A stretch of DNA of 62,056 nt, counting the filler, from Stramenopiles sp. TOSAG23-6 (taxonomy: Eukaryota): assembly GCA_900128565.1 (NCBI GenBank). It is 15 parts of 15 records of this genome, joined end to end, with 100 filler letters (N's around TTAATTAATTAA, not from the genome) between each part and the next. Parts side by side here need not be neighbours in the genome. Positions count along the whole stretch, not along the records: positions 4,171 to 8,238 come from LT637278.1; positions 8,339 to 12,406 come from LT637279.1; positions 12,507 to 16,570 come from LT637280.1; positions 16,671 to 20,726 come from LT637281.1; positions 20,827 to 24,879 come from LT637282.1; positions 24,980 to 29,026 come from LT637283.1; positions 29,127 to 33,163 come from LT637285.1; positions 33,264 to 37,295 come from LT637286.1; 7 more parts are not named here. One strand, given 5' to 3'. Positions 1-62,056 of this stretch are shown in pieces. Under the pieces are notes generated by a model. The model saw nothing but the letters and a program-made list of their open reading frames with translations, was not told where the DNA came from and did not search any database. Made by a program: the position numbers and the translations under genes. Position 1 is the first letter of the stretch, and each line of letters begins with the position of its first letter.

Positions 1-3000
1 CAACTGTACCATTCAGTATGACAACTACCACTCTCGAAGTTCAATGTGGTCCTGAAGAATTTGCTCCATTTACTACAAAACTTTGCAAGGGTGATGTAAT
101 GTTGTGCTCTTCTGCAAGTGCAGATGTATTTACGGGCTCTTCTGTTCTTACTCTAACACCAGGTGTGAATGACTTTGTTGTTTATGCATCATCAAATTCT
201 AAGCCAGATGTTACTGCGTTATACAATATATCTATTACTAGAAGTCAACCAAGCTCTGATGCAACATTGAAAAGTCTAGGATTTCCGAATGGTTATACCT
301 CTGTTCCTAACTTGAATGCTACTGGTCGAACCTATGAAATGGATGCAAAACTTTTGTATACAGTTGCGCTAACTCCAGTTGCAAATGATAGTAAAGCGAC
401 AATTAAAATTGAATTTACATCAGAAAAGAATGGCACTAAAGATAGCGGCGCACCACCTCAGACTATTCCAATGTTAACAGCAAAGTCAGAAGGTAAAAAT
501 GTAGTGAATATTGTGGTTACTGCTGAGGATGGAGTTACAAAGGAGACATATTTAATAAATATTTCTCGTGATGATGTCGCATGTAAAGTGAAATCCTGTG
601 ACGAGGGACGCGAATGTGACAAAATCACAGGTTCCTGCCGCTGTAAAAATGATTGTACGAATAGTAAACAGGGCACATGTAGTGCAGAGACTGGGAAGTG
701 CGAGTGTAAATCTGGATGGGGTTCAGATGACTGTTCTACTGTAGCTTGTCCTTCTGACAAAGATTTAGGTGAATGCTCCGGACATGGGAAATGTGATGAA
801 GGTACCGTGAAATGTATTTGTACATCAGGTTGGGGAATGCCTAGCACTTCAACAGCTGACGTACCCAGTAATGGCGATAATAAAGACGATTCGAACAAGG
901 TTGTTGTTTCAAATGATGGACAGCCCAATACTTGTAGTACTCGCATTTGTGAAAATAATTGTAATAAAGGAGGAGAGTGTGTCGCTGATACTGCAAAAGG
1001 TGGAGATGCTGTGAAATGTGAGTGTTATGAAAGGTTCACAGGTGATGCTTGTGAGATATTTGATGATACCGTCCTCGTTCCTCAAGGGAATGCAGCAACA
1101 ATTGATGTTGCGTATGGAATAAAAGGAGTTGATCGAAACAAAGTCGATTCTACATACTTGGTCGGTACCCCAATATTTGATGAGTCATTTGATTTAAAAC
1201 TTCCTAAAATACAGCAACATATTCTTGATGGTTGTATTACAGCATATAACAGTTCGGGTCAATTTGAAACAGGTTTATCTCCTGATGCCGAGAAAAAATT
1301 AACATTAGGAAACATACTGACCACAAAAAAGACAAAACTTGTCGAGAAAACTACAGTCATTGGAAACGCAACATCAGGTTTGTTGATTCGTACCTCACGA
1401 CTTTGGTGTCCCATGATGGATTTTGCAATATATGCAACGAGTACGTCTCGAAATTGGGGATTTCCAGTGACAGGTCATTGTACGGATCCTTTGTTACATT
1501 CAAAGGAAACTTGTTTGGGTACCAACAGTGGTAACAATACAGGTACAGATGGAAACGACGGTAAAAGACGACGTAAGCTAGCAGGTGATGCACCTACCCT
1601 TGAAAATGATGATAAAAAGGATGATACACCTGTTGCTGTACAATGGTTGGAAGGTCATTGTTTAAGTGGTTCACTTGTCTTGGACACATATACAACTAAA
1701 GAAACATGTGAAGCTAGTACAACTCGAACTTGGGTAAGCGAATTTGACTATAAGTTTAACAAATTTATACGAAATGATTCTACTGGAAGTGCTTACGTTC
1801 AAGGAGGATATATTGGTGATGGACAAGGATACCCATACACAAGAGGTTCAAAAATTAAGTTTCTAAAAACTCGGTATATGATTAATTTAGTTGATAATGC
1901 ACCACTTAAAATCGCGATGCCAATTTATGAGCGTTGGAATGAATATATTAAAAAGCATAATGAAGGTGTATCAGAAGCCACTGCAGTGCAGACATCTAAA
2001 TTGTGGATGTCTGTTATGATGGAAAGTGAAGCAGTTCGAGGTGCAGTAGAGGCGTGGGTAATATCAAATGGAGCTGCATTTATTGCAATATTATTCTTTA
2101 CAGGTAATATATTTGTCGCTTTCTATTGTACTGTTGCAATTATGGGAATAGTTGTTCTTTTAGCCGCTTTTATGGTTGTTTATATGGAATGGGAGTTTGG
2201 AGCAATTGAAGCCATTTCCATTACCATTTTTGTCGGTTTTAGTGTTGATTATTGTCTTCATTTGGCGCATGCATACAATGATTCGCCTCATAGGGATAAA
2301 TTTTTACGAACTCGAGATGCACTTACAATGACTGGTGTATCTGTATTTTCTGCTGCAGTGACAACTATGGGTTCAGCTTTGATGCTTCTCTTCTGTAAGA
2401 TTCAAGTATTTGTTAAAATGGGTTTATTAGTGGGTATGAATACTTTTCTTGCTATATATTTTGCACTTATCTTTTTTGCAGCATTACTAATGGCAGCAGG
2501 ACCAAGTGGTGCTTGTGGTACATGGCGCTGTTGTTGCCCAAAAAAAGACAAATGGGCAAATGCCAAAGGTCGTGATAAATATGGCAATTTAAAACAAGTT
2601 GAAATGAAATCAATGTCAAAAGAAGAGGAAGCTAAAATGGCTGAAAGTGGCGAGAAACCAGATGATAGTATTCATGTACTTATTGATAGAATTGTTGTTG
2701 AGGAAGGTGAAGATAACGACGGAGTTATTACCGATAGGAACATGGATGGAAATATTTCGCCTATTGAAAGTAAAGATTCAACGAATGAAAAGTCAGAAAG
2801 TCAAAGTCGTCTTGCTGCCCTTGCACGAGTTGCTTCCTTCGAGAGAGCTGACAATGCACAAGATGTTGCTGCGGCATTACCAGCCCAACAAAATGGCACT
2901 ACTGGCCAAGGTTCCGACTTAACAAAGAAAGAAAGCGAAACCTTTGAAAATCCTTTCTTTTTTGAAGAAATTCCTAAAAAGCACAAGAAGAAGAAGAAGA

Positions 3001-3017
3001 AAAGAAAGAGTCAATAA
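1..3017 (+). CDS. 5'-partial Dispatched/Patched-like RND (sterol-sensing-type) membrane protein with cadherin-like beta-sandwich and EGF-like repeats in the luminal loop
   Basis: Intronless 999-aa ORF. C-terminal TM cluster with GFSVDYCLHLAHAY and SAAVTT (RND GxxxD-type motif). Cys-rich EGF units (CSGHGKC, CECYERFTGDAC). SSDATLKSL...VTAEDGVTKETYLINISR resembles the cadherin-like beta-sandwich domain. Confidence 0.8.
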   Translation, partial: TVPFSMTTTTLEVQCGPEEFAPFTTKLCKGDVMLCSSASADVFTGSSVLTLTPGVNDFVVYASSNSKPDVTALYNISITRSQPSSDATLKSLGFPNGYTSVPNLNATGRTYEMDAKLLYTVALTPVANDSKATIKIEFTSEKNGTKDSGAPPQTIPMLTAKSEGKNVVNIVVTAEDGVTKETYLINISRDDVACKVKSCDEGRECDKITGSCRCKNDCTNSKQGTCSAETGKCECKSGWGSDDCSTVACPSDKDLGECSGHGKCDEGTVKCICTSGWGMPSTSTADVPSNGDNKDDSNKVVVSNDGQPNTCSTRICENNCNKGGECVADTAKGGDAVKCECYERFTGDACEIFDDTVLVPQGNAATIDVAYGIKGVDRNKVDSTYLVGTPIFDESFDLKLPKIQQHILDGCITAYNSSGQFETGLSPDAEKKLTLGNILTTKKTKLVEKTTVIGNATSGLLIRTSRLWCPMMDFAIYATSTSRNWGFPVTGHCTDPLLHSKETCLGTNSGNNTGTDGNDGKRRRKLAGDAPTLENDDKKDDTPVAVQWLEGHCLSGSLVLDTYTTKETCEASTTRTWVSEFDYKFNKFIRNDSTGSAYVQGGYIGDGQGYPYTRGSKIKFLKTRYMINLVDNAPLKIAMPIYERWNEYIKKHNEGVSEATAVQTSKLWMSVMMESEAVRGAVEAWVISNGAAFIAILFFTGNIFVAFYCTVAIMGIVVLLAAFMVVYMEWEFGAIEAISITIFVGFSVDYCLHLAHAYNDSPHRDKFLRTRDALTMTGVSVFSAAVTTMGSALMLLFCKIQVFVKMGLLVGMNTFLAIYFALIFFAALLMAAGPSGACGTWRCCCPKKDKWANAKGRDKYGNLKQVEMKSMSKEEEAKMAESGEKPDDSIHVLIDRIVVEEGEDNDGVITDRNMDGNISPIESKDSTNEKSESQSRLAALARVASFERADNAQDVAAALPAQQNGTTGQGSDLTKKESETFENPFFFEEIPKKHKKKKKKRKSQ

Positions 3018-3113
3018 AACATATTGAAGAAATGCATGTTTTGATTTGATTATAAAGAACAATATGCATGAACGATTTTATTATTATATTTTCTGACGAA
3101 ATTCACGTTTTTT

Positions 3114-3863
3114 TTAAATACTGCACTTTGACCTCCAGGACGAATCTCCTTTTTTGTTTGTATTTGTTTCTTGTTTTTGCTTCTTTTTCCGTCTTTTTTC
3201 CTCTAAAATATCTCTGACATTTACACCCCCGATCTCCTGTGTACCTATCGATACCGATTTTGTATTATTCGTTTCACTAATATTACTTTTTCTATTGCTA
3301 TTAATGTTCTGGCGTTTTCGCTTCAATTCTTTTACTAAATCTTTAAATCCCTTCTGTTCGTGATTAAAGACTTCAATATCACGTAAGTGATCTTTTTGAA
3401 TCAATTTTGCCTCTTCTACATCCTCCTTTTGAAGCGTCGCACTAAAAGATAAGAATGCTGCAAAATCATCCTCTTCTGCCTTTTTACGAATAGCTTTAAC
3501 GTCAACATTTCGAGCTTTTGCGTCAGCTCCTGCATCTTCAAAAAAGCCTTTAGGAATAGAATGGCCTTGAGTAACTTTATTTTTTGCCACATCGGCATTT
3601 TCTAATTGTTCAATAGGCTTTGCATTAAGCTTTTGTACAGAGTTTGGATATTTTTTTTGTAGAGCTGCAAATAGCTTGGTTTCTTTTCCTTTATACTTTA
3701 CCAATAACTTATCGACGTCATCACACTTTGCAGGATTATGTTCTTCATAGAAGGCCATGAGCATACTTCTATATTTTGAGTTTATAACGTTCCCATTGCC
3801 TTTAACTATAGATACAACCTTTTTACTCAAGGGTAGAACTTGTTCACTTACTGAAGATGACAT
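3114..3863 (-). CDS. ZNF830/CCDC16-like C-terminal domain protein
   Basis: IPKGFFEDAGADAKARNV...EEDDFAAF resembles ZNF830 LPEGFFDDP..DAKVR; ends in SWRSK; N-terminal FYEEHNPAKCDDVDKLLVKYKGKE helical module. Confidence 0.6.
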   Translation of the reverse strand: MSSSVSEQVLPLSKKVVSIVKGNGNVINSKYRSMLMAFYEEHNPAKCDDVDKLLVKYKGKETKLFAALQKKYPNSVQKLNAKPIEQLENADVAKNKVTQGHSIPKGFFEDAGADAKARNVDVKAIRKKAEEDDFAAFLSFSATLQKEDVEEAKLIQKDHLRDIEVFNHEQKGFKDLVKELKRKRQNINSNRKSNISETNNTKSVSIGTQEIGGVNVRDILEEKRRKKKQKQETNTNKKGDSSWRSKCSI

Positions 3864-4070
3864 GTTCTGTCACGCTACTTGTTAATATTTCAAGCAGATT
3901 TCGATACTTTTATTCGTGTAGACGGAATACGCGACTGAAACATGATGCGCATCCAAATACATCAGATCCACCGCAGATAAACTCCCACAAGATGCAAAGT
4001 TGGGATTTGGACATTTTTTGGCCAAAAAATTCGATTTTCTTTCTTTTTTTTTTGTACCAAATTCCGTACC

Positions 4071-4170
4071 NNNNNNNNNNNNNNNNNNNNNNNNNNNNNN
4101 NNNNNNNNNNNNNNTTAATTAATTAANNNNNNNNNNNNNNNNNNNNNNNNNNNNNNNNNNNNNNNNNNNN
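4071..4170. other. Artificial contig linker N..TTAATTAATTAA..N (also ~8239, 12407, 16571, 20727, 24880, 29026, 33164, 37296, 41427, 45556, 49685, 53809, 57933)
   Basis: Identical ~100-nt N-padded six-frame-stop spacer every ~4.1 kb; contig lengths decrease along the window. Confidence 0.98.
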
Positions 4171-4925
4171 TGGAACAGTCTGCGAAGCGAGGAGATTCAG
4201 AAGCACAGTATAATCTTGGAGTACTTTATATACAAGGTAATGGTGTCACTCAATGTTATAAAACCGCAGCTAAATGGTTAAGAAAATCCGCAAAGAAAGG
4301 CGTATCAAAAGCACAGTTTCTTCTTGCTTGTTTTTATGTGAAGGGTGATGGTGTCACTCAATGTTCTAAAACTGCAGTAAAATGGTTAAGAAAATCCGCC
4401 ATTCAAGGCCATTCACGAGCACAGTATAATCTTGGTGAACATTATTTATTTGGTGAAGGTGTCATGAAATGTTATAAAACTGCTGCAAAATGGTTTAAGA
4501 AATCCGCAACTCAAGGCAATTCACAAGCACAGTATAATCTTGGTGAACTTTATTTCCAAGGTAATGGTGTCACTCAATGTTATAAAACTGCAGTAAAATG
4601 GTTAACAAAAGCTGCAAATCAAGGCAATATGGAAGCACAGTATAATCTTGGTTTATGTTATAATAATGGTGATGGTGTCATTAAAAATTATAAAACTGCA
4701 TTAAAATGGATGAAGAAAGCAAAAAAGCAGATAACAGATACAACAGATGAAAACCTAAAAAAAATGATAATGGAATGCAACAAATCGAAATGTATTACTT
4801 GTGGTACAGAGAGTAAAACCACAAAAATGTTTATTTGTAGTCAGTGTAAGTGTGTCGCGTATTGTTCAAAAAAGTGTCAGAAAATACATTGGAAAAGTAC
4901 ACATAAATACGAGTGTGGAAAGTAA
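4171..4925 (+). CDS. 5'-partial Sel1-like repeat protein with C-terminal MYND zinc finger
   Basis: Repeats AQYNLG..Y..G.GV....KTAVKW..KAA.QG; CITC...CSQCKCVAYCSKKCQKIHWKSTHKYEC. Confidence 0.9.
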
Positions 4926-5169
4926 ATTGATAAATTCAATTGGAATTTGAAAGGGAATATTTACGAGTATAATATATTGCATACAATGTAAAATTAAAAT
5001 TGGAAAGAATTTCTATACAAACAGCATATAGAATATGACGTAGAATGAAGTACATTAATCATGTGAAAATAAAAAATAAAAATTTTTCATTACATTTTTC
5101 AATTTTCTTGTTTTTATTTTTTAAATGTAGCTCTATATATATATAGTATATAGTATATAATATTTATAA

Positions 5170-7496
5170 TTAATCTTCTGCACCACATATATGCAATGCT
5201 GATTGAACTGTACCACTACATCGAGGTACTTTACTAATACGTTTTTGTTTATATTGGTTTATATAATTTTCATTGATTTTACGTTTTTCAATTTGTACTT
5301 TTTTCATACAAATTGAAAGTTTTTCAAAATTTTCAGGATAAAATACATCAACACAATTTCCTAAATGTTTGTATATAAAACGGCTCAATCGTCTCATATT
5401 TGTCCCTTGACCATGTACTAATACTACACTACTAGGTTTAGTATACCGAATGAATCTCATAATACCTTCATGAGTTGTAAAAAATATTACAAAAATTTGA
5501 TTTTTTTTGTTAGAATTTTGTACGAAAAAAAAAAAAAAAATTGAAANTTNAAAATTTTGAAAAAAAAATAAATTCGAAATTCATGATGAAAACGTACATG
5601 GTCTGTATGATTGCTCCATCCACTACTGATTTCTATATAACAACGTAATTTTATATTCTTTCCAGATGGCAATTGAATAGTTTTATATGGTAAATGTGAA
5701 AATTGATTTTTTTGAGTATCCATTTGAAGATTGCATTTAATTTTTGCATTGAGTGCATTCAGAGATTTTGATAATCCTGCTAATTTATATGCAACTGTAC
5801 CTGCTGCACTATACCCTGGTAAAATGATCATTGTTGTAGGATCTTGACCCCATCGTTCAAGTGCCTGTAATGCTGTGCCATTTTCTAATGTTTTTGGCCC
5901 GGCAAACAAAACTTGTGGAGATGTTTCAAGATTTGTTTCGGAGTTTTTTTCAAGATTTTTTAAAACGTGTGGAGATGTTTCAAGATTTTTTTCGGAGTTT
6001 TTTCTATAATATTTGTTATGAAATCCATAAAATGGTTTTAATTTCTGTAATGATAATGTAGTTGCATCAATAGTTTCATCATTTTTTGTATGTTTTGCAT
6101 TTTTTGTATTTTCATCATTTCTTGTATTTTTTATATTTTTTGTATTTTCATCATCTTTTGTATTTCTTGTATTTTTTGTATTTTCATCATCAATATCTGT
6201 TAAAACATGCTTCATAGGAGTAGGTTTGTGTCTATTCCATCGTTCAAATACATGATATAATTTCATTGCTTTTTGACTCAACACACCCGACACATATAAT
6301 GGCACATTTACACGAAATCTACTAAAATATTTACCTAATAAAATTGACATGGGTTGAATGCATCCAGTAGCACTACAAGCCACTAAAACACGACCTTTAT
6401 TCATATTTGTATTACATTTTGTATTTATATCAAATTTTGTATTATTTTGTCGTACATTCGAACACACATCTCCAACAACATTAGAATATACTTTGTTAAT
6501 AAAATTTCTATTTCGATGCAACCTAGATGCATGTATTTTGGAAAAATATTTCAAAAAAAATCTAAAAAAATGTGTTAGGTACAAAATTTCGTACGAAAAA
6601 AAAAACAAAAAAAAATTAAAACATACATGTGTTGCCATACTAAATGTTGCCTCACTAATGAGAACATCAGGACGTAATGGTGTATGTATTGGTACAAAAG
6701 CAGAACCTAAATGTGAATCCATTTGCATATCATAGTCTCCAGTATAAAGCACAGTTTGATTAGATTGTAGACATTCTATATAAAACATACAAGCACCTAA
6801 TGCATGTCCTGCATAATACGCCGTTATTTTTATATCATCAATAATAATAGAACCTTTTGTATTCAATTCAATCGTTTTGACTTTTGATAAACATGATTGT
6901 ATATCTTCAATAGAGTAAAAATTAGATTCAGACTCTCCAAAACGACGGACATGCAAATCACGATAATCATTGAGAATAAGACGCGATATTTCTTTCGTTG
7001 GTTCAGTCATGAGAATTGGTCCTTGATATCCATGTTTTTCAGTGTATCTAGGCAATGCACCCACATGATCGAGATGATAATGGGTCACTAAAACACAGCT
7101 AATACGTAAAGAAGAACAACGCGTAAAGTCAGGGTAAATGTCACCTACAGACTTTTTTGTATGACAACCACAATCAAGCATGATGCTACGCCTGTTGTTT
7201 TTCCCGCCTACAGTCACGAGAATACATGAACGTCCAACGTCTTGTCCACCACCAAGTGGGAGTATATCAATCGTAGGGTGTGCAGATTTGTTTACTGGAC
7301 GAAAATTTGTCTCCTCGTTTTGACTCGTGGTAGAATTTCCATTTTCATTAGTTCCACTTGTCGTTCTATTTTCTACCTTTCGCTGACGTTTCTGTACCTT
7401 TCCACTTTGACTTACACCCTTCAATGATACATTCCGCTTGCGTTTGTCTGTTTTACTAATTGGTACTACTTTCCAACGAAACGATTTCATTGACAA
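5170..7496 (-). CDS. INTS11: Integrator subunit 11 / CPSF73-family metallo-beta-lactamase beta-CASP nuclease; introns 6531-6626 and 5470-5597
   Basis: PLGGGQDVGRSCILV, MLDCGCH, THYHLDHVGALP, AGHALGA, YTGDY. After splicing, SNHTDH|EGIMRFI..PSSVVLVHG matches the family SAHADAKGIM..LVHGE spacing. Confidence 0.8.
5470..5597 (-). mobile_element. Introner-like element / GT-AT intron (INTS11)
   Basis: CAT|GTACGTTTT...TTACAACTCAT|GAAGGT; removal joins two ORFs in frame. Confidence 0.85.
6531..6626 (-). mobile_element. Introner-like element / GT-AT intron (INTS11), 96 nt, no in-frame stop
   Basis: CAT|GTATGTTTT...TACGAAATTTTGTACCTAAC...CCAAAATACAT|GCA. Confidence 0.85.
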
Positions 7497-7688
7497 TAAT
7501 TGAAATTTGTAGTCTACTATTGGAGAGTGTTTTTGTTTCGACTACTTCAAAATGACAAATTTGGCCGGATTGATTGATGGTCCCGGGTAACTTTTGGCCA
7601 TTTTTTTGATATAGTCAACATTCTCTCTCGAGTACGTATCGATACCTAAATGAAATTGTGTGACTTGCTATAAAATAATCTAGAGATA

Positions 7689-8238
7689 ATGCAACAAGAA
7701 ATACCCGACGATTTACTATGCCCTATTACACGAGACTTATTCAAGGATCCTGTGTTTGCTGCGGATGGTCACACGTATGAACGATCTGCAATTTTGCGCC
7801 ACTTTCAAACAAAAAGTACGTCACCTTATACAAATGAAGTGTTGCCGCATTTAAATCTTGTGCCAAACTGTCTTTGTAAATCTCAATGTATGGAATTTAG
7901 ACAACAACAAGATAAAAAAAGCATTGCTGTCGATACACTGTTCTTAAAATGCTTTCAAGCGAAAAATTCAACAGACATTATTAAGGCTATTACACAAATG
8001 ATTGAGTTGGTCACAGAGTCTGATTCGTGCACTCTTCCAATGTCAAGTCTTGATAAGTTGAAATCAATTTTTGTAGGTGCTAATAATTATACAAAAGAAG
8101 TTGAATCTGCATTGGGCGCACTACAAATGATGTGTAAAGCAAAAAATGATAAAGGATTTCAAAAACTTGTGAAAATAAGAGAAATGAGAAAAGTCAATGA
8201 AGAATCCGTTGTTGTTTTAGAAGGCAAGATAAAAGAGG
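7689..8238 (+). CDS. U-box domain protein (3'-partial)
   Basis: IPDDLLCPITRDLFKDPVFAADGHTYERSAI...TSPYTNEVL....LVPN. Confidence 0.9.
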
Positions 8239-8338
8239 NNNNNNNNNNNNNNNNNNNNNNNNNNNNNNNNNNNNNNNNNNNNTTAATTAATTAANNNNNN
8301 NNNNNNNNNNNNNNNNNNNNNNNNNNNNNNNNNNNNNN

Positions 8339-10157
8339 CAACATTAGCTATCACAACACTATTAAAAACAGGGAGTGAAAATTCTATTGATAGACTCATT
8401 AAACAAATTTCATCCTTTATGTCAGAAATTGACGATGAGCATAAAATTCGTGTCGTGGCAGCCATTGAAGAATTAGTGGTGAAGTACCCGAATAAACACA
8501 TTATATTGCTGAATTTTCTATCGAGTATATTACGCGAGGAAGGCGGTTTTCAATTTAAAAGCTCTATTGTTAGTGCTATTCTACGTGTGATGGACATCAT
8601 CCCAGAAACAAAAGAATCTGCTTTATTCCATTTGTGTGAATTTATAGAAGATTGCGAATTTCCTAGATTATCAACGCGGATTCTATATCTACTTGGGGAA
8701 AAAGCCCCATTAACCAGAGCACCAGAAAAATATGTTCGTTTCGTATTTAATCGTGTGATTCTCGAAAAGCCTCTAGTGTATGTTTTATTCATTTCGTACG
8801 AAATTTCGTACCTAACAATCATCCATTTCAAAATTTATTTCAAAATTTATTTCAAAATTTATTTTTTTGTACTTATACCTAATCCAAAATATTTTGTACC
8901 TAACAATTTTTGTTTTTGAAAAATATTTTTTTACAGGTTATTCGTGCTGCTGCAGTTTCGGCGTTAGCGAAATTTGGTTCTAAAGTAGAAAGTTTACGCC
9001 CCTCAATAGTTGTTCTCTTACGTCGTTGTCTTCATGATGAAGACAATGAAGTACGAGACCGTGCAACAGTAGCTTACAATCTTTTGGAAAGTCATTCTCA
9101 TTTAGCATCACAATTTGTTGTGAACGATTTATCGCAGAGCTCTGAAGCACTCGGTCGCTCTCTCCAAATATATTACGCTCATCCAGTACCCGGTCCTATT
9201 ACTTTAGAATCTCTCCCTGTTGTGGAGGAACGCGTAGTAGCACCTGTGATGACGAAAAAAGATATGGAAGAGTCACATCTTTTAGGTACTTCATCTTCTA
9301 TGAAAACCACATCATCCTCTGCGAAGGTTGCAAGTGAAGAGCTAAAGAAACTGTATGAAATTCCTCAATTTGCAAAGGTTGGTACATTGGTTAAATCTTG
9401 TAAAGCTGTTGCTTTATCTGCTGCTGAAAGTGAGTTCGTCGTTCATTGCACAAAATATATATTTGAAAATCATGTGGTATTTGCCTTTGGGATCACAAAC
9501 ACTCTTGATGATGCCTTATTGGAAAATGCCGAGGTCAGAATGGAAGCGGATGATGACGAAGTCTTTCCAAATGGAGGTGAACCAAAAGAATGTATTCCTG
9601 CAGCTCGGTGTTTATTTAACACGAAATCTATTTCTTATGTCATGATGCAACGTAATCCAGATGCATTTGACAGTGTTAATTTTGCTTGTGACCTTCATTT
9701 TACTAGTCGAGATATTGACCCTGATTCTGGCGAACTTGATGAAGATGAAGAAGGTGAAAAAGATGAATTTCCTCTTGATAGTTTGAATGTAACACTTGCG
9801 GATTTTATAGTTGAAACCTATGTACCTAAAGGAGAATTCCGAAAAACATGGGAGGAAATGGGAAAAGCTGGAGAAGTTCTTGAAAAATTTGCGCTAGATT
9901 TTAAGACACTTCAAATTGGTGTGAGTAAAATTATCGATCAGCTTGGGATGGGAGTTTGTGAAAGGTCGGATAATGTTCCTGCGGATGCTCGGTCACATAA
10001 TATTTTTCTAGCGGGGACACTATCAGGAACTGCTCAAGTACAGCTTTTGTTACGAGGTAACCTTAGTGTTGGTTCTTCTGGTTGTGTGCTAAAAGTGATG
10101 GTTAGATCTGAGGATCCTACTATCAGCCAGTTGGTGATTGACTCAATTAGTTCATAA
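8339..10157 (+). CDS. COPG: Coatomer subunit gamma (5'-partial); intron 8778-8941
   Basis: [70 protein letters not shown]; appendage domain at the C-terminus. Confidence 0.95.
8778..8941 (+). mobile_element. Introner-like element / probable GT-AT intron (gamma-COP)
   Basis: GT|GTATGTTTT...GTACGAAATTTCGTACCTAAC...ACAGGTTAT|T CGT gives ILEKPLVRAAAV. A GT-AG alternative (8776-8936) adds one residue. Confidence 0.75.
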
Positions 10158-10322
10158 ACTAATTTGGCGGATTGAAGCGTATCATTTATGTAAGTAGACT
10201 ATTATGTCATATCATTGAATGTTTTTATAGTGTACAAATAAAATTACATAGAAATAATATAATGAATATCATTTTTTAAATCTTTTTTTATTTCTACTTG
10301 AGTATATATATATATCTTACTA

Positions 10323-11843
10323 TTATTCTTGATATAATGTCATCAATATCTTTTCATACGAAATTTTTCCTGTTTCCAAATGTTTTGGTAGAATTGAAAC
10401 GAGTTGACAAATGTCTTTTGGATCAAGGTTCATGCGAAGCAAATGTAATGCAGCTTCAACTTCAGTTGGAGCCAAAAGTCCAGTTCGATTTGTATCAAAA
10501 GTTCTAAAAATATTACGAGATTTTGTATAATCTTTCCCATAGTTTTGTTTGTGATGTTGTATTGTAATTCGCATAGCGGCAAAGATTGGATGTTTCAGCA
10601 ATACTTTCTCATAGGATTTCCAAGTTTGATCTTTTTGTTTCAATGTATTTGTACTATTTACTGTGTCATGAATATTTGTAGTATTTTTTTTAGTATCAAT
10701 AATATCAATATTCCAAAGAGATTGAGAGAGAGACGTTTCATCACCTTCAGATTGAACAATAGCAAGAAGACTTCTTCTTTCTTTCTCTCTTGATTGCTTT
10801 CTATGTAATTGGGCGAGTTTCTTTACTAGTTTAGCACGACTTAACACCGGCATGAAGTTTTTATTGATTGCTTCTTTGGTACTGCCTTTTTTGTCTTTTT
10901 TATCCTGAGATTTATCTGATTCATGTTTCAATATATACTTTCTACCTCCTCTGTGATTCTTTGTACTCATATGAAAATCATTTACATTCTCTACATTTTT
11001 GACAAGGTTAGAGTTCCGTTTTGTGTCTCGTTTTACATCAGACTGTGAAGAATACTTCATGAGTAAACTCTTTGCGCTCTTCTTCTCTACTATAGATCTC
11101 GTTCTGTGATCACTCCAGCTATTTCTCGTGCCAGCCAATTGTCGCTTTTGCTTCTCTACATTTTTTTCTTTTCTTAATCTATCAAAAATTGTACGAGATA
11201 TAGCTCGCTTTGAGGCAGAAAGTGCAGTTTGTTGCATATAATTTGGATGCAATTTTGACTGTATTTGTTGTTGAAATTTTAACTGTTTTTGTTGTTGAGT
11301 ATAATAACTATTTGCCTCCGAACATTTCATAGATTTGTTTTGGTTTGAAACTTTATTTTCTAAATTAGTTTCGCAATATTTTTCACAGCCTTTACCTTTA
11401 AATCCTATTTTTTTCCAATGTTTCATTCTGGGAGAATTGTGCCATAATGGTAGAGTTTCTGATCCCGTCGTATCTGTAGTTTTATGATTGAAAAGGTTTA
11501 CTCTATTCTCAATGTTTTGAAGAGTTGCTATTTCTTTAGAATGAGTTATCAGATTTTCAAAAGTCTGTTTTTTTTCTCTCGTCATTGTAGAATCATTGAT
11601 TAATTGAGATGTATCATGGAATATTTGTTCCATGGAAGATATCTGTTTCGTGGTTACACTGGAATTGACACACTTTTGGAGGTGACTTTTGTAAACACTT
11701 GTTTGTAGAAATCGAGTCTTTTGCATAATCTCATCATCTGCTTTAGCGATAATTTTTTGTAATTCTGCTATCGATAAATCCTGGGACGGTTGCCAGTAAC
11801 TCTTGTTCTCCGGTATTGACTTCATATAATCTAATATGCACAC
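10323..11843 (-). CDS. Hypothetical protein with C-terminal EF-hand pair
   Basis: FRTFDTNRTGLLAPTEV and ETGKISYEKI; intronless 506-aa ORF. Confidence 0.65.
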   Translation of the reverse strand: MCILDYMKSIPENKSYWQPSQDLSIAELQKIIAKADDEIMQKTRFLQTSVYKSHLQKCVNSSVTTKQISSMEQIFHDTSQLINDSTMTREKKQTFENLITHSKEIATLQNIENRVNLFNHKTTDTTGSETLPLWHNSPRMKHWKKIGFKGKGCEKYCETNLENKVSNQNKSMKCSEANSYYTQQQKQLKFQQQIQSKLHPNYMQQTALSASKRAISRTIFDRLRKEKNVEKQKRQLAGTRNSWSDHRTRSIVEKKSAKSLLMKYSSQSDVKRDTKRNSNLVKNVENVNDFHMSTKNHRGGRKYILKHESDKSQDKKDKKGSTKEAINKNFMPVLSRAKLVKKLAQLHRKQSREKERRSLLAIVQSEGDETSLSQSLWNIDIIDTKKNTTNIHDTVNSTNTLKQKDQTWKSYEKVLLKHPIFAAMRITIQHHKQNYGKDYTKSRNIFRTFDTNRTGLLAPTEVEAALHLLRMNLDPKDICQLVSILPKHLETGKISYEKILMTLYQE

Positions 11844-12270
11844 AGCGTTCGAGAAAAAAGAAAAATCAATGGAGTATCTTTGTGTGATTCAATGGAGTAT
11901 CTTTTTGTGTGATTCAATGAATAGTACGAACAATATCGAAATCTCAAATCTCAAAAATCTCGAATATTTTGCGCATTGGCACCAAGAAGACCAAGAAGCA
12001 GGTTTGTTTCGCCTTGGAGACCGAATAATTCGAAATTTAAAATTTTCTTACGTAGCGGTAGCTACTATATATTATTGAATATTCACTTAAGCTAAGTACG
12101 AAATTTTGGTATGAATAATGTTATGATCAAAAAGAAACACAACACAAACAATCAAAATTGCAAATTCAGATCGATGCCACGGGTTGAGCAACTTGAGCCG
12201 TGTGATTGAAATCTCTTAAATGAAATCTTTGTTGTCAATTGTTCGCAAATGTTGACATTATGAGAACACA

Positions 12271-12381
12271 TTACCGGGTCAAAAAGAAATATTTGATAAT
12301 TAATTTTTTACCGGGTCAAAAAGAAATATTCGATAATTAATTTTTTACCGGGTCAAAAAGAAATATTTGATAATTAATTTT
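12271..12381. repeat. Tandem repeat, ~37-bp unit x3 (TTACCGGGTCAAAAAGAAATATTTGATAATTAATTTT)
   Basis: Three near-identical units seen directly. Confidence 0.9.
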
Positions 12382-12561
12382 ATATTCAATCAAGTCAATG
12401 TTTACTNNNNNNNNNNNNNNNNNNNNNNNNNNNNNNNNNNNNNNNNNNNNTTAATTAATTAANNNNNNNNNNNNNNNNNNNNNNNNNNNNNNNNNNNNNN
12501 NNNNNNTTGTACCTAACAAATTTTAGTTTTTTTTTTTTTGAAATATTTTTCCAAAATACAT

Positions 12562-12831
12562 GAAGCACTGAAGGAAGTTCGAGGTTTATTCGAAAATGCT
12601 TCCACAAATCCAAGTTGTAGTGTTGGTATTACAGGTGTTAGTATGTGGCTTAATTGGATTAATATTGAGCGTGAAGCTACTAAATGGACTCAAACTAAAT
12701 TTGGAATAAAATCTGGATATAAAAGTGTCATGGCGATATATCGCCGGGCCTGTGTTACTTTGAAGAATGGTCCAAATGGAGATATTACTGAATCAGAGTT
12801 TGTTCAGATGTTTAATGATTCTGCGTGTTGA
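12562..12831 (+). CDS. Last exon of a HAT-repeat protein (UTP6-like?), preceded by the 3' part of an introner (12508-12561)
   Basis: VRGLFENA...SMWLNWINIERE...VMAIYRRACVTL resembles HAT repeats. Confidence 0.45.
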   Translation, partial: EALKEVRGLFENASTNPSCSVGITGVSMWLNWINIEREATKWTQTKFGIKSGYKSVMAIYRRACVTLKNGPNGDITESEFVQMFNDSAC

Positions 12832-13132
12832 TGAAAGAGATTATGAGATCATCAATAATAAAAAAGAATTTTTCATTCCAATTTAAATTGAAATATGTTT
12901 TTGCACTCTACGTATATAGTTTCTACTCTCCAAGGGAGGGTTAGGGTTTGAATTTCAAATAGGAATCTTCAATCAAATCTGAAAAATCTTCGCGTGTGTG
13001 TAGGGCATTTTTCAATTTCAAAATTTACTACTTTGTAATCTTGTATTCATTGGCATTGAAACGATCTGATCGAGTACATTCATATTATTGTATACTTTTT
13101 TAGTAGTATTTGAGTATCAGTAAGTTTGCTAC

Positions 13133-16100
13133 ATGTCGCGTAAACAATTGGATTTCGCCGTAGTTGGTGCAGCTCTTGGCTCAGTTACAAATGATGCAAC
13201 TTCTGCCCATCAGGGAGGTAGTCAAGTTACTGCTTCGCCAGTTGACATAGATAGTAATACAGTTTCGTTAGATGGAGATACTGCCAATACTAATATATTA
13301 GATGTAAGTTCGTCTTTCCACCATAGAGATGATGTATACTATTACCGACGTGACCCCCCACTAAGTGCCTCCGAGAAAATGCTTTGTCGAGCTCAGTGGC
13401 TACGTTGGGTCAACTTTGTTGCCCAACGTAAAGTTGAATGGTCTCAACTCATTCGAGCTAATAGTCATTATGAGTATATCATATATAGAAGTTACTGGCG
13501 ACGCTGGATAATTTATTTACGCTGGTGGAGGGAAAATCAAAAGCATAGACGTCGTCTTTTACTTTGGGCGGAGGACAATGCGGTTAATATGTCCCAAAAA
13601 GTCGTGAAACGACGTTATTTTTTACGTCTCGCCCAAGCCGTTCATAACTCTCATATAAAATCTAGAAATAATATAAAAGCATTACAACATTGGGCTAATC
13701 ATCTGTGCCGTTCAATCTTTAGAAAGTGGCAGGNTTGTGTTACCAAAAGTTTGGAAGAAATTCATAAATCAGATGTTCTCCAAACAAATCATGACATTCG
13801 ACATAAACGTCTATTTATGAATATTTGGCGTGAATCATTTTTCAGTATATTAAAACGACGTAAGCAAAATAAAGCAGCATTTTGGCATAGATATAATACA
13901 ATTATGAACAAAACACTGTGCCAATGGCGTGAATATGTAAATTATAAAAAATATTATCAACAACTAGATAGAACTGCAACGATACATTATAAAATATCTC
14001 TGCTTCGATATACTTTTTCATGTCTTAGCCAAGGCATCAGAAAGAAACGCGCAATACAATGTATTGCTAATCGTGTTCGCTGTTGGATGAGATATGTACG
14101 TTTTCATTATAAATTTCAATTTTATTTTTTTCATACGAAATTTTGTACCTAACAAAAACTTTTGAGTGTGTTTTTTTTTTTCACAATACATGTATCTTTA
14201 TTGAATGCATTTATAACTTGGTCAGTTAATATAAAAAAGAAATTTCTTTTGACAACTCTGCAAAATATGGAAAATAGAATTATTATTAGACGAAAACAAG
14301 ATGTATTCCATACATGGTACGAATATTATAAGGAACAGCAATTGGAGTCAACTGCGAAAACCTTTTATAGCTGTAGGCGTAAGTACGTTTTCAAATTGAA
14401 TGTTTTACATCATTTTGTTTTTCATACGAAATTTCGTACCTAACGAATTTTTTGAACAAAAATAAAAAATATTTTTTCACAGTACAAACGTCAATGTTTA
14501 CGGGCCCTTCATTTTTATACAAAGAAAATACAACATAATGCCATGCAAATGAGATTAGCTGAAGTATATAGACGTAGAGCTTTACTTGGTGGAGCAATGA
14601 TTTTATGGCGAGTATGTATGTTTTAGGTTTTTTTCAATTTCGATTTTTTTTTCATACGAAATTTTACACCTAACGATTTTTTTTTGAAATATTTTTCCAA
14701 AATACATTTGTTTGTCGATGTACTTCTCCAGAAATAGATTCTAATTGTCAGAATATTCCCATGACTGATGACTATGAAAAAATGAATAAAAAGAAGAGCA
14801 TTAATAGAGATTTACTAATGAAAGTGAAGGTATCAGAAAAAAATATTCCTGGAAAAAATAAACAAACGCTCAAAGCAAGTTATATTAACACTTGGGATGA
14901 AATCCGTCAGAAGCAAAACATGACTGAAAGATTGTGTTATCGCAATCTCCTTCGACGCATCTTCAAACATTGGCAGATTGGTGCTGAGTGCTCTAAAGTA
15001 GATAGGCGTCGGATGTTGCAAGCTGAAGGACATGTACGTTTTCAAAAACCAATTTGGAATTTACTTGTTTTCATACGAAATTTTGTACCTAACAAAAAAA
15101 ATCGGAAAAAAAATATTTTCCGACAATACATTTTCATTTACGTCGGCTCTCGAAGGCATTAATTTCATGGCAGTATTGGAACAAAACAAGGCAGAAAAAA
15201 AATCTTTTGAAAAAACAGGCCATTAAACAATACCAGTATCATTTACTTGTTCAAACTTTACAAAGATGTACGNTTTANTTTTTTTTTNAANAAAAAAATC
15301 GAATTTATTTTCATACGAAATTTTGTACCTAACAAATTTTAGTTTTTTTGTTTTGAAATATTTTTTCATTATCCATGGAGATCTGCTGTAAAATTTATGA
15401 AGAGTCAATCTCAAATGATTTCTCTTGCCACTGAACATCATTATTGGTATCATGCTAATGTTAGATTTCGTCAATGGAGAGTCTGGGCAGCGAAACGGGT
15501 GATGAATCATCAGGAAAATCAACGTGCATACTCAATGTGGCGCAAAAACACTATCCATAGATATATTGATTTTTGGTACAATTATACAATTGCTAGACTG
15601 TCTCAACAAAAAGAGGAAACAAAACAATTAGAATGGGCTCAAGGTATACTTTTAAATAAACGTATATTCCGTATATTCTCTGCTTGGGCAGAGTGGAATC
15701 GCCATAGATTAGTAAAGAACGTTGCAAAAACAAGAGCAAATAGATACTTTGAAACGCGATTAAAAAAAAAGGTTTGGATCACGTGGCAGCTTTTTGTTTC
15801 CTCAATATTAGCGAGTAAATTGAGATTAGTACAATCCAAAAGGCTATGGAAAGTAAATGCACAAAAACGAGGTTTTGTGTGTCTACAAAAATATGTTTCT
15901 ATGCGCAAATCGATGCGATTCTGTCGCGAAAAGTCTAAGAAATTTCATATTTTGAATACACTGAATAAAGCTTTCTCTGGATGGAAACATCGAATAGAAC
16001 TGTGTCATTGGCAATTTGCTAGAGAGAGAGATGCACTAATGCGACGACGTCGTGCTTTACGGGAAGAAGGGGCGCGGCGTTGGTTGAGCTGGGGTCTCAG

Positions 16101-16570
16101 TCAGCGGACGAAGCGCCTTGTCCAGTCGATGGATACACAGTCTCATGTACTTCCGATAAATAAACCTTTGATTTCCCCTGATGGCACAAAAACTATTCAA
16201 TTAACCGACGGACGTACCATCTCTTATACGCTGTGGTTGTTTATTTTTAAATGTTTACGTAAATGGCGACGTCGTACATTATTGAAAAGGTCTACAATGA
16301 AAAAAATCCCATTAGAGATGCATAATTCAATGACTACATTTGATAGCACAAATATTTTTCAAATTGAAACTAAAATGAACCCGAAATCGAATTTTCATAC
16401 AGGACACAATCCTGATAGGAAACTATCCCATTTAAATATAATGCCTATACTACATAGTAGGAGCGATGCTTTGTCAGTAATACAATCACAAACAGAGTCA
16501 AAGATGAATACATTTTCATCTAAAAACAAATTAGATGCTGGAACAAATCAGACACAAGAGGAAATTTTGT
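13133..16570 (+). CDS. SFI1-like Trp-repeat (centrin-binding-type) protein, 3'-partial; introns 14096-14191, 14383-14487, 14616-14707, 15034-15131, 15268-15376
   Basis: Recurrent A..H....L....F..W units. Removing the five repeats gives one continuous frame. Confidence 0.75.
14096..14191 (+). mobile_element. Introner-like element / GT-AT intron
   Basis: TAT|GTACGTTTT...CACAATACAT|GTA. Confidence 0.85.
14383..14487 (+). mobile_element. Introner-like element / GT-AA intron with AA duplication
   Basis: CGT AA|GTACGTTTT...CACAGTACAA|A CGT gives RKRQCLR. Confidence 0.75.
14616..14707 (+). mobile_element. Introner-like element / GT-AT intron (phase 1)
   Basis: GTA T|GTATGTTTT...CCAAAATACAT|TT GTT. 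Confidence 0.8.
15034..15131 (+). mobile_element. Introner-like element / GT-AT intron
   Basis: CAT|GTACGTTTT...GACAATACAT|TTT. Confidence 0.8.
15268..15376 (+). mobile_element. Introner-like element / GT-AT intron
   Basis: AGA T|GTACG...CATTATCCAT|GG AGA restores the RWR Trp of the repeat. Confidence 0.8.
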
Positions 16571-16747
16571 NNNNNNNNNNNNNNNNNNNNNNNNNNNNNN
16601 NNNNNNNNNNNNNNTTAATTAATTAANNNNNNNNNNNNNNNNNNNNNNNNNNNNNNNNNNNNNNNNNNNNAAACAAATTGAAAAAAAAGAAAAGATTTTG
16701 CATTCTTCAATAAATTAATAATTTTTATGCATTGATAACTAATATTT

Positions 16748-19700
16748 TTATAAAAGATGCCTTATATCATCTGTGGGCCAGGGACTCAATGGGGGTACTT
16801 TTGTTCCTGACCATATCTTATTAATATTTTTATTATGCTTTGCATATTTTCTCGATTTTCTCCTTCGAGACACTTTCTTCTTCAATTTCATTTTCTTACT
16901 ATTGAACCCAGAGTTTTCTTTCCAATCAGTTTCAGTCATAGTCTCTTCTTCACCAGGTAAATGATCTTCAACAGGATTACTTTGTATTGTATCACTAAGT
17001 AGAGCGTTCCATGTATTGTGGGGAAATATTTTAAAATTTTGAGAATCGTTAGCTATAAAATTTGGTACAAACAAAATTGGAGTACAATTCAAAAGAACGA
17101 ACGTACATTCTTCTTCATCGGCAGTTGATTTTTCTAAAACGCTCACTTTCAAATCCCAATACGATTTCGATGTTGAATCATTATTAACTGTAGCATCTTG
17201 TATATTAGTAGCATGTAGATTATTGACGTTATCTGTATACATCTGTCGAATCAACTGAGCTTGTTTTTCCACTTTCAATTTATATTTCTCAGCTTGCTTC
17301 AACAATTTTTTTTCATAAAATATCTTTAGCTCATTGTTTTGCTTCTCCCTATCAGAAAGTTTTGTTTTATTCCGCCGTAAAGCGAGTAAAACATTCTTCT
17401 CTTTCGAAGCGGCAGCAATCAATGGACTCAATGATTTTACAGCTGAAGATGAATGTATTTTGGAAAAATATTTGAAAAAAAAATCGTTAGGTACAAAATT
17501 TTTATAAAAAAAAATGTTCGAATTTGAAAAAAAAAAAAAAACATACATGTATTTGTTGATTACCTTTGTCCTTGGAGATATCTTTTTCAGATATTTCATA
17601 ATTTGAAGAATTTGCCAGCCGTTGAACTGCAACAGAAATTGTATTTTCGTGTTCATTTTTAAGATTTTTTTTGCGTAAATTACGTATCGTTTGTTCATCA
17701 TCAAGTTTTTGATTATGTAATTCTTGAATCATGTTTTTATCTATCAAAGATTGATTGTGCAAATCTTGAAAGTCGCGAAGAATCGTAGATTTTTCATCAG
17801 TGTATTTTTTCTTTAATTTGGTCTCTAATTCAATTTTCATTTTTTCGCATTCCCTTTCAAGTTTTATGTCAAATTCATTTTTCATTATTTTACGTTCTCT
17901 TTCAAATTTCGATTTCAATCTAAATTCAACTGTCTTTACATTGTCTTCTTTAACTTTGTCTTCTTGAGAACGGATTTTCGAAAGAGTTGCTGCATTTTCC
18001 TTTGTTGTGATCAACGTAGACTTAACATGGTTCAATTCCTTTGTTAATTCTCTAATATCCTTCACATGTTGCTCAGCCATCTCTTGAGTCTCTTTTCTGT
18101 GGTTCATGTATAGTGAAAAATATTTTTTTTTACGAAAAAAAATGATTAGGTACAAAACAATTTTACGAAAAAAAAAAAAAAATGATTAGGTACAAAAAAG
18201 GTTTTACAAAAAACAAATTTGGAATGAATAATAAAAACTTACATAGATAAACAGTCAATTACTTCAGAAAATTTTGCTTCCGCATCTGTTTGAATCTGTG
18301 ACGATCTGTCATCCATCTTTTGATTAATTTCGCGCAATCGATTTGACTCATCAATTAAAATTTGCATGTATTTTGGAAAAATATTTCAAAAAAAAAATCG
18401 TTAGGTACAAACTTTCGTACGAAAAATAAATTCGAAATTGAAAAAAAAAAAAAACATACATGTCTTCTTTATGTTTTCGCTGGATTTGCTCAATAATACC
18501 TTCCATGTCTCCACCGTTTTTACGTGTCATTTTTTTTATATACTGTTTGTGTTCTTCAATTGTCGCTAAATATTTTTGTTCTTGCTCATCCACTGCATTT
18601 TCATGCTTCTTCAACAATGCATCATACTGAGATTGCCAATACTGCGCCGCATCTCTAGCGATCTTAATTTCTTTTGTATGTAATTCTATTGTATCAGAAA
18701 CTGCTGCTGCTTTATCACGCTCAAAAAACGTTTTCATTTTATCATTTTCTACTTGAAAAGCTTGACTTAATTTTTCTTTCTCATCAGCAAAAGATGAATG
18801 CATATCCTCCTTTTCACGCGTAATTTGCTCGCAATGCCTCTTTAAGTGTGAATATTTTGTTTCTAATTCATTCATCCTTACCTCAAACATTTTCAAAGAT
18901 TTCGCAGAGTTTTCATCTACGTGTTTTTTTATTTCAAATGCATATACTTTTTCTTTTTCACGTATTTGAATTTTGTGTATTTCTCTCAATTCTGATAAAT
19001 CGTTCAAGTACTCTTCAGATTCTATTTTCTGGTAATGTTTAGTTTCACTTAATTGATTTTCTTTATGCCGTACATCAGCCATAATTGATTTCAATTCTAA
19101 TTCATGTTCCTCTTTCAATGTAGCTTCAGTTTCTCTTAGATCATTTCGAAATTTATCATTAACACACTGGATTTCACTTTTATATTTTTCATGAAGCTTT
19201 GAAATTTCAAGTTTTCGTTTATTTTCTATATCTGCACATTTTTCCATTTGAGATTCCAATGATTCCTCTAAAATTTGTATATTACTATTACCCAAGCGAA
19301 GATTTTCTTCAAAATCTAAGATTTCTTGTTTGAGATTATGAATAATTGTTTCATTTTCTTTTGTCATTTTCTTCAATTTATTTGCGTCTTCCTCTTCAGA
19401 GAGTACATGTATTGTAAAAAAAAATAAATTCGAAATATGTTAGGTACAAAATTTCGTACGAAAAAAAAAATTTGAAATTCATAATGAAAACACACTTTTC
19501 TCAATGCAGAAATCTCACTATTTAGTTTTTTTCTATCTGTTTCGAAGTCACGAGCAAGAATTTGTAATTCTTCATCATGTTCTTTTTGTATATTTGTGAC
19601 TTCGTTTCTGTGAATTTTATTGACTTCTTCATATTGAGCATTGATTGTTTCCTCACATTCGATTTTCCATTCTGTAACTTGTTTTTCATGATTTTTCATA

Positions 19701-20553
19701 ATCTCTGCGTGATCATTTTTTATCACTTCCAACTCATGCTTGTGGTGATTCTCATGGCTTTGAATAATCTCTGTGTGATCATTTTTTATCACTTCCAACT
19801 CATGCTTGTGTTGCGTATCTTTTGCAGCATCGTCACTAATCATTCGTGACAGCTGTTTCTTCAATTTTGAGACTTTATCATCTTTATCAATCATTGCGGC
19901 GGTATGTTCTTCAGATGCGAGCTCCCACTGATGTGCACTAATCGAAACATCTTGAAGTTGATCACACACAGCACGAACTTCAGAGGCTAACTCTTTCTGT
20001 TTTACTTCATACGCTGCAATGCATACCGACTTCTCTTTCTCCATCTTTTTTTGTGCGGTAGTTAATTCTTCAGTAAATGATTTCCTTAACTCATTTTCAT
20101 GCTGACTTACAAACGTTGTAATTTCAATATGTTCATTTTCAATATTGGCCAAGAAAGATGCGTCACTACCTATTTTAATTTGACAAATTTTTTTTGTTTC
20201 ATTAAAACTTCATCACACATTTTTTGATGAATTTCAAGTTCTTTGTAATGTTTTGTATCCAATGTATAAATTTCATTCTCAAGTTTTTGAATACATGATA
20301 CTTCAGATTGCTGTTGCTCTTTATATTCACGTATTTTTTCAAATTGAAGTTTTCGAAGTTCGTCCATTTCAAGTTTGACATTTCTATACTTGACTGAAGA
20401 TTCATGAAGAGCTTGTTGAAGTGTTTTTGTATGAAGAACTTTAGCATCAGATAACGCTTTGTTTACTTTATCTTTCATCAAATTGTCCATTTCAGCGACA
20501 GTCGAAACTAAAGTCAGGGAATGATTTGCACGTGCTTCCGCGGTACGCGACAC
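16748..20553 (-). CDS. Large coiled-coil protein (5'-partial); introns 19407-19495, 18366-18459, 18106-18242, 17453-17546; apparent frameshift near 20190
   Basis: E/K/Q-rich heptad ORFs that join in frame once the repeats are removed. Confidence 0.7.
17453..17546 (-). mobile_element. Introner-like element / GT-AT intron
   Basis: CAT|GTATGTTTT...CCAAAATACAT|TCA. Confidence 0.85.
18106..18242 (-). mobile_element. Introner-like element / GT-AT intron with duplicated GTACCTAAT core
   Basis: CTAT|GTAAGTTTTT...CACTATACAT|GAAC. Confidence 0.75.
18366..18459 (-). mobile_element. Introner-like element / GT-AT intron
   Basis: GAC AT|GTATGTTTT...CCAAAATACAT|G CAA. Confidence 0.85.
19407..19495 (-). 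mobile_element. Introner-like element / GT-AT intron (5' flank AA)
   Basis: AGA AAA|GTGTGTTTT...TACAATACAT|GTA CTC gives RKVLSEEEDANKLKKM. Confidence 0.8.
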
Positions 20554-21064
20554 CTAAGTAGTTGCTACCAGTTGTAAAACGTGGTTCACTTTCCAGAAAC
20601 CCGAGTACAGTGCAGCTGTCAGAGTCTTTGAATTTATAAATCCCCAAGACTTCTTGCCCAGCTTTGAAGCCCTTACAGTCTTTAACCCGGCTTTCTGGCA
20701 AAGGCTGACAAACATTCACGATTACGNNNNNNNNNNNNNNNNNNNNNNNNNNNNNNNNNNNNNNNNNNNNTTAATTAATTAANNNNNNNNNNNNNNNNNN
20801 NNNNNNNNNNNNNNNNNNNNNNNNNNGTATTTTGGAAAAATATTTCAAAAAAAAAAATATCGTTAGGAACAAAATTCCGTACGAAAAAAAAAATTATTTA
20901 CTAAAAGAAAAAAAAAAAAAAAAACATTGAATTTTTAATTTTTTTTTTTTTTTTAATTTTTTTTTTTGATTTTTTATAATAATAATGATGATAATAATAT
21001 AAATCCTTCCGAGTAAATCTGAAGCTGTAAAGAATAAATACAGAAATCATATTTTATTAATTTA

Positions 21065-24000
21065 TTTCTTAAAGCATATATTCATCGCGCAAAGCATTAG
21101 CTAAATAATCAACCTTCAATTGCTCTTCGATATCTTCAAAATAAACAAATTCCATCTTTTGTATTTTGGAAAAATATTGCAAAAGAAAAAAATTTTAATT
21201 TGTTAGGTACAAAATTTCGTATGAAAAATAAATTCAATTTCAAAATTAAAAAAAAAAATAAAACATACATCATTCTCTAAAAATTGAATACGTTGCTGCA
21301 ATGCGCTAAGCGTAGCATCACATGTATTGTGAAAACATATTTAAAAAAAATTGTTAGGTACGAAATTTCGTATGAAAAAAAAATAAATTAGAAATTCATA
21401 TCAAACGTACATTCTCTATTGAAATGTTCCCAATGGCACGAAGAGCAAATTTAAAGACATCTTCGTCATAGTCTAATGTTTTTAAAGCTTCAAGCAATCG
21501 GCTTCCACATGCTTCATATACCTGTTCACGATAATCACCCTTTCCTTCTTCAGCAACCCAATTAGAAATTGTGTTTAATTGTTGTGAAAAAATATTTTTG
21601 TGTATAAAAATTTGTTAGGTACGAAATTTACTATGAAAAAAAAATCGAAATTGAAAAAAAATAAAACATACAATGTGGTGGCAACAACTTGTGTGATCAA
21701 TGGAAATGCCAGTAAAACTTGATCCAGTACTTTCTCGCCATTATATTTTGCTGCAAGTTCAACATTTGGACGACAACTAAATGTTAATTTGTTTATGATT
21801 GCTAGCATACGCATAATCAACTTATGATACTCACACAGACCTCGTTCCGCAATCTCTTTTATCGAATTTCGACGAGCTCGACAAGCTGGAGGCGTCCAAG
21901 AAATATCAGATGTTTCTTCATTATAATAATATTTGCGACCATTGTTAGAGTCGAATTTGACAACCCAAGATGTTCTTTCTACACTTTTCCTCGTGGGTGT
22001 TGGAGGTTTTACTGATGTCTTGGTCTTCGTTTCTACATTTTCGTAGCATTCCTTTTTAGTCTCGGGATCGTTGACAATTCGCCATCCTGCGGGGATGCCT
22101 TCACCACGCATTACTCGTTTAGGATGAGTATGAAAAGTGATTATTGCTAATAAAACTTCCATTGCACCAGCTTCACCAACACGTTGTTTCATTATATCAT
22201 GATCAGAAAATCGTTCCAGTAATAGTAATAATCTGTATAAAATATTGTCATTATCCATGTTTTCTCGGATAAGTTTCAAAACAGTAACTAATCCACCTTT
22301 TTCAATCATATGATCAAGATTATTTTGGTCCTTACCCATGAATGCAAGAACTTCTGAAACCGATGTAATAATATCTGGATCTTTAGCGGCTGCAGCTAGT
22401 AACTGCAAGGCAGCATGAATCACTTCAGGTTTTACAGAAGCCGATTGACCGTCATAGCTTTCAATAAGTCCTGCCTGGGCATTTAATGATTGCACAGCTT
22501 TACGATATTGAGCAAAATTGGAAGATGAAGTATCTGATCCTTCCGTCCAACATAAATTACCGGAATCGGCATCCATCATATCAAATACCAGGCCTGGAAG
22601 ATCATCGATGGCACGAAATACAAGTTCTTCTGATGAGAGTAAACCTGGAAAAGCCGACAACATTGCATTTAATAATTGCTTCCCTTTCTGTCGAACAACA
22701 ACATCATCATCCCAATTATGTACAAGATTATCAACTGATTTCACTGAAGTTTCATTAAGACCATGCGGTTTTAAATATGACATTTTTTCTTCTGTTGGAG
22801 AATCCATGTATTCAGGTGTAACTAAAGAGTGAAGTAGTTGTGTAGTTTCTTGACAATATTTTCGATCATTTATTCGATCTCCCTTGTCAATGGCAGAACA
22901 AACACCACCGAATACACCGACATCTAGAAGTGACTGACGTAAATCAGATGATGAAATATCATCAATGGACGCACCAGCTATTTTACGCAATACCGTACAA
23001 GCGGCACTTGCTGTAATAGAACAATCTTGATTCATAATATTCACAAGACTAACGAGAAATTCTGGATTTTTTGCTAGCAATGTAACTGCGTCGGTATCTG
23101 CTGCAGTAACAAATGCATCAAGTAATTGTCTTCGAGTTTTTACAAGTCGAGCGTGTTCTTCACTTCCACGGACTAAGTTACAAGCTTCTGGATCAGGATG
23201 TGAGGAAAATAATTCAGCCCATACATTCAATAACATATCAGTACTTGATGTAATGGAAATAGATCCATCCACATCTTTTGTAGCAATATCATTTGATAGA
23301 ACTCCAATTATTTGATCAATTAACATTTCGGATTTTACTGCATTTTTTTCACCCTCAATTTCATCTGACACAAGTTGTGAAGTAGCCATATGACATAGAA
23401 TGTTTCTCATTCTTTCATTTCCATCTTTCCTTTTCCGAACAAAAGACAATAACGCCTTTGTTGAATCTTGATGAACATTTACAAATGCATCGACAGCAGG
23501 TAATAATAAAGTCTCTCCATCACGTTTATTTTGATCAAGATCATCTAAAACACGTGATAGCAAAGATTCTGACACAGAAATACGTTCATCCGTACCAACT
23601 TTACCACTAGCAAAGCTACTCGATCCAACAAACTTCAATAGATCTTCCATCTTTGAACTAGATCGTAAAAAATTCCAGATTGCATCATTCGACACAGCAG
23701 TAGGTATCCCATGAAGAGCTGCAAGTTGACTACTTGACAGTGTACTTGCATCACCTCGCATTGCGGTGGTTAATACTAATTCCGCTGATGTTTCTGTAAA
23801 TGTGCCAAGTGCTGCTAATTTTGAAAGAATCTGTGTGGCATGTATTTTGGAAAAATATTTCAAAAAAAAAAATATCGTTAGGTACAAAATTCCGTACGAA
23901 AAAAAAATTATTTACTAAAAGAAAAAAAAAAATAAAAACATACATGTATCGTGATAGAATCGCGATCTGCTTTATCAGCAACGTCTAATGCCAGAAATTC

Positions 24001-24879
24001 AAGTTTCATTGCAACAGTGCATAATTCATTTGCAGTATCTTTTTCAATAAAACTCTCTTCATTCATTGCAAGGCAATTAGAAGCAACAGCGAGCTCAGAT
24101 TGCAACTGTTTCATATTGGCAAGACGAGGTACAGCAGATTGATAGACACTTCTATCCAAATCTATTTGTGGAGACTCAGCACTACATCCACGACGAGACT
24201 CCCAAGCATCTGTCATCCTTGAAATATTACACACAGACTGTTTGAGAATTTCTTTCGGGCTAAGTAAAAACGCCAATGCTTTCCCACACACATCACGGAC
24301 CTTTTTATTACTTTGGTGAGTTGCCATGATGTATTTTGGAAAAATATTTCAAAAAAAAAAAAGTAAAATTTGTTAGGTACAAAATTTTTATAAAAAAAAA
24401 AATCAAATTTGAAAAAAATAAAACATACATATCATTTAACATTTCCGTAACCTTACATGTCCGTAATTCATCACGAAAAGATTCACTCGAAGCTAAACAT
24501 TCCATCAAGCTTGCTACCGAAAAACAGGATTTGGGATTAGACAAATGTGAAGTTTCACCATAAAATGTGAAAAATATATATTTTGTTTTTGAATTCGATA
24601 AGTACAAAAATTTCTATTAAAAAAAAAAAAAAATTGTATTAAAAAAAAAAAAAAAGTGAATGGAAACAACATACATCTTTTGATGAGAAAAGTGAAATTA
24701 TACGTGACAAATGACCAGAGCTTAGTAAAGATTCAGCGGCCTCAGATGAAGTTTTCACAATCGCTGTACAAAATGAAGAGCATGGATTATGAAAAAATAT
24801 TTCAAATTTAAAAAAAATCGTTAGGTACGAAATTTTGTATGAAAAAAAAATTAAATTAGAAATTCATATAAAACATACA
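21065..24879 (-). CDS. Armadillo/HEAT-repeat protein with two WW domains (5'-partial); introns 24782-24878, 24560-24674, 24329-24428, 23840-23943, 21577-21671, 21322-21410, 21159-21268
   Basis: ARM-like helices (MIEKGGLVTVLKLI, VGEAGAMEVLL); WW motifs IPAGWRIVND.. and WVVKFDSNNGRKYYYNEETSDISWTPP; frame restored by repeat removal. Confidence 0.7.
21159..21268 (-). mobile_element. Introner-like element / GT-AA intron
   Basis: GAT|GTATGTTTT...CCAAAATACAA|AAG ATG. Confidence 0.65.
21322..21410 (-). mobile_element. Introner-like element / GT-AT intron
   Basis: AAT|GTACGTTT...CACAATACAT|GTG. Confidence 0.8.
21577..21671 (-). mobile_element. Introner-like element / GT-TT intron with TT duplication
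   Basis: ACA TT|GTATGTTTT...CACAACAATT|A AAC ACA gives TTLNTISNW; the 1-nt shorter AT-ending option hits a stop. Confidence 0.7.
23840..23943 (-). mobile_element. Introner-like element / GT-AT intron
   Basis: CAT|GTATGTTTT...CCAAAATACAT|GCC. Confidence 0.85.
24329..24428 (-). mobile_element. Introner-like element / GT-AT intron
   Basis: GAT AT|GTATGTTTT...CCAAAATACAT|C ATG. Confidence 0.85.
24560..24674 (-). mobile_element. Diverged introner-like element / GT-AT intron
   Basis: GAT|GTATGTTGTTT...CACATTTTAT|GGT GAA. Confidence 0.7.
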
Positions 24880-25067
24880 NNNNNNNNNNNNNNNNNNNNN
24901 NNNNNNNNNNNNNNNNNNNNNNNTTAATTAATTAANNNNNNNNNNNNNNNNNNNNNNNNNNNNNNNNNNNNNNNNNNNNAATATTTCAAAAAAAAAAACT
25001 AAAATTTGTTAGGTACAAAATTTCGTACGAAAAAANAAATTCAAATTTTAAAAAAAATAAAACATAC

Positions 25068-26958
25068 ATTCCCATATCAGCAGATTTTTCATTATCTTTT
25101 TTTTCTATACCATCTTGATCTATTCCTGATGCTCTAGAACTATTTGATAATGTACTATGCAGAGCATCTTCATCTTCAGTGGCATATGCATCAATTAATG
25201 CAGAAACACAATATGTATTGTGAAAGAATATATTTTGTTTTATAAAATTTGTTAGGTACAAAATTTACTATAAAAAAAAAAACATAAATTCAAAATTGAA
25301 AAAAACATACATGCAGCATCCGCAGCTGATATTGCACTGCCGTAACCTTTAAGAGAATGTCGATGAAATGAAGAATAAAAAGGATTTTCTAAACCGAAAT
25401 CGTGTGCGACAGCTTCTAACTGAGCTCTTAATCGTCGCTTAAGTTTAGAACTCATAAAACTGAATTTTTGTTTACATGCTGCAAGTGGGATTCCTGTCTT
25501 TGCAAGACATTGCTCCAACTTTGCACGACCTTCAGATGTCCAAATTGCCAGTTTTGTCGCAATATAATCCGAATATAACATATATTGTAAAACAAAAATA
25601 TATCAAATTGAAATCGTTAGATTTTTTTATCATTGCAAAAATTGAAATCATAAGAATTCGAATAGGTTTTAAAAAAAAAATGAATAATACATTTGAAAAA
25701 AACTTGAAAAAAAAAAAATAAATTAGAAATTCATAATGAAAACATACATTGAATCATAAAGAGACCAATGCCTATGAAGCATGAATTTATACTCATTCTC
25801 TTCAAAAACTATCCGTCCATGCTCAGCTGCTTTAACAACTGTACCATCTTCTACAGTTAATTCTGTAGCACTTAGAGCATTCTTAGTATTGACTTCTTGT
25901 TGATAGTCAGTGACGAGCTCTATATACGCATTTCGTGTCATGTTTTGATTTAGATACTGATGTGTTACTCCTACTACAGCGTACCACAATAAATCATTGT
26001 TAACATTATTCATTTGTTGTGCCAAGATGTATGCCAAAGAGGCTGCAGGCATACCTTGTGACGCAAGGGTACCACCAGAATAGTACATGTATTTTCAAAA
26101 AATATTTCAAAAATTTGGAATTCGTTAGGTACGAAATATTGTATGAAAAATAAACAAAAATGAAATGAATATATGCAAACATACTCTGAAAGTTTTTCTC
26201 TCCTTGCACGCTTCATCTTTCTAGGACCTAAGACATCCTTGCTACCATTTTCTGTTTTCCTTCGCTTTCGGCTGTTTTCATCAAAGTTTTCATCGTCACT
26301 CATATCTGATTCATCTTCACTTTGACTATTTGGATCTAAATCAATATCTGAACCATCACTAGGAAGATCTCGGAGTTGTAAAGTACCATCATTAAATACT
26401 ACCACACTTTTCCCTTCTGTGTAAATGTTGGCCAGATGAACAGGACGATGGCTATCAAGTACAAAACAACTGATTCGACGGGGAAGACTGAGGATTTCAT
26501 GTAAGTTTACAACTCCACCACAGTTTAACATGATAATTGAACGAAGTTCATCGCTATCTTTTATAAATTGTTCATTCAAATGCCGAAGATCTCCTAAACC
26601 ACAGACTGGCATTATTTTGTACTGTATATTATCACCTTTTAGTAATGCCTGTATTGTTTGCGTATAATAAAGAACTCTATTAGTATTATTTGGTTGGTCA
26701 AAATGTGCTTAAATCCAACTCCAAAGAAAAAAAAAAGAATACCAAAAAAAAAAAGACAGTGAAAACACCAAAGAGAAACATATGACACATCATTTACTAT
26801 TCATTTGCATAAATACTACATACCCTGAGAATACGGCAAGCGCAAAGTGCGTCGCAGTCAGAAGCCACACATATTAGAACTGTGCAGCCACCACTATCTC
26901 TGGCATTACGTAAAATTTGTTTATAGGCCTTTTGAAAATTGGGTTTATCAAAAAGCAT
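25068..26958 (-). CDS. CDC45: DNA replication initiation factor CDC45 (3'-partial); introns 26649-26823 (GT-AG), 26087-26184, 25580-25747, 25213-25310 (GT-AT)
   Basis: DCDALCACRIL, LNCGG, LDSHRPVHLANI, LLWYAVVGVT, FMLHRHWSLYDSM|LYS, ISAADAA|YCVSAL. Confidence 0.95.
25213..25310 (-). mobile_element. Introner-like element / GT-AT intron (CDC45)
   Basis: GCA T|GTATGTTTT...CACAATACAT|AT TGT. Confidence 0.85.
25580..25747 (-). mobile_element. Introner-like element / GT-AT intron (CDC45)
   Basis: TCA AT|GTATGTTTT...TACAATATAT|G TTA TAT restores HWSLYDSMLYS. Confidence 0.9.
26087..26184 (-). mobile_element. Introner-like element / GT-AT intron (CDC45; 5' flank GA)
   Basis: TCA GA|GTATGTTTG...GAAAATACAT|G TAC TAT gives SEYYSGG. 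Confidence 0.8.
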
Positions 26959-27224
26959 GGAGGCTAAATATATTAAAGTGCCGCCCAAGATAGAACTAGG
27001 GGACAGTCGTAATTTGATGAACTGTCACCAAATGCCTTTCAAGGAGAAAAAAATGAGGATTCCACGGAATGTATCTATCAAGTGGATCGAATGATGAAGA
27101 GAGAAAGTCTTTTGGGATTTAATTTGATGGATTTGGATTTTTGTGCGAATATTTTGCCGCTCAAAAAAAAAAAAAATGTTTTTTTTGCTTATTTTTATCT
27201 AAATATTTTTATATTTCATTTTCT

Positions 27225-28289
27225 TTAATAACGACCAGAACGCCAAGACCCAGGCCACAAACTAGAACTTGAATCATCATCTTTAACAATTTGGGATTCA
27301 TTGTTAGAATTTACTACTATTGGTTTTACTATTTTTCTTGACAAATTAGAAATCCTGATATTTTCTCCTTTTCCCTCAATTGTTAAATCATTCTCAAAAC
27401 CTTCATCTACATTTTTATTATCATAACTTTTATCTACATATTCATAATCTACGTAAACATCTGCGAGATATAATCCATCAGCAGGTGCCATTGGTGGTGC
27501 TAAAGTCCGGTCTTTAGCATCAATCAATTTTTCTAATTCATCTAAACTCATCTGGTTCGAACCAATTGCATGAAGGACACCAACCATATTTCGTACTTGA
27601 TGATACATGAAAGAAGGCCCTTCTACAGTTACTTGAAATGATATATTACCTTCAACTGTAACAGGCGCGAGTTCTACTTTAACTTTGGATATAGTTTTTA
27701 TAGGTGATGGTGCTACACAACCAGAGCTTCGAAACGAAGACCAGTCTCTATGCCCGACCATTATTTTGGCTGCTGCCTGCATTTGTGTTAAACTGAGAGT
27801 GTTTCGGGTAATCCACGCCCGCTTTGCACTAAATATAGAACAGCTTGTCTCATCTGCATTGATTACACTAACAATTTGATATATGTATTTACGCTTATAC
27901 ACCCGGTGTCTTATCTGAAAGTCAGTAGGGACTCGTTGTACACCGAGTAGAGCAACGTTGGTGTCTCCCCCTCTATGAAGGTGATTGTTGATGCCTCGTC
28001 GAAGTTCTCTATCTAGGAAAGGACCATGTTTCGAAGCATTTCCATATTTATCAAGACGATATATATCAAAGGAAAATACATTACGCAACGCGTGTACGCC
28101 TGCATCAGTACGAGAGCTACCACGGATGTTCAATAATTCATGAGACACGGGTGAGAAATTAAAAATTGCGTCACTTAAAGCTTGTCTAATACATCGATAT
28201 TTATAAGAACCACTTTCCCATCCATGATAGTTGGAACCAGCATACCGAACACCAGCAATATACCTTGCTAATCCTACAGTTGGCTGCAT
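27225..28289 (-). CDS. truA: tRNA pseudouridine(38-40) synthase, TruA family
   Basis: YAGSNYHGW, GSSRTDAGVHA, GHRDWSSFR, GPSFMYHQVRNMVG, APADGLYL. Confidence 0.95.
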   Translation of the reverse strand: MQPTVGLARYIAGVRYAGSNYHGWESGSYKYRCIRQALSDAIFNFSPVSHELLNIRGSSRTDAGVHALRNVFSFDIYRLDKYGNASKHGPFLDRELRRGINNHLHRGGDTNVALLGVQRVPTDFQIRHRVYKRKYIYQIVSVINADETSCSIFSAKRAWITRNTLSLTQMQAAAKIMVGHRDWSSFRSSGCVAPSPIKTISKVKVELAPVTVEGNISFQVTVEGPSFMYHQVRNMVGVLHAIGSNQMSLDELEKLIDAKDRTLAPPMAPADGLYLADVYVDYEYVDKSYDNKNVDEGFENDLTIEGKGENIRISNLSRKIVKPIVVNSNNESQIVKDDDSSSSLWPGSWRSGRY

Positions 28290-28507
28290 TCTTAAAAGAA
28301 AACTTATTCCTAATTCGAACTAGCTCTACTGAAGTGTTATACGAAAATAATTGACAAGCAAAGGTGATTTCTGTTATGACTGAATTACTTTGAACCCGGT
28401 ACACCCGTTTTAAAAAAAATTTGTTAATGAAAATTTAATGAAATATTTTGTATTTAATCATAACTAAAATTTTATTCTTCCCATTTGTAAAAATATATAA
28501 TACCACC

Positions 28508-28946
28508 TCATTTATCTTCATTAGTGACTATAACAGAGACTGGAGTAACCCAAGGATGGTCATCTTCATCTAACATATCAGCTGCAATTTTCGTGTTTGA
28601 TGGATATTTATAGTACGATCGTTCTCTTTCTCTACTAGCGTGCCATAAAGTCCACTGGTTATCTCCTATTTTATTACATAACAACCACACTCCACCCTGA
28701 CCATCAGTCACCATCTTTGTGCTCATTGGATAATTATAATGTGAACTTTCACCGTCACGATTTGCGTGCCACTGTATTGTTAGAGTATTATAAGTAATGT
28801 AGTTAGATAATAGTTAGATAATAGTGACTATTTTAGAGGGATAATATGATGTTAAGAATACATCAATTATATAGGTGACTTACAAGTGTCCATTGATTCT
28901 CGCTCGAATTCCCACTTGTACATAGAAGCCATACACCTCCTTTCCC
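28508..28946 (-). CDS. 3' part of an unknown repeat protein; canonical GT-AG intron 28772-28883; introner 3' end at ~28947-29025
   Basis: Two similar units, GKGGVWLLC...NQWTL|WHA and GQGGVWLLC...NQWTLWHA, fix the splice junction. Confidence 0.65.
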
Positions 28947-29140
28947 ATGTATTTTGGAAAAATATTTTAGAAAAAAAAATCGTTAGGTACAAAATTTCGT
29001 ACGAAAAATAAATTCGAAATTGAAAANNNNNNNNNNNNNNNNNNNNNNNNNNNNNNNNNNNNNNNNNNNNTTAATTAATTAANNNNNNNNNNNNNNNNNN
29101 NNNNNNNNNNNNNNNNNNNNNNNNNNTTTTTAATTTTTTC

Positions 29141-29176
<36 letters not shown>

Positions 29177-29229
29177 ACCGAAAAAAAAAAAATTGTTAGG
29201 TACAAATTTTCGTACGAAAAAAAAGATAC

Positions 29230-30011
29230 ATTATAAATCCAGTTTTTTTGTATGATGTTTCTCTATGTAAAATTCGTAATAATCCTAAACGAGAAAGAAC
29301 ATCAACGTCGTCATTCGCTATATGTATAGTATCATTATTATTACTCCATGAAAAATCAGATCTCTCAAGAGTGTTATATTTTTTTTTGTTGAAAAGTTGT
29401 AATTGTGTGTATAATTCATTCATGTCACTGAGTCGTTTGGTTAATTTTTGTTTCTCATTTTCATCATTTTTCATTGTGTCCAGACCATTGTCAAATGCTT
29501 CTTGTGCTTTAATAAGGACAGTTTGTTTTTCATATACATCAGTTGGTGATGCTCTATCAACATCTTGTTTTGCTTTTTCTAATTTCATTCTATAGAGGCT
29601 ATTAAAGTTGTTTATATTTGACTGACATTTGTCTGACGACAACTTTACCTCATTGGACAGAATTGTAATTGATTTGTAAATTGTCAATGCAACTTTTTCA
29701 ATTCGTACAATCTTTTTGATGGAACCATTATCTTTCCATTCTCTACACAGTTGTTTCACTGCTTTATTGGCCACTAGGCTTTTATTTGAAAGTCGTTGTC
29801 CAGTACAGGGCGACTCGTCATGTCGTCGAAACCACTTCACAATAGCTTTCCTTTCATACGTATTGCCGTCACTCGTGAGTACTGGATCTTTGAATATTTT
29901 TTTTGTGATGGAACAGCATAATGCCTTTGGAGGTATAGCTGGACATATTCGTTTGCTTTGATTATACATTGCTACAATGTGTGCATTCAATGTTGAAACA
30001 AATGTGCTCAC
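29230..30011 (-). CDS. U-box domain protein with coiled coil (3'-partial, ends in an introner)
   Basis: PPKALCCSITKKIFKDPVLTSDGNTYERKAIVKWF...SPCTGQRL....LVAN. Confidence 0.85.
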
Positions 30012-30462
30012 CAGTCAGTCAAAATTACAGTACTATATAAATGTCTCCGACGAGCAGTTATTCTAGCGGTCAGAAGTTTCTGAAAATCCCAAAAAATCCC
30101 AAAAAATCCAAAATGCTTTACTTTACGTATGAAATTTTGGTACAGATTCAATATTGGACAGGAGATTTTTTTGCTTTTTCGAATTCTATAGGAAAAAAAA
30201 AAGAGTACCGGGTAACAATGCTGAAAAAAAAAATCTTTTTTTTTCTCATCAAGCGCAAAGATCAAAAATGATGACCACACCACACCAACAAACAATATAT
30301 GTACATAAACACATCCATAATAATACAAGTATAAGATTACTGAATTTCAAAGACGTATTCTACTATAGTATTGATTTCAATTGTGTTATATATCAGTATT
30401 GTCAACTATTCGCGCAAAATTGTATTTTGTAAACAGTCTAGTATACATTTAAATATATTGTA

Positions 30463-32282
30463 ATGTCGCGTCATCGTGACGTTCGTAATCGAACATATAG
30501 TTACGAACCAGATGAGGCCATTGATCATTTTCACTTGGCAGATGATTTTCAAGAACCGTATTCACCAACCACTGGGGCATTTATATACAATAGAAATAAC
30601 AATCCTAGCGCATTCTCATTGAATGAAGAATTGCGTGTTGATCCAACTGATGGGAATGCATACACAAAAAAAGAGTTCATTACTGAATACGGAGGAACTT
30701 TTGAGTGGGATGATGCGCTGCCTTTAGTTCGTGAAAGCACAACCACCACATCTTCTCACCATGGGAGAAATCAACAAAAAGATGAAGATTTGTGGGAAGC
30801 AATGCAAAAACAACAATTGTTAAAAAAGAAGAATAAGAAAAAAGCAAAAAATAAAACTAAAAAGGGAACTGAATTCTCAAAAGTCTCAAACGTCTCAAAA
30901 ATCTCAAAAGTTTCGCCGCCTCCAATTCCTTCCACTACTTCATTACAGCAACAACATGCAATATGTACAAAGCATTCAAAATCAAAAAACAAATCAGTGG
31001 TACATAATACGATACAATCCAATGGTGTGCAATATTCACTGTATCGAAAAAACCCTAACCCTAATGAAACTTTTTTGGAATTGGAACAAAAATCGAATCC
31101 TACTCGTCAACACAGTCAACATCATAACCCTAAGCCTAATACTATTTCAAACCCTAACCCTACACTACATAGTCATATGATTGATCAATCTTCAATACAA
31201 AATGAAATTTCAATTGAACAAGTTCAAAAAGAAATACAAAAGTCTAAAGATAGAAAAAAGAAATGGTTAAAAATGCAACAAAACAATTCTCAACATTCTC
31301 AACATTCTCAACAACAAAATCAAAATATTGTCAATCACACAGATCTCGCTAACCCTAATCCTAACCCTACATCATCCACCCTACAAAACCTACAAAACCT
31401 ACAAAACCCTAACCACCAGAATGAAAAACATGAAACAAAAAACACGAATTCGAAAACACTTTCAACGCAACAACAAAACCCTAACCCTAACCAACAAAAC
31501 AAAAATAATAGTCAAAACATAAAATCGAAACATTTCAAAGAATCATCTAAAAAAAAAATGGAAAAACAAAATATTATTCATAGAAAAATTAAAAGAAAAG
31601 GAAAAATGCGTTTAGTGATGGTTGTTGTTGGTCATGTTGACGCCGGTAAGAGTACAGTCATGTACGTTGTTTTTTTATACGAAATTTTGTACCTAAACAA
31701 AATTTTTTTTTTTTTACTACGAAATTTTCATAGAAAACAAAAAAACAAAAAAGTTTTTTTTTTTTTTTCAAATTTTTTTTAATTTTTTTTTTTCATACGA
31801 AATGTCGTACCTAACAATGTTTTTTTTTTGTGATTTCGTGTTTTTTTACAACACATGGGTCATCTTTTATATGATTTAAAGCAAGTAAGTCAAAAACAAA
31901 TGCGAAGATTTGAAAAAGATTCGAAATTTTTAGGAAAATCATCATTTGCGTTTGCTTGGGTCCTGGATGAAAATATTGCTGAGCGTGAACGTGGGGTAAC
32001 AATGTATGTTTTATTTTTTTTTTTTTCTGGTAAAAAAAAAATCGATTTTTTTTTTTTGGTTTTCGTACGAAATTCCGTACCTAACAAAAAAAAAAAAAAA
32101 AAAAAAAAAAATTGCACAATACATTGATGTTGGATTTAATCATTTTGAAACACGAAATCGACACGTGACTGTACTGGATGCTCCCGGGCATCGAGATTTT
32201 ATACCAAATATGATACGTGGTGCAGCACAAGCAGATGTGGCTGTTTTAGTTGTGTCAGCATCCAAAGGAGAATTTGAAGCAG
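30463..32282 (+). CDS. HBS1: HBS1-like translational GTPase (EF1A superfamily), N-terminal part; introns 31662-31856 and 32004-32124
   Basis: MSRHRDVR N-terminus; [75 protein letters not shown]. Confidence 0.9.
31662..31856 (+). mobile_element. Introner-like element / GT-AT intron immediately after the HBS1 P-loop
   Basis: GTC AT|GTACGTT...TACAACACAT|G GGT CAT gives GKSTVMGHLLY. Confidence 0.92.
32004..32124 (+). mobile_element. Introner-like element / GT-AT intron in the HBS1 switch-I motif
   Basis: ACA AT|GTATGTTTT...CACAATACAT|T GAT GTT gives ERERGVTIDVG. Confidence 0.92.
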
Positions 32283-32318
32283 GTATGTGTTTTTTTTTTT
32301 TTTTTTTTTTTTTAATTT

Positions 32319-32355
<37 letters not shown>

Positions 32356-32416
32356 AAACTAAAAAAAAAAAAAAAACTAAAAAAAAAAAATTTTGAAATA
32401 TTTTTCCAAAATACAT

Positions 32417-33071
32417 CTTGGTCGATTACTTCCTTTAGTGCGAAACGAATCTGTATTACAAGCACCACTACCTACTGATGCAAACTTAGACTTATTTTCT
32501 GCAGGATCACCACTACGAGCAGCAACTGCGTCGCGAGGAACTGCGGTGGTTGTTAATAACCTTTCTGCTATTCTTCGCCGTGCATGTATGTTTTATTTTT
32601 TTTTTTTACCGAAAAATATTTCAAAATTTTTTTTTTGGTATGAAATTTTCATAGAAAACAATTTTTTTTTTTTGAAACTAAAAAACTAAAAAAACTAAAA
32701 AACTAAAAAAAAAAAAAAACTAAAAAGAAAAAAATTTTGAAATATTTTTCCAAAATACATGTTTTCTAACACTTAGTGAACGCCGATCCCCAGAAGCAAT
32801 GGCGCATATGATACCTGAATGGTTCACGTATAATAATATATGTATGTTTGATTTTTTTTCAATTAGGGTTAGGGTTAGGGTTAGGGTCTACATATTTTTT
32901 TTTTTTTGTACCTAACAATTTTTTTTAGATTTTGTTTTTTTTGAAATATTTTTCCAAAATACATACAAAAGTGACACAGAAAGTAAGAATTGTTTAGCAT
33001 CGGAAATTGTGATACTTTTTCGAAGATTGAGTCGCTCTCCGTTGTGGCGTCAACCTTTAGCTGTATTATTT
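32417..33071 (+). CDS. Internal exons of an unidentified protein that is not HBS1; introners 32586-32760, 32842-32964 and from 33072
   Basis: LGRLLPLVRNESVLQ...LRRAC|FLTLSERRSPEAMAHMIPEWF...; frame continues across repeat removals. Confidence 0.5.
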
Positions 33072-33360
33072 GTATGTTTTATTTGAATTTCTAATTTAAT
33101 TTTTTTTTTTTTTCATACGAAATTTCGTACCTAACAAATTTTTTTAGATTTTTTTTGAAATATNNNNNNNNNNNNNNNNNNNNNNNNNNNNNNNNNNNNN
33201 NNNNNNNTTAATTAATTAANNNNNNNNNNNNNNNNNNNNNNNNNNNNNNNNNNNNNNNNNNNNAGATGGAAATTGTACTATAAAATAATTTAAAACAATT
33301 AAAAAAACAATTTTTAATTTATTTCTCATCTTATCGAAAATAATGTTTAGTTGTGACAAA

Positions 33361-34404
33361 CTAAAATTCAATTTTCACACAAAGTGTTAAAATACCAGTA
33401 TCAAAGTTAGTATAATCCTGTATAGCTTTTTTTCGAGTAAAAAGTTTTTCACACCGACTCAGATGAAACCAGCCCTTTTTAAGAATTGAAGAATCCACAT
33501 TGACATGATTAGGGTTAGGGCTAATTGTCTCATGAAGAATATTTTTGTTGTTGAGACATGAAGATGTCTGATATGCTACTTTTATTTTTTTTTCAGATAT
33601 TTGACATGACTGTGTCTTGTCTCCAGCTATTTTCTCGAAAATACAAAAGTCATACGATTTTTCATTTTCATTATATAGTAACTCAAATTGAAAAAAACAA
33701 AATGAGCTTTTTTTGATTTTTTTGATTTTTTTGATTTTTTTAGGGTTGATTTTTTTGATTGTAGGGTTAGGGTTGTTTTTTTGTAAAACGTACACTGGGC
33801 TGGGAGATTTAAATCGACCATATTTGAAATCTGTTAACTTCCATATACATTGAAATATAGTTTTTTTTTCCCTCACCGTGTAGTCAAACATTATACATTC
33901 TTCGTATTGTTTAGGGTTAGGGTTTGTACAGGTTTTTAAATGAGAGGCAAGGTCCATTCGACGAATTGATGTCGTACAACCTTTCCGACTACATTGGATA
34001 AATGTAAACCCACATTGTTGATCAAGATGCTTCTGTCTATTACATAGTAGGCCAGACCATGTACACGTATTCAAATTTTCTATTTTTTGTCTTTTGTTTG
34101 CCTTTGTAGGTGTTCTATATTGATTCTCTTTATCACTCATTTGACTATGGATACAATAGACTTTTAGTTTTTGAATTTGTTTTTTTACAATTAAAGCATG
34201 CATCATATTACTAGGATTGACTTGTTCACGACATGTAGGACAAGTTTCCTTTATAGAAAACCATTCAATAATGCACGATTTGCAAAAAGTATGTCCCTGT
34301 TTGCATATAGTATACGGATCTTGAAGTACGCTGCAACAAATGCTACAGATAAAATCAGCATCTGGTTCGCTTACAAATAAAGCAACATTGTATGATGTCT
34401 TCAT
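33361..34404 (-). CDS. RING finger plus TRAF-type zinc finger protein
   Basis: CSICCSVLQDP..CKQGHTFCKSCI..W....TCPTCR; CTWSG.L.....HL..QCGF..IQC..KGC. Confidence 0.85.
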   Translation of the reverse strand: MKTSYNVALFVSEPDADFICSICCSVLQDPYTICKQGHTFCKSCIIEWFSIKETCPTCREQVNPSNMMHALIVKKQIQKLKVYCIHSQMSDKENQYRTPTKANKRQKIENLNTCTWSGLLCNRQKHLDQQCGFTFIQCSRKGCTTSIRRMDLASHLKTCTNPNPKQYEECIMFDYTVREKKTIFQCIWKLTDFKYGRFKSPSPVYVLQKNNPNPTIKKINPKKIKKIKKIKKSSFCFFQFELLYNENEKSYDFCIFEKIAGDKTQSCQISEKKIKVAYQTSSCLNNKNILHETISPNPNHVNVDSSILKKGWFHLSRCEKLFTRKKAIQDYTNFDTGILTLCVKIEF

Positions 34405-35982
34405 TATCTTCNACTGNTCATTCTTTATTAGGATGTGTACANATTGATTTGTACTTGTAAAGTTAGAAAGATAAGATAACAAGTTGTATGTAAATGATAA
34501 TGTGTTTGTTTGCAATGTTTTATATCCCCGCTACTAAAGTGGCCTTCGTTCGTAGTACTCAAAGGTACGAGTGACGAGAATATAGCGATGAGATGACACG
34601 TGTTGGTTTGACATTTTGAACACGAAATCTCTCGATTTCAATGTAAAAAATATGAATATGAAACACGTACAAATTTTTATTTTTCAATAATAATTGACAA
34701 TATCAAGGTACAAAAGAACACAAATTTTCGAGGACNAATTGTACGCGCATATACTACACTACATAGCCGTTATAGGCTAGTAGCCTATACCATTTAAAAA
34801 AAAAACACGAAAAATGGGGCAGTTCAATGTCTATATATAATTCAAGAAGTCACGCGCATGAGCCCTAACCCCTAACCCTAATTCTATATACCTTTGCATG
34901 AGNCAGTTGCAGCGGTTNACTCGTCTTCNAATAGTATCGTCTAACACTACACCCGGTATGTTTTGCTNATCCGCAATTATAATTCAGAATGTATATTAGG
35001 TAAAACAATTCCATGCACTTTTGCGTAAAGAACGAAAGGCTACACAAAATAAAGAATGAAAANTGTTTCACAGATTTGTTTATTTCATTTGCTCTTTACT
35101 ATTATAAAAATTAGGTAGAGTCTTTGTATTTGTTTTTCTATGCCATGAATATGTCGACATGGCAGACGAAGACATTGACATGTGTATANTCTCTGCTATA
35201 GGGCGTTTTTCCATATGAAGTCGTCCACCTAAAATCCTCGAAATAATCTTACCGTCACGTTGACCGTCCTTACCAATACGACTAATTTGTTGTAGGTTCC
35301 CACCAATCTTTGCCACCTTTTCGGCAATTTGTACTACAATCTGAGAAGTCTTTAGGGGGACTGACATACTATATAGTGTTGTTTTGTGTTGATATTGTGA
35401 AATAGTCTAGATTTCTTCAGAAATTCTCTATACTTTCTGTCGTAGTACAACAACACACACTTACTTGTTTTCGTGAAAAAAGCCACGCGTCAAAAAAATC
35501 AAAAATTTTGGCCACGAGTCACTCAAGAAATTTTAAATTCAAAACAGTCAGCGTGGAAAGATTTTTGTACCATTTTTTCATATATAAAATTTAAACTCTT
35601 TTGACTTCAAGCGAGTTCATCTAATCGGCCTCGAGGTCATCTTTCTTCTCCGTTGTTTCGCTGTGTTTAAATAAAATTGAAACTTCGCCGAGTGAATATG
35701 ACGGATGATGCAGGCATTGAAATTCATCCCAAGAGCGCCAATCCCGGTGCGGATCACCAGGTACGTAGCATNGTATTGTATTTACGCAAATAAGTGTCGT
35801 ATATTTTTGTTTTTGTAACACTTTTAAAGTTATTTTCACAGTACTTACTAGAATCATTTTCTTGTTTCTCGTTTATAGTAACGAAAGTTTGCAAAACCCT
35901 TTGATATTATGAATATTTTACTCATTTTCTCTTTCATTTATAAATATTTCATTAAATATAGGCAGCACTTGGACTTTTAAAC

Positions 35983-37240
35983 TTGTTCTCGTCACCTGCA
36001 TCAGATTCTCCGGAGCGAGACTCCAAAAGTACCGATGGGTCAACTCCCCCTTTATTAGTATCAGATTCTGCGAATGCTACTCCAAGTCCTGGAACATCAC
36101 CAGATTCTAGATCAAGTAGTATTACTCCACCTAAAAAGAATGCGAGTATCACACCAAATATTGATACTCAAGCTTGTCCGCCAAAACCCGTGTGCGTCAC
36201 GACGCAAAACGACCTACACNAATATANTNCACAGAATGTCGTATTAAATGACACGTGCGCGACTGATCCTACAGTCTCTCAGACAACAAAACAAAGTGCG
36301 ACGGAAACATTGAACCATTCAAATGATTCTCACATGCCGCATTTAGGTTCCAACGATTCAAATATGCCAAATGTAGGTATGTTTCAAACACAAAAATTGG
36401 TAGATAACCCTAATGTCAATGGTGTCAATTTACAACAAATATTTGAAAACTCTCAACGAACAAACTTAACACCAATAGCTGACCAAGAAGTGGCCCACTT
36501 CGATAAAATGCCTCCCAGACCATTTACAAACACATTTCAAAACCAACATCCAATGGAATATGCATCAATGAATGGAATACCAAATGTTGCAACAAGTTTT
36601 ATTCCAGTTCTGAATCAGAATTCCATGAACGGAAATTCCATGAGTTTTAATAATGCGAACCAACCCCCTACAAATTTTAATCCTCAATTTCCATTTTCAT
36701 CTTTTCCAAATGGAAGTATGATACATCCAACTAATGGGAATATGATTAATCCCATCATGATGCAACACCTCTTGAACCAAAATATAAATCCAAATTTTAT
36801 GCCTGTTCCAACCAAGATGCCAAATATGCCAAATGTAGATGTTGATCTTAGTAGATTGTGTTCATCGTTACCATCCTCATGCTTTAAGTCGCCTTTGCCT
36901 TTGAATGAAAACAGTCAAAATGCTCATAATGTAACATATCCTTTCCATGTATTACAATCTTCACAACTAAATAGCCCAATGAAACAATTTTCTCCAACAC
37001 AAACTCCTATACAAATTCCGAGTTTGTGTCCACAATCAACAAAACATGTATGTTCCATGTTTTTTGAAATTTTTTTGAAATTTTTTTGTAAAAATTTTTT
37101 TTTTTTATTTTTTACTAAATATGTTTTTTTTTTTAAATATTTTTCTACAATACAAGAGTTCCGAGCAATGGGTGCTTTGAGTAGTCTTAGAAACACAAAC
37201 TGGGCACAAGTAAAAGGAGGGCTTTCTGGTCTTGGTAGTA
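35983..37240 (+). CDS. Low-complexity N/P/Q/S-rich protein (start uncertain, 3'-partial); introner 37048-~37155 and another from 37241
   Basis: Long ORF containing family repeats. Confidence 0.55.
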
Positions 37241-37395
37241 TGTATGTTTTATTTTTTTTTTTTAAATTTGAAATTCAAATTTTTTTTTTCGTACGNNNNN
37301 NNNNNNNNNNNNNNNNNNNNNNNNNNNNNNNNNNNNNNNTTAATTAATTAANNNNNNNNNNNNNNNNNNNNNNNNNNNNNNNNNNNNNNNNNNNN

Positions 37396-38892
37396 ACACG
37401 ACTCATATGCGCGTCCAGAAGAACAATAATAATTACCATGATCTTCGCTGATTGGGCTTATTTCTGGATATCCTCCACATTGCACACACAAATTAGTAGT
37501 GATAAAATCTAGATTAATAAAATGTACACGTTTAAAACCTGGGCTACATTTATCACCATCACATGCAAGACATCGTTTATCTGTACTTTTTTTTGAAGAA
37601 CAAAAAGTGCCGTCTTCTGTAGCTTCTGTAGTTCCTCCACATGGCTTGCAATACTCCTTCTCACTACCATCACCAGTAGTAGTATGAGTATCCAAAGTAT
37701 AACCTGGGTTACATTTATTACCACCTTCACATGGTTTACAGTAATTACCAATTGGATGGTCAAAACAAAATGAATGACTTTTAGTAGAATCGGCTGGATG
37801 TCCTCCACATGCTTCGCAATAGGAATTCAATATTCCCTTGTCCACATCTTCTTGGATTTTGAAAAAACCTCGGTTACATGTACCCTCATCACCACTATCA
37901 ACACCACATGGTTGACATCGAGGATCTTAAGTATACCCATTGTTACAAATATCACCTTCACATGGTGCACATTTAGAATTCCCAAAAGTCCTGCTGCAAA
38001 GTGTATGATCATCGCCATCCGGTAATCCTCCACAAGATGGTGCTGGTACTGGTGCTGGTACTGGTACTGGTGCTGGTTCTGCTTCTGCTGTTGTTGTTGC
38101 CGCTATTGCATCTGGTGTTGGTGTTGTTGGTGGTGGTGTTGGTGGTGGTGGTGTTGGAAGACATTGACCATCACTACATATTTCATTTATCTTACAATCT
38201 CCACATAGATCATTAGTACGTAATGCATTAGTTGTAGTATTGTTTGTTTTTGTTGATGATTTGTTATAAAAAAGACCAAAATAAATACCACAACCAATAC
38301 CAACCAATAATAAAATACCTAAAAGTATTTTACAATAACCAGCAATAGCACAACCATTCGCACTACGGTAGCTACAAGAGCCTGACGGACATAAAGTAGT
38401 TTTATTCTCTTTGTTGTTTTTTTTCTTTTTCTTTTGTTTTGAAGAAGAAGACGGCGAAGCTTTCGTTCCATTTACTCCATTTACTGAACCAACTTCAACA
38501 CAGTGTACACTTTTCTTATCTTTCTTATCTTTCTTATCTTTCTTGTTGGATAGATTGATCACAGGATTGACCTGTTTTGTTGTTGTCGTTGTTGTACTTG
38601 CTCCAACTTCAGTATCATTCTCATCATCATCAGCTTCATTGTATGTACGAAACCATTGAAATTGTTTATGTTTTTCTGGTTTTTCTGGTTTTTCTGTTGT
38701 TGTTGTTGTTGTACTTGCTCCAACTTCAACACCTTTGTTATCAGCTTGATTATACTCACAATATGTTTCAAAAGGATATGGTTGTACGGGTTGCTTATCT
38801 TTGTCTTTTGGATCTTCGGTAGTGTACATCGAATGTTTTGTCTTGTTTGTGTCGTTTGTTTCTTGTTGTTCTGAGTTTAGAAATGAAAACAT
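37396..38892 (-). CDS. Single-pass membrane protein with Cys-rich (CxxCGG) repeats; in-frame TAA at 37927-37929
   Basis: TM segment ILLGILLLVGIGCGIYFGLFY, P/T-rich stalk, repeats C.PC.G..CN.G[YF]; the frame continues past the stop. Confidence 0.6.
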
Positions 38893-39345
38893 ATTATTGA
38901 CAAGATTATTGACGATGTTTTGTTTTTTTAAGATGTTTTAGAGTACTTAGAGTATTGGCAATTATGATTGATTACCTATGGATGTCCTCTTTCAATTGAT
39001 ATATATAAAGTCTTTTTTTTATAGAAAAGTATATACTATATAAGTATGCACACAAATAAAGATTTCACAAATTTTCGTCGTGTAGGACGAATTCATGTAA
39101 AGTAACGTAAAAAATCTGAAAAAAAAAATCCAATTTAATATCGACTAAAAAAAAAAAAATCGATTTTGTAACCGTTTTTATGTTACAAACGTTTTGAAAA
39201 AATCGAATCTTCTATGAAGTACGTATTTGCCTATATACAAAAAAGACAAAAAGAACAAATTATAACAAAACTTTTGTATATCAAATTCTCTTTACATCGT
39301 TACTTCTTTATATCTTTGTAATACATCCAATACAACTTATAAACA

Positions 39346-41344
39346 ATGAAGAAACTTTTTGTGATAGATACTAAATATCATACAAAAGGAAAGGTAATTT
39401 TTGCTTGGCAAGGTGATGGCCATTTTCTTGCAACGTCAGGTGAAAATGGAATTGTTCACATCTTTGACCGACAAGGAAACGATGTGGATGAAATTGCTAT
39501 CCATGGAGATGTATGCACATCCTTAGAATGGGATAAAGATGGTCAATATTTAGCTGTTTTACAAAAAGGTAATGGCGTTGTTACCTTATGGAATCAATCC
39601 ACTCGAAGTATNCAAAAAATCGATACTAATTTAAAAAATCCGACATTTCTTTCTTGGTCCATAAACGGTCCTCAACTTGCTATTGGTACTGAAAAAGGGA
39701 ATTTATTATTATACAGAAAGGATACAAGACGGATGATACCTATATTAGGTAAACATACAAGACAAATATCATGTGGTTGTTGGTTATCGAATAATACATT
39801 AGCGTTAGGATCAGATGATGGGTCAGTTACGCTAAGCACATCGAATGGTGATACTTTGGATCATTTTGATGTTGGTGGACGTCCAGTGGCAATTCAATGT
39901 GTTGTACAAGACTCATCCTTAGGGTTGACACAAGACATTCAATCTACACAAAAAATAGATGAAAAAAAAGATTCTTTTGGTTCAGATTCAAGTGAAAATA
40001 ATACAGGAGTTGCAGTTACAATTGATTATAACAAAATAATGTTATATAAAGATTTAAGCCTAGGTAAGAAAGAGAAAAAAAGAAAACCAAAAGAAATTCA
40101 ATTTCAAAAACGTTATGGAGCAATTGTTAATTCTGTTTGGTATGCACAAAATTCTTTAATTGTCGCCTTTTCTAAAGGTACATTTTATTTATTTATTTTT
40201 TTTTGTATGAATTTGAATTTTTTTTTCATACGGAATTTCGTACCTAACAATTTTTTTTTTTTTTTTTTTTTTTTATTTTTTTTTTTTTTTTTTGTATGAG
40301 ATTTTTTTTTGTTTTTTTTCATACGAAATTTCGTACCTAATAAATTTTCAAAATTTTTAAAATTTTTTTCACAATATAGGATACACAATCATTGTCTCAA
40401 CAGAGGAGAATGACATTGGAACAGAACTGTTTTCATGGAAATTATTTGATGACCATTTGTATAACATTTGTTATAATACAAAATTAAAACGATTTGCTGC
40501 TCTTGGTGATGATTCATTGAAAATAATTGAATATAATGAAAATGAAAATATTTGGAAAAAAATATCAAATAATTCTATCCAATTAAAAAGTAAAAAATTT
40601 GGTACAGCAACTTCAATGTGTTTTTTTTTTTTTTTTCAATTTTTTTTTTTTTGTATGAATTTTTTTTTTTTTTTGAAAATTTTGTACCTAACAGATTTTC
40701 AAAATTTTTTTTGAAATATTTTTCCAAAATACATCGACTGGACAAATGATGGTCAGATTATTACACTTAGTACAAACACAGCCAATATTACATCATATGT
40801 TGCTACAATGTCAACTATAAATAGTACATTTGGTACAAAAATTTGTTATTGTTCATCATTACAAGAATTGGCTATTATTGACGTACGTTTTTAGTATGAA
40901 TTTTATTTTATTTTATTTTTTTTGTTTTTTGTTTTTTTTGTACGAAATTTTGTACCTAACAAAAAAAAAAAAAATATTTTTCACAAAATATGTACGACAA
41001 AACAATNNNNNNNNNNNNNNNNNNNNNNNNNNNNNNNNNNNNNNNNNNNNNNNNNNNNNNNNNNNNNNNNNNNNNNNNNNNNNNNNNNNNNNNNNNNNNN
41101 NNNNNNNNNNNNNNNNNNNNNNAATTTCGAAATTTTAAATTTTTTTTTTTTTTTTTTTTTTTGTACAACATTTTGTACCTAAACAACAAAAAAAAAATGA
41201 AATATTTGTTTACAATATTTGGGGTAGGAATGAATTCACATTTATGGTTTTATTATTGTACTAAAGGGGAATATAAGTTAGTGAGAGAGAGAGACTATCT
41301 TGGTACAGTTGAACATGTTTGTATTAGTACACAGTATGCAGCAG
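39346..41344 (+). CDS. WDR19: WD repeat protein 19 / IFT144 (3'-partial); introns 40178-40379 (GT-AG), 40618-40734 and 40883-40991 (GT-AT)
   Basis: MKKLF, FAWQGDGHFLA, LEWDKDG, QLAIGTEKGNLLLY....R.IPILGKHTRQI.CGCW, DWTNDGQ, VGMNSHLWFY, RDYLGTV. Confidence 0.9.
40178..40379 (+). mobile_element. Introner-like element forming a canonical GT-AG intron (AG duplication), duplicated core
   Basis: AAA G|GTACATTTT...CACAATATAG|GA TAC. Confidence 0.8.
40618..40734 (+). mobile_element. Introner-like element / GT-AT intron (WDR19)
   Basis: TCA AT|GTGTTTT...CCAAAATACAT|C GAC TGG gives SIDWTNDGQ. Confidence 0.85.
40883..40991 (+). mobile_element. Introner-like element / GT-AT intron (WDR19; 5' flank AC)
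   Basis: GAC|GTACGTTTT...CACAAAATAT|GTA CGA. Confidence 0.75.
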
Positions 41345-41388
41345 GTATGTTTTTTTTTCCTACAAAAATTTCAAAATTTCAAAATTTC

Positions 41389-41426
<38 letters not shown>

Positions 41427-41612
41427 NNNNNNNNNNNNNNNNNNNNNNNNNNNNNNNNNNNNNNNNNNNNTTAATTAATTAANNNNNNNNNNNNNNNNNN
41501 NNNNNNNNNNNNNNNNNNNNNNNNNNTGTGAAAAAATATTTTAGAAAAAAAAATGTTAGGTACGGAATTTCGTACGAAAAAAAACTATTTGAAATTTATA
41601 ATGGAAACGTAC

Positions 41613-42982
41613 ATTACTTCAAAAAGTGAAAGTTGTGCAGTTACTGCAGTAGATTCCTCAATTCTATCGCGAATATCTTGAGATTTTTGTGATTCAATAG
41701 CTCGTATGAAATCAGAGGAACAATCTCTTTCAAGTAATACAGTTTCATGTATTCTGAAAAAATATTTTTTTTATAAAATTTGTTAGGTACACAATTTCGT
41801 ACGAAAAAAAATATAAATTTAAAATTAAGAAAAAAACTAAAACATACAGCTACCTCCGCCAGCTTTTGGTGATGGCGTCGTTGAAGTAAAAGACAGTTGT
41901 TGAAATGTTAGGGATTTTTTAGGAGTTTCCAAAGAAACCATATTCGAATCTGAATGTATTGTGAAAAAATATTAAAAAAAAAAAAAACTCAAATTTGTTA
42001 GGTACGAAATTTCGTATGAAAAAAAAATTAAATTAGAAATTCATATAAAACGTACATGTAATCGTCTTGACCTACGGCGACTATTTTTGTTATTCTTATT
42101 CACCCGTTTCGACATTGGAGTTGCAATTTCGATAAATTTTTCAACTTCATGTATTCAGGAAGAATATATCAAATTTGAAATTTGTTAGAGATGTTGCAAA
42201 ATTTGGATTATGTAAAACGTTAGGTACAAAATTTCGTATGAAACCAAAATTGATAATAAAAACGTACGTGAGAATTATCAATCAGAAAAATGTATGCGAC
42301 AATTGATATTAGAAGTACAATGTAAGCACTACTAAAATACAAATGAGTTCCAGTGCTATGAGCACCTTCTGTAGCAGCTTTCGTGATAACTTTTAAAATA
42401 CCCATGATAATCCCAGCAAAGCCAATTCCGCTGGATACTGCAGAAGTGTGCGCACCTGTACAACACCCTGCAATAGCAAACATGGAGCCTTGCACAACAG
42501 CACCACCAAATCCAACGAGAACGCCCATAACCATAATTTCCCAGAACTCTGATACACCATCTTTAGTTATTAAATATTGAGTAATAATACAAACACCAAC
42601 AAGCATAATTAGACCACCTACAACGTTAACTTTATGCGAAAACGGAAAGCCAAAAGCAGCACTAAGACCGAGAACAAAAATGTTCGGAGTAATTGAACCT
42701 GCCAGAATCCAAGGGATTGACCAGTCACCAAAAAGATGTTTGAAGGTATCAAAGCATTGAATATTATGTATGATATATATGAATTATAATAAATATGAAT
42801 AAATATAGCAATAATTTGGATGATGTATACGATGGTCCAAGAATTGTTACATACAGAAACGCATTGTATGGAGTCAATATCCCAATACCAAGAATAAAGA
42901 ACGCAAGTATTACAAAACGCTCTTTCTTTTTTGGAACGCTAGAAGTGTGCACTGGTATAGATAATGCTGGTGTTGATACCAT
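41613..42982 (-). CDS. Equilibrative nucleoside transporter (ENT/SLC29), 3'-partial; introns 42761-42854, 42149-42267, 41954-42055, 41747-41847
   Basis: FFILGIGILTPYNAFL|QCFDTF, GFGGAVVQGSMFAIAG, HTSAVSSGIGFAGI, LKVITKA. Confidence 0.85.
41747..42267 (-). mobile_element. Three introner-like GT-AT introns (41747-41847, 41954-42055, 42149-42267) in the ENT central loop
   Basis: GCT|GTATG..AATACAT|GAA; CAT|GTACG..AATACAT|TCA; CAC|GTACG..AATACAT|GAA. Confidence 0.8.
42761..42854 (-). other. GT-AT intron lacking the introner core
   Basis: TTT CT|GTATGTAAC...TACATAATAT|T CAA TGC restores PYNAFLQCFDTF, colinear with the ENT PWNAFITAVDYF pattern; no AG near the 3' end. Confidence 0.75.
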
Positions 42983-43359
42983 TTTAAAATGAATTACTGT
43001 AAAACCTTAGTAAAAAATGTTTTAGGTAATATCTCGCACCACTATACAGATACTGTAGAACACGACGTAGTATTTACAAACAGAACGGAATATAGTCAGT
43101 CCAAGTGTGTCAAATTCAATTTTTTGATATTTCGTGTAATTACCACTGAGCAAAGTGCAATTGCGTATTTCGTGTTACGACACCGACGCGATTGCCAATT
43201 GGTTTTTTTCTGAAATATTATTAAATTTTTCTAAAAGCAAATGTCGGACATCATCTATCTCCGAGAACCATAACGGTAAAGATACAAAGATACCATAACT
43301 TTTGTATCAGTATTTACATTATATATTAACAAGCCAACTCTTCGCAACATTAGAACAAT

Positions 43360-44782
43360 ATGCCAATACCTCTAAGTGATAAAGGCATGAAGTCACCGCG
43401 CCTGTCTTTGACTGCGAGTCAATCAAGTGTGCCGGTAAACAACGATTCTCAGCACGTCAGGGGTAAAAAAATTCTCATCGTTGACGACAATCATCAAGAA
43501 AGAGGAGAAACGCAAGCAAGGTTATTAAAAGCAGGCGTAAAAAGTGCCGTCCCTGTTGACTGCGCAGAAGCAGCTGCTTTATTTGCTGAGAAACGCCCCC
43601 TGCATACCATGTTTGATGTAGTCCTACTTGATTGGCGCTGTCCCAACGTTCAAGGAATTCCGTTTCCACGCCTATTATCGGATACATACAACGGTACTGA
43701 ATTACGTGTATTTATTACTGAACCCAATGCTCGGCCTCACCAGTCAAGAAATGGATTACATGTACTTTCCAAGCCCATCGTGATGCATGAACTCGAACAC
43801 TTGTGTTCTTTACCACCGCACACTTTATGGGGTCCTGTGCCTGCCGAACCTGTTCATCCACTCTACAGCCAAACTGCTCCAGGTTCACCTTCGCATTCTT
43901 TTAACATTGACTCATGGAGACAGACTAATCATGATATTGTACAGGACCAAAGAAGACAGTTGGCACCAGGTGCAGTTTATGCCGATGATGAGGAAACTGA
44001 ATATGAGAACCCTAAAAAATACCACCATGCAACTCCACACGATGAACCTCACGGGATGACCTTTGGAATGAACCATGACGAGCTCTCAAAGACAGAACAA
44101 AACATGATGCTTTTTGCCGCTTTTGCCTTTTTCATTGCTGCACTTGCATGTTTTATCAAGTATACTACGGAAGTTAAGAAAGACAACCCAAAGCATTTGG
44201 ATCTTTATGTTGCTACTACTGGAGTTTCAATGATGGCGTTCTGTGCATATCTTGCCAAATCAATTGGTCAAGGATATATCACTGTAAATGGTGTGACTAT
44301 CTGTCATGTTCGTTACATTGATTGGTTCTGTACCACACCACTCATGATTTACGATTTAACTGCTCTCGCTGGGGCTTCAACGGCTACATCAATTTTTACA
44401 ATCCTTGTTGATTTATGTATGATTGTTTTTGGAATTGTTGGAATGAGCTCGGCTGAATGGCGTCACAAATGTATCTGGTATTTTGTGGCGTGCGTTTTTT
44501 ATATCGTTCTCATTTACCTACTGTTGTCACCAATCCAATCCGCAGTGGACAGGGAAAAAACCGAAAGCAACACAAGATGTTTACGGCACATTGGTAACTA
44601 TGACAATTGTTTCATGGACAGCATATCCTTTGGTTACCTTGAATGGACCTAACGGTGTTTACGTTAATTCTAAGGACGTGGTTGGGTGTTACAGCCACCA
44701 CACAGAAGCTATTTTGATTGTATTCTTGGATCTTGTTTCAAAAATTGGTTTTGAGGCAATTCTCATATTTTCCGATTATTAA
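43360..44782 (+). CDS. Receiver (REC) domain - microbial (type-1) rhodopsin fusion, DTD motif; 1-nt frameshift at ~44555-44560
   Basis: ILIVDD...DVVLLDWRCP...VFIT...LSKP; helix C RYIDWFCTTPLMIYD; helix F SWTAYPLV; helix G LDLVSKIGF in the +1 frame. Confidence 0.85.
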
Positions 44783-44982
44783 ATGGCATATTTATTTCTG
44801 AATAAGCATCTTTTACGTTACGCGTAATCGATTAATTGTATAATAAAACTGTATTATAAAAACAAAAATATATTTAAGCAATTGGATCACAAGTAGATTT
44901 TTATTTTCTAATCAAAATGTACTATACGAGCATTGCCATACGAACATAAATCTTTATATAGTAAACAAACTACAAAAATTGT

Positions 44983-45555
44983 TCAAGCAAATGGATCAAA
45001 TTCAATAGAATTGTTTCCATTGTTGAGATTCATGTTTTTGTTATTTTTGTTGTTCATTTCATGTGCTGCAAATGGATCAAATCCATTTGGACCTGAAAAA
45101 GGATCGAATGCCGGGACTGGATTCGTTTTATTGTTGTTTAGGTTCATATTTTTGTTATTTTGGAAACCGCCCATATTATTGTTATTATATCCAACTCTAT
45201 TGGCAGGTGGTGGTCTTGGAGGCATTTGACCATATCCACGATTAAACTGAGGCGATTGACCCATAGAATTTCTACCTTGCATCATAGGAGCATTTAAATT
45301 ACCTTGGTTTTGCATTGCAAGGAATGGATTACTCCCAACTCTCTGACGTCCCTGTGGAGGTGCTTGGGCTACTGATCCAAATGCATCAGACACAGAAAGA
45401 TTATTTACAGGCGCGTGAGCTTGTTGCGGTTGCATTACCGAATTTCCCCCAAAAGGATCAAATTGATTACCAACACCTCCACTGCCACCGCCTGCAGATT
45501 GTGCGAATAATGCATCAAGATCCAATTCACCTTTAGGTCCAGTACTCGACGTAGA
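44983..45555 (-). CDS. C-terminus of an endocytic-adaptor-like protein with DPF/NPF motifs (5'-partial)
   Basis: FDPFG, SNPFL, FDPFS, FDPFA x2 in a disordered tail. Confidence 0.55.
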   Translation of the reverse strand, partial: STSSTGPKGELDLDALFAQSAGGGSGGVGNQFDPFGGNSVMQPQQAHAPVNNLSVSDAFGSVAQAPPQGRQRVGSNPFLAMQNQGNLNAPMMQGRNSMGQSPQFNRGYGQMPPRPPPANRVGYNNNNMGGFQNNKNMNLNNNKTNPVPAFDPFSGPNGFDPFAAHEMNNKNNKNMNLNNGNNSIEFDPFA

Positions 45556-45752
45556 NNNNNNNNNNNNNNNNNNNNNNNNNNNNNNNNNNNNNNNNNNNNT
45601 TAATTAATTAANNNNNNNNNNNNNNNNNNNNNNNNNNNNNNNNNNNNNNNNNNNNAATTTTGTACCTAACATTTTTTTTTTTTTTTTGAAATATTTTTCC
45701 AAAATACATGGCAATTTGGACCTCCAATATCGGGGATGCAAGTTTCTTTCAT

Positions 45753-45852
45753 GTACGTTTTCATTATGAATTTTAAATTTATTTTTTTTTCATACGAAAT
45801 TTTGTACCTAACAAAAAAAATGAAAAAAAAAAAATATTTTTTCACAATACAT
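45753..45852 (+). mobile_element. Introner-like element / GT-AT intron in an unidentified 3' gene fragment (another 3' end at ~45656-45709)
   Basis: CAT|GTACGTTTT...CACAATACAT|GTT. Confidence 0.75.
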
Positions 45853-46388
45853 GTTAAATATCAATGGTTCGAAGATTTGTGCACAAGATGTGCAGCTTGT
45901 TTTCGATTCAAACACATCAGGTTTAGACTATTATTCTAATACCTAGTTTGTAAATGGTATGGGAAACCTAGAGTCAATTACATAGTAAAATCAGCATAAC
46001 TTGTTAGTGTGTAGTATTGGAATTGTTATTTTAAAGAAAATTTAAATTTTCGCAATTAATTCAGAACTTACCAATAAACTAGATCAAAATTTTAGTAATT
46101 TAACATTTAATTTTTTTTTTAGTTTTTGCGTTTTACATATTACTATACCTATGTAAGTAAGAATTTTCGTATTGTATGAATGTTCGCTGATCAATGCATT
46201 GAGACCCGCGATTTCGTGGACATGTGGGTAGTACCGGGTACCGGATATTGAGTCAGTTTGGTTTTTCCAAGTCAGGTAGAGAGAGAGACAGGTAAATTTT
46301 CAAGAATACTACTACAAAGGCCAGTCTCTATAATTTCTAGCATATCTTGATTTAATTACATAGTTTATTATTCAAGTAATATTAGAGA

Positions 46389-47642
46389 ATGGCATCTTCG
46401 AAATCCATACCACCAGTTGTTTCAAAGGAAATCAAGCGAACTCCAGCTTGCATTGTTCTTGGAATGGCCGGAGCAGGAAAAACCACTTTGATGCAACGCT
46501 TAAACGCATTTTCTCGACAAGTAAAAAAACCGGCATATATGATTAATTTGGACCCGGCGGTGATGCATTTACCATATGATGCTCAAATAGATATTCGTGA
46601 TACTGTGAATTACAAAGAATTGATGCAACAGTACAAATTGGGACCCAACGGGGGAATCATGACTGCTTTGAATCTTTTCGTCACAAAATTTGACCAAGTT
46701 TTATCACTTATGGAGAAGCGATCGGCTGAAGCAGATTACTTAATGCTTGATACTCCTGGACAAATAGAAGTTTTCACATGGTCTGCATCTGGTGATATTG
46801 TGACAAAATTGTTGGCCTCAAGCTTCCCGACTGTTTTAATATATGTCATTGACACCCCACGTTGCACGAGTCCTGCAACTTTTATGTCGAATATGCTCTA
46901 CGCAAGTTCTATTTTCTACAAAGCTCAGATGCCAATGGTGATAGTTTTCAACAAGGTCGATGTGACATCACACGATTTTGCAATAGAATGGATGCAAGAC
47001 TTTGAAGCATTTCAAGAAGCTCTAACAATGGAAAATGATGACTCCTACATGTCATCTTTGTTACGCTCAATGAGCATGTGCCTAGATGAATTTTATGCTG
47101 TTTTTGAATGCGTTGGTGTATCATCCACAACTGGTGCCGGAATTGGTGATTTTTTTGATGCAGTAGATCGAGCAGCACGTAGATTTGATGAGGAAGTAAA
47201 ACCACGGATGGATGCTCAGAAAAAGAAAATCAAAGAAGAACGAGAAGCCGCAAAACAAAAAGAGTTGGAGAAAATGAGTGCTGATTTGGCTGCTGCAAAA
47301 GCAAAACAGAATGGCGGTATGACTGGAGCATGTGATGTAGGCAAAACTGTAGTACTACAGCATGACTCATGTTCTGATGACCGGGTGAGATCTGAAGCTG
47401 AACATCTAAGAGCTTTGAACGCTGAGCTCGACACTGCAGGTGATACAGGTACATTTGAAATGGACTCTAGTACATTTTCCGAAGGAAGATTGTTCACAGA
47501 TTTGGAAGGAGAATGCGATGAAGAGGAAAGATCTGAACGTGCAGAATATACATCACTAATGAACTTTGTTAAGAAAACGGCAAAAGAAAAAGACTTAGCG
47601 TTGAAAACGAATAATTTGCATCCCATCAGTGAAGAAAAATGA
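46389..47642 (+). CDS. GPN1: GPN-loop GTPase 1 (XAB1/Npa3)
   Basis: GMAGAGKTT, INLDPAV, IDIRDTVNYK, LGPNGGIMTALNLF, DTPGQIEVFTWSASG, FNKVD. Confidence 0.95.
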   Translation: MASSKSIPPVVSKEIKRTPACIVLGMAGAGKTTLMQRLNAFSRQVKKPAYMINLDPAVMHLPYDAQIDIRDTVNYKELMQQYKLGPNGGIMTALNLFVTKFDQVLSLMEKRSAEADYLMLDTPGQIEVFTWSASGDIVTKLLASSFPTVLIYVIDTPRCTSPATFMSNMLYASSIFYKAQMPMVIVFNKVDVTSHDFAIEWMQDFEAFQEALTMENDDSYMSSLLRSMSMCLDEFYAVFECVGVSSTTGAGIGDFFDAVDRAARRFDEEVKPRMDAQKKKIKEEREAAKQKELEKMSADLAAAKAKQNGGMTGACDVGKTVVLQHDSCSDDRVRSEAEHLRALNAELDTAGDTGTFEMDSSTFSEGRLFTDLEGECDEEERSERAEYTSLMNFVKKTAKEKDLALKTNNLHPISEEK

Positions 47643-47735
47643 TTTTATCTTTGTTTCATTTTGATTATACTTAATAAATTCAAGATTTTATATAAAAAAA
47701 AATGATTTTATCTTTGTTTCATTTTGATTATCAGT

Positions 47736-48992
47736 TTATATACCTTTTGAGTAGCAACACTCTTTTTTGTGTGTACTCTTCCAATGTGTTTTTTGACACT
47801 TCTTTGAACAATACCACGGAAATTTACATGAATTACAAAAGAATAATTTAGTAATTTTGTCAACTTTACCACAATTCACACATTCTGAGTTGTCATTTTT
47901 CAGTATCTCGTTTTTTAGCATCTCATCTGTTGTATCTGTTATCTGTTTTTTTGCTTTCCTTATCCACTTTGCTCCTCTTTTATAATTTTTAGTAACGCCT
48001 TCACCATTATAATAACAGTTACCAAGATTACACTGTGCGTAGATAAAGCCTTGTTTTGCAGCTTTTGTATACCATTTTACAGCAGTTTTATAACATTTAG
48101 TGACTCCATTACCAGTATGATAAAATATTCCAAGATTATGCTGTGCGTTCATATTGCCTTGTTTTGCAGCTTTTGTATACCATTCAGCAGCAGTTTTATA
48201 ACATTTCATGACACCAAGACCCTTCATATATAAAGAACCAAGATTAAACTGTGCATCCATTTGCCCTTGTTTTGCAGCTTTTGTATACCATTTTACAGCA
48301 GTTTTATAACATTTAGTGACTCCATTACCAGTATGATAAAATATTCCAAGATTATGCTGTGCGTTCATATTGCCTTGTTTTGCAGCTTTTGTATACCATT
48401 TAGCAGCAGTTTTATAACATTTAGTCACACCTTGACCATTCTCATAAAATATTCCAAGATTATGCTGTGCATCCATATTGCCTTGTTTTGCAGCTTTTGT
48501 ATACCATTCAGCAGCAGTTTTATTACATTTAGTGACTCCATTACCTTCCTCCATATAAAATACACCAAGATTATACTGTGCGTTCACATGGCCTTGATTT
48601 GCAGCTTTTGCAAACCATTTTACAGCAGTGACTCCATTACCTTCCTCCTTATAAAATACACCAAGAATAAACTGTGCATCCATTTGCCCTTGATTTGCAG
48701 CTTTTGTATACCATTTTACAGCAGTTTTATAACATTTAGTGACTCCATTACCATTATGATAACATAAACCAAGATTAAACTGTGCGTCCATGTGGCCTTG
48801 ATTTGCAGCTTTTGTATACCATTTTACAGCAGTTTTATAACTTTTAATGACACCACCATCACCAGAATAATAAAATACACCAAGATTATACTGTGCGATC
48901 ATATGGCCTTGATTTGCATCTTCTGTAAACCATTCAGCGTTTGGCGCATACACATCTCCATAAACATCACCAAGATCTTTCAGTCCTTCCAT
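47736..48992 (-). CDS. Sel1-like repeat protein with C-terminal MYND zinc finger
   Basis: About nine 36-aa Sel1 repeats; CVNC...CNSCKFPWYCSKKCQKTHWKSTHKKEC. Confidence 0.92.
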   Translation of the reverse strand: MEGLKDLGDVYGDVYAPNAEWFTEDANQGHMIAQYNLGVFYYSGDGGVIKSYKTAVKWYTKAANQGHMDAQFNLGLCYHNGNGVTKCYKTAVKWYTKAANQGQMDAQFILGVFYKEEGNGVTAVKWFAKAANQGHVNAQYNLGVFYMEEGNGVTKCNKTAAEWYTKAAKQGNMDAQHNLGIFYENGQGVTKCYKTAAKWYTKAAKQGNMNAQHNLGIFYHTGNGVTKCYKTAVKWYTKAAKQGQMDAQFNLGSLYMKGLGVMKCYKTAAEWYTKAAKQGNMNAQHNLGIFYHTGNGVTKCYKTAVKWYTKAAKQGFIYAQCNLGNCYYNGEGVTKNYKRGAKWIRKAKKQITDTTDEMLKNEILKNDNSECVNCGKVDKITKLFFCNSCKFPWYCSKKCQKTHWKSTHKKECCYSKGI

Positions 48993-49401
48993 GTGGCCTT
49001 GTTTTGCAGCAATTCAGTAACACACCCGTATGTAAAAGTATCCTTCAAGATACGTGTAAAAAAAAGTTTTAAAAAACGATAAAATTCGGAGGCCGATTTG
49101 ATTAGTTTCTTCAAGTACCGGGTATCAAGAAAATTCGAAAAATTGTTTCAACTGGAAGTGACATAATTTTTTCGCATCTACAGTAAGTTCAAAAACATCT
49201 TCAAAGTTATGTGCATCTTCATCAGTAGTATATAGTTTTCTTTTGATTTTTATGTTAGGTATGAAATTTCATAGTAAAAAAAAAAAAAGGGTCAGATAAA
49301 ATCAAAAAAGTCGGATAAAAATGAAACTCAGATAAATAAAGGAAAATCATTCAAAACAAATAATGATGTATTCATACTGTTAATATTTAAAGTATATTTT
49401 A

Positions 49402-49630
49402 TCATAAATCAGCAATAAGAATTTCAACGGCACCATTAACATTACCATTACTAGAATGCAAAGCTTTCGCATTTTTTGATCTATCAGTAAATCCCATGCT
49501 AATCAATTGATCCATTGGTGAATCAACTTTGTGAGGTTTATTTGTGCTAGTCAGTGACGCAACAGCATCAGATATATTACTTGAACTATTTTTCAATGCA
49601 ATTTCGTTACGTCTTCTGTCCGTAAAACCC
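49402..49630 (-). CDS. Last exon of a protein with two UBA domains; introner 3' end at 49631-49684
   Basis: MGFTDRRRNEIAL..SSSNISDAV; QLISMGFTDRSKNAKALHSSNGNVNGAVEIL. Confidence 0.8.
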
Positions 49631-49837
49631 ATGTATTTTGGAAAAATATTTCAAAAAAAAAAACTAAAATTTGTTAGGTACAAANNNNNNNNNNNNNNNN
49701 NNNNNNNNNNNNNNNNNNNNNNNNNNNNTTAATTAATTAANNNNNNNNNNNNNNNNNNNNNNNNNNNNNNNNNNNNNNNNNNNNGTACAAAATTTTTATA
49801 AAAAAAAAATTCGAATTTGAAAAAAAATAAAACATAC

Positions 49838-51435
49838 ATGGTTTTACACAGCACTGGTAACGTATGTTGTGAAACTAACCCAGATACAGACACAAATTTT
49901 GATCGTGCAAAGGAAGTTGAAGTAAAATCAGATGTTGCTTTACCATTTGGACCACTTAAATTAGTTCTTTCTCCACCATTACCACCTACTGGGGTAGTCA
50001 ATTGTTGTATTCGTTGTGCTAATTGAGTAAACATTGACCGAACACGGGGATATTCCGTTGATATTGCCGTTTTCAAAAAATTTGAGGATTCAAAACTTGT
50101 TTTTAATATCTGTGTTAATAATTTACATACATTCACCCATATTAAAGAGAGCATTGAAAGTACAGTTACAGTTGCGGACGACTTACTTTGATCAGTTGCT
50201 GATGTCGAAGAAATCTCATTTTGACTACATGAAGAAGCACCGATTTGATTTTGCGCGTGACGTAAAACAAAATTAATGAAAAAGTCCTGTGTGCTTGGAT
50301 CCCTCTTCTTGCACAAAATTTTAAAAATCGACCACGTCATTACAATGTGATTAAAGATACAATCACAGACTTTTTTTAGTCGTTTCCAAAGTAAAAGTCG
50401 CCAAGCAGCATCTTCACCTAGAGAAGGATTTAATTTCCCGCGTACAGCTCCGGGCAATGAATTACGATGTTCCTTTCTGCCTTTTGATTTATTTCTATTT
50501 TCTTTTGCAATTTTTTCAACATCGAGAAGATCTTTTATAAAAACAGATATCTTTTGCGTTAAATGAGCCATAGCAATATCGACAGCATCTGGAAGCATAC
50601 CTAAACAAAAGTATATTTGTAAAGAGGCACCAGTGGAAGCATGATTTTTTTTATCCAAACCATTGAGTAATACACTTTCTGCACCATGACGAACTCGAGC
50701 ACTGGCTTCCAATATCCAGACACGTTCTTTTTCTACAAAGTTAATTCCGGAAAGAGCAGGGAAATGTAGAGCCTTCTCCACATCACGGAGATATTGAGCA
50801 GCTTTGTACAACTCTCGAGGTTTATATACTACGATACGCTTTTTAGATAATGACTTTCCATTATTTTTTACCGGCCCACTGACAAGTTTCATCTGTAACT
50901 TTAATTTACCTACAGCAAATATAAGTCTGAGTATGCGACGAAGAATTGCGGATACGTTTTGCATCCGACGAAGCTGTACGGTTCTTAACTTCATTAACTT
51001 AAATGGTTCTAACACGTCAGTATTTATTTTTTGCATTGATGATTGTAACTCAGATACACCCTCAACAACTCCTGTGAAGTCGTTTTGTACTTTCTTTACT
51101 CGAGTCACACGATCCAACAAAGCTGGTTGATTTACAGACACTAAAGTTTTAATGTCTTTATTTATAGACACAAGATATGAATCCAAAGATGAAATACATA
51201 TTTCCAAACTATTCGCATGATCTAATTCCGCCTTGAACGATGTGTTAGATCGATGAGAGCTACTGCGACGTGAGCGTGGCGATAGAGGTTGACCCGAGCT
51301 GCCACTCCGAGATCTTTGTTGTGCGTCCTGTGCTAAAATATCTGCAGCAAAAGTATTAGCATCAAATTGAGGTCTGAGAAATACAGCAAGGTCTTCATCA
51401 GTCTCAATTGAAGAAGCAATTTCAAGAGTATCCAT
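49838..51435 (-). CDS. COG5: Conserved oligomeric Golgi complex subunit 5 (3'-partial, ends in an introner); identical copies at 53962-55559 and 58086-59683
   Basis: FLRPQFDANTFA, LSGINFVEKE, SLQIYFCLG, LCKKRDP.TQ, EYPRVRSMF. Confidence 0.8.
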
Positions 51436-51736
51436 TGTACCTTAGTTTGTTTTGATACAAGTCATTACACTGATCTGTCGTGGAAACTACTACTATTTTT
51501 TATCATTCTGTTATATAAGAGGAAGGAGTCAAGACTCAAGAGTCAAAAAAGAGCGTCAAAAATTGGCATTCATTTTTTGATTTTATTTTTCATTTCGAGT
51601 CCGAGTCAGTTCGACTGTTAGGCCTACGTACTACGTAGGGATCTATGATCTCTCAGTACCTTGCTTGCTCTGAGTCCCATAGCTATTAAGGCTAATTTAT
51701 AGTTTAAGTATAATACTACTGTGACGAATCAAAAAC

Positions 51737-52534
51737 ATGAGGAAACTTGTACAAATTATAGTGTGGTTCACTTGCTTTCTGAGTAATAGCTTTGCTTTTG
51801 GTAAAGGAATATATTCTAGCAAAAGCGAAGTTCGGTGGTTTACTGACAACGGAGATACAAGAGACGGCGTTAACATTACCTTTCACTTGGAGAAACAAGA
51901 TAAACCATACACAATTTACGATGCGATAACAGATTCCCTTGAAATAATTCTCGAGATTCCAGAACAATTTCGTAATTATCCCACTAAACTTTTGCGTTGT
52001 TGGAAACCAGCAGCTACAAATTTCTTTTTGAAACAAAATAGATTGATCAAAAACCTCAAAGATGTAAAAAGGATATCTCTCAAATTGTCTGTATCTCTGC
52101 CAAAAGACGGAAGGATAGCGACTATCTTTCCACATGACTCCGATCAATTTACTATTTCTCTATCTATGGACGAAATTCATTTTTTGTTGTGGTATCCTGG
52201 GTCTGAAAGGGTTAACAAACACTCTTGGTGTGCAACGAAAGTAAGAGGTACATTTAAAGGGGGGAGAAGAAGTACTTATCAATATTTTCCGGTTGTAGAG
52301 CTACATAGTGTGTCCCCAATCATCGAAAGCCAAAATTATTTGCGTCAACATAAACGTGCAAAATATACTGAGGAAGAGGCATCAAAGGATGTAGTAAAAT
52401 ATACTGAGGAAGAGGCATCAAAGGATTTAGTGTTGAAACGTGTAAAATATACTGAGGAAGAGGCATCAAAGGATTTAGTCTTTCTCTCTTCTGGAAAAGT
52501 TGAAGTTGACCCACCAGACAGTGTTTGGGTTTGA
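51737..52534 (+). CDS. Hypothetical secreted protein with three KYTEEEASKD repeats (copies at 55861-56658 and 59985-60782)
   Basis: N-terminal hydrophobic signal-like segment ending SFA; tandem repeats near the C-terminus. Confidence 0.55.
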   Translation: MRKLVQIIVWFTCFLSNSFAFGKGIYSSKSEVRWFTDNGDTRDGVNITFHLEKQDKPYTIYDAITDSLEIILEIPEQFRNYPTKLLRCWKPAATNFFLKQNRLIKNLKDVKRISLKLSVSLPKDGRIATIFPHDSDQFTISLSMDEIHFLLWYPGSERVNKHSWCATKVRGTFKGGRRSTYQYFPVVELHSVSPIIESQNYLRQHKRAKYTEEEASKDVVKYTEEEASKDLVLKRVKYTEEEASKDLVFLSSGKVEVDPPDSVWV

Positions 52535-52750
52535 TTAAAATATTCAATCTCAAATGAAAAAAGTTTCATTTATTATTTTACTTATAATACGAATAGATAT
52601 AGAATGATCTTATTTATACACCAGTACTATGATAATATTGCTTTTATGAATACTATTCACTTATAAAATAGTAATTTTTGACACCATTGGAAGAAGGCTA
52701 TAACAAACGAATCTGCTTTTACAAATTTTTACGTCGGAACGTGATGCTTC

Positions 52751-53808
52751 CTATCCATTGTTGTAGTTTGGCTTTTCGCCTTTGTTCGTTTCTCCCTCGC
52801 TCGTGTCTCCCTCTGTTTCTTCTTTATTTGATTCTTCCTTTTCAGATTTTGCTTCATTTTTTGATTCTTTTGATGCTTTCTTCGTTTTTTTCTTGGCAAT
52901 CCCATTTCCCCCCGGACCCGGAGCACCTAGAGATTGTATTTCTCCCATTAATTTCGTTGTCAATTCTATTTCTCTCTTAGTTTGAGTCTTTGCTTTTTTT
53001 ACCAAGTCTTCATACCCTTTCAAAGTCTCTTTTTCCTCTGTGTCTAATGCTTTATTTTCTTTCTCTTCCGACTTTGTGTCCTTCTTTGGCGTTGGTACTA
53101 TACTATTTGGTACCATACCAGTCCATCTATTCAGGTCTTTTGTTCTATGAAGGATAAATCGCTTTAAATCATAAACTCGGTGAATCAAGCTCTTGATCTG
53201 TTGTAGTTTTGAATCAAATTGGAAGTTTCCAAAATTATAATCATGGGTAATTATTGGAAAATTGGCAAGTACATTATTTACTTCATTCCTAGCGGTAGTG
53301 ATGTCTCTATGTATACGTGCAGTTTCCAATTGTTTTTGCCTTTGGTATAAAATTGATTTTTGTTGCTCTAGCATAAATTCTTGATTCGTCAATGATGCAA
53401 GTTCTGCCTCTATCCCAGGTTGTTGTATCGCACCGGAAGAACCAAATGCATCATTCATTTCATGTTGTTGTTGCATTGCACCCATAAAATCAACTGCATC
53501 ATTCATCCCAGGTACATTTTGATGGAATTCTCCAATACCAGTACCTGCGCCTTTTTGAGAGGATACAATGTTGTTCATTGGTAAAATTTGAGTATCAGCC
53601 ATATTTTGTTGCATCTGTGAAAGCATTTCATTTTCAGCCAAAATATTACTCGATGTATCAGATGTTATTGGGCCACCCGGTAACCCAAGTTCTGCTCGAC
53701 GACGCTTCATCCATGCATCATCCGTTTGTTCTAAATTGCTTATGTCTTGTGAAACTTGTACATCTTTATTCATACTCTCTGACTGTGGATATAATTCTGG
53801 TACTTGTA
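52751..53808 (-). CDS. Hypothetical protein, probably 5'-partial (copies at 56875-57932 and 60999-62056)
   Basis: ORF of at least 340 aa, Q/M-rich with an acidic/basic tail. Confidence 0.5.
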
Positions 53809-56800
53809 NNNNNNNNNNNNNNNNNNNNNNNNNNNNNNNNNNNNNNNNNNNNTTAATTAATTAANNNNNNNNNNNNNNNNNNNNNNNNNNNNNNNNNNNN
53901 NNNNNNNNGTACAAAATTTTTATAAAAAAAAAATTCGAATTTGAAAAAAAATAAAACATACATGGTTTTACACAGCACTGGTAACGTATGTTGTGAAACT
54001 AACCCAGATACAGACACAAATTTTGATCGTGCAAAGGAAGTTGAAGTAAAATCAGATGTTGCTTTACCATTTGGACCACTTAAATTAGTTCTTTCTCCAC
54101 CATTACCACCTACTGGGGTAGTCAATTGTTGTATTCGTTGTGCTAATTGAGTAAACATTGACCGAACACGGGGATATTCCGTTGATATTGCCGTTTTCAA
54201 AAAATTTGAGGATTCAAAACTTGTTTTTAATATCTGTGTTAATAATTTACATACATTCACCCATATTAAAGAGAGCATTGAAAGTACAGTTACAGTTGCG
54301 GACGACTTACTTTGATCAGTTGCTGATGTCGAAGAAATCTCATTTTGACTACATGAAGAAGCACCGATTTGATTTTGCGCGTGACGTAAAACAAAATTAA
54401 TGAAAAAGTCCTGTGTGCTTGGATCCCTCTTCTTGCACAAAATTTTAAAAATCGACCACGTCATTACAATGTGATTAAAGATACAATCACAGACTTTTTT
54501 TAGTCGTTTCCAAAGTAAAAGTCGCCAAGCAGCATCTTCACCTAGAGAAGGATTTAATTTCCCGCGTACAGCTCCGGGCAATGAATTACGATGTTCCTTT
54601 CTGCCTTTTGATTTATTTCTATTTTCTTTTGCAATTTTTTCAACATCGAGAAGATCTTTTATAAAAACAGATATCTTTTGCGTTAAATGAGCCATAGCAA
54701 TATCGACAGCATCTGGAAGCATACCTAAACAAAAGTATATTTGTAAAGAGGCACCAGTGGAAGCATGATTTTTTTTATCCAAACCATTGAGTAATACACT
54801 TTCTGCACCATGACGAACTCGAGCACTGGCTTCCAATATCCAGACACGTTCTTTTTCTACAAAGTTAATTCCGGAAAGAGCAGGGAAATGTAGAGCCTTC
54901 TCCACATCACGGAGATATTGAGCAGCTTTGTACAACTCTCGAGGTTTATATACTACGATACGCTTTTTAGATAATGACTTTCCATTATTTTTTACCGGCC
55001 CACTGACAAGTTTCATCTGTAACTTTAATTTACCTACAGCAAATATAAGTCTGAGTATGCGACGAAGAATTGCGGATACGTTTTGCATCCGACGAAGCTG
55101 TACGGTTCTTAACTTCATTAACTTAAATGGTTCTAACACGTCAGTATTTATTTTTTGCATTGATGATTGTAACTCAGATACACCCTCAACAACTCCTGTG
55201 AAGTCGTTTTGTACTTTCTTTACTCGAGTCACACGATCCAACAAAGCTGGTTGATTTACAGACACTAAAGTTTTAATGTCTTTATTTATAGACACAAGAT
55301 ATGAATCCAAAGATGAAATACATATTTCCAAACTATTCGCATGATCTAATTCCGCCTTGAACGATGTGTTAGATCGATGAGAGCTACTGCGACGTGAGCG
55401 TGGCGATAGAGGTTGACCCGAGCTGCCACTCCGAGATCTTTGTTGTGCGTCCTGTGCTAAAATATCTGCAGCAAAAGTATTAGCATCAAATTGAGGTCTG
55501 AGAAATACAGCAAGGTCTTCATCAGTCTCAATTGAAGAAGCAATTTCAAGAGTATCCATTGTACCTTAGTTTGTTTTGATACAAGTCATTACACTGATCT
55601 GTCGTGGAAACTACTACTATTTTTTATCATTCTGTTATATAAGAGGAAGGAGTCAAGACTCAAGAGTCAAAAAAGAGCGTCAAAAATTGGCATTCATTTT
55701 TTGATTTTATTTTTCATTTCGAGTCCGAGTCAGTTCGACTGTTAGGCCTACGTACTACGTAGGGATCTATGATCTCTCAGTACCTTGCTTGCTCTGAGTC
55801 CCATAGCTATTAAGGCTAATTTATAGTTTAAGTATAATACTACTGTGACGAATCAAAAACATGAGGAAACTTGTACAAATTATAGTGTGGTTCACTTGCT
55901 TTCTGAGTAATAGCTTTGCTTTTGGTAAAGGAATATATTCTAGCAAAAGCGAAGTTCGGTGGTTTACTGACAACGGAGATACAAGAGACGGCGTTAACAT
56001 TACCTTTCACTTGGAGAAACAAGATAAACCATACACAATTTACGATGCGATAACAGATTCCCTTGAAATAATTCTCGAGATTCCAGAACAATTTCGTAAT
56101 TATCCCACTAAACTTTTGCGTTGTTGGAAACCAGCAGCTACAAATTTCTTTTTGAAACAAAATAGATTGATCAAAAACCTCAAAGATGTAAAAAGGATAT
56201 CTCTCAAATTGTCTGTATCTCTGCCAAAAGACGGAAGGATAGCGACTATCTTTCCACATGACTCCGATCAATTTACTATTTCTCTATCTATGGACGAAAT
56301 TCATTTTTTGTTGTGGTATCCTGGGTCTGAAAGGGTTAACAAACACTCTTGGTGTGCAACGAAAGTAAGAGGTACATTTAAAGGGGGGAGAAGAAGTACT
56401 TATCAATATTTTCCGGTTGTAGAGCTACATAGTGTGTCCCCAATCATCGAAAGCCAAAATTATTTGCGTCAACATAAACGTGCAAAATATACTGAGGAAG
56501 AGGCATCAAAGGATGTAGTAAAATATACTGAGGAAGAGGCATCAAAGGATTTAGTGTTGAAACGTGTAAAATATACTGAGGAAGAGGCATCAAAGGATTT
56601 AGTCTTTCTCTCTTCTGGAAAAGTTGAAGTTGACCCACCAGACAGTGTTTGGGTTTGATTAAAATATTCAATCTCAAATGAAAAAAGTTTCATTTATTAT
56701 TTTACTTATAATACGAATAGATATAGAATGATCTTATTTATACACCAGTACTATGATAATATTGCTTTTATGAATACTATTCACTTATAAAATAGTAATT

Positions 56801-59800
56801 TTTGACACCATTGGAAGAAGGCTATAACAAACGAATCTGCTTTTACAAATTTTTACGTCGGAACGTGATGCTTCCTATCCATTGTTGTAGTTTGGCTTTT
56901 CGCCTTTGTTCGTTTCTCCCTCGCTCGTGTCTCCCTCTGTTTCTTCTTTATTTGATTCTTCCTTTTCAGATTTTGCTTCATTTTTTGATTCTTTTGATGC
57001 TTTCTTCGTTTTTTTCTTGGCAATCCCATTTCCCCCCGGACCCGGAGCACCTAGAGATTGTATTTCTCCCATTAATTTCGTTGTCAATTCTATTTCTCTC
57101 TTAGTTTGAGTCTTTGCTTTTTTTACCAAGTCTTCATACCCTTTCAAAGTCTCTTTTTCCTCTGTGTCTAATGCTTTATTTTCTTTCTCTTCCGACTTTG
57201 TGTCCTTCTTTGGCGTTGGTACTATACTATTTGGTACCATACCAGTCCATCTATTCAGGTCTTTTGTTCTATGAAGGATAAATCGCTTTAAATCATAAAC
57301 TCGGTGAATCAAGCTCTTGATCTGTTGTAGTTTTGAATCAAATTGGAAGTTTCCAAAATTATAATCATGGGTAATTATTGGAAAATTGGCAAGTACATTA
57401 TTTACTTCATTCCTAGCGGTAGTGATGTCTCTATGTATACGTGCAGTTTCCAATTGTTTTTGCCTTTGGTATAAAATTGATTTTTGTTGCTCTAGCATAA
57501 ATTCTTGATTCGTCAATGATGCAAGTTCTGCCTCTATCCCAGGTTGTTGTATCGCACCGGAAGAACCAAATGCATCATTCATTTCATGTTGTTGTTGCAT
57601 TGCACCCATAAAATCAACTGCATCATTCATCCCAGGTACATTTTGATGGAATTCTCCAATACCAGTACCTGCGCCTTTTTGAGAGGATACAATGTTGTTC
57701 ATTGGTAAAATTTGAGTATCAGCCATATTTTGTTGCATCTGTGAAAGCATTTCATTTTCAGCCAAAATATTACTCGATGTATCAGATGTTATTGGGCCAC
57801 CCGGTAACCCAAGTTCTGCTCGACGACGCTTCATCCATGCATCATCCGTTTGTTCTAAATTGCTTATGTCTTGTGAAACTTGTACATCTTTATTCATACT
57901 CTCTGACTGTGGATATAATTCTGGTACTTGTANNNNNNNNNNNNNNNNNNNNNNNNNNNNNNNNNNNNNNNNNNNNTTAATTAATTAANNNNNNNNNNNN
58001 NNNNNNNNNNNNNNNNNNNNNNNNNNNNNNNNGTACAAAATTTTTATAAAAAAAAAATTCGAATTTGAAAAAAAATAAAACATACATGGTTTTACACAGC
58101 ACTGGTAACGTATGTTGTGAAACTAACCCAGATACAGACACAAATTTTGATCGTGCAAAGGAAGTTGAAGTAAAATCAGATGTTGCTTTACCATTTGGAC
58201 CACTTAAATTAGTTCTTTCTCCACCATTACCACCTACTGGGGTAGTCAATTGTTGTATTCGTTGTGCTAATTGAGTAAACATTGACCGAACACGGGGATA
58301 TTCCGTTGATATTGCCGTTTTCAAAAAATTTGAGGATTCAAAACTTGTTTTTAATATCTGTGTTAATAATTTACATACATTCACCCATATTAAAGAGAGC
58401 ATTGAAAGTACAGTTACAGTTGCGGACGACTTACTTTGATCAGTTGCTGATGTCGAAGAAATCTCATTTTGACTACATGAAGAAGCACCGATTTGATTTT
58501 GCGCGTGACGTAAAACAAAATTAATGAAAAAGTCCTGTGTGCTTGGATCCCTCTTCTTGCACAAAATTTTAAAAATCGACCACGTCATTACAATGTGATT
58601 AAAGATACAATCACAGACTTTTTTTAGTCGTTTCCAAAGTAAAAGTCGCCAAGCAGCATCTTCACCTAGAGAAGGATTTAATTTCCCGCGTACAGCTCCG
58701 GGCAATGAATTACGATGTTCCTTTCTGCCTTTTGATTTATTTCTATTTTCTTTTGCAATTTTTTCAACATCGAGAAGATCTTTTATAAAAACAGATATCT
58801 TTTGCGTTAAATGAGCCATAGCAATATCGACAGCATCTGGAAGCATACCTAAACAAAAGTATATTTGTAAAGAGGCACCAGTGGAAGCATGATTTTTTTT
58901 ATCCAAACCATTGAGTAATACACTTTCTGCACCATGACGAACTCGAGCACTGGCTTCCAATATCCAGACACGTTCTTTTTCTACAAAGTTAATTCCGGAA
59001 AGAGCAGGGAAATGTAGAGCCTTCTCCACATCACGGAGATATTGAGCAGCTTTGTACAACTCTCGAGGTTTATATACTACGATACGCTTTTTAGATAATG
59101 ACTTTCCATTATTTTTTACCGGCCCACTGACAAGTTTCATCTGTAACTTTAATTTACCTACAGCAAATATAAGTCTGAGTATGCGACGAAGAATTGCGGA
59201 TACGTTTTGCATCCGACGAAGCTGTACGGTTCTTAACTTCATTAACTTAAATGGTTCTAACACGTCAGTATTTATTTTTTGCATTGATGATTGTAACTCA
59301 GATACACCCTCAACAACTCCTGTGAAGTCGTTTTGTACTTTCTTTACTCGAGTCACACGATCCAACAAAGCTGGTTGATTTACAGACACTAAAGTTTTAA
59401 TGTCTTTATTTATAGACACAAGATATGAATCCAAAGATGAAATACATATTTCCAAACTATTCGCATGATCTAATTCCGCCTTGAACGATGTGTTAGATCG
59501 ATGAGAGCTACTGCGACGTGAGCGTGGCGATAGAGGTTGACCCGAGCTGCCACTCCGAGATCTTTGTTGTGCGTCCTGTGCTAAAATATCTGCAGCAAAA
59601 GTATTAGCATCAAATTGAGGTCTGAGAAATACAGCAAGGTCTTCATCAGTCTCAATTGAAGAAGCAATTTCAAGAGTATCCATTGTACCTTAGTTTGTTT
59701 TGATACAAGTCATTACACTGATCTGTCGTGGAAACTACTACTATTTTTTATCATTCTGTTATATAAGAGGAAGGAGTCAAGACTCAAGAGTCAAAAAAGA

Positions 59801-62056
59801 GCGTCAAAAATTGGCATTCATTTTTTGATTTTATTTTTCATTTCGAGTCCGAGTCAGTTCGACTGTTAGGCCTACGTACTACGTAGGGATCTATGATCTC
59901 TCAGTACCTTGCTTGCTCTGAGTCCCATAGCTATTAAGGCTAATTTATAGTTTAAGTATAATACTACTGTGACGAATCAAAAACATGAGGAAACTTGTAC
60001 AAATTATAGTGTGGTTCACTTGCTTTCTGAGTAATAGCTTTGCTTTTGGTAAAGGAATATATTCTAGCAAAAGCGAAGTTCGGTGGTTTACTGACAACGG
60101 AGATACAAGAGACGGCGTTAACATTACCTTTCACTTGGAGAAACAAGATAAACCATACACAATTTACGATGCGATAACAGATTCCCTTGAAATAATTCTC
60201 GAGATTCCAGAACAATTTCGTAATTATCCCACTAAACTTTTGCGTTGTTGGAAACCAGCAGCTACAAATTTCTTTTTGAAACAAAATAGATTGATCAAAA
60301 ACCTCAAAGATGTAAAAAGGATATCTCTCAAATTGTCTGTATCTCTGCCAAAAGACGGAAGGATAGCGACTATCTTTCCACATGACTCCGATCAATTTAC
60401 TATTTCTCTATCTATGGACGAAATTCATTTTTTGTTGTGGTATCCTGGGTCTGAAAGGGTTAACAAACACTCTTGGTGTGCAACGAAAGTAAGAGGTACA
60501 TTTAAAGGGGGGAGAAGAAGTACTTATCAATATTTTCCGGTTGTAGAGCTACATAGTGTGTCCCCAATCATCGAAAGCCAAAATTATTTGCGTCAACATA
60601 AACGTGCAAAATATACTGAGGAAGAGGCATCAAAGGATGTAGTAAAATATACTGAGGAAGAGGCATCAAAGGATTTAGTGTTGAAACGTGTAAAATATAC
60701 TGAGGAAGAGGCATCAAAGGATTTAGTCTTTCTCTCTTCTGGAAAAGTTGAAGTTGACCCACCAGACAGTGTTTGGGTTTGATTAAAATATTCAATCTCA
60801 AATGAAAAAAGTTTCATTTATTATTTTACTTATAATACGAATAGATATAGAATGATCTTATTTATACACCAGTACTATGATAATATTGCTTTTATGAATA
60901 CTATTCACTTATAAAATAGTAATTTTTGACACCATTGGAAGAAGGCTATAACAAACGAATCTGCTTTTACAAATTTTTACGTCGGAACGTGATGCTTCCT
61001 ATCCATTGTTGTAGTTTGGCTTTTCGCCTTTGTTCGTTTCTCCCTCGCTCGTGTCTCCCTCTGTTTCTTCTTTATTTGATTCTTCCTTTTCAGATTTTGC
61101 TTCATTTTTTGATTCTTTTGATGCTTTCTTCGTTTTTTTCTTGGCAATCCCATTTCCCCCCGGACCCGGAGCACCTAGAGATTGTATTTCTCCCATTAAT
61201 TTCGTTGTCAATTCTATTTCTCTCTTAGTTTGAGTCTTTGCTTTTTTTACCAAGTCTTCATACCCTTTCAAAGTCTCTTTTTCCTCTGTGTCTAATGCTT
61301 TATTTTCTTTCTCTTCCGACTTTGTGTCCTTCTTTGGCGTTGGTACTATACTATTTGGTACCATACCAGTCCATCTATTCAGGTCTTTTGTTCTATGAAG
61401 GATAAATCGCTTTAAATCATAAACTCGGTGAATCAAGCTCTTGATCTGTTGTAGTTTTGAATCAAATTGGAAGTTTCCAAAATTATAATCATGGGTAATT
61501 ATTGGAAAATTGGCAAGTACATTATTTACTTCATTCCTAGCGGTAGTGATGTCTCTATGTATACGTGCAGTTTCCAATTGTTTTTGCCTTTGGTATAAAA
61601 TTGATTTTTGTTGCTCTAGCATAAATTCTTGATTCGTCAATGATGCAAGTTCTGCCTCTATCCCAGGTTGTTGTATCGCACCGGAAGAACCAAATGCATC
61701 ATTCATTTCATGTTGTTGTTGCATTGCACCCATAAAATCAACTGCATCATTCATCCCAGGTACATTTTGATGGAATTCTCCAATACCAGTACCTGCGCCT
61801 TTTTGAGAGGATACAATGTTGTTCATTGGTAAAATTTGAGTATCAGCCATATTTTGTTGCATCTGTGAAAGCATTTCATTTTCAGCCAAAATATTACTCG
61901 ATGTATCAGATGTTATTGGGCCACCCGGTAACCCAAGTTCTGCTCGACGACGCTTCATCCATGCATCATCCGTTTGTTCTAAATTGCTTATGTCTTGTGA
62001 AACTTGTACATCTTTATTCATACTCTCTGACTGTGGATATAATTCTGGTACTTGTA

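Follow-up and report, generated by a model that had tools for sequence, protein, structure and literature searches.

The window analysed here, a stretch of 62,056 nucleotides from Stramenopiles sp. TOSAG23-6, contains one repeat family that interrupts coding exons. This family is probably an introner of an uncultured marine stramenopile, namely a short non-autonomous mobile element that inserts in the sense orientation into exons and is spliced as an intron; copies would be tolerated in the exons of unrelated genes because each is spliced out. The proposal in the initial annotation that the lineage has been invaded by an element spliced with a GT donor and an AT acceptor is supported by restored reading frames, by homologues, by an RNA join and by the match between flanks and termini. 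A mobile element copied into the coding parts of essential genes, whose introns end in AT where AG is near-universal, resembles the cases in Fritillaria, Amoebophrya and Physarum; a description of such an AT-ending introner in stramenopiles was not found in the literature.

Repeat family

A profile made from 25 copies gave 45 matches in the window, all within 4030–49684 and including the 25 training rows, which agrees with the earlier estimate of about 45 full or partial copies of one element. The motif GTAYGTTTT occurs 34 times in the window (2.4 expected; 100 shuffles gave 6 at most). Compared pairwise over their full length, copies from unrelated genes show identities of up to 0.90, against a shuffled maximum of 0.71, so the family is homologous repeat DNA beyond mere shared splice signals. 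Four independent runs also contain the element, as does L003, an independent metagenome contig.

The 35 complete copies that were delimited measure 89–202 nt, in line with the annotated 90–200 nt. All 35 begin with GT, and the annotated start GTA(T/C)GT is borne out by the first six bases (GTATGT in 18, GTACGT in 11, others in 6). The last two bases are AT in 29 copies, AA in three, AG in two and TT in one, with A at position −2 in 34/35. The earlier statement that the acceptor lacks AG thus holds except for the copies at 8776–8936 and 40178–40379. AC precedes the final dinucleotide in about 28/35 copies (27/34 rows; 5470–5597 reads ..TC), and the final AT is kept where ATAC has decayed (TTTT-AT at 24674, CTC-AT at 5597, ATCC-AT at 15268 and AAAT-AT at 40883). 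Wherever the context is readable, copies lie on the coding strand of the host gene, and all three intron phases are occupied, as had been claimed. No covariation was detected in the internal palindrome or in an end-to-end stem. Because neither a transposase nor an autonomous or long copy was seen within the window and the terminal inverted repeats (ATGTAY/RTACAT) span only ∼6–7 nt, the label 'MITE' is inferred and undemonstrated.

Complete GT..AT introns flanked by AT are located on the plus strand at 14096–14191, 14616–14707 and 15034–15131 and on the minus strand at 17011–17106, 17453–17546, 18366–18459, 23840–23943 and 24329–24428. Further copies on the plus strand are a GT..AA intron flanked by AA (14383–14487), a GT..AT intron ending in ..ATCC-AT with single Ns inside (15268–15376) and a diverged GT..AA intron flanked by AT (37048–37155). 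On the minus strand there are a composite intron with two CCTAAT cores, GTAAGT..AT and an AT flank (18106–18242), a GTGTGT..AT intron flanked by AA (19407–19495), a GT..TT intron flanked by TT (21577–21671), a diverged GT..AT copy in which ATAC is degraded to TTTT (24560–24674) and a complete element at a contig end with its 5′ flank cut off (24782–24878). COPG carries a composite two-core GT..AG intron flanked by TA (8776–8936, plus). In WDR19, on the plus strand, a composite GT..AG intron flanked by AG (40178–40379) and a GTGTTT..AT intron flanked by AT (40618–40734) were found, and the nucleoside transporter gene contains two GT..AT introns on the minus strand (41954–42055, flank AT; 42149–42267, flank AC).

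Partial copies on the plus strand are truncated by contig ends at 4030–4070, 33072–33163 (5′ part), 37242–37295 (5′ part) and 41345–41426 (5′ part, WDR19). Also on this strand are 3′ parts at contig starts at 12507–12561 (end ..ATAC-AT) and 45656–45709, and a WDR19 3′ part following an N gap at 41123–41219, the end of which is ..ATAT-TT by frame. Minus-strand copies are truncated by contig starts at 20827–20894, 24980–25067 (5′ part, CDC45), 29127–29253 (5′ part, U-box gene) and 41527–41612 (5′ part), and 3′ parts lie at contig ends at 28947–29024 and 49631–49684. The COG5 contig opens with a 5′ part (49785–49837, minus) that is truncated by the contig end; the same element start recurs at 53961 and 58085. 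Of the 26 unique contig ends, 10 fall inside the repeat according to nhmmer, and four more do so by reading.

Restoration of interrupted genes

With the element excised, the reading frames on either side become continuous in 28 of the 31 informative copies. The test used the two longest flanking frames of each copy, and its p-value of 2e-11 was computed at 29/32, before the row ending at 5597 was dropped. The three exceptions, all GT..AT, are a core-less copy flanked by AG on a contig that may be chimeric (32283–32416, plus) and a copy flanked by CT (41747–41847, minus), in both of which the frames fail to join, and a copy in which they fit only if 2 further nt are removed (21322–21410, minus). 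Copies at 21159–21268 (minus, GT..AA, flank AT), 40883–40991 (plus, WDR19, GT..AT, flank AC, followed by an N gap) and 45753–45852 (plus, GT..AT, flank AT) were not informative. The full copy in metagenome contig L003 is also frame-consistent.

Seven junctions match homologues exactly to the residue, and the four conserved motifs that the initial annotation expected to be restored by removal are among them. INTS11 is colinear with homologue P0121 at both GT..AT introns (minus strand, flank AT), at 5470–5597 (NHTDH/EGIM) and 6531–6626 (SMATH/ASRLH). CDC45 is colinear with homologue P0242 (71% identity) at three GT..AT introns on the minus strand: 25213–25310 (AADAA-Y-CVSAL), the diverged 25580–25747 (HWSLYDS-M-LYSDY) and 26087–26184 (REKLS-E-YYSG, flank GA). 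In the HBS1-like GTPase gene (plus strand), the composite intron at 31662–31856 (GKSTV-M-GHLLY) and the intron at 32004–32124 (ERGVT-I-DVG), both GT..AT, separate exons that align with residues up to 301(+1), 304–351 and 353–404 of Hbs1l (5lzw_jj), with one junction codon between each. As to the other gene names, Pfam confirmed CDC45, WDR19, the nucleoside transporter, COG5, COPG and an EF-Tu-type GTPase, and homologues confirmed INTS11; the name 'SFI1-like' went unconfirmed, a Pfam search giving no match. In public gene models of the same organism GT–AG was forced and the proteins are corrupted, and these models are wrong where GT–AG is imposed on AT-ending introns.

RNA and run evidence

A contig from a poly-A metatranscriptome (run X8, record 25) joins 32001 directly to 32123, which is the predicted splice across 32004–32124. 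This single contig with one junction constitutes the RNA support for splicing. It retains the last 59 nt of the intron at 31662–31856, with 24 letters unplaced; as this intron sequence is contiguous with exon sequence, the element is transcribed. Exact restoration of the mRNA is shown by RNA at this junction and by coding continuity at the seven homologue-matched junctions and in the frames above. Run X8 has no depth at 30207–30611, a stretch covered by run X4, which is labelled 'DNA?', is guessed to be DNA and covers the intergenic stretch evenly.

Record 7 of run X4 lacks both the GT..AT intron at 32586–32760 (plus, flank AT) and that at 32842–32964 (plus, with an internal (TTAGGG)4), and its 77 letters there are exactly those predicted for one retained AT per site. 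Because of the label of the run, this record may reflect an allele in DNA and not a transcript.

Insertion and spread

The two bases upstream of the element equal the last two intron bases in 26/35 copies (permutation p = 0.0016) and differ in 9/35. The upstream flank is AT in 25/35 copies, 23 of which are AT/AT sites, with C at position −3 in 15/35 and G at +1 in 22/35. In agreement with the annotated 2-bp duplication, usually AT, the match fits a target-site duplication. Insertion would duplicate 2 bp of the target, most often AT within C-AT-G, and the element and the downstream duplicated dinucleotide would then be removed together, giving a GU...(Y)AU intron and an exactly restored mRNA.

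Several other origins can be weighed against such a transposon. Spread by reverse splicing of the excised intron into transcripts at MAT/G sites, with subsequent reverse transcription and recombination, would make the flanking AT a site preference rather than a duplication, and would accommodate the nine unmatched flanks, the very short inverted repeats and the lack of a transposase within the window. The ordinary intron context is MAG/GT...YAG/G, and (C/A)AT/GT...YAT/G mirrors it. However, three of the six copies not ending in AT have a matching flank (AA/AA at 14383, TT/TT at 21577 and AG/AG at 40178), as a duplication but not a site preference predicts, and the two-core composites at 8776, 18242, 31662 and 40178 look like insertions of element into element; reverse splicing is thus considered unlikely. 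Removal from DNA rather than RNA has a parallel in ciliate IESs, which are excised between 2-bp direct repeats with restoration of the reading frame, and a contig guessed to be DNA is precisely devoid of two adjacent copies. Nevertheless, a strain difference explains that contig equally well (5/177 positions differ from the window), the element bears a full set of spliceosomal signals and it is transcribed, with depth in the thousands in RNA runs (summed over all contigs), which leaves programmed excision very improbable. A reading as unspliced MITE copies within pseudogenes, or as an artefact of assembly, could draw on the fragmentary assembly and its apparently chimeric HBS1 contig, but conflicts with the restored frames in single-copy essential genes, the RNA join and the independent occurrences of the element; it has hardly any credit and is already close to refuted.

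Splicing signals and register

The transposon-derived introner with a YAT acceptor is probably removed by the major spliceosome. According to its sequence, the element brings along a 5′ splice site, either GUAUGU or GUACGU, together with a U-rich tract and a conserved 3′ end, ..AAUAC; a motif resembling a branch site, (GUAC)CUAAC, lies 32–49 nt (median 38) before the 3′ end. A GUAUGU 5′ site with CUAAC is a classic pair of U2-type signals. The U2-type machinery would read the conserved A at −2 as usual, with U, sometimes A, replacing G at −1; a G(+1)–U(−1) contact at the acceptor is possible, judging from what is known of 3′ splice-site structure. Set against this reading, an unused YAT is present between CTAAC and the acceptor used in 31/35 introns, and an unused YAG in 5/35.

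U12-type (minor-spliceosome) introns place only loose demands on their 3′ terminal dinucleotide, and GT–AT is a known subtype. The possibility that such introns were multiplied by a transposon, although unlikely, gains from the variable 3′ dinucleotide of this family (AT, AA, AG, TT), from the GTAT..TTT that GTAYGTTTT shares with RTATCCTTT and from CCTAAC, which is one U short of CCTTAAC. It also has a precedent: a report on Physarum describes more than 20,000 U12-type introns, gives GT–AT as 17% of the noncanonical ones and proposes that they arose from transposable elements that have inverted repeats and duplicate TA (10.1101/2020.10.12.336362). The same report places the branch site 10–12 nt from the 3′ end in Physarum and generally within ∼45 nt (10.1101/2020.10.12.336362), as opposed to the median of 38 nt found here. 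Moreover, neither +5 nor +6 of the 5′ site is C in any of the 35 copies, the GUAUGU and CUAAC signals are U2-type, and no U12-like branch motif lies 10–15 nt from the 3′ end in the 35 introns. A search of the window for snRNA genes found none.

The register itself may also be read differently, with the intron comprising the upstream duplicated AT and the element (AUGUAU...AAUAC) and the family, the mRNA and the major spliceosome unchanged. A(+1) and C(−1) are well known to be compatible as the two ends of an intron, and AC precedes the final dinucleotide in most copies. At the 23 AT/AT sites, including the sole RNA-supported junction, GT..AT and AT..AC yield the same mRNA and are indistinguishable, and the choice hence rests on conservation. 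GT is invariant (35/35) whereas only 25/35 copies have AT immediately upstream, the final AT (29/35) persists even where ATAC has decayed, and GUAUGU, unlike AUGUAU, is a perfect 5′ site. The annotated GT..AT register is favoured on these grounds, and AT..AC appears rather improbable.

Window layout

The window is not a single locus: it is a chain of 15 contigs of ∼4.0–4.1 kb each with spacers of 44 Ns, TTAATTAATTAA and 44 Ns between pieces, and its genes are not neighbours because separate contigs were joined. In this fragmentary assembly, one contig or more, among them that of HBS1, is apparently chimeric; HBS1 coding sense ends after 32282, and divergence of the RNA contigs sets in at 32277. 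The last piece but one exactly duplicates its predecessor, and the final piece has the same ORFs and repeats as an earlier piece at an offset of 4124 bases.

Window composition and the repeat family

The repeat that interrupts coding exons in the window was confirmed to form a genuine family, of which 35 complete copies of 89–202 nt were delimited, and its interpretation as an introner was supported. The motif GTAYGTTTT occurs 34 times against 2.4 occurrences expected. Repeat finding and motif scanning gave a conserved layout consisting of 5′ GTAYGTTTT, an A/T-rich part, the core TTTTCRTACGAAATTTYGTACCTAAC, a U-rich part and a 3′ end of (G)AAATATTTTTYCAMAATAC followed by two bases. Searching with a profile derived from 25 copies gave 45 matches spanning positions 4030–49684, 25 of which are the training rows, and the copies (45 profile matches, 35 delimited copies) are spread over 12 or more genes that lie on separate contigs. 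Full-length identity between copies from unrelated genes reached 0.90, compared with a maximum of 0.71 for shuffled sequences (medians of 0.65 and 0.59, respectively). Identity so far above that of shuffles indicates homology over the whole length, which is more than common splice signals. Four introns (8776–8936, 18106–18242, 31662–31856 and 40178–40379) contain two cores each, as expected from insertion of one element into another; their layout suggests either such nesting or tandem insertion.

The window is a chain of 15 contigs, and no single locus, of ∼4.0–4.1 kb in order of falling length, with N runs every ∼4.1 kb (4071–4170 onward), each spacer consisting of N44, TTAATTAATTAA and N44, so that gene neighbourhood in it means nothing. 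In the region 49785–62056, the second-to-last piece duplicates the preceding one exactly, and in the last piece the ORFs and repeats recur at an offset of 4124 bases. The DNA is eukaryotic, with ∼33% G+C and the standard code. The GPN1 protein at 46389–47639 matches a protein labelled GSMAST32...2514.1 in EukProt save for two internal deletions, the next relative being 68% identical, and a search with CDC45 returned brown-algal proteins at 43–48%. The source is accordingly read as a marine stramenopile that has not been cultured.

Of 26 unique ends of contigs, ten lie inside a profile match, as do four further ends by reading, which is explained by a high-copy repeat breaking short-read assembly; the density of ∼45 copies per ∼52.6 kb of unique sequence accounts for an assembly shattered into 4 kb contigs. 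Bins containing the element have summed depths of 4,800–31,700, whereas unique bins reach 0–8 in RNA and 2–4.5 in the DNA run; these depths sum all contigs and organisms, and therefore indicate only 'very many copies' and nothing finer. A scan of JGI metagenomes with the 19-nt core gave four loci, one of which is a true copy: positions 2476–2578 (−) of the marine metagenome contig MDTB01012742.1 (3221 nt, 35% G+C) contain a complete copy, bordered AT/AT and frame-consistent within an ORF. The other three loci (L001, L002 and L004) were rejected, their termini being absent and their profile matches weak. The scan of viral contigs gave no match for the core and none for the 3′ motif, and no transposase-encoding partner with the same ends was found in the window or in the scanned metagenome and viral contigs.

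Interrupted genes and exact junctions

Pfam matches identified CDC45, the first WDR19 propeller, a nucleoside transporter (ENT), COG5, COPG and an EF-Tu-type GTPase (HBS1), and homologues identified INTS11; the names given initially to these genes therefore stand, while SFI1-like found no confirmation. In a frame test, each copy was cut from GT to two bases past ATAC, and the longest upstream open frame was required to join the longest downstream one. The test was informative for 31 copies: 5597 (5470–5597, −) was dropped because its anchor was not found, and 40883, 45753 and 21268 were uninformative. The frames were consistent in 28 of these 31, with a chance expectation of one in three; the exceptions were 32283, 41847 (flank CT) and 21410, where two further bases must go. 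All three phases are used among the delimited copies, as had been noted.

Seven junctions are exact to the residue, and together with the frame test they bear out the proposal that removal of the element restores the genes. The exons of the HBS1-like GTPase correspond to residues 280–301 (plus V302), 304–351 and 353–404 of mammalian Hbs1l (5lzw_jj), with one codon at each junction, first AT|G, read as M, and then AT|T, read as I. INTS11 is colinear at SMATH|ASRLH and NHTDH|EGIM with a related protein (P0121) carrying the same lineage-specific inserts; no protein of the same organism was present among the 120 matches listed for INTS11. CDC45 is colinear with a relative's protein that is 71% identical (P0242) at RREALA-N-YYSG, WSLYDS-M-FYSDY and ISAADAV-Y-CVSAL. 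A further candidate intron, GTATGTTTTATA at 6790, was rejected as coding sequence (GACMFYIE).

Termini, duplication and register

The proposed GT donor and AT acceptor were recovered at GT in all 35 copies and at AT in 29, the remaining copies ending in AA (three), AG (two) and TT (one). Thus, 33 of the 35 end without AG, and both AG-ending introns are among the four with two cores. A is present at −2 in 34 copies and the preceding base is mostly C or T. The 5′ site is GTATGT in 18 copies and GTACGT in 10–11. The dinucleotide just 5′ of the intron is AT 25 times, AA, AG and AC twice each, and TA, CT, GA and TT once each. With C at exon −3 in 15/35 and G at exon +1 in 22/35, against a background of ∼17% each, the site looks like C-AT-G. 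The usual MAG|GT...YAG|G context thus has a close parallel here in (C/A)AT|GT...YAT|G.

The inverted repeat is short (ATGTAY...RTACAT, ∼6–7 nt). Since AT is self-complementary, AT on both sides could be either a duplication or an extension of this inverted repeat. In 26 of 35 copies the flank is identical to the dinucleotide that ends the intron, and three of the six non-AT ends also have a matching flank (AA/AA at 14383, TT/TT at 21671 and AG/AG at 40178), for which a permutation test (200,000 permutations) gave p = 0.0016. These matched non-AT pairs argue against a pure site preference, such as would arise from reverse splicing, and support the 2-bp duplication claimed for the element. The element would accordingly create a 2-bp target-site duplication, the downstream duplicate being spliced out together with it. 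The TA duplication of the Tc1/mariner-Stowaway MITEs was not observed, the duplicated dinucleotide being AT (flank AT in 25/35 copies and TA in 1/35).

At AT/AT sites, including the RNA-supported one, introns read as GT..AT and as AT..AC yield identical mRNA. Judging from sequence, the GT..AT register is favoured: GT is invariant, in contrast to a flank of AT in 25/35; the final AT is kept where ATAC has decayed (24674, 5597, 15268 and 40883); and the 5′ site GUAUGU is itself perfect.

RNA evidence

RNA was compared for the HBS1-bearing contig alone, using three RNA runs and a fourth run (X4) guessed to be DNA; uncovered stretches are uninformative. Parts of this contig occur in eleven runs, namely three small DNA runs of a single coded organism together with metagenomes and metatranscriptomes from seawater. 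In the poly-A metatranscriptome X8, record 25 (408 nt) joins 31798–32001 directly to 32123–32276. It lacks 32002–32122, which equals 32004–32124 given the duplicated AT, and the second HBS1 intron of the initial annotation is thus precisely absent from a poly-A contig. The direct RNA join concerns this one junction, 32001|32123. From the composite intron 31662–31856, the same record retains the final 59 nt; its first 24 letters are unplaced, and it looks like a partly processed transcript. X8 has zero depth at 30207–30611, a stretch that X4 covers, and carry-over of DNA is thereby made slightly less likely; X8 is also bare over the 5′ coding region of HBS1.

Record 7 of X4 consists of 32406–32582, 77 letters and 32958–33040, where the gap in the window is 375 nt. 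Removal of 32586–32760 and 32842–32964, with one AT kept per site, leaves 3 + 81 − 7 = 77 letters, as observed, with one mismatch. The record differs from the window at five positions in 177 nt (∼97% identity) and keeps the 3′ end of the upstream copy. The depth of X4 is even (2–4.5) over both genes and the intergenic DNA, and the run is therefore probably DNA. If so, record 7 comes from a related strain with two empty sites, and presence/absence polymorphism between close strains is possible; if X4 is RNA, it is a second spliced molecule. The two readings are indistinguishable here, and record 7 favours the introner idea under either.

Most of the joints listed for this contig (for example 31696 to 32935) were rejected as splices, being repeat cross-matches from copy to copy. 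Within 32277–33163, GTPase coding ceases after HBS1 exon 3 (..KGEFEAG); the matching of record 19 of the RNA run X7 and of X8 record 25 ends at 32276, the latter having 25 more unmatched letters. A chimeric join at the core-less copy 32283–32416 is possible; otherwise the next true exon lies elsewhere.

Spliceosome type and acceptor choice

The only conserved branch-like motif is (GTAC)CTAAC, with CTAAC at a distance of 32–49 nt from the 3′ end (median 38); combined with GUAUGU, this is a U2-type pattern. The alternative that these are U12-type introns amplified by a transposon has a precedent in Physarum polycephalum, where U12-type introns, GT–AT-ended ones among them, have undergone an expansion attributed to transposons (10.1101/2020.10.12.336362). 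That preprint describes a mass gain of such introns, for which it proposes that they arose from transposons, with inverted repeats at the ends and a duplicated TA, RTATCYTT 5′ sites, a TTTGA branch motif 10–12 nt from the 3′ end and GT–AT among the termini. Our elements share with these introns the mass gain, proposed transposon origin, inverted-repeat ends, 2-bp duplication and GT–AT termini. However, they differ from those described for Physarum in having GTAYGT, CTAAC 32–49 nt upstream and a duplication of AT. Furthermore, the U12-type 5′ site (RTATCCTT or RTATCTTT) is present in none of the 35 copies, and the branch motif TTCCTTRAC was not found near their 3′ ends. Given the Physarum precedent, a U12-type nature is retained as an improbable alternative. 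A search of the window against Rfam gave no matches and hence no snRNA.

Within this U2-type pattern, the acceptor used is the first YAT past the U-rich tract TTTTTYC. An unused YAT, in the conserved AAATAT, lies between CTAAC and the used acceptor in 31 of 35 introns, and an unused YAG in five. RNAalifold gave no consensus structure for the element, and its internal palindrome GTACGA/TYGTAC with the 4-bp end-to-end stem pairs in 79.8% of cells, which is no more than in shuffles, with covariation absent; no RNA fold that was found accounts for the choice of acceptor. In a possible mechanism suggested by structural work on 3′ splice-site recognition, A(−2) would be read as usual and U(−1) would contact G(+1).

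Every intron that could be defined in the window belongs to the family. Together with the density of ∼45 copies per 52.6 kb, this means that the element may be the host organism's default intron type. A more far-reaching proposal, which we put forward tentatively and with some doubt, is that the default acceptor of the major spliceosome has shifted from YAG to YAU in this lineage, nearly every intron being a copy of one introner, at ∼1 per kb and in tens of thousands. If true, this would be the first eukaryote known to combine textbook 5′ and branch sites with 3′ sites that are as a rule not AG, and matching changes would be expected in U2AF35, Prp8 or step-2 factors.

Comparison with known introners

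Introners are known, as are non-canonical transposon-derived introns in Fritillaria and Amoebophrya and introns of proposed transposon origin in Physarum, as far as the texts compared describe them. Two large surveys (PMC9860276, PMC12130899) cover Micromonas, Aureococcus and many other aquatic protists, and describe short introns, nearly identical to one another and present at unrelated positions in hundreds to thousands of copies, derived from non-autonomous DNA transposons, in sense orientation, with duplications partly co-opted into splice sites and the mRNA exactly restored. The present copies resemble the Micromonas and Aureococcus introners described there in being short, repeated and in sense orientation, in having the duplication in the splice sites and in restoring the mRNA exactly. 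They differ from the surveyed GY–AG families in that 33 of 35 lack AG and the duplicated AT itself is the acceptor. According to the same texts, the surveys took only AG or AC 3′ sites and dropped unfamiliar ones unless they were supported by RNA; the lack of GY–AG ends is a departure from this filter and not from the introner concept. No sequence similarity was seen to families described in the main texts of the surveys, and these main texts make no mention of marine stramenopile lineages.

In Fritillaria borealis, splice sites are formed by the ends of non-autonomous DNA transposons, and the introns are non-GT/AG and removed in the U2-type manner (10.1101/2025.08.15.670264). AG/AC accounts for 18% and AG/AT for 16% of very diverse termini, and U2AF duplications are implicated in the same preprint. 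Splice sites at transposon ends and a frequent AT 3′ end are thus shared with the Fritillaria introns described. However, Fritillaria is an animal in which the 5′ end is also non-canonical, whereas a stramenopile protist with a textbook 5′ site, a textbook branch motif and one dominant terminus type is dealt with here. For Amoebophrya, the description covered (PMC7789003) gives inverted repeats of 8–20 nt, direct repeats of 3–5 nt across exon/intron borders, no consistent terminal dinucleotides, a predicted end-to-end hairpin and no linked transposase. Likewise, our elements are repeated non-canonical introns of a marine protist, with inverted repeats at their ends, short direct repeats and no linked transposase. 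Unlike those so described, they have an inverted repeat of ∼6–7 nt, a direct repeat of 2 nt and uniform GT..AT ends without structural support: for an end-joining hairpin of the Amoebophrya type, RNAalifold gave no consensus and the 4-bp terminal stem was not above shuffles.

No description of a stramenopile GT..AT introner was found in open-access papers and preprints, including the main texts of the surveys. A search of this literature for GT–AT introns tied to transposons returned the Physarum paper and, beyond it, only surveys without relevance to the question, and splice sites and introners are undiscussed in the sections compared of marine stramenopile single-cell genome papers. The family extends non-canonical introners to stramenopiles and to abundant ocean grazers, and shows an element whose own 2-bp duplication would act as the acceptor. 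It also offers a natural experiment on 3′ splice-site recognition, since A(−2) is kept, nothing is unusual about the 5′ site, the branch motif or the U-tract, and the last base alone differs. Interpretation is easier here than in Fritillaria and Amoebophrya, in which all of these features vary.

Public gene models

As judged by comparison with the genomic sequence, the public models of the organism force GT–AG. The CDC45 model (P0241) reads ..KLSEYVCIYSFHFC into 31 nt of the intron 26087–26184 (−), a forced GT..AG intron (GTTTATTT...CACAAG) removes 11 real residues (YYSGGTLASQG), and the protein terminates at ..DSMYVFIMNF within intron 25747. In the GPN1 model (P0002), two internal stretches of an uninterrupted ORF are spuriously left out. 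The public annotation of Physarum had forced GY–AG, as stated in the preprint on its introns (10.1101/2020.10.12.336362). Proteomes and phylogenomic matrices from such assemblies will inherit these errors, and introner surveys based on annotation would overlook the family.

Other features of the window

Telomere-type repeats, (TTAGGG)2 or longer, occur eight times in the window against none expected, and a motif scan placed them at 31053–31064, 31479–31490, 32863–32886, 33509–33520, 33911–33922 and 34870–34881. They lie inside intron 32842–32964 and inside ORFs, where CCCTAA reads as NPNPNP; the ORFs concerned are the N-terminal region of HBS1 and a RING/TRAF-type protein at 33361–34530. These repeats could reflect telomerase healing of breaks, for example at transposon excision sites.

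The ORF at 43354–44652 (+) contains a bacteriorhodopsin-like domain (Pfam, E = 3e-27) and a response-regulator receiver (E = 1.7e-5, below the Pfam cut-off) in an unusual order, with the receiver N-terminal to the rhodopsin. Putative Sel1-like repeat proteins, named by reading, are encoded at 4171–4925 (+) and 47736–49013 (−). Their repeats of 36 amino acids (108 nt; YNLG..Y..G.GV...) show as the tandem DNA repeats D3, D13 and D14, and the proteins end in a cysteine-rich MYND-like motif.

Follow-up and report, generated by a model that had tools for sequence, protein, structure and literature searches.

All data come from one 62-kb window of DNA (the whole stretch analyzed) from Stramenopiles sp. 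TOSAG23-6 (GCA_900128565.1), in which contigs of ~4.1 kb are chained by N44-TTAATTAATTAA-N44 linkers. The assembly is fragmentary: N base calls are scattered over the window, many contig breaks fall within copies of the intron family described below, and one contig appears chimeric at a family copy. The host genes are unrelated to one another and include INTS11-like, CDC45, HBS1-like, WDR19 and nucleoside-transporter genes, among others, with long ORFs that stay open under standard stop codons. Near-identical proteins or transcripts were searched for and none was found; the best WDR19 matches are to oomycetes and one ochrophyte (41–48% identity), and the conserved proteins look stramenopile-like.

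These genes are interrupted by copies of one family of short introns. Its core motif has 34 matches in the window (≤3 mismatches) versus 0.00 across 100 shuffles, and an nhmmer model built on 20 copies recovered additional degenerate copies in the window, in register with the family. Copies are mostly 89–121 nt long and share one layout: a GTAYGT donor, a palindrome plus TACCTAAC, a U-tract, CA(C/A)AATAC, and then two bases. Both ends are resolved in a curated set of 28 copies. Among these, G1 and T2 of the donor are present in 28/28, G5 in 26/28 and T6 in 27/27 called bases (one N), within the context GTAYGTTTT; the last CTAAC lies 33–45 nt from the intron 3′ end; and A at intron position −2 (27/28), C at −3 (24/28) and A at −4 (27/28) mark that end. 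Each of the 28 was read on the same strand as the reading frames that flank it. A Pfam search of 42 ORFs found no transposase domain in the window, and the clear part of the inverted terminal repeat is limited to GTAY/RTAC, ~4 nt.

A sequence-only reading of this DNA had described the 3′ ends as matching the family consensus base for base. They are indeed in register, with no indels over the last 16 positions, but they carry substitutions: compared with CACAATACAT, the ten terminal bases show two differences in the copy ending at 14487, three in the copy at 21577 and two in the copy ending at 40379. The same reading proposed that the acceptor may be defined by position or structure. Five copies, when folded, proved no better than shuffles (z −1.36, +0.55, −1.00, +0.14 and −1.29); a 4-bp pairing of the intron ends occurs in two of the five minimum-energy folds.

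The near-universal intron boundary is GT...AG. Here, a tally of 38 resolved 3′ ends gives AT 32 times, AA three times, TT twice and AG once. Removal of GT...NN ending at the family-register 3′ end (shift 0) is frame-compatible in 25 of 27 testable copies, the copy at 40883..40991 (+ strand) having been left out of the 28 for an N gap that starts 15 nt downstream. At three AT-ending copies, removal of GT...AT is residue-exact against solved chains of Hbs1l and CDC45. Two lie in the HBS1-like GTPase gene (+ strand) and were placed on Hbs1l (5lzw_jj): for the double copy at 31662..31856 the upstream exon runs to residue 302, followed by split codon 303 and the next exon from 304, and for the copy at 32004..32124 the exon ends at 351, followed by split codon 352 and the next exon from 353. 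The third, a degenerate copy in CDC45 (25580..25747, − strand), keeps the frame and gives residues 290, split codon 291 and 292 on 8q6o_P, where the split codon must be 291 because the exon ends at 290 and the fourth residue of the next exon aligns to 295. In a MAFFT alignment of WDR19 homologues, a further AT copy (40618..40734, + strand) keeps the frame and is gapless from the junction on.

These four belong to the 18 of 28 curated copies in which AT is both the 5′ flank and the terminus. The copy in the INTS11-like gene (6531..6626, − strand) is flanked at shift 0 by 305 open codons upstream and 326 downstream, although its exact position could not be placed against PDB chains. Three copies on the + strand (14096..14191, 14616..14707 and 15034..15131) are removed jointly with a fourth, AA-ending neighbor to leave one ORF, 13124–15268, of an Sfi1-like repeat gene; the next copy, 15268..15376 (+), contains N base calls and opens 397 codons downstream at shift 0. 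On the − strand, 23840..23943 has 135 codons upstream and 754 downstream, and 25213..25310 lies in CDC45; the remaining − strand copies are 17011..17106, 17453..17546, 18106..18242 (donor GTAAGT), 18366..18459 and 41954..42055. The copy at 45753..45852 (+) is ambiguous in frame but compatible. At shift 0 the frame is lost in two copies that end in AT. After the first, 21322..21410 (−), with AT flank, the following exon needs shift −1 or +2 to stay open, in a region beyond the reach of homologues. The other is 41747..41847 (−), with CT flank, where shift 0 makes a TGA at the junction and the exon chain needs shift −2, equivalent to GT...AC; the exons around it have no Pfam homology. In copies with an AT flank, removal of GT...AT and of AT...AC gives identical mRNA.

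Three copies pair a non-AT terminus with the same non-AT flank, and their coordinates and ends had been read correctly from the sequence. The TT/TT copy (21577..21671, −) lies in an ARM/WW-domain gene with 746 ORF codons upstream and 59 downstream at shift 0; BLAST alignments to P0030, P0042 and P0047 cross its junction without a gap, and among 16 spanning homologues GT...TT is the best removal alone in 12, ties in two and loses in two. By these alignments, the junction needs an acceptor that is neither AG nor AT. The AG/AG copy (40178..40379, +) is a double copy with two core motifs in WDR19/IFT144; it is a canonical GT-AG intron, and the MAFFT alignment is gapless across its junction. At the AA/AA copy (14383..14487, +), in the Sfi1-like repeat gene, ORF 13124–15268 stays open with a 3′ end at shift 0 (mod 3) and at no other shift; whichever of the two possible donors is taken, the closest AG (shift −5) and the closest AT (shift +8) break the frame. 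Judged by frame alone, the AA acceptor at 14487 would be in use. A second TT terminus belongs to the 3′ part of a copy at 41151..41220 (+), whose 5′ end falls in an N gap; a Pfam match to the second propeller of WDR19 starts at the first codon past it.

In seven curated copies flank and terminus differ. Five, which the earlier reading had left out, end in AT after a non-AT flank: 19407..19495 (−, flank AA), open at shift 0 for 238 codons upstream and 351 downstream; 26087..26184 (−, flank GA) in CDC45, with shift-0 ORFs of 174 codons upstream and 120 codons downstream, whose junction is not residue-exact because the PDB alignment begins 10 residues into the next exon; 40883..40991 in WDR19 (flank AC); 41747..41847, described above; and 42149..42267 (−, flank AC) in the nucleoside-transporter gene, with shift-0 ORFs of 172 upstream codons and 35 downstream codons, where by the sequence AC versus AT is a synonymous third-position change (CAC/CAT). 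For these five, either later mutations of the exon are needed or AT is part of the element. The other two have an AT flank and, as had been noted, an AA end: the family copy at 21159..21268 (−), in a part of its gene to which no homology extends, and a degenerate copy without core at 37048..37155 (+), which is also read through by host ORF 35962–37347, itself without a Pfam match. With flank and terminus unequal, they do not serve as duplication matches. Each is followed by an in-frame AG codon, AAG at 21156–21158 and GAG at 37156–37158. An in-frame AG at +2/+3 occurs in these two of 28 copies only, and NAG codons make up 266 of 6613 (4.0%); since only the AT-flank/AA-end copies have such an AG 3 nt further on, their introns are probably spliced there. 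This gives a hint that AA works poorly as an acceptor. These two AG sites are the ones that the earlier reading had itself named as a refuting case.

Across the 28 curated copies, flank equals terminus in 21 (permutation p = 0.003), and the three non-AT matches, AA/AA, TT/TT and AG/AG, are themselves improbable by chance (permutation p = 0.0009). The 5′ flank is AT in 20/28. This co-variation agrees with a 2-bp target-site duplication favoring AT. Position −3 sets its length at 2 bp rather than 3, as the flank is mixed there (C 10, A 9, T 3 and G 3; n = 25) but the intron has C in 24/28. Position +1 is G in 15/25. The claim that the acceptor follows the target-site duplication is partly supported: by the co-variation, by the TT and AG junctions placed by homology and by the frame at 14383..14487, but not by the AT-flank/AA-end pair.

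From these data, mobile introns of ~100 bases appear to be cut out as GT...AT, the last two bases copying the insertion-site duplication. We consider it rather likely that the copies are one short, non-autonomous DNA-transposon family acting as a spliceosomal intron (an introner), with the duplicated dinucleotide as intron end; the origin of the family would accordingly lie in a transposon. Each copy would bring its own GTAYGT donor, palindrome with a yeast-like branch site, U-tract and CA(C/A)AATAC 3′ end, and insertion would duplicate 2 bp of target, usually AT within (C/A)AT|G. As the element would be removed from the RNA together with the second, downstream dinucleotide copy, splicing would be seamless. 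The intron would start with GT and end with whatever dinucleotide was duplicated, normally AT but TT, AA or AG after landing elsewhere, and the major spliceosome would tolerate a last base other than G, with the cut placed two bases beyond the conserved AAUAC; the copies at 21159 and 37048 would most likely use the AG 3 nt further on. As A at −2 is kept in 27/28, a spliceosome reading 'AN' would account for most of the data equally well.

That same A at −2 also favors a fixed AT or AG acceptor, under which the non-AT copies would not be spliced at their register ends at all and would reflect neighboring AG or AT sites, retention, dying genes or base-call errors. The in-frame AG found at +2/+3 in the AT-flank/AA-end copies alone, set beside the 4.0% of NAG codons, suits this explanation, as do the scattered N calls and the two AT copies with frame problems. 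We nevertheless regard it as unlikely: 21577..21671 has no AG within ~30 nt, and the AT site at shift +9 wins in only 2 of 16 homologues against 12 for shift 0; the out-of-frame AG and AT around 14383..14487 offer no substitute; and changes of flank and terminus would need two coincident errors per copy, in three copies. If instead the matches AA/AA, TT/TT and AG/AG were mutational coincidence, AT at both ends would belong to an inverted repeat (ATGTA...TACAT) and there would be no 2-bp duplication. ATGTAY and RTACAT are inverse complements, and five flanks and two termini could have drifted independently, but three same-base double changes in 28 copies (p = 0.0009), together with a seamless removal at conserved Hbs1l and CDC45 residues that demands exactly one AT from the original exon, make this very improbable.

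Placing the register two bases to the left would turn the family into AT...AC introns (U2-type AT-AC-like), with AA...AC, AG...AT and TT...AA variants and a donor that varies. A pair of first A and last C is known to support splicing, AC is constant at the 3′ end (C at −3 and A at −4), and the 18 AT/AT copies suit either register. Fritillaria borealis, as reviewed in PMC11282704, uses AG-AC and AG-AT introns. Yet GT is present in 28/28, within a full GTAYGT consensus, and an AT flank in 20/28 only is too loose for a splice dinucleotide. We also know of no donor consensus that a /ATGTAY register would fit, and hold this alternative to be quite improbable. Scarcely credible is removal at the DNA level in the manner of internal eliminated sequences in ciliates, guided by 2-bp pointers, for which no splice acceptor would be needed. 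The elements are short, AT-rich, situated in coding sequence and bounded by a 2-bp direct repeat of which one copy is left; against this, insertion independent of orientation is contradicted by the 28/28 copies on the host-frame strand, donor, branch site and U-tract are all conserved, and the long ORFs are open with standard stop codons, unlike those of many ciliates.

The introner reading also bears comparison with known systems, and the family is related to known transposon-born non-canonical introns. U12-type introns share its flexible 3′ terminal dinucleotide, their site being set largely by branch-point distance, with a donor of the RTATCCTT type and a branch site 10–15 nt from the 3′ end. 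The family was rejected as U12-type on both counts, having the donor GTAYGTTTT and its last CTAAC 33–45 nt from the end. A target-site duplication of AT characterizes the ISL2EU group of PHIS DNA transposons, whose target is A|AT|T and whose inverted repeats usually start with GG (PMC4482050). The 2-bp AT duplication is shared (18/28 copies AT/AT), but the family departs from ISL2EU/PHIS elements in its target, (C/A)|AT|G, and in its ends, GTA...TAC.

Like introners, the copies are numerous in unrelated genes, lie in sense with ORF-restoring removal and, from the flank/terminus match, show duplication at their boundaries. The introner elements of Micromonas and Aureococcus, described in PMC7789003 as having canonical splice motifs, are likewise multi-copy short elements in sense within coding exons that co-opt the duplication for seamless excision; the present family, by contrast, has AT as its default acceptor, with the last two intron bases supplied by the duplication. 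The non-canonical introner elements of Amoebophrya are characterized as MITE-like, with variable direct repeats of 3–5 nt over the exon/intron boundaries, unfixed dinucleotides, inverted repeats of 8–20 nt forming hairpins, no clear donor/acceptor signature and U1 not found (PMC7789003). Direct repeats overlapping the boundaries and unfixed dinucleotides are common to both, but in the present family donor and branch site are fully conventional, the final one or two bases alone are free, and no significant hairpin forms in the five copies folded. A hairpin-defined intron of the Amoebophrya or euglenid type was rejected, as in those five copies the ends show no extended pairing and the folds do not surpass shuffles. 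In Fritillaria borealis, MITE-derived AG-AC and AG-AT introns carry a duplication and inverted terminal repeats, and the major spliceosome tolerates non-AG ends, AT included (reviewed in PMC11282704). A probable transposon birth and non-AG ends are shared, whereas the Fritillaria donor is also non-canonical (AG) and Fritillaria is a chordate, while the conserved proteins of the present host look stramenopile-like.

Members of the introner-like family share one layout, which runs 5' to 3' from a GTAYGTTTT donor through a variable U-rich stretch, the TACGAAATTTYGTACCTAAC block, comprising a palindrome plus the branch site, and a second U-rich stretch to CA(C/A)AATAC and two final bases. The 20-nt block has 34 matches at three or fewer mismatches (0.00 in 100 shuffles), and a profile built from 20 copies recovers further, more degenerate copies in register. 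Directly upstream of the branch site, the family core holds a perfect 14-nt palindrome, TACGAAATTTCGTA (e.g., window 14425–14444). Among the 38 copies whose 3' end is resolved (28 with both ends, 10 with the 3' end only), the terminal dinucleotide is AT in 32, AA in three, TT in two, and AG in one, so the default acceptor of the family is AT, not AG. The core motif has no match in viral_contigs and a single one, likely due to chance, in genome_contigs (L006, a Bacteroidales MAG); Rfam yields no match anywhere in the window. In one family member, 32843–32964 (+), four tandem telomere-like TTAGGG units replace the core motif.

Removal of the copies as GT...NN agrees with the reading frames of nearly all testable copies and, at several junctions, with protein alignments. 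In 25 of the 27 testable copies, cutting at the family-register end (shift 0; other shifts are displacements in nucleotides from that end) joins the longest upstream frame on the element's strand to a downstream frame that stays open; one further copy meets a gap. Three junctions, two in the HBS1-like gene and one in CDC45, are residue-exact against solved structures. Aligned to Hbs1l (chain 5lzw_jj), the exon preceding 31662 extends to residue 302, the split codon is 303, the next exon covers 304–351, the second split codon is 352, and the following exon covers 353–404. In CDC45 (chain 8q6o_P), one exon runs up to residue 290 and the fourth residue of its successor falls on 295, so that 291 is taken by the split codon. 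The WDR19 homologue alignment is gapless across 40178–40379 and, at 40618–40734, gapless from the junction on. Taking four copies out of the Sfi1-like gene, among them 14383–14487, produces a single ORF (13124–15268).

Two copies do not fit: 21322–21410, with AT both as flank (the dinucleotide just 5' of the intron GT) and as end, needs shift −1 or +2, and 41747–41847 (flank CT, end AT) creates a TGA at shift 0 and requires GT...AC (shift −2). No homology covers these exons, and the misfits may be base-call or indel errors of a poor assembly, or genuine deviations. Homology does not place the INTS11 junction at 6531–6626, where the sequence beside the intron carries an insertion that the PDB chains lack, or the CDC45 junction at 26087–26184, where the PDB alignment begins 10 residues into the exon. 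PDB gives no match for the CDC45 exon after 25213, nor Pfam for nucleoside-transporter exons 2–4, and no homology was found for the exons at the C-terminal end of the ARM/WW gene (around 21322–21410 and 21159–21268). Searches for protein homologues of a 722-aa exon and of its last 199 aa gave no matches, and metagenome contigs gave only five related loci, all distant and with WW domains (L001–L005). An AG|GT...AT candidate at 32283–32416 was dropped since the sequence downstream is not GTPase-like and the contig possibly chimeric: past the HBS1-like exon, which ends at 32282, the open frame in 32283–32700 (+) may reflect either a truncated gene or a chimera formed through a family copy.

The sequence-only reading had proposed that the acceptor dinucleotide follows a target-site duplication, and its coordinates are all correct, with the copies in family register. 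Flank and end are both AT in 18 of the 28 copies for which both are known, and AA/AA, TT/TT, and AG/AG occur once each; two copies pair an AT flank with an AA end, and five pair an AT end with another flank (AA, GA, AC, AC, CT). When ends are shuffled among the 28 copies, at least three non-AT matches arise with p = 0.0009 and at least 21 matches overall with p = 0.003. The position −3 of the flank is variable whereas that of the intron is C in 24/28, so the repeat is 2 bp, not 3, in the target context (C/A)AT|G. This pattern fits a cut-and-paste element with an AT-preferring 2-bp duplication. A single change separates most of the five discordant flanks from AT, and the two AC flanks are, by their sequence, synonymous third-position changes; we infer that drift of the exon after insertion would be sufficient to explain all five.

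The strongest evidence for use of a non-AG, non-AT end comes from the TT copy, 21577–21671 (−), which has no AG within ~30 nt and for which the proposal of the sequence-only reading holds. Homologues of its ARM/WW host protein came from a HMMER scan of 1.84 billion representatives, and eight in-frame acceptor positions were compared with the 16 of them whose sequences extend across the junction. Twelve single out shift 0 as best, two score it level with another position, and two favour +9 (an AT site); BLAST alignments are gapless across the junction in P0030, P0042, and P0047. A TG...AT register would yield the same mRNA. For the AA copy, 14383–14487 (+), an acceptor that follows the duplication is plausible from the frame: shift 0 (modulo 3) alone is open, and neither the GTACGT donor nor an overlapping GTAAGT donor 3 nt upstream is in frame with the nearest AG (−5) or AT (+8). 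A ~32-residue repeat of the host protein also holds its length at shift 0, which lends weak support. This host (13124–16570, +) is a long protein without a Pfam match whose tryptophan-centred repeats, ~32 residues apart, resemble Sfi1 centrin-binding repeats.

Removal of the AG copy, 40178–40379 (+), is confirmed by homology, but this is a plain canonical intron, and its agreement with the duplication is trivial. The remaining AA-ending copies, 21159–21268 (−) and 37048–37155 (+), have AT flanks and so do not match a duplication. No other copy among the 28 has an in-frame NAG right after it (NAG codon frequency 4.0%, 266/6613), and these two are most likely spliced at AAG| and GAG|, respectively. 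Use of these two sites is the counter-case that the sequence-only reading itself had named, and for their AA ends that reading is probably wrong.

That reading had also held that position or structure, rather than AG, defines the acceptor. RNA folding as the definer is unsupported: five copies fold no better than shuffles (z −1.36 to +0.55), and the sole recurrent feature, a 4-bp GUAY/RUAC pairing, leaves the last two intron bases unpaired. GUACG, the first five intron bases, pairs with CGUAC of the core block in two of the five minimum-energy folds and, with G-U, in a third. In favour of position, the last 16 intron positions contain no indels and AAUAC is almost invariant, a regularity that may stem from the descent of young copies and not from constraint. 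A is found at −2 in 27/28 copies, so a spliceosome reading A(−2) but indifferent at −1 accounts for all except the TT copy.

U12-type splicing is argued against by the branch motif, which lies 33–45 nt upstream of the intron end, together with the GTAYGT donor. An AT...AC register, conceivable for copies with AT flanks, is disfavoured because GT is invariant whereas the flank is AT in just 20/28, and excision at the DNA level is disfavoured by the orientation of the copies, 28/28 of those curated being on the strand of the host frame. A possible account, to which we give clearly less than even weight, is that the transposon supplies AAUAC and that a major spliceosome no longer reading AG cuts a fixed two bases past it, perhaps docked on the complementary GUAU at the intron's 5' end. 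A DNA transposon duplicating 2 bp would then create a seamless intron at any target dinucleotide, and in a stramenopile-like protist GT...AT would have become the main class of intron.

Introns born from transposons, with variable direct repeats that overlap their boundaries, are known in several groups (PMC7789003; PMC11282704): Amoebophrya introns with 3–5-nt repeats and hairpins, lacking a clear splice signature (PMC7789003), AG-AC and AG-AT introns in Fritillaria, and non-conventional introns in euglenids (PMC11282704). The present family differs in its fully conventional donor, branch site, and U-tract, and in an acceptor derived from a 2-bp duplication, AT by default. The ISL2EU group likewise makes a 2-bp, AT-preferring duplication, but its target flanks and GG termini differ from those of the family (PMC4482050). 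No description of a GT-AT introner family was found in the main texts of the open-access literature. On the whole the sequence-only reading is partly supported, from the sequence of a single 62-kb window in a fragmentary assembly. Few signals of eukaryotic gene expression are as constant as the AG acceptor, and the exceptions in Fritillaria, Amoebophrya, and euglenids are hard to interpret because they also have unconventional donors or hairpins. Here donor, branch site, and U-tract look textbook-like, and the freedom is confined to the last one or two bases. If true at the RNA level, the family would offer a clean natural system for site choice in the second splicing step, and for the spread of a transposon through coding sequence made harmless by a relaxed acceptor. 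In such a genome, gene prediction that insists on an AG acceptor would get most genes wrong.

The window is AT-rich (29–38% GC). Linkers of the form N44-TTAATTAATTAA-N44 recur every ~4.1 kb (4071–58032) and the pieces grow ever shorter, so the window strings together small, independent contigs rather than showing a single locus, and genes flanking a linker are not neighbours. Many contigs start or end with a family copy, the break falling inside it. The last three (49785–53808, 53909–57932, and 58033–62056), which carry a COG5 gene and its neighbours, are identical at 4024/4024 positions and are probably one contig entered three times. The sequencing runs matched to contig 20827–24879 are all seawater metatranscriptomes and share 5–13% of its sampled words, a figure without bearing on habitat or expression. 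Standard stop codons leave long ORFs open, and the products are ordinary eukaryotic proteins by Pfam: INTS11-like, coatomer gamma, CDC45, an HBS1-like GTPase, WDR19/IFT144, a nucleoside transporter, and a GPN GTPase. The closest WDR19 relatives are from oomycetes and one ochrophyte (41–48% identity), from which we infer a stramenopile-like host.

The coatomer-gamma intron at 8774–8935 (+), whose last four bases are ACAG, contains a complete core motif and a partial one. Two readings, canonical GT...AG and, in family register, GT|GT...GT, lead to identical mRNA; the latter would be one more match of flank and terminus. An ORF at 43354–44649 (+) combines a bacteriorhodopsin-like domain with the receiver domain of a response regulator (weak, under the Pfam cut-off), and Sel1 repeats with a C-terminal MYND zinc finger occur in two proteins, encoded at 4119–4922 (+) and 47739–49013 (−).

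Follow-up and report, generated by a model that had tools for sequence, protein, structure and literature searches.

The CDC45 gene in the window analysed here, a 62,056-nt stretch of DNA from an AT-rich uncultured marine stramenopile, is interrupted by a 98-nt intron with unusual borders. On the minus strand, positions 26087-26184 read ...AAACTTTCAGA/GTATGTTTGC...TACCTAAC...GAAAATACAT/GTACTATTCT, where slashes mark exon borders, the donor G is 26184 and the last T is 26087. Is this intron cut before GT and after AT, as the initial annotation proposed, or two nucleotides upstream, in a register that many related copies allow to be read as AT..AC? Both registers excise equal numbers of bases, so that the reading frame cannot discriminate between them. 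The identity of the retained dinucleotide has to be found in homologous proteins and in RNA.

The two flanks of the intron encode CDC45 (Pfam PF02724, E-values 5e-33 and 1e-28). The spliced product aligns with its relative P0002 (71% identical) without a gap across the junction. A near-length protein search for the spliced CDC45 fragments of this organism gave a sole match, at 59% identity. The public CDC45 model of this same organism, P0001, runs into the intron, misjoins and terminates inside the next intron of the same type. It has 319 aa, versus 613 aa for the closest relative, P0002.

Table 1 Positions of the features discussed in the text, with the context or evidence for each
Feature	Position	Strand	Context or evidence
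Family intron, 98 nt, CDC45	26087..26184	-	GA/GTATGT...ACAT/GTAC
GT, intron bases 1-2 (donor GTATGT)	26183..26184	-	
GA, final exon dinucleotide	26185..26186	-	retained under GT..AT; completes codon GAG (E)
Box TACCTAAC, branch-point-like	26124..26131	-	38 nt from the 3' end
AT, final intron dinucleotide	26087..26088	-	context AATACAT
CDC45 exon upstream of the 98-nt intron	26185..26648	-	Pfam CDC45; alignment to P0002
CDC45 exon downstream of the 98-nt intron (YYSGGTLASQ...)	25748..26086	-	Pfam CDC45; alignment to P0002
Next CDC45 family intron, AT/GTATGT...ACAATATAT/G	25580..25747	-	RNA: spliced out
Third CDC45 family intron, AT/GT..ACAT/	25213..25310	-	gapless versus P0002
Canonical CDC45 intron, GTATGT..TACTAAT..CAATACAG, outside the family	26649..26823	-	junction CRILR/ALLKGD in P0001 and homologues
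Family intron, coatomer gamma, GT/GT..GGTTAT/; AG 5 nt upstream unused	8778..8941	+	homology
Family intron, AA before GT, AA at end	14383..14487	+	only these bounds keep the frame open through 5 introns
WDR19 family copy with canonical ends, AG/GT..ATAG/	40178..40379	+	
Family intron, AT/GT..ACAA/, last base A	21159..21268	-	
Family intron, AT/GT..ACAA/, last base A	37048..37155	+	
Family intron, AA/GTGTGT..ACAT/	19407..19495	-	983-aa open frame across 5 introns
Family copy, CT/GT..ACAT/	41747..41847	-	consensus bounds give in-frame TGA at junction; frame needs 99 or 102 nt
Family copy, AT/GT..ACAT/	21322..21410	-	89-nt consensus bounds off-frame; frame needs 88 or 91 nt

A repeated intron family with an invariant 5' GT

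Copies of the intron were searched with the internal box TACCTAAC as first query, so that GT was not presupposed. The non-redundant part of the window (~52.5 kb) contains 33 complete and 15 half copies, spread over at least 12 genes and all sense-oriented relative to the flanking reading frames. As in introners, many similar copies in the same orientation occupy unrelated gene sites. The consensus is [AT]/GTAYGTTTT..TACGAAATTTYGTACCTAAC..AATAC-AT/ and the best pairwise identity among copies is 89%. The density, ~0.8 copies/kb or about one intron per 1.3 kb, means that most predicted proteins of the lineage are likely damaged; public gene models of this organism do break on family introns. One additional copy is carried by a public metagenome contig (L001), the single locus returned by a metagenome scan with the internal box; a viral collection gave none.

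Family-aligned bases 1-2 are GT in 33/33 complete copies and the dinucleotide upstream varies, as the initial annotation had stated. Its list of donors was correct as far as it went: GTATGT (18 copies), GTACGT (11) and GTAAGT (1) are present, and GTACAT, GTGTGT and GTGTTT, found once each, have to be added. GTATGT and GTACGT, together 29/33, are identical to the donors of canonical introns of the host. The exon dinucleotide upstream is AT in 24/33 complete copies, compared with 12% before any GT in the window. The box TACCTAAC or a near variant is found in 28/33 copies, with CTAAC invariant in 25/25 aligned copies. Its distance to the 3' end is 32-49 nt in 27 of these 28 and 71 nt in the remaining one. 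A 14-nt palindrome, TACGAAATTTCGTA, adjoins the box, and there is also a T-rich tract. The box is branch-point-like, being of CTRAY type and located upstream of a pyrimidine-rich tract; these features suggest its use as the branch site.

The 3' end is less uniform. AT, given previously as the end of these introns, closes 28/33 copies, but it is not strict: three copies end in AA, one in AG and one in TT (the TT boundary is uncertain), and the final dinucleotide tends to copy that of the upstream exon. The AG of U2-type introns is found in 1/33 copies, the penultimate A being retained in 32/33. Two of the three copies ending in AA have AT upstream, exactly as an AT..AC register predicts. The dinucleotide preceding the last two bases is AC in 26/33 copies. 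The 3' end variants comprise TATAT at 25580, GTTAT at 8941 and TTTAT at 24560, which bear out the variation already noted for the C before the final AT, as well as ATAT at 40991 and CCAT at 15376 and 24782. Canonical introns of the host, two of them frame-checked, end with CAATACAG; the 3' end of the family is CAATACAT.

The consensus bounds join the flanking frames in 27/33 complete copies, as with the five introns of a 983-aa frame. An open frame is also restored across five family introns in the gene at 13736-16569, where an overlapping canonical GTAAGT..CACAG choice at 14383..14487 breaks the frame. Copies 41847..41747 and 21410..21322 are one base out of frame under the consensus bounds, which could reflect an assembly error or an alternative splice choice. 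The candidate 6790..6684 was discarded as an intron: the ORF at 5553-7541 is open across it, and deletion of the 107 nt leaves no open frame. The copy at 32283..32416 (AG/GT..AT, translation GTPase) was set aside as a decisive case. Its downstream exon is unrelated, the expected continuation is absent from the window and the region is likely an assembly chimera.

Such a junction could make one suspect an artefact, with repeats collapsed into genes by a poor single-cell-type assembly, or pseudogenes. The window is indeed a chain of ~4.1-kb contigs and linkers, in which three contigs are identical and many terminate within copies. However, DNA contigs of an independent metagenome run (X3) carry intron 26087-26184 together with its flanks, and long open frames are regained across up to five copies per gene. 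The gapless alignment of spliced CDC45 with P0002 and the splicing of one copy in RNA, described below, also make an artefact scarcely credible.

Register of the cuts

The initial annotation had recognised that copies with duplicated AT give an identical mRNA in both registers. This concerns 22/33 copies, for which the sequence cannot decide. The six non-AT upstream flanks it had put forward as informative were all verified: GA (26184), GT (8778), AA (19495..19407), AC (40883 and 42267..42149) and CT (41847..41747). The two AC flanks do fall at synonymous third codon positions, GAC (..AIID^V) and CAC (..DNSH^E).

Homology is informative at two loci. In CDC45, the two registers differ in the codon before the YY residues: GT..AT leaves GAG (E) there, and the 2-nt shift leaves ATG (M). 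Among the 46 homologues in which this column is readable, 16 have E and one has M. In coatomer gamma, GT..AT yields LE-KPL-V-RAAAV, and the shifted register yields I instead of V before RAAAVS; V is found in 104/109 homologues and I in 4/109. The spacing from LE to R is four residues in 109/109 homologues, which rules out, by homology alone, an in-frame canonical intron GT8776..AG8936.

RNA gives a direct view of the neighbouring CDC45 intron. In a metatranscriptome contig (X12), position 25581 is followed directly by 25750, without any mismatch, showing removal of intron 25580-25747. Of its letters, 180 match 25402-25581 without a single difference, and just 17 lie on the other flank of the joint, corresponding to 25750-25766. 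The joint permits the ends GT..AT, TG..TA or AT..AT, and never AT..AC or GT..AG. Because the last five bases of this intron are TATAT, it ends in AT whichever register is used, and AT..AC is impossible. For 26087-26184 itself, no spliced contig was found among the RNA-run contigs mapped to 25037-29026, a region whose joint table is dominated by cross-mapping from other family copies. Two RNA-library contigs (X6 and X7) cover this intron unspliced. Since the same runs also cover the canonical intron 26649-26823 unspliced, these contigs likely stem from DNA carry-over and are uninformative either way. Taken together, the residues kept in CDC45 and coatomer gamma and the X12 joint agree with the GT..AT register preferred in the initial annotation.

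The opposite register, AT..AC, would make these introns AT-AC introns of U2 or U12 type, composed of the left AT and the element and ending at AATAC, the non-AT copies being decayed or poorly spliced. A first A and a last C form a workable base combination in both spliceosomes, and copies 21268..21159 and 37048..37155 read AT/GT..AC/AA, in which AT..AC is fully intact and one base of the exon is altered. We nevertheless hold this register to be very unlikely. Homology opposes it 16:1 in CDC45 and 26:1 in coatomer gamma, and in intron 25747..25580, the one confirmed by RNA, the last AT is preceded by AT rather than AC. Moreover, 9/33 copies would begin with GA, GT, AA, AC, CT, AG or TT, 7/33 would lack the AC end, and the GTAYGT donor would start only at the third intron base.

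The U12 version meets further difficulties. U12-type introns have the 5' splice site consensus /RTATCCTT and a branch site TCCTTRAC, usually located ~10-26 nt from the 3' end. RTATCCTT occurs at 9 sites in the non-duplicated 53.8 kb, none coinciding with a family donor; its absence from the family, claimed in the initial annotation, is confirmed, 0/33 complete copies carrying it. The family box is TACCTAAC, not TCCTTRAC, and lies farther from the 3' end, as given above. An Rfam search of the 62-kb window gave 0 matches to any family and is silent on the rest of the genome. The family thus resembles U12-type AT-AC introns in that most copies are formally readable as AT...AC and in its strongly conserved branch-like box; it differs by lacking RTATCCTT and by cuts that homology and RNA place at GT and after AT. 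Judging from these motifs, a machinery of U2 type rather than U12 type would process the family introns.

Another possibility is that there is no fixed register, the position of the element and not its terminal dinucleotides setting the cuts, so that copies use either register or have both duplicates removed or kept. Variation of the final dinucleotide (AT, AA, AG, TT) with that of the upstream exon would fit, as would the bypassing of AGs 5-7 nt before the bound at 8778 and 14383. The two frame-breaking copies can also be repaired in this way: 21412..21322 (91 nt) is in frame if both ATs are removed, and 41847..41749 (99 nt) if both are kept. But one rule suits 27/33 copies, the two exceptions require opposite repairs, and the alternative cuts are without RNA support. 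One-base errors are also plausible in an assembly with many single Ns and contig breaks. We consider the absence of a fixed register unlikely.

Border repeats and a proposed origin of the family

The dinucleotide upstream of the intron equals its final dinucleotide in 25/33 copies, a new observation of this analysis. The matches include AA/AA, AG/AG and TT/TT pairs, the 3' bound of the last being chosen by frame. In 100,000 shuffles, at least three non-AT border matches arose in 0.05% of cases and at least two in 1.7%. An AG/AG border pair is also shown by any canonical intron. The 2-nt match looks like a target-site duplication. A terminal inverted repeat is limited to ~6 nt (ATGTAT/ATACAT), in addition to the internal palindrome. 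As AT is self-complementary and this repeat is short, a duplication and a repeat end are indistinguishable for most copies. A 3-nt duplication (ATG) was rejected because 12/33 copies have no G after the 3' end. Spreading by reverse splicing was also weighed; it would leave the AA/AA and TT/TT pairs unaccounted for. A Pfam search of 50 frames revealed no transposase.

Repeated borders, together with a non-AG 3' end and the short inverted ends GTAY/RTAC, might also evoke excision outside the spliceosome, either by cutting guided by end pairing, of the kind suggested for the nonconventional introns of euglenids, or by removal at the DNA level. Such excision is highly improbable in our view. The invariant GTAYGT and the CTAAC box agree with the canonical introns of the host. 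The CDC45 copy, the one copy folded, was modelled together with its flanks; in its minimum-energy structure (z-score -1.5) the intron ends are not mutually paired, and the final intron bases and the 3' flank are unpaired. Finally, the X3 DNA contigs retain the CDC45 intron, and the X12 RNA contig lacks the neighbouring one.

Our favoured explanation, which we consider probable, is that 26087-26184 is a copy of a transposon-derived introner family of the form GT..AATAC-AT, removed by a splicing machinery of U2 type for which the last base need not be G. Each element would supply its own 5' splice site GTAYGT, branch site TACCTAAC, T-rich tract and 3' end AATAC, the latter fitting the 3' splice-site context of the host, CAATACAG, except for the last two bases. 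Insertion would copy two target bases, mostly AT. The major (U2-type) spliceosome would place its first cut ahead of the invariant GT and its second behind the base that aligns with the terminal G of ordinary introns. The excised intron would consist of the element and the right-hand duplicate (GT....AATAC-AT), restoring the original coding sequence exactly. The second splicing step of this organism would then accept T, and sometimes A, as last intron base.

A stronger version, whose chances we see as evenly balanced, is that this lineage no longer reads G as the last intron base and cuts after AATAC plus any two bases (AT, AA, perhaps TT). If so, a transposon duplicating 2 nt could give rise to a functional intron nearly anywhere, and ~0.8 copies/kb would correspond to tens of thousands of GT-AT introns genome-wide. 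The organism would also offer a natural system in which 3' splice-site recognition at the second step is rewired and the 5' site and branch site are conventional.

Comparison with known intron systems

The major spliceosome can use ends other than GT-AG, as in U2-type AT-AC introns, provided that the first and last bases form a permitted match. The pairs known to be permitted are G/G and A/C. The first G and last T that we infer here fall outside these pairs.

Bursts of intron gain are currently best explained by introners. A literature search for this intron type in stramenopiles and MAST lineages found no report, and the passages on gene prediction in PMC5778133 leave non-canonical introns unmentioned. 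Introner surveys, as outlined in sections of PMC12130899, begin from annotated introns and accept AG and AC 3' ends; a GT..AT family would therefore go unseen.

Introners of Micromonas pusilla and Aureococcus anophagefferens are described in parts of PMC11282704 as short introns that are nearly identical, number in the hundreds to thousands, occupy unrelated positions in genes and have short inverted ends. As proposed here, a short duplication gives part of the splice site, and removal of the element and one duplicate restores the coding sequence. These introners have a canonical AG end and a 3-nt duplication (same passages of PMC11282704), whereas the duplication proposed for the present family is 2 nt, usually AT, and the family ends in AT or sometimes AA.

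The dinoflagellate Amoebophrya, another marine protist, likewise contains non-canonical introns in repeated copies, their borders spanned by direct repeats a few nucleotides long. According to portions of PMC7789003, these introners pair their ends through inverted repeats of 8-20 nt and share no terminal dinucleotides, and U1 could not be detected. In contrast, no stable end pairing is predicted for the CDC45 copy described here, and the splice signals of the family are conventional bar the last base.

In the tunicate Fritillaria borealis, introns derived from MITEs are numerous and lineage-specific, and a duplicated exon motif gives them a non-canonical 3' end; extracts of PMC11282704 and PMC13326754 indicate that a modified major spliceosome processes these non-canonical introns. 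Most of them start with AG and end with AC or AT, the 5' GT being lost (same extracts of PMC11282704 and PMC13326754), whereas in our stramenopile the GT of GTAYGT is invariant and only the last base deviates. Known families either retain GT-AG or, like those of Fritillaria and Amoebophrya, depart from it at both ends. A textbook donor and putative branch site combined with an AT end would isolate one variable, the recognition of the last base at the second catalytic step.

The CDC45 insert and the two registers

The 98-nt insert is flanked on either side by CDC45 (Pfam PF02724). When it is removed together with the two following introns of the same repeated family, the protein aligns without gaps at all three junctions with the nearest relative, P0002 (71% identity across the query exon). 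The organism's own public CDC45 model (P0001, labelled GSMAST32... by its source) runs into the intron at 26184 (..KLSEYVCIYSFHFC^MPAAS.., carets marking intron borders), rejoins at ..MPAASLAY and terminates within the next CDC45 family intron, with 319 aa vs 613 aa in P0002. No spliced RNA contig was found for the insert; contigs from two RNA-library runs, X6 and X7, span it unspliced. Because the canonical intron 26649-26823 is likewise unspliced in both runs, these contigs behave like DNA.

Two registers were compared, GT..AT and one shifted two bases to the left, which reads AT..AC in most copies. Reading frame cannot separate them, since both take out equally many bases; the difference lies in what the mRNA keeps, the upstream dinucleotide under the former and the final AT under the latter. 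The mRNA is identical under both in the 22 copies with AT at both borders, and the register is decidable only from copies with unequal borders, set against homologues or RNA.

At the CDC45 junction before YYSGG, GT..AT keeps GAG (E) and the shifted register gives ATG (M). The downstream exon was searched against 1.84 billion representatives, and the column could be read in 46 of the 150 matches listed, those whose alignment begins at query residue 1 or 2; the remaining 104 were left out. These 46 show E 16, D 5, S 5, R 4, N 3, A 3, K 3, Y 2, Q 2, H 1, M 1 and L 1. For the coatomer gamma copy (8778..8941), GT..AT yields V at the junction and the shifted register I. The motif was matched in 109 of the 120 homologues listed, and the other 11 were set aside. 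Between LE and R each of the 109 has four residues, of which the last is V in 104 homologues, I in 4 and F in 1. Mouse COPG1 (5a1u) is consistent with the GT..AT reading. An in-frame canonical alternative, GT8776..AG8936, was rejected: it yields KPLV-I, one residue too long against all 109 homologues that match the motif. From this spacing and these residues, the AG five bases upstream of the 3' end is therefore skipped.

Removal of the neighbouring CDC45 family intron, AT^GTATGT...ACAATATAT^G, is observed in contig 1 of the metatranscriptome X12, which shows zero differences on 25402-25581 and whose remaining 17 letters are identical to 25750-25766. These 17 letters are the whole of one side of the joint, a short stretch that calls for caution. 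Because its last five bases are TATAT, this intron ends GT..AT, TG..TA or AT..AT, never AT..AC. Two non-family canonical introns, 26823..26649 and 28883..28772, each supported by reading frame or homology, have the 3' end CAATACAG; the family end CAATACAT aligns with them base for base, T replacing G.

Copies and borders of the family

Copies were searched with the internal branch-point-like box TACCTAAC, one mismatch allowed, on both strands of the window. Curation gave 33 complete copies, 9 with the 5' part only and 6 with the 3' part only. The missing halves fall in N runs, except for the ends of 32283..32416, split as a likely chimera. This intron-like copy was dropped: it joins a translation-GTPase exon (..GEFEAG) to the exon of an unrelated protein, and the expected continuation after ..GEFEAG was not found in the window. 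A chimera made within the repeat during assembly is the probable explanation.

Alignment of 25 copies gives the consensus nnnnAT^GTATGTTTT..T-rich..TTTC(A/G)TACGAAATTTYGTACCTAAC..AAATATTTTT(C)CA(C/A)AATACAT^G. Lengths are mainly 89-123 nt, with a maximum of 202. Every copy is in sense orientation relative to the flanking reading frames, and at least 12 genes are hosts, including CDC45, coatomer gamma, WDR19, a nucleoside transporter, a beta-CASP nuclease and a translation GTPase. Another copy, AT^GT..ACAT^G, lies outside the window in a public metagenome contig (L001). A 14-nt palindrome, TACGAAATTTCGTA, directly adjoins the branch-like box (for example in the 26132-26145 region, and in the consensus), its 3' arm overlapping GTACCTAAC. 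Four telomere-type TTAGGG units (32863-32887) lie within the family intron at 32842..32964, and about 0.9 kb away, at about 33740-33760, there is a second run, of degenerate TAGGGTT.

The initial annotation held that GT is fixed and the upstream dinucleotide variable, as borne out by GT in 33/33 copies and AT upstream in only 24/33; both AC-flanked cases are indeed synonymous third positions. In 25 of the 33 copies, 22 of them AT/AT, the dinucleotide that closes the intron is identical to the exon dinucleotide preceding GT. In 100,000 shuffles, at least three non-AT matches occurred in 0.05% and at least two in 1.7%. Judged from sequence, the matched borders would mark a target-site duplication of 2 nt, in most cases at AT, which would account for AT preceding GT in 73% of family copies vs 12% across the window. 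A canonical GTAAGT..CACAG intron overlapping the AA/AA copy was rejected, as it fails to keep the gene open.

Coordinates of the CDC45 intron and of copies with matching non-AT borders
Feature	Position	Strand	Borders or remark
CDC45 family intron	26184..26087	minus	GA^GTATGTTTGC...CGTACCTAACGAATTCC...TTTTGAAAATACAT^GTACTATTCT
AA/AA copy	14383..14487		only these bounds keep the 5-intron gene open
AG/AG copy	40178..40379		
TT/TT copy	21671..21577		bound chosen by frame; alternative ending in AT at 21568

Three copies end in AA, and two of them (21159, 37155) are preceded by AT, the combination that the AT..AC register would predict. With the GT..AT consensus bounds, flanking frames are joined in 27 of the 33 complete copies; four (45753, 6626, 40883, 21671) are uninformative and two miss the frame by one base. 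At 41847..41747 these bounds create a TGA at the junction; at 21410..21322 the frame needs 88 or 91 nt and the bounds give 89. The repairs needed are opposite, keeping both border dinucleotides in the former vs removing both in the latter. Either an assembly error or a different cut may explain these misses.

Window structure and other genes

The window is a pseudo-molecule and not one chromosome piece: contigs follow one another in order of decreasing length (spacing from 4168 to 4124 nt), separated by 14 linkers (4071-58032), each 44 N + TTAATTAATTAA + 44 N, and pieces side by side here may be unlinked in the genome. The last three pieces (49685-53808, 53809-57932 and 57933-62056; 4124 nt each) are identical letter for letter, each containing a COG5 gene together with the 5' end of a family copy. 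Many pieces start or stop within family copies, which is what a repeat that breaks assembly would produce. A microbial-type rhodopsin gene is located at 43354-44779 (Pfam Bac_rhodopsin, E 3e-27); its match covers the profile up to position 161 of 224, and an overlapping second frame carries on, which suggests a frame break or an additional intron near 44650. In the products of two genes (4173-4922 and 47739-49013), Sel1 repeats of 36 aa, arranged in tandem with a 108-nt period in the DNA, precede a MYND zinc finger.

Proposed splicing and known introners

Donor, branch box and AATAC would come with the element, and the intron would be completed by the right-hand duplicate. Donor and box match those found in ordinary introns of the host, and the distance from box to intron end is 32-49 nt (71 nt in one copy). 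In the CDC45 copy, folded with its flanks, no stable pairing of the intron ends is predicted. Measured against the U12 consensus motifs, which are general knowledge, no copy carries a U12 donor, in agreement with the initial annotation. These features together point to the major spliceosome. In introns generally, the first and last nucleotides follow a pairing rule. In this family the penultimate A is retained in 32/33 copies, and the second step would accept A-T (and A-A) in place of the normal A-G.

In the literature, supplementary files aside, we found no report of a GT-AT family of introners (transposon-derived introns with many near-identical copies at unrelated gene sites), nor of non-canonical introns in MAST-type stramenopiles. 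Large-scale searches for introners take as their input annotated introns that end in AG or AC (PMC12130899). Excerpts of PMC11282704 describe Micromonas and Aureococcus introners in which the duplication is used to complete a canonical AG, and Fritillaria introns that have lost both ends of the GT-AG rule. In Amoebophrya introners, as described in PMC7789003, the two ends pair, whereas no stable pairing is predicted for the folded copy of the present family.

Follow-up and report, generated by a model that had tools for sequence, protein, structure and literature searches.

An AT-ending intron without AG in an ENT gene of Stramenopiles sp. TOSAG23-6 and its probable removal by a major spliceosome tolerating T at the last intron base

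In the non-conventional introns of euglenids, the cut is set by pairing of the intron ends, and U12-type introns, both AT-AC and GT-AG, tolerate unusual terminal dinucleotides. Non-canonical U2-type introns are found in Fritillaria borealis and F. pellucida, with a 3' AT as their commonest end (34% and 44%, respectively, as given in the available part of PMC13326754). In yeast, deletion of prp18 activates HAU sites: CAU and UAU are the best non-G ends, an upstream poly(U) helps, and a pair between U at -1 and G at +1 has been proposed (available part of PMC10711555). Compensatory changes of U1 are described in Entamoeba and Mastigamoeba (accessible text of 10.1101/2022.06.08.495308). The phrase "GT-AT introns" was not found in a literature search reaching few subscription papers, and a search of the same reach, at the level of listings, returned no report of AT-ending introns in a stramenopile.

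The window analyzed here is a stretch of 62,056 nt from Stramenopiles sp. TOSAG23-6, a marine protist not yet in culture, and is composed of contigs of about 4 kb joined by N linkers; the assembly it comes from (G000) amounts to 21 Mb, in 6,236 contigs. A tally of subunits (proteasome 8 of 14, Sm/LSm 9 of 15, CCT 5 of 8) suggests that the assembly is about 60% complete. In a Prp8 tree, built by FastTree from the longer sequences of a selection of 50 among 120 homologues, the organism forms one clade together with oomycetes and Tribonema (support 0.994), with P0026 as its sister. Duplicate contigs are common in the assembly; within the window, three consecutive contigs (49785-53808, 53909-57932 and 58033-62056) carry the same ORFs at a fixed spacing.

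The ENT gene lies on the minus strand, with its ATG at 42982. According to the homologue profile, exon 1 (42855-42982, 128 nt) ends in phase 2 within TM1; exon 2 (42268-42760) corresponds to the Pfam domain Nucleoside_tran and shares 42-45% identity with P0001 and P0002. Exons 3 (42056-42148), 4 (41848-41953, a variable loop) and 5 (41613-41748) are separated by copies of a mobile-intron element. Intron 2 (42149-42267, 119 nt) and intron 3 (41954-42055) are both GT...AT, and intron 5 (41527-41612) is cut by the contig end, the remainder of the gene lying outside the window. In intron 4 (41749-41847), also an element copy, the usual AT end, 2 nt further, creates a stop, and an AC end keeps the frame open; this is either a GT-AC end or a one-base assembly error.

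Intron 1 (42854-42761, minus strand, 94 nt) is present in a single copy in the assembly (contig C2799). It starts with a GT in a yeast-type donor (42849-42854; T at +4, G at +5, T at +6), which pairs with the organism's own U1 from exon -1 to intron +6, with one G-U pair. It ends with the triplet TAT (42761-42763), a YAT replacing YAG, as judged from the sequence and the homologue profile. The earlier note had reported no AG near the 3' end; in fact there is none anywhere in the intron, the first one being found 61 nt inside the next exon. Of the features of a major (U2-type) intron, a GT donor complementary to U1 and to U6, whose box is canonical, is present, and the terminal AG is not. Several AT dinucleotides are found near the end, and a strong T tract is absent. 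Neither a strict nor a loose match to the branch-point motif was found in the intron, the strict one being also absent from 17 of the 22 old, non-element AG introns described below; the A at 42780 (within 42779-42783), 19 nt from the end and picked by eye, may be a weak branch point.

All open-frame cuts around this intron, 1,569 in number, were compared with a profile of 151 ENT proteins. The GT...AT cut at 42854/42761 scored best, with 147.6 bits, versus 111.3 bits for the best GT-AG cut. The span between P and F of the TM1 motif is 12 residues long in 120 out of 122 aligned homologues, so that exactly 94 nt must be removed. The claim that this intron must end in AT is thus confirmed at the level of DNA.

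A decayed element could keep traces sufficient for an element-specific route of excision, and therefore ENT intron 1 does not by itself support a conclusion about the host. Gene families were surveyed in the assembly and their introns tabulated as element or non-element. The fraction of non-AG ends among non-element introns, a measure proposed in the earlier note, is 2/24: 22 introns end in AG, as read by eye from conserved motifs, and two end in AT, namely intron 1 of Rab7 and the intron of a Rab8-like gene. With the background rate of non-AG ends taken as 0.5%, the chance of such a result is about 0.007 (hand calculation). ENT intron 1 and the FAH introns, which did not come from the family survey, were excluded from this count, as were three kinase introns that lack the core and have element-like donors (one ends in AT, the others in AG), two decayed copies in PSMA1, introns 2-3 of Rab7 and one long HSP60 intron (probably AG), and three unclear cases; kinase junctions falling in variable loops were left unused.

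Rab7 intron 1, in contig C370, is 164 nt long and ends in CAT. Its AT cut shares the top score among 4,215 (252.8 bits) with a cut that is shifted by one base and lacks a GT donor. With GT/GC-AG ends, the highest score is 237.1 bits, for a cut that deletes P-loop residues, and all other AG cuts harm the P-loop as well. An intron is found at this position in 15 of 80 metagenome Rab7 loci, always GT-AG; 57 loci are intronless there, and the other 8 are partly read, an AG acceptor being seen at that point in 2. The position is therefore shared, as for an ancestral intron. In the Rab8-like intron, which is 389 nt long and lies in contig C2105, the AT cut ties for the best of 4,475, with 149.3 bits versus 129.8 for the best AG cut. 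Against the profile of the element, scores as high as those of the two introns were given by 67 and 35 of 100 shuffles, respectively, and the complement between their ends is only 3 bp in each. In a gene of the FAH family, all-AG models score 740 and the best model 854, two further non-AG acceptors being needed; since their exact letters are not fixed, they were counted only as non-AG. The same gene (L066:722-931, contig C1280) shows a micro-exon of 9-20 nt between its two core-less non-AG introns. GT/GC-AG cuts were rejected for ENT intron 1, Rab7, the Rab8-like gene and FAH, as conserved residues would be lost. An ab initio survey of A-type donors (23 candidates) was dropped, known acceptors being misplaced by it.

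An A at -4 is found in 18 of the 22 old AG introns, as in the elements, so that it is mainly the last base that sets the two classes apart. The last-base change is seen both ways, as some element copies (in two kinases, a cyclophilin and UBE2H) end in AG. The relaxation of the 3' end is partial, 22 of the 24 tabulated non-element introns keeping AG. The proposal of the earlier note, that the host spliceosome itself accepts AT, thus gains support from the Rab7 and Rab8-like introns and from U1, rather than from ENT intron 1 alone.

The genes for the U5, U2, U1 and U4 snRNAs follow one another head to tail in a stretch of 640 bases, most of them only a few bases apart (L213:9-645, contig C1146; a second identical copy is in C6122). 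U2, U4, U5 loop I and U6 are canonical. The 5' end of U1, compared by eye with the Rfam alignment, departs from the consensus at positions 2, 5 and 9, which oppose intron +7, intron +4 and exon -1, respectively. The only two U1 copies found are identical; a second, canonical U1 could be absent from the assembly. Element donors carry T at +7 in 67 of 67 cases and at +8 in 65 of 67, the pyrimidine at +4 being a selection criterion of the element catalogue. T is found at exon -1 in 63 of 67 elements versus 1 of 22 old introns (G 14, A 5, C 2, T 1), and old donors fit the changed U1 worse than element donors do. No literature report of a U1 change opposite exon -1 was found. The U1 change explains the donors, not the acceptors. 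Since element ends tend to repeat the exon end, a U1 favouring an exonic T may also favour insertions creating AT acceptors; AT precedes the donor in approximately 55 of 67 elements, a tally based on pattern-assigned ends.

The relation of ENT intron 1 to the element family was evaluated by several features. None of the three element motifs is present in it. Against the element profile, built on 58 copies, it scores -4.2 bits, and 60 of 100 shuffles score as high; the copies score 40-67, and for each of three control decayed copies no shuffle out of 100 did so. The flank repeat of introners is also lacking (CT before the donor, AT at the end), a mismatch shared by several clear elements. Family similarity and flank repeat having been tested and not found, the intron was not filed as an introner member. 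Its length falls within the 80-115 nt of the introners, and it has T at exon -1; both FAH introns are likewise in the element-like range of 94-99 nt, and none of the 22 old AG introns is shorter than 101 nt. In addition, 42772-42767 is complementary over 6 bp to the donor region 42855-42850, at an offset from the true end, and 42766-42772 may be a remnant of an element end; a complement of this length was reached by 120 of 2,000 shuffles, and with a cut after 42766, the loss of 89 nt would put the exons out of frame. Thus the earlier description of the intron as lacking the element core stands, and to deny it every trace of the element would be too strong. On a fairly even balance, ENT intron 1 is somewhat more likely to be a fully decayed element than an ordinary intron.

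Other peculiarities were noted in the element copies. Some have GA or AT instead of GT as donor, in otherwise intact genes (L089, L245, L335 and L286). Compound element introns with two cores, apparently ending in AG, are found in the window at about 8830-8940 and 40180-40370 (coatomer gamma and a WDR19-like gene). Telomere-like hexamer repeats lie inside an element copy at about 32860-32885, and an HBS1-like ORF (ORFs at 30442-31782) contains Asn-Pro runs, which may derive from the telomere-like hexamer repeat.

The host's major (U2-type) spliceosome is likely, in our judgement, to remove ENT intron 1, tolerating T at the last intron base. Among the alternatives, the one that survives best is an excision specific to the element, where pairing of the inverted ends, or a factor of its own, sets the 3' cut; the core-less AT introns would then be decayed copies, and the host spliceosome would be unchanged for ordinary introns. 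The short lengths reported above agree with it, as does the complement between the two ends, which is at least 5 bp in 36 of 67 elements and in none of the 22 old introns, and reaches 6 bp in ENT intron 1 and FAH intron B. It is nonetheless unlikely: the Rab7 and Rab8-like introns have old-type lengths and little end complement, the Rab7 position being ancestral, and in ENT intron 1 the pairing register implies a cut 5 nt upstream, out of frame. The elements fold weakly, with a mean z of -0.97 for 30 copies out of the 58 that measure 80-115 nt, and some old AG introns reach an end pairing as high. A U2-type branch motif is present in the elements, which also fit the changed U1. ENT intron 1 itself has a minimum folding energy of -7.2 kcal/mol (z +0.67 versus 50 shuffles), and therefore does not show a stable end-joining structure of the euglenid type.

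Assembled contigs of four runs (X1, X2, X3 and X6) were compared with positions 41527-45555, junction reads having been suggested in the earlier note as a check. They contain no ENT splice junction; ENT is left uncovered by X1, X2 and X6. Four joints listed in this region were rejected as cross-matches between elements. The same region includes, at 43360-44780 on the plus strand, a microbial rhodopsin with an N-terminal domain similar to response-regulator receivers (Pfam). One X1 contig spans the whole rhodopsin gene, and a frameshift at 44555, due to an extra base, is absent in three runs and thus probably an assembly error.

The sole X3 contig over ENT intron 1 is an unspliced read-through. 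Both intron ends are unchanged in it, so that the intron is not an assembly artefact. This contig bears on the reading by which AT acceptors are poor, mostly mis-spliced or retained, the ENT gene is decaying, and the acceptors read in the two Rab genes stem from consensus errors or rare alleles. Besides the unspliced contig, the errors of the assembly are in its favour, namely the extra base in the rhodopsin gene, an inversion in the Slu7 contig and the frame problem of ENT intron 4. Yet X3 contigs also cover intergenic DNA and element bodies, so that X3 probably holds DNA and its unspliced contig is uninformative on splicing. Moreover, the contig differs from the genome at 3 of 94 intron bases and at none of 389 ENT exon bases (Fisher p = 0.007), which makes the exons look constrained. 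There is only one Rab7 among 47 Ras-family matches, and it is unlikely that two unrelated introns would both suffer a G-to-T error at their last base. We regard this reading as still less probable than an element-specific excision.

A different cut at ENT intron 1 is very improbable. A register of 85 nt (42850-42766) would keep the frame and has AT on both flanks, the flank pattern of the elements; it was rejected, since it inserts 3 residues in the span fixed at 12, and its donor lacks the G at +5 found in 14 of 14 old introns. In addition, an X3 variant at 42848 would hit the +3 base of that donor and break it; for the donor at 42854, the same variant adds a pair with U1 at +7. Two other GT cuts of 94 nt score 145.9 and 145.4 bits and have poor donors, also without AG. 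All these cuts being non-AG, the conclusion on the host would stand in any case. The least probable reading of all, a transformed minor (U12-type) spliceosome or a true AT-AC register, could draw on the identical mRNA yielded by GT-AT and AT-AC wherever AT precedes the donor, and on the AC end of ENT intron 4, but AT is absent before the donor in ENT introns 1 and 2 and in Rab7 intron 1, the highest-scoring AT-AC cut of ENT intron 1 leaves 3 extra residues (139.4 versus 147.6 bits) and was rejected, the donors match the changed U1 and lack the U12 consensus, and U12 and U6atac were not found in the assembly, whose incompleteness makes this weak evidence for absence.

Several factors that may enforce the terminal AG were examined. 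In Prp8, the alpha-finger is normal, and the residues corresponding to human Gln1522 and Arg1532 are kept. The RNase H domain has 13 changes over 203 conserved columns, against a median of 0 in 109 homologues; P0026, the sister, has 11, and 2 of the 109 have at least 13, so that the divergence may reflect the rate of the lineage. Four of the 13 changes (human 1866-1872) adjoin undetermined bases; the coding region of the domain (L022:5090-5120, contig C84) contains such bases together with a frameshift. Yeast alleles affecting the 3' site presumably map to Prp8 positions 1966 and 1987, for which a literature search gave no confirmation. Suppressors of non-YAG ends map to the RNase H domain (available part of PMC11651659), where E1960K is described as a first-step allele (accessible text of 10.1101/2020.09.05.284281).

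Prp18 was not found in the approximately 60% complete assembly, by a search with prokaryotes as the only controls; the sole match to a PRP4 domain is Prp4, not Prp18. U2AF35 was not found either, among 17 matches of a CCCH family search and 11 and 8 matches of two motif patterns. Given the completeness of the assembly, either absence is weak evidence, and the U2AF35 searches are uninformative for loss. Slu7 is present; in its contig (L341, C104), the 3' end of the contig seems to recur in inverted form upstream of the gene, which would fit an amplification or assembly chimera. One U2AF65-like gene was found (L053, contig C433), the product of which shares at most 42% identity with its best match. 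In the U2AF35-binding motif, it has Phe at a position occupied by Trp in animals.

Within the P complex, the terminal G of the intron is paired with G at +1 and the A at -2 with the A of the branch point, and the pyrimidine at -3 is recognized by Gln1594 (accessible text of 10.1101/212811). In the Q1594A mutant, it is positions -3 and -2 that are relaxed (available part of PMC12707134), which is not the pattern of this genome, where A at -2, a pyrimidine at -3, G or T at -1 and the T tracts of the elements fit a lowered Prp18-dependent fidelity. In the proposed explanation, a transposon-like element with its own donor, inserting mostly after AT, would have supplied many AT-ending introns. The host would have adapted through U1 on the 5' side, and through a lowered fidelity of the second step on the 3' side. 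The A at -2 and the pyrimidine at -3 would still be read, branch A and Prp8 Gln1522 being intact, and U at -1 would pair with G at +1. With AT tolerated, the AG of ordinary introns would have been free to drift to AT, and the core of old elements free to decay.

The need for the AT cuts and the change in U1 are documented here by DNA and protein homology; from these we infer excision by the spliceosome, the order of events and the responsible factor. As for the latter, loss or weakening of Prp18 function, or a change in the Prp8 RNase H domain, is our tentative preference; a changed or lost U2AF35 is a rather unlikely cause. How the correct AT would be chosen among the several of ENT intron 1 is left unexplained by the proposed mechanism. 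A more extensive version, in which the major spliceosome of a free-living stramenopile has been remodelled in nature, is doubtful: Prp18, perhaps with U2AF35, would be lost, U1 would have co-evolved with the donor and the insertion site of the transposon, and GU-AU introns would be the main class, with G and U nearly interchangeable at the last base, ancestral introns included. If so, this genome would be a wild counterpart of the yeast prp18 mutant, and would document how a mobile element rewrote the splice-site rules of its host on both the 5' and the 3' side.

If GU-AU introns must be removed to obtain intact proteins, and AG and AT ends coexist with changes running both ways, such a genome puts to the test the candidate enforcers of the AG rule: Prp18, the RNase H domain of Prp8 and U2AF35. 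It also bears on whether bursts of introners drive changes of the spliceosome. At a practical level, standard gene prediction will break genes in this lineage, Rab7 included.

Compared with U12-type introns, those described here have no U12 donor consensus, and the AT-AC register is excluded at three of them. GU donors are joined to AU acceptors in prp18-deleted Saccharomyces as in this genome; in the mutant, however, the use of AU is a low-level error and BG sites are also activated (available part of PMC10711555), whereas here intact proteins require AT. The U1 of Mastigamoeba has the same change opposite intron +4 as found here; neither a U1 change opposite exon -1 nor non-AG acceptors are reported for Entamoeba and Mastigamoeba in the accessible text of 10.1101/2022.06.08.495308. 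In the U1 described here, position 9 pairs with the exonic T, tying U1 to the insertion site, and position 2 with the T at +7.

The elements resemble the introners of Micromonas and others in being many, short and similar, in carrying the donor, and in taking the acceptor from the target-site duplication; known introners co-opt AG (available part of PMC11282704), whereas here the end is mostly AT, and ENT intron 1 has no match to the family profile. Fritillaria is the nearest case, in the available parts of PMC13326754 and PMC11282704. In both systems transposon-derived introns copy the exon end, and the last triplet is of the YAY type; removal of the non-canonical introns by the major spliceosome, as in Fritillaria, is the route proposed here. 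In contrast, the donors of Fritillaria are also non-canonical (AG/AC, AG/AT), and here they are strong GT donors; the sequence of U1 is unchanged there and changed here, the Fritillaria type being marked also by changed m6A on U1 and U6; the U2AF subunits are duplicated and divergent there, and here one U2AF65 was found and U2AF35 was not, in an incomplete assembly. At conserved positions Fritillaria keeps GT-AG, whereas an intron at an ancestral position, in Rab7, ends in AT here. The host described here, unlike Fritillaria, is a stramenopile; it would be a second independent lineage with a 3' AT, this time with canonical donors and a changed U1.

Follow-up and report, generated by a model that had tools for sequence, protein, structure and literature searches.

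The gene at positions 43360..44782 of the window (the whole stretch of 62,056 nucleotides that was analysed, from assembly GCA_900128565.1 of Stramenopiles sp. TOSAG23-6) encodes a protein of 473 residues, P0003, in which an atypical receiver (REC) domain precedes a seven-helix type-1 rhodopsin. With a probability of roughly 0.55, we consider this protein to be a type-1 proton pump that sits in the membrane inverted (N-in, C-out) and whose pseudo-receiver, in the cytosol, would serve targeting or regulation. The fusion is a real and conserved architecture, apparently undescribed, and represents a variant of the type-1 rhodopsins and not a histidine-kinase rhodopsin (HKR), a channelrhodopsin bearing a response regulator (RR) or a heliorhodopsin.

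Gene model and transcript

The gene and its immediate surroundings are as follows.

43360..44782, + strand: REC-rhodopsin coding sequence, 473 aa, one exon, with one surplus base at about 44555
43309..43359, + strand: 5' UTR; it holds an in-frame TAG (43351-43353) 9 nt upstream of Met1
44552..44560, + strand: G/A homopolymer with an assembly error; the base at 44555 is missing in runs X1, X3 and X4

The first-pass annotation had taken 43360..44782 as a gene; that it is a single gene holds, while the break in the frame of the window had been overlooked. The open reading frame that starts at 43360 meets a stop at 44652, after 430 residues, and helices F and G with the DxxxK motif (LDLVSKIGF) lie in the +1 frame relative to it. 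The break was compared in 4 of the 21 listed sequencing runs, where X3 is independent seawater DNA, X4 is a metatranscriptome, X8 stops short of 44555 and X1 is DNA that is possibly the source of this assembly and, therefore, not independent for this purpose. The base at 44555 is absent in all three runs that cover it, indicating that the break is an assembly error and that the true reading frame has 473 residues. A pseudogene or an intron at this position is ruled out, given that the three runs are one base shorter and have no joint. The product of 473 residues is present twice in the database, as P0003 and P0005, from a 1542-nt contig and a 3556-nt contig.

The RNA contig of X4 corresponds to 43313-44851 without a joint, and both of its ends are intergenic, at points where the DNA contigs continue. 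Given that a single RNA contig spans the whole gene, receiver and rhodopsin are carried by one intron-free message from Met1, although DNA in the RNA library may be another origin of this contig. The AlphaFold model shows a REC fold and seven helices, and the fusion proposed at first is real. The RNA contigs of two studies start at 43309 (X8) and 43313 (X4), which gives a weak hint of the exact transcript start. Transcripts starting downstream of the receiver, for example at MTFGM, would have refuted the first reading; this start is ruled out, since the RNA contigs begin upstream of Met1 and include the in-frame stop.

The receiver domain and the segment that follows it

Three features make up the region ahead of the membrane domain.

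43465..43809, + strand: atypical receiver, aa 36-150, with D42-D43, D91 (43630-32), T120 and K138-P139; alpha-4 absent
43810..43962, + strand: conserved post-REC segment, aa 151-201, with a helix at 183-201 that is modelled confidently
44026..44100, + strand: His-rich juxtamembrane motif HxxxH-D/E-D/E-PHG, aa 223-247, conserved and preceding helix A

All the motifs quoted in the first-pass annotation were recovered, namely VDD (residues 41-43 of the 473), D91, T120 and K138-P139 in the receiver, and R318/D321/T325/D332 and D457/K461 in the rhodopsin. The Pfam model Response_reg matches the full protein with an E-value of 1.9e-5 and 25.2 bits, below its cut-off of 30.2; the REC matches in NCBIfam are all below cut-off, and the ESM Atlas returned generic REC or rhodopsin clusters only. 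In the AlphaFold model, the chain begins disordered, residues 37-150 form a receiver fold without alpha-4, and the helix at 183-201 is followed by disorder at 203-230. The stretch between the two domains, at first estimated at 110 residues, is about 97 residues long, and the first 50 of these are conserved and in part folded.

The acidic pair and the phospho-acceptor Asp are kept in the three full homologues and the Lys-Pro in all four members, and the Thr/Ser switch of beta-4 is a Thr in P0003 only and a Leu in the other three, followed by a bulky or charged residue (E, K or R). Among the matches listed, the closest receivers are those of hybrid histidine kinases. In the incomplete 21-Mb assembly G000, no other REC, no HisKA, no Hpt and no sensor-kinase ATPase were found. 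Its HATPase_c matches fall at seven loci, six of which, once translated, are by eye MutL, topoisomerase II, HSP90 or PDK-like, and the remaining one equals a topoisomerase match in both score and frame length. Identity between P0003 and its homologue P0004 is 68/115 in the receiver and 137/223 in the 7-TM domain, and this similarity indicates that the receiver is under comparable constraint. The domain is more probably a pseudo-receiver than the target of a phosphorelay.

The rhodopsin domain

The membrane domain contains the following features.

44101..44770, + strand: 7-TM type-1 rhodopsin domain, aa 248-470, followed only by a tail of a few residues
44257..44259, + strand: K300, end of helix B, a clade signature (23/23 against 0/76)
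44311..44355, + strand: helix C, R318/D321/T325/D332 (alignment columns)
44729..44755, + strand: helix G, D457xxxK461 with the Schiff-base Lys, and the clade-specific E465

The full protein matches Bac_rhodopsin of Pfam with an E-value of 4.8e-39. With an alignment of 96 rows, AlphaFold reaches a pLDDT of 83.5 (37.6 from the single sequence) and models exactly seven helices, after which the chain stops at 473. No TM0 is present in the model, and the most hydrophobic 19-mer ahead of helix A (KD 1.08, 0.78 and 0.97 in P0003, P0004 and P0180, respectively) lies inside the REC fold, so that model and hydrophobicity both bear out the earlier impression that an extra helix is missing. The seven helices superpose with a TM-score, normalised by the target, of 0.93 on SRII and 0.91 on bacteriorhodopsin (BR), and the best PDB sequence matches are MrHR, middle rhodopsin, SRII, Arch and BR.

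The residues R318, D321, T325 and D332 are the equivalents of R82, D85, T89 and D96 in BR numbering. The equivalents of R82, D85, T89, D96, D115, E204 (E449), D212 and K216 are kept; the RDTD set, as well as the T46, D115 and E204 equivalents, is present in all four members of the REC clade. The equivalent of W189 is lost (T or V at this position), as is that of E194 (N or S), although E194 is missing in many pumps and its loss is, therefore, not exclusive to these proteins. Four residues after the Schiff-base Lys, Glu465 is found in 22/23 rows of the clade and in 0/76 of the others, of which 66 have a Gly. With the W189 and E194 equivalents gone and Glu465 added, transport may be altered or reversed.

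On the N-terminal face, conserved His and Cys residues form a cluster (H223, H227, H231, C315, H316, H369 and H446; window positions 44026-44100, 44302-44307, 44464-44466 and 44696-44701), possibly a metal site or a pH antenna. In the incomplete genome, no retinal-making gene (BCD, RPE65) was found, where the BCD control itself matched nowhere.

Homologues and phylogeny

A word-indexed search of 5004 candidates gave two matches, P0003 and EukProt g6489.t1 (P0004; REC and rhodopsin, 52%). The full HMMER scan used the frameshifted ORF of 430 residues as query and gave 1045 matches; among the 150 listed, it brought in P0006, which covers the rhodopsin part, and P0007, which covers the REC half and linker; both may be pieces of REC-rhodopsin genes. 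When Pfam was applied to 88 proteins (P0004 and 87 of the 150 listed), both domains were found only in P0003 and P0004. A search for longer relatives of P0006 led to P0180, a 5'-partial protein of 581 residues with PX (over cut-off), REC and rhodopsin. The architecture of REC with Bac_rhodopsin recurs in two other eukaryotic proteins, P0004 and P0180. No shorter REC-only relatives were found among 267 candidates.

Of 171 stored proteins with a rhodopsin domain, 135 could be aligned over more than 150 positions; removal of 25 near-duplicates and 10 incomplete rows left 100, and of one further duplicate, 99. The trees are quick ones, with SH-aLRT support only, a midpoint root and no named references. 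In these trees, the four REC-clade rows and 19 others form one clade with an SH-aLRT of 97 on the whole rhodopsin domain, and of 98 when only TM columns are kept and both loops and K300 are removed. The DTE rhodopsins of this clade include P0013, P0014, P0018, P0025, P0029, P0032, P0033, P0035, P0036, P0038, P0054, P0093, P0183 and others. Species names were available for 2 of the 13 sister-group clusters looked up, and both are dinoflagellate (Effrenium/Symbiodinium and Prorocentrum).

Other domain combinations were also seen. Among the clade relatives P0199/P0121 and P0158, an N-terminal WW (over cut-off, in P0199), a SAM-like stretch recognised by eye and a weak BRCT match were seen. P0108, P0113 and P0186 comprise a rhodopsin with a C-terminal BAH-like match, an FMO-rhodopsin and a TPR-rhodopsin-RPAP3, and the last two joins may be chimeric gene calls.

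Membrane orientation

The topology puzzle raised by the first-pass annotation has become sharper, given that the relative P0180 has both PX and REC at its N-terminus and no TM0. The N-terminal domains of the clade are of cytosolic type, with REC in three full proteins, PX in P0180 and WW in P0199; PX and WW are domain types of the cytosol. A folded N-terminal domain hampers translocation, as stated in the relevant passage of PMC8379923. In the 19 sister rows, the N-tails are long and hydrophilic and lack a signal peptide. A signal-peptide-like core was found in 0/22 N-tails of at least 40 residues in the clade versus 11/24 in the others, and in 0/11 versus 8/10 for tails of at least 100 residues; many of these protein starts are gene calls on transcript contigs and may be truncated. 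PKA-like motifs occur in 9/22 N-tails of the clade versus 2/24 of the others. A Cys pair in the C-tail, which could be a palmitoylation site, occurs in 11/19 sister rows versus 3/76 of the others.

The charges of the loops point in the same direction for the sister group. The K+R bias, calculated as canonical cytosolic loops minus outer loops with K300 left out, has a median of -5 (-9 to +1) in the 19 sister rows versus +3 (-3 to +10) in the 76 others. For the REC clade itself, the values are +4, +3, -1 and -1, which are not distinct from canonical (two-sided p 0.18 against the rest, where the kinship of the rows means that p-values overstate). The net-charge bias of the REC clade is +2, -1, -4 and -7 against a median of +3.5, with the metric chosen after the data had been seen. 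P0003 looks canonical, with a K+R bias of +4 and a helix-A flank charge of +4 that predicts N-out; the helix-A flanks of P0004 (+3) and P0006 (+2) predict N-out too, and only P0180 (-2) differs. The PKA-like motifs and the Cys tail of the sister group are present in 0/4 REC-clade rows. AlphaFold gives no membrane orientation. Given that the charges of P0003 itself are canonical, the case for its inversion rests on domain content, on the lack of both TM0 and signal peptide, on the translocation rule and on descent.

Outside the clade, P0085, P0161, P0165 and P0166 form a DTE group with a Val-Pro-rich N-tail of 220-290 residues, articulin/alveolin-like by eye, and a C-terminal Cys-Cys. The N-tails of this group are without a signal peptide, yet its charge bias is canonical.

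Proposed mechanism and alternative explanations

P0003 would be a retinal-binding eukaryotic type-1 rhodopsin in which helix A acts as a signal-anchor whose C-end is translocated, so that the folded N-terminal receiver would stay in the cytosol and the short C-tail would come to lie in the lumen or at the exterior. Light would then drive protons into the cytosol, which the D85 side would face, from the D96 side, which would face the lumen or the outside. The receiver is probably a pseudo-receiver of atypical form that goes back to a hybrid histidine kinase. The large movement that light induces in type-1 rhodopsins takes place on the C-side. The receiver would sit where the bundle moves least during the photocycle, which makes a docking, targeting or regulatory module its most likely role, and not a phosphorelay output. 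For the relative P0180, the PX domain would direct the protein to phosphoinositide-marked endosomal or phagosomal membranes.

More tentatively, and with slightly less than even confidence, this may be extended to the whole eukaryotic DTD/DTE clade, which comprises the REC and PX-REC fusions and widespread proteins of Symbiodiniaceae and Prorocentrum. This clade would have flipped its orientation independently of the heliorhodopsins to become an inward or organelle-to-cytosol proton pump, with REC, PX and WW recruited N-terminally. By their sequences, the members of the DTE clade, dinoflagellate where named, are the strongest candidates for inverted type-1 rhodopsins.

A canonical N-out orientation is unlikely. 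It would make the protein an outward, lumen-acidifying DTD proton pump whose N-region and receiver are threaded into the lumen or exterior, with the receiver as a non-phosphorylated structural, oligomerisation or ligand-binding module. The K+R bias and helix-A flank of P0003 fit canonical pumps, and type-1 rhodopsins are all described in this orientation in the portions of PMC9601134 and PMC12558739 that concern topology. Acidification of the food vacuole is, in the relevant text of PMC8163842, a published hypothesis for the pumps of MAST. The N-region also has NxS/T sequons, two in P0003 and four in P0004, a number that may be due to chance. This orientation would, however, demand that 250-350 residues with folded REC and PX domains cross the membrane without a signal peptide ahead of them, and it sits poorly with PX and WW being cytosolic types and with the reversed charge bias of the sister group. 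A protein whose N-terminus lies within the cytosol could also be a light sensor or a slow or non-pumping photoreceptor, in which the receiver or the post-REC helix relays the light signal to a cytosolic partner, a use of the type-1 scaffold reminiscent of heliorhodopsins; or it could pump inward in its own frame through Glu465 and, being inverted, still acidify the lumen. Both forms together are rather improbable. Heliorhodopsins typically have cytosolic domains fused to their N-terminus, according to part of 10.1101/2021.02.01.429150. Specifically in this clade, the W189 and E194 equivalents are lost and E465, which lies one turn above the Schiff base, is gained; these changes and the His cluster conserved on the N-side would suit such a function. 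A protein of this kind is nonetheless disfavoured by the full DTD set of donor and acceptor, kept with the T46, D115 and E204 equivalents in all four members, and by the large movement being on the C-side, away from the N-terminal domain.

It had also been proposed that the protein is regulated by a phosphorelay, in which a histidine kinase or an Hpt protein would phosphorylate D91 and so switch transport. The part of this proposal that stands is the conservation of D42-D43, D91 and the Lys-Pro, unlike the RR-like domains of channelrhodopsins that have lost the Asp; the nearest receivers among the matches listed come from hybrid kinases, and stramenopiles possess histidine kinases (PMC6324907, in the passage on this group). 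The switch Thr/Ser in one of four members, the bulky or charged residue next to it, the deletion of alpha-4 and an incomplete G000 without HisKA, Hpt or a second REC argue against it, making this mechanism very doubtful.

Relation to known rhodopsins

With the BR-type DTD pumps and the cyanobacterial halorhodopsin/cyanorhodopsin group (MrHR 6wp8/6k6i, middle rhodopsin 9jws, SRII and BR), P0003 shares the 7-TM fold, R82, DTD, DxxxK and the E204 equivalent, at 22-30% identity in the fold matches. It differs from them by its N-region of 247 residues with a REC and its tail of a few residues, by the gain of K300 and E465 and the loss of the W189 and E194 equivalents, and probably by being inverted. 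Histidine-kinase rhodopsins/2c-Cyclop, RhoGC, RhoPDE and bestrhodopsins likewise join a rhodopsin to a signalling domain, and HKRs contain a REC; their kinase, REC or enzyme domains are C-terminal, whereas here the REC is N-terminal, without HisKA or HATPase and without TM0, and the protein ends directly after helix G. According to the section of PMC13739731 on these fusions, enzyme-fused rhodopsins have a TM0, and the non-canonical topologies named there are TM0 or the inversion of heliorhodopsins.

A rhodopsin with an orphan receiver-like domain and no kinase is also found in prasinophyte and viral anion channelrhodopsins (ACRs), green-algal cation channelrhodopsins (CCRs) and labyrinthulean ChRs. 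Their RR-like domain is C-terminal, with Asp57, Thr87 and Lys109 mutated in nearly all of those covered by the relevant part of 10.1101/2020.04.15.042127, whereas here the REC is N-terminal, the Asp and Lys are kept and the rhodopsin is pump-like. No channelrhodopsin was among the best 60 of 130 PDB sequence matches, nor among the fold matches to rank 50. Heliorhodopsins with an N-terminal MORN or Zn-ribbon resemble the present protein in their seven helices, their inferred N-in/C-out orientation and their cytosolic N-terminal domains. They have ESL/SxxxK and belong to a separate Pfam family (PF18761, without a match in P0003), whereas here DTD/DxxxK and Bac_rhodopsin are found. To our knowledge, every known type-1 rhodopsin with a cytosolic N-terminal domain has an extra helix, or else is a heliorhodopsin.

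BR-like rhodopsins have been reported in MAST-1C, 1D, 3A, 3C, 3F and 8B (Labarre et al. 2021, PMC8163842, in the portion that lists them), and the present gene may be among them; the term "response regulator" is absent from the main text of that paper, and its passages on rhodopsins mention neither fusion nor topology. The full-text literature that was searched, a scope with most subscription papers and the major rhodopsin reviews outside it, contained no characterised family of this kind, no rhodopsin with an N-terminal REC or PX and no inverted type-1 clade, a negative that, given this scope, is not proof of novelty. The REC-rhodopsin fusion is already visible in the Pfam annotations of databases.

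If the inverted reading is true, the topology of the superfamily would have been inverted a second time, independently, in a pump of seven helices whose N-terminus carries a folded module in the cytosol, with proton flow opposite to that read from DTD/DTE motifs. This would bear on the many coral-symbiont proteins annotated as "bacteriorhodopsin" and on the hypothesis that marine grazers have their food vacuoles acidified by rhodopsins, and would offer optogenetics a natural inward pump with organelle targeting built in.

Genomic context

The window consists of separate contigs of about 4.1 kb joined together, with N runs at 4071, 8239, 12407 ... 58032; for this reason, GPN1, COG5, WDR19 and Sel1-MYND, being separated from the rhodopsin gene by N runs, are not its neighbours. 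The contig of the rhodopsin (C2799) is window 41527-45555 and holds one other gene and an ORF.

41527..42982, - strand: nucleoside transporter (ENT) gene, upstream and divergent, intron-containing, with its ATG at 42982 and its 3' end unmapped
44983..45525, - strand: DPF/NPF-rich ORF, downstream and convergent

The downstream ORF would, judged by eye from its sequence, encode an endocytic-adaptor-like tail. Given that the intron-containing ENT gene and the DPF/NPF-rich ORF are on the same contig, the rhodopsin gene is eukaryotic, and a bacterial contaminant is ruled out. An upstream PX exon in this species is also ruled out, by the in-frame stop in the RNA contigs and the divergent ENT gene from 42982. 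Pattern scans, which are sensitive to close relatives only, found no relative in GTDB genomes or IMG/VR, and in JGI metagenomes gave one match, a bacterial hydrolase (L015) that is a false positive.

Many genes, the rhodopsin gene not among them, are broken up by a T-rich element that resembles an intron and occurs repeatedly (window 36900-42300 and 49700-49800; loci L009, L010 and L012). At 47736-48992 of the window (- strand), a Sel1-repeat protein has a MYND finger at its C-terminus. The 18S of the assembly looks stramenopile, to judge from signature sequences alone. A second full-length SSU rRNA match (L005, G000:C137:3115-4595), with a lower score than the 18S on contig C3219, is probably mitochondrial or bacterial.
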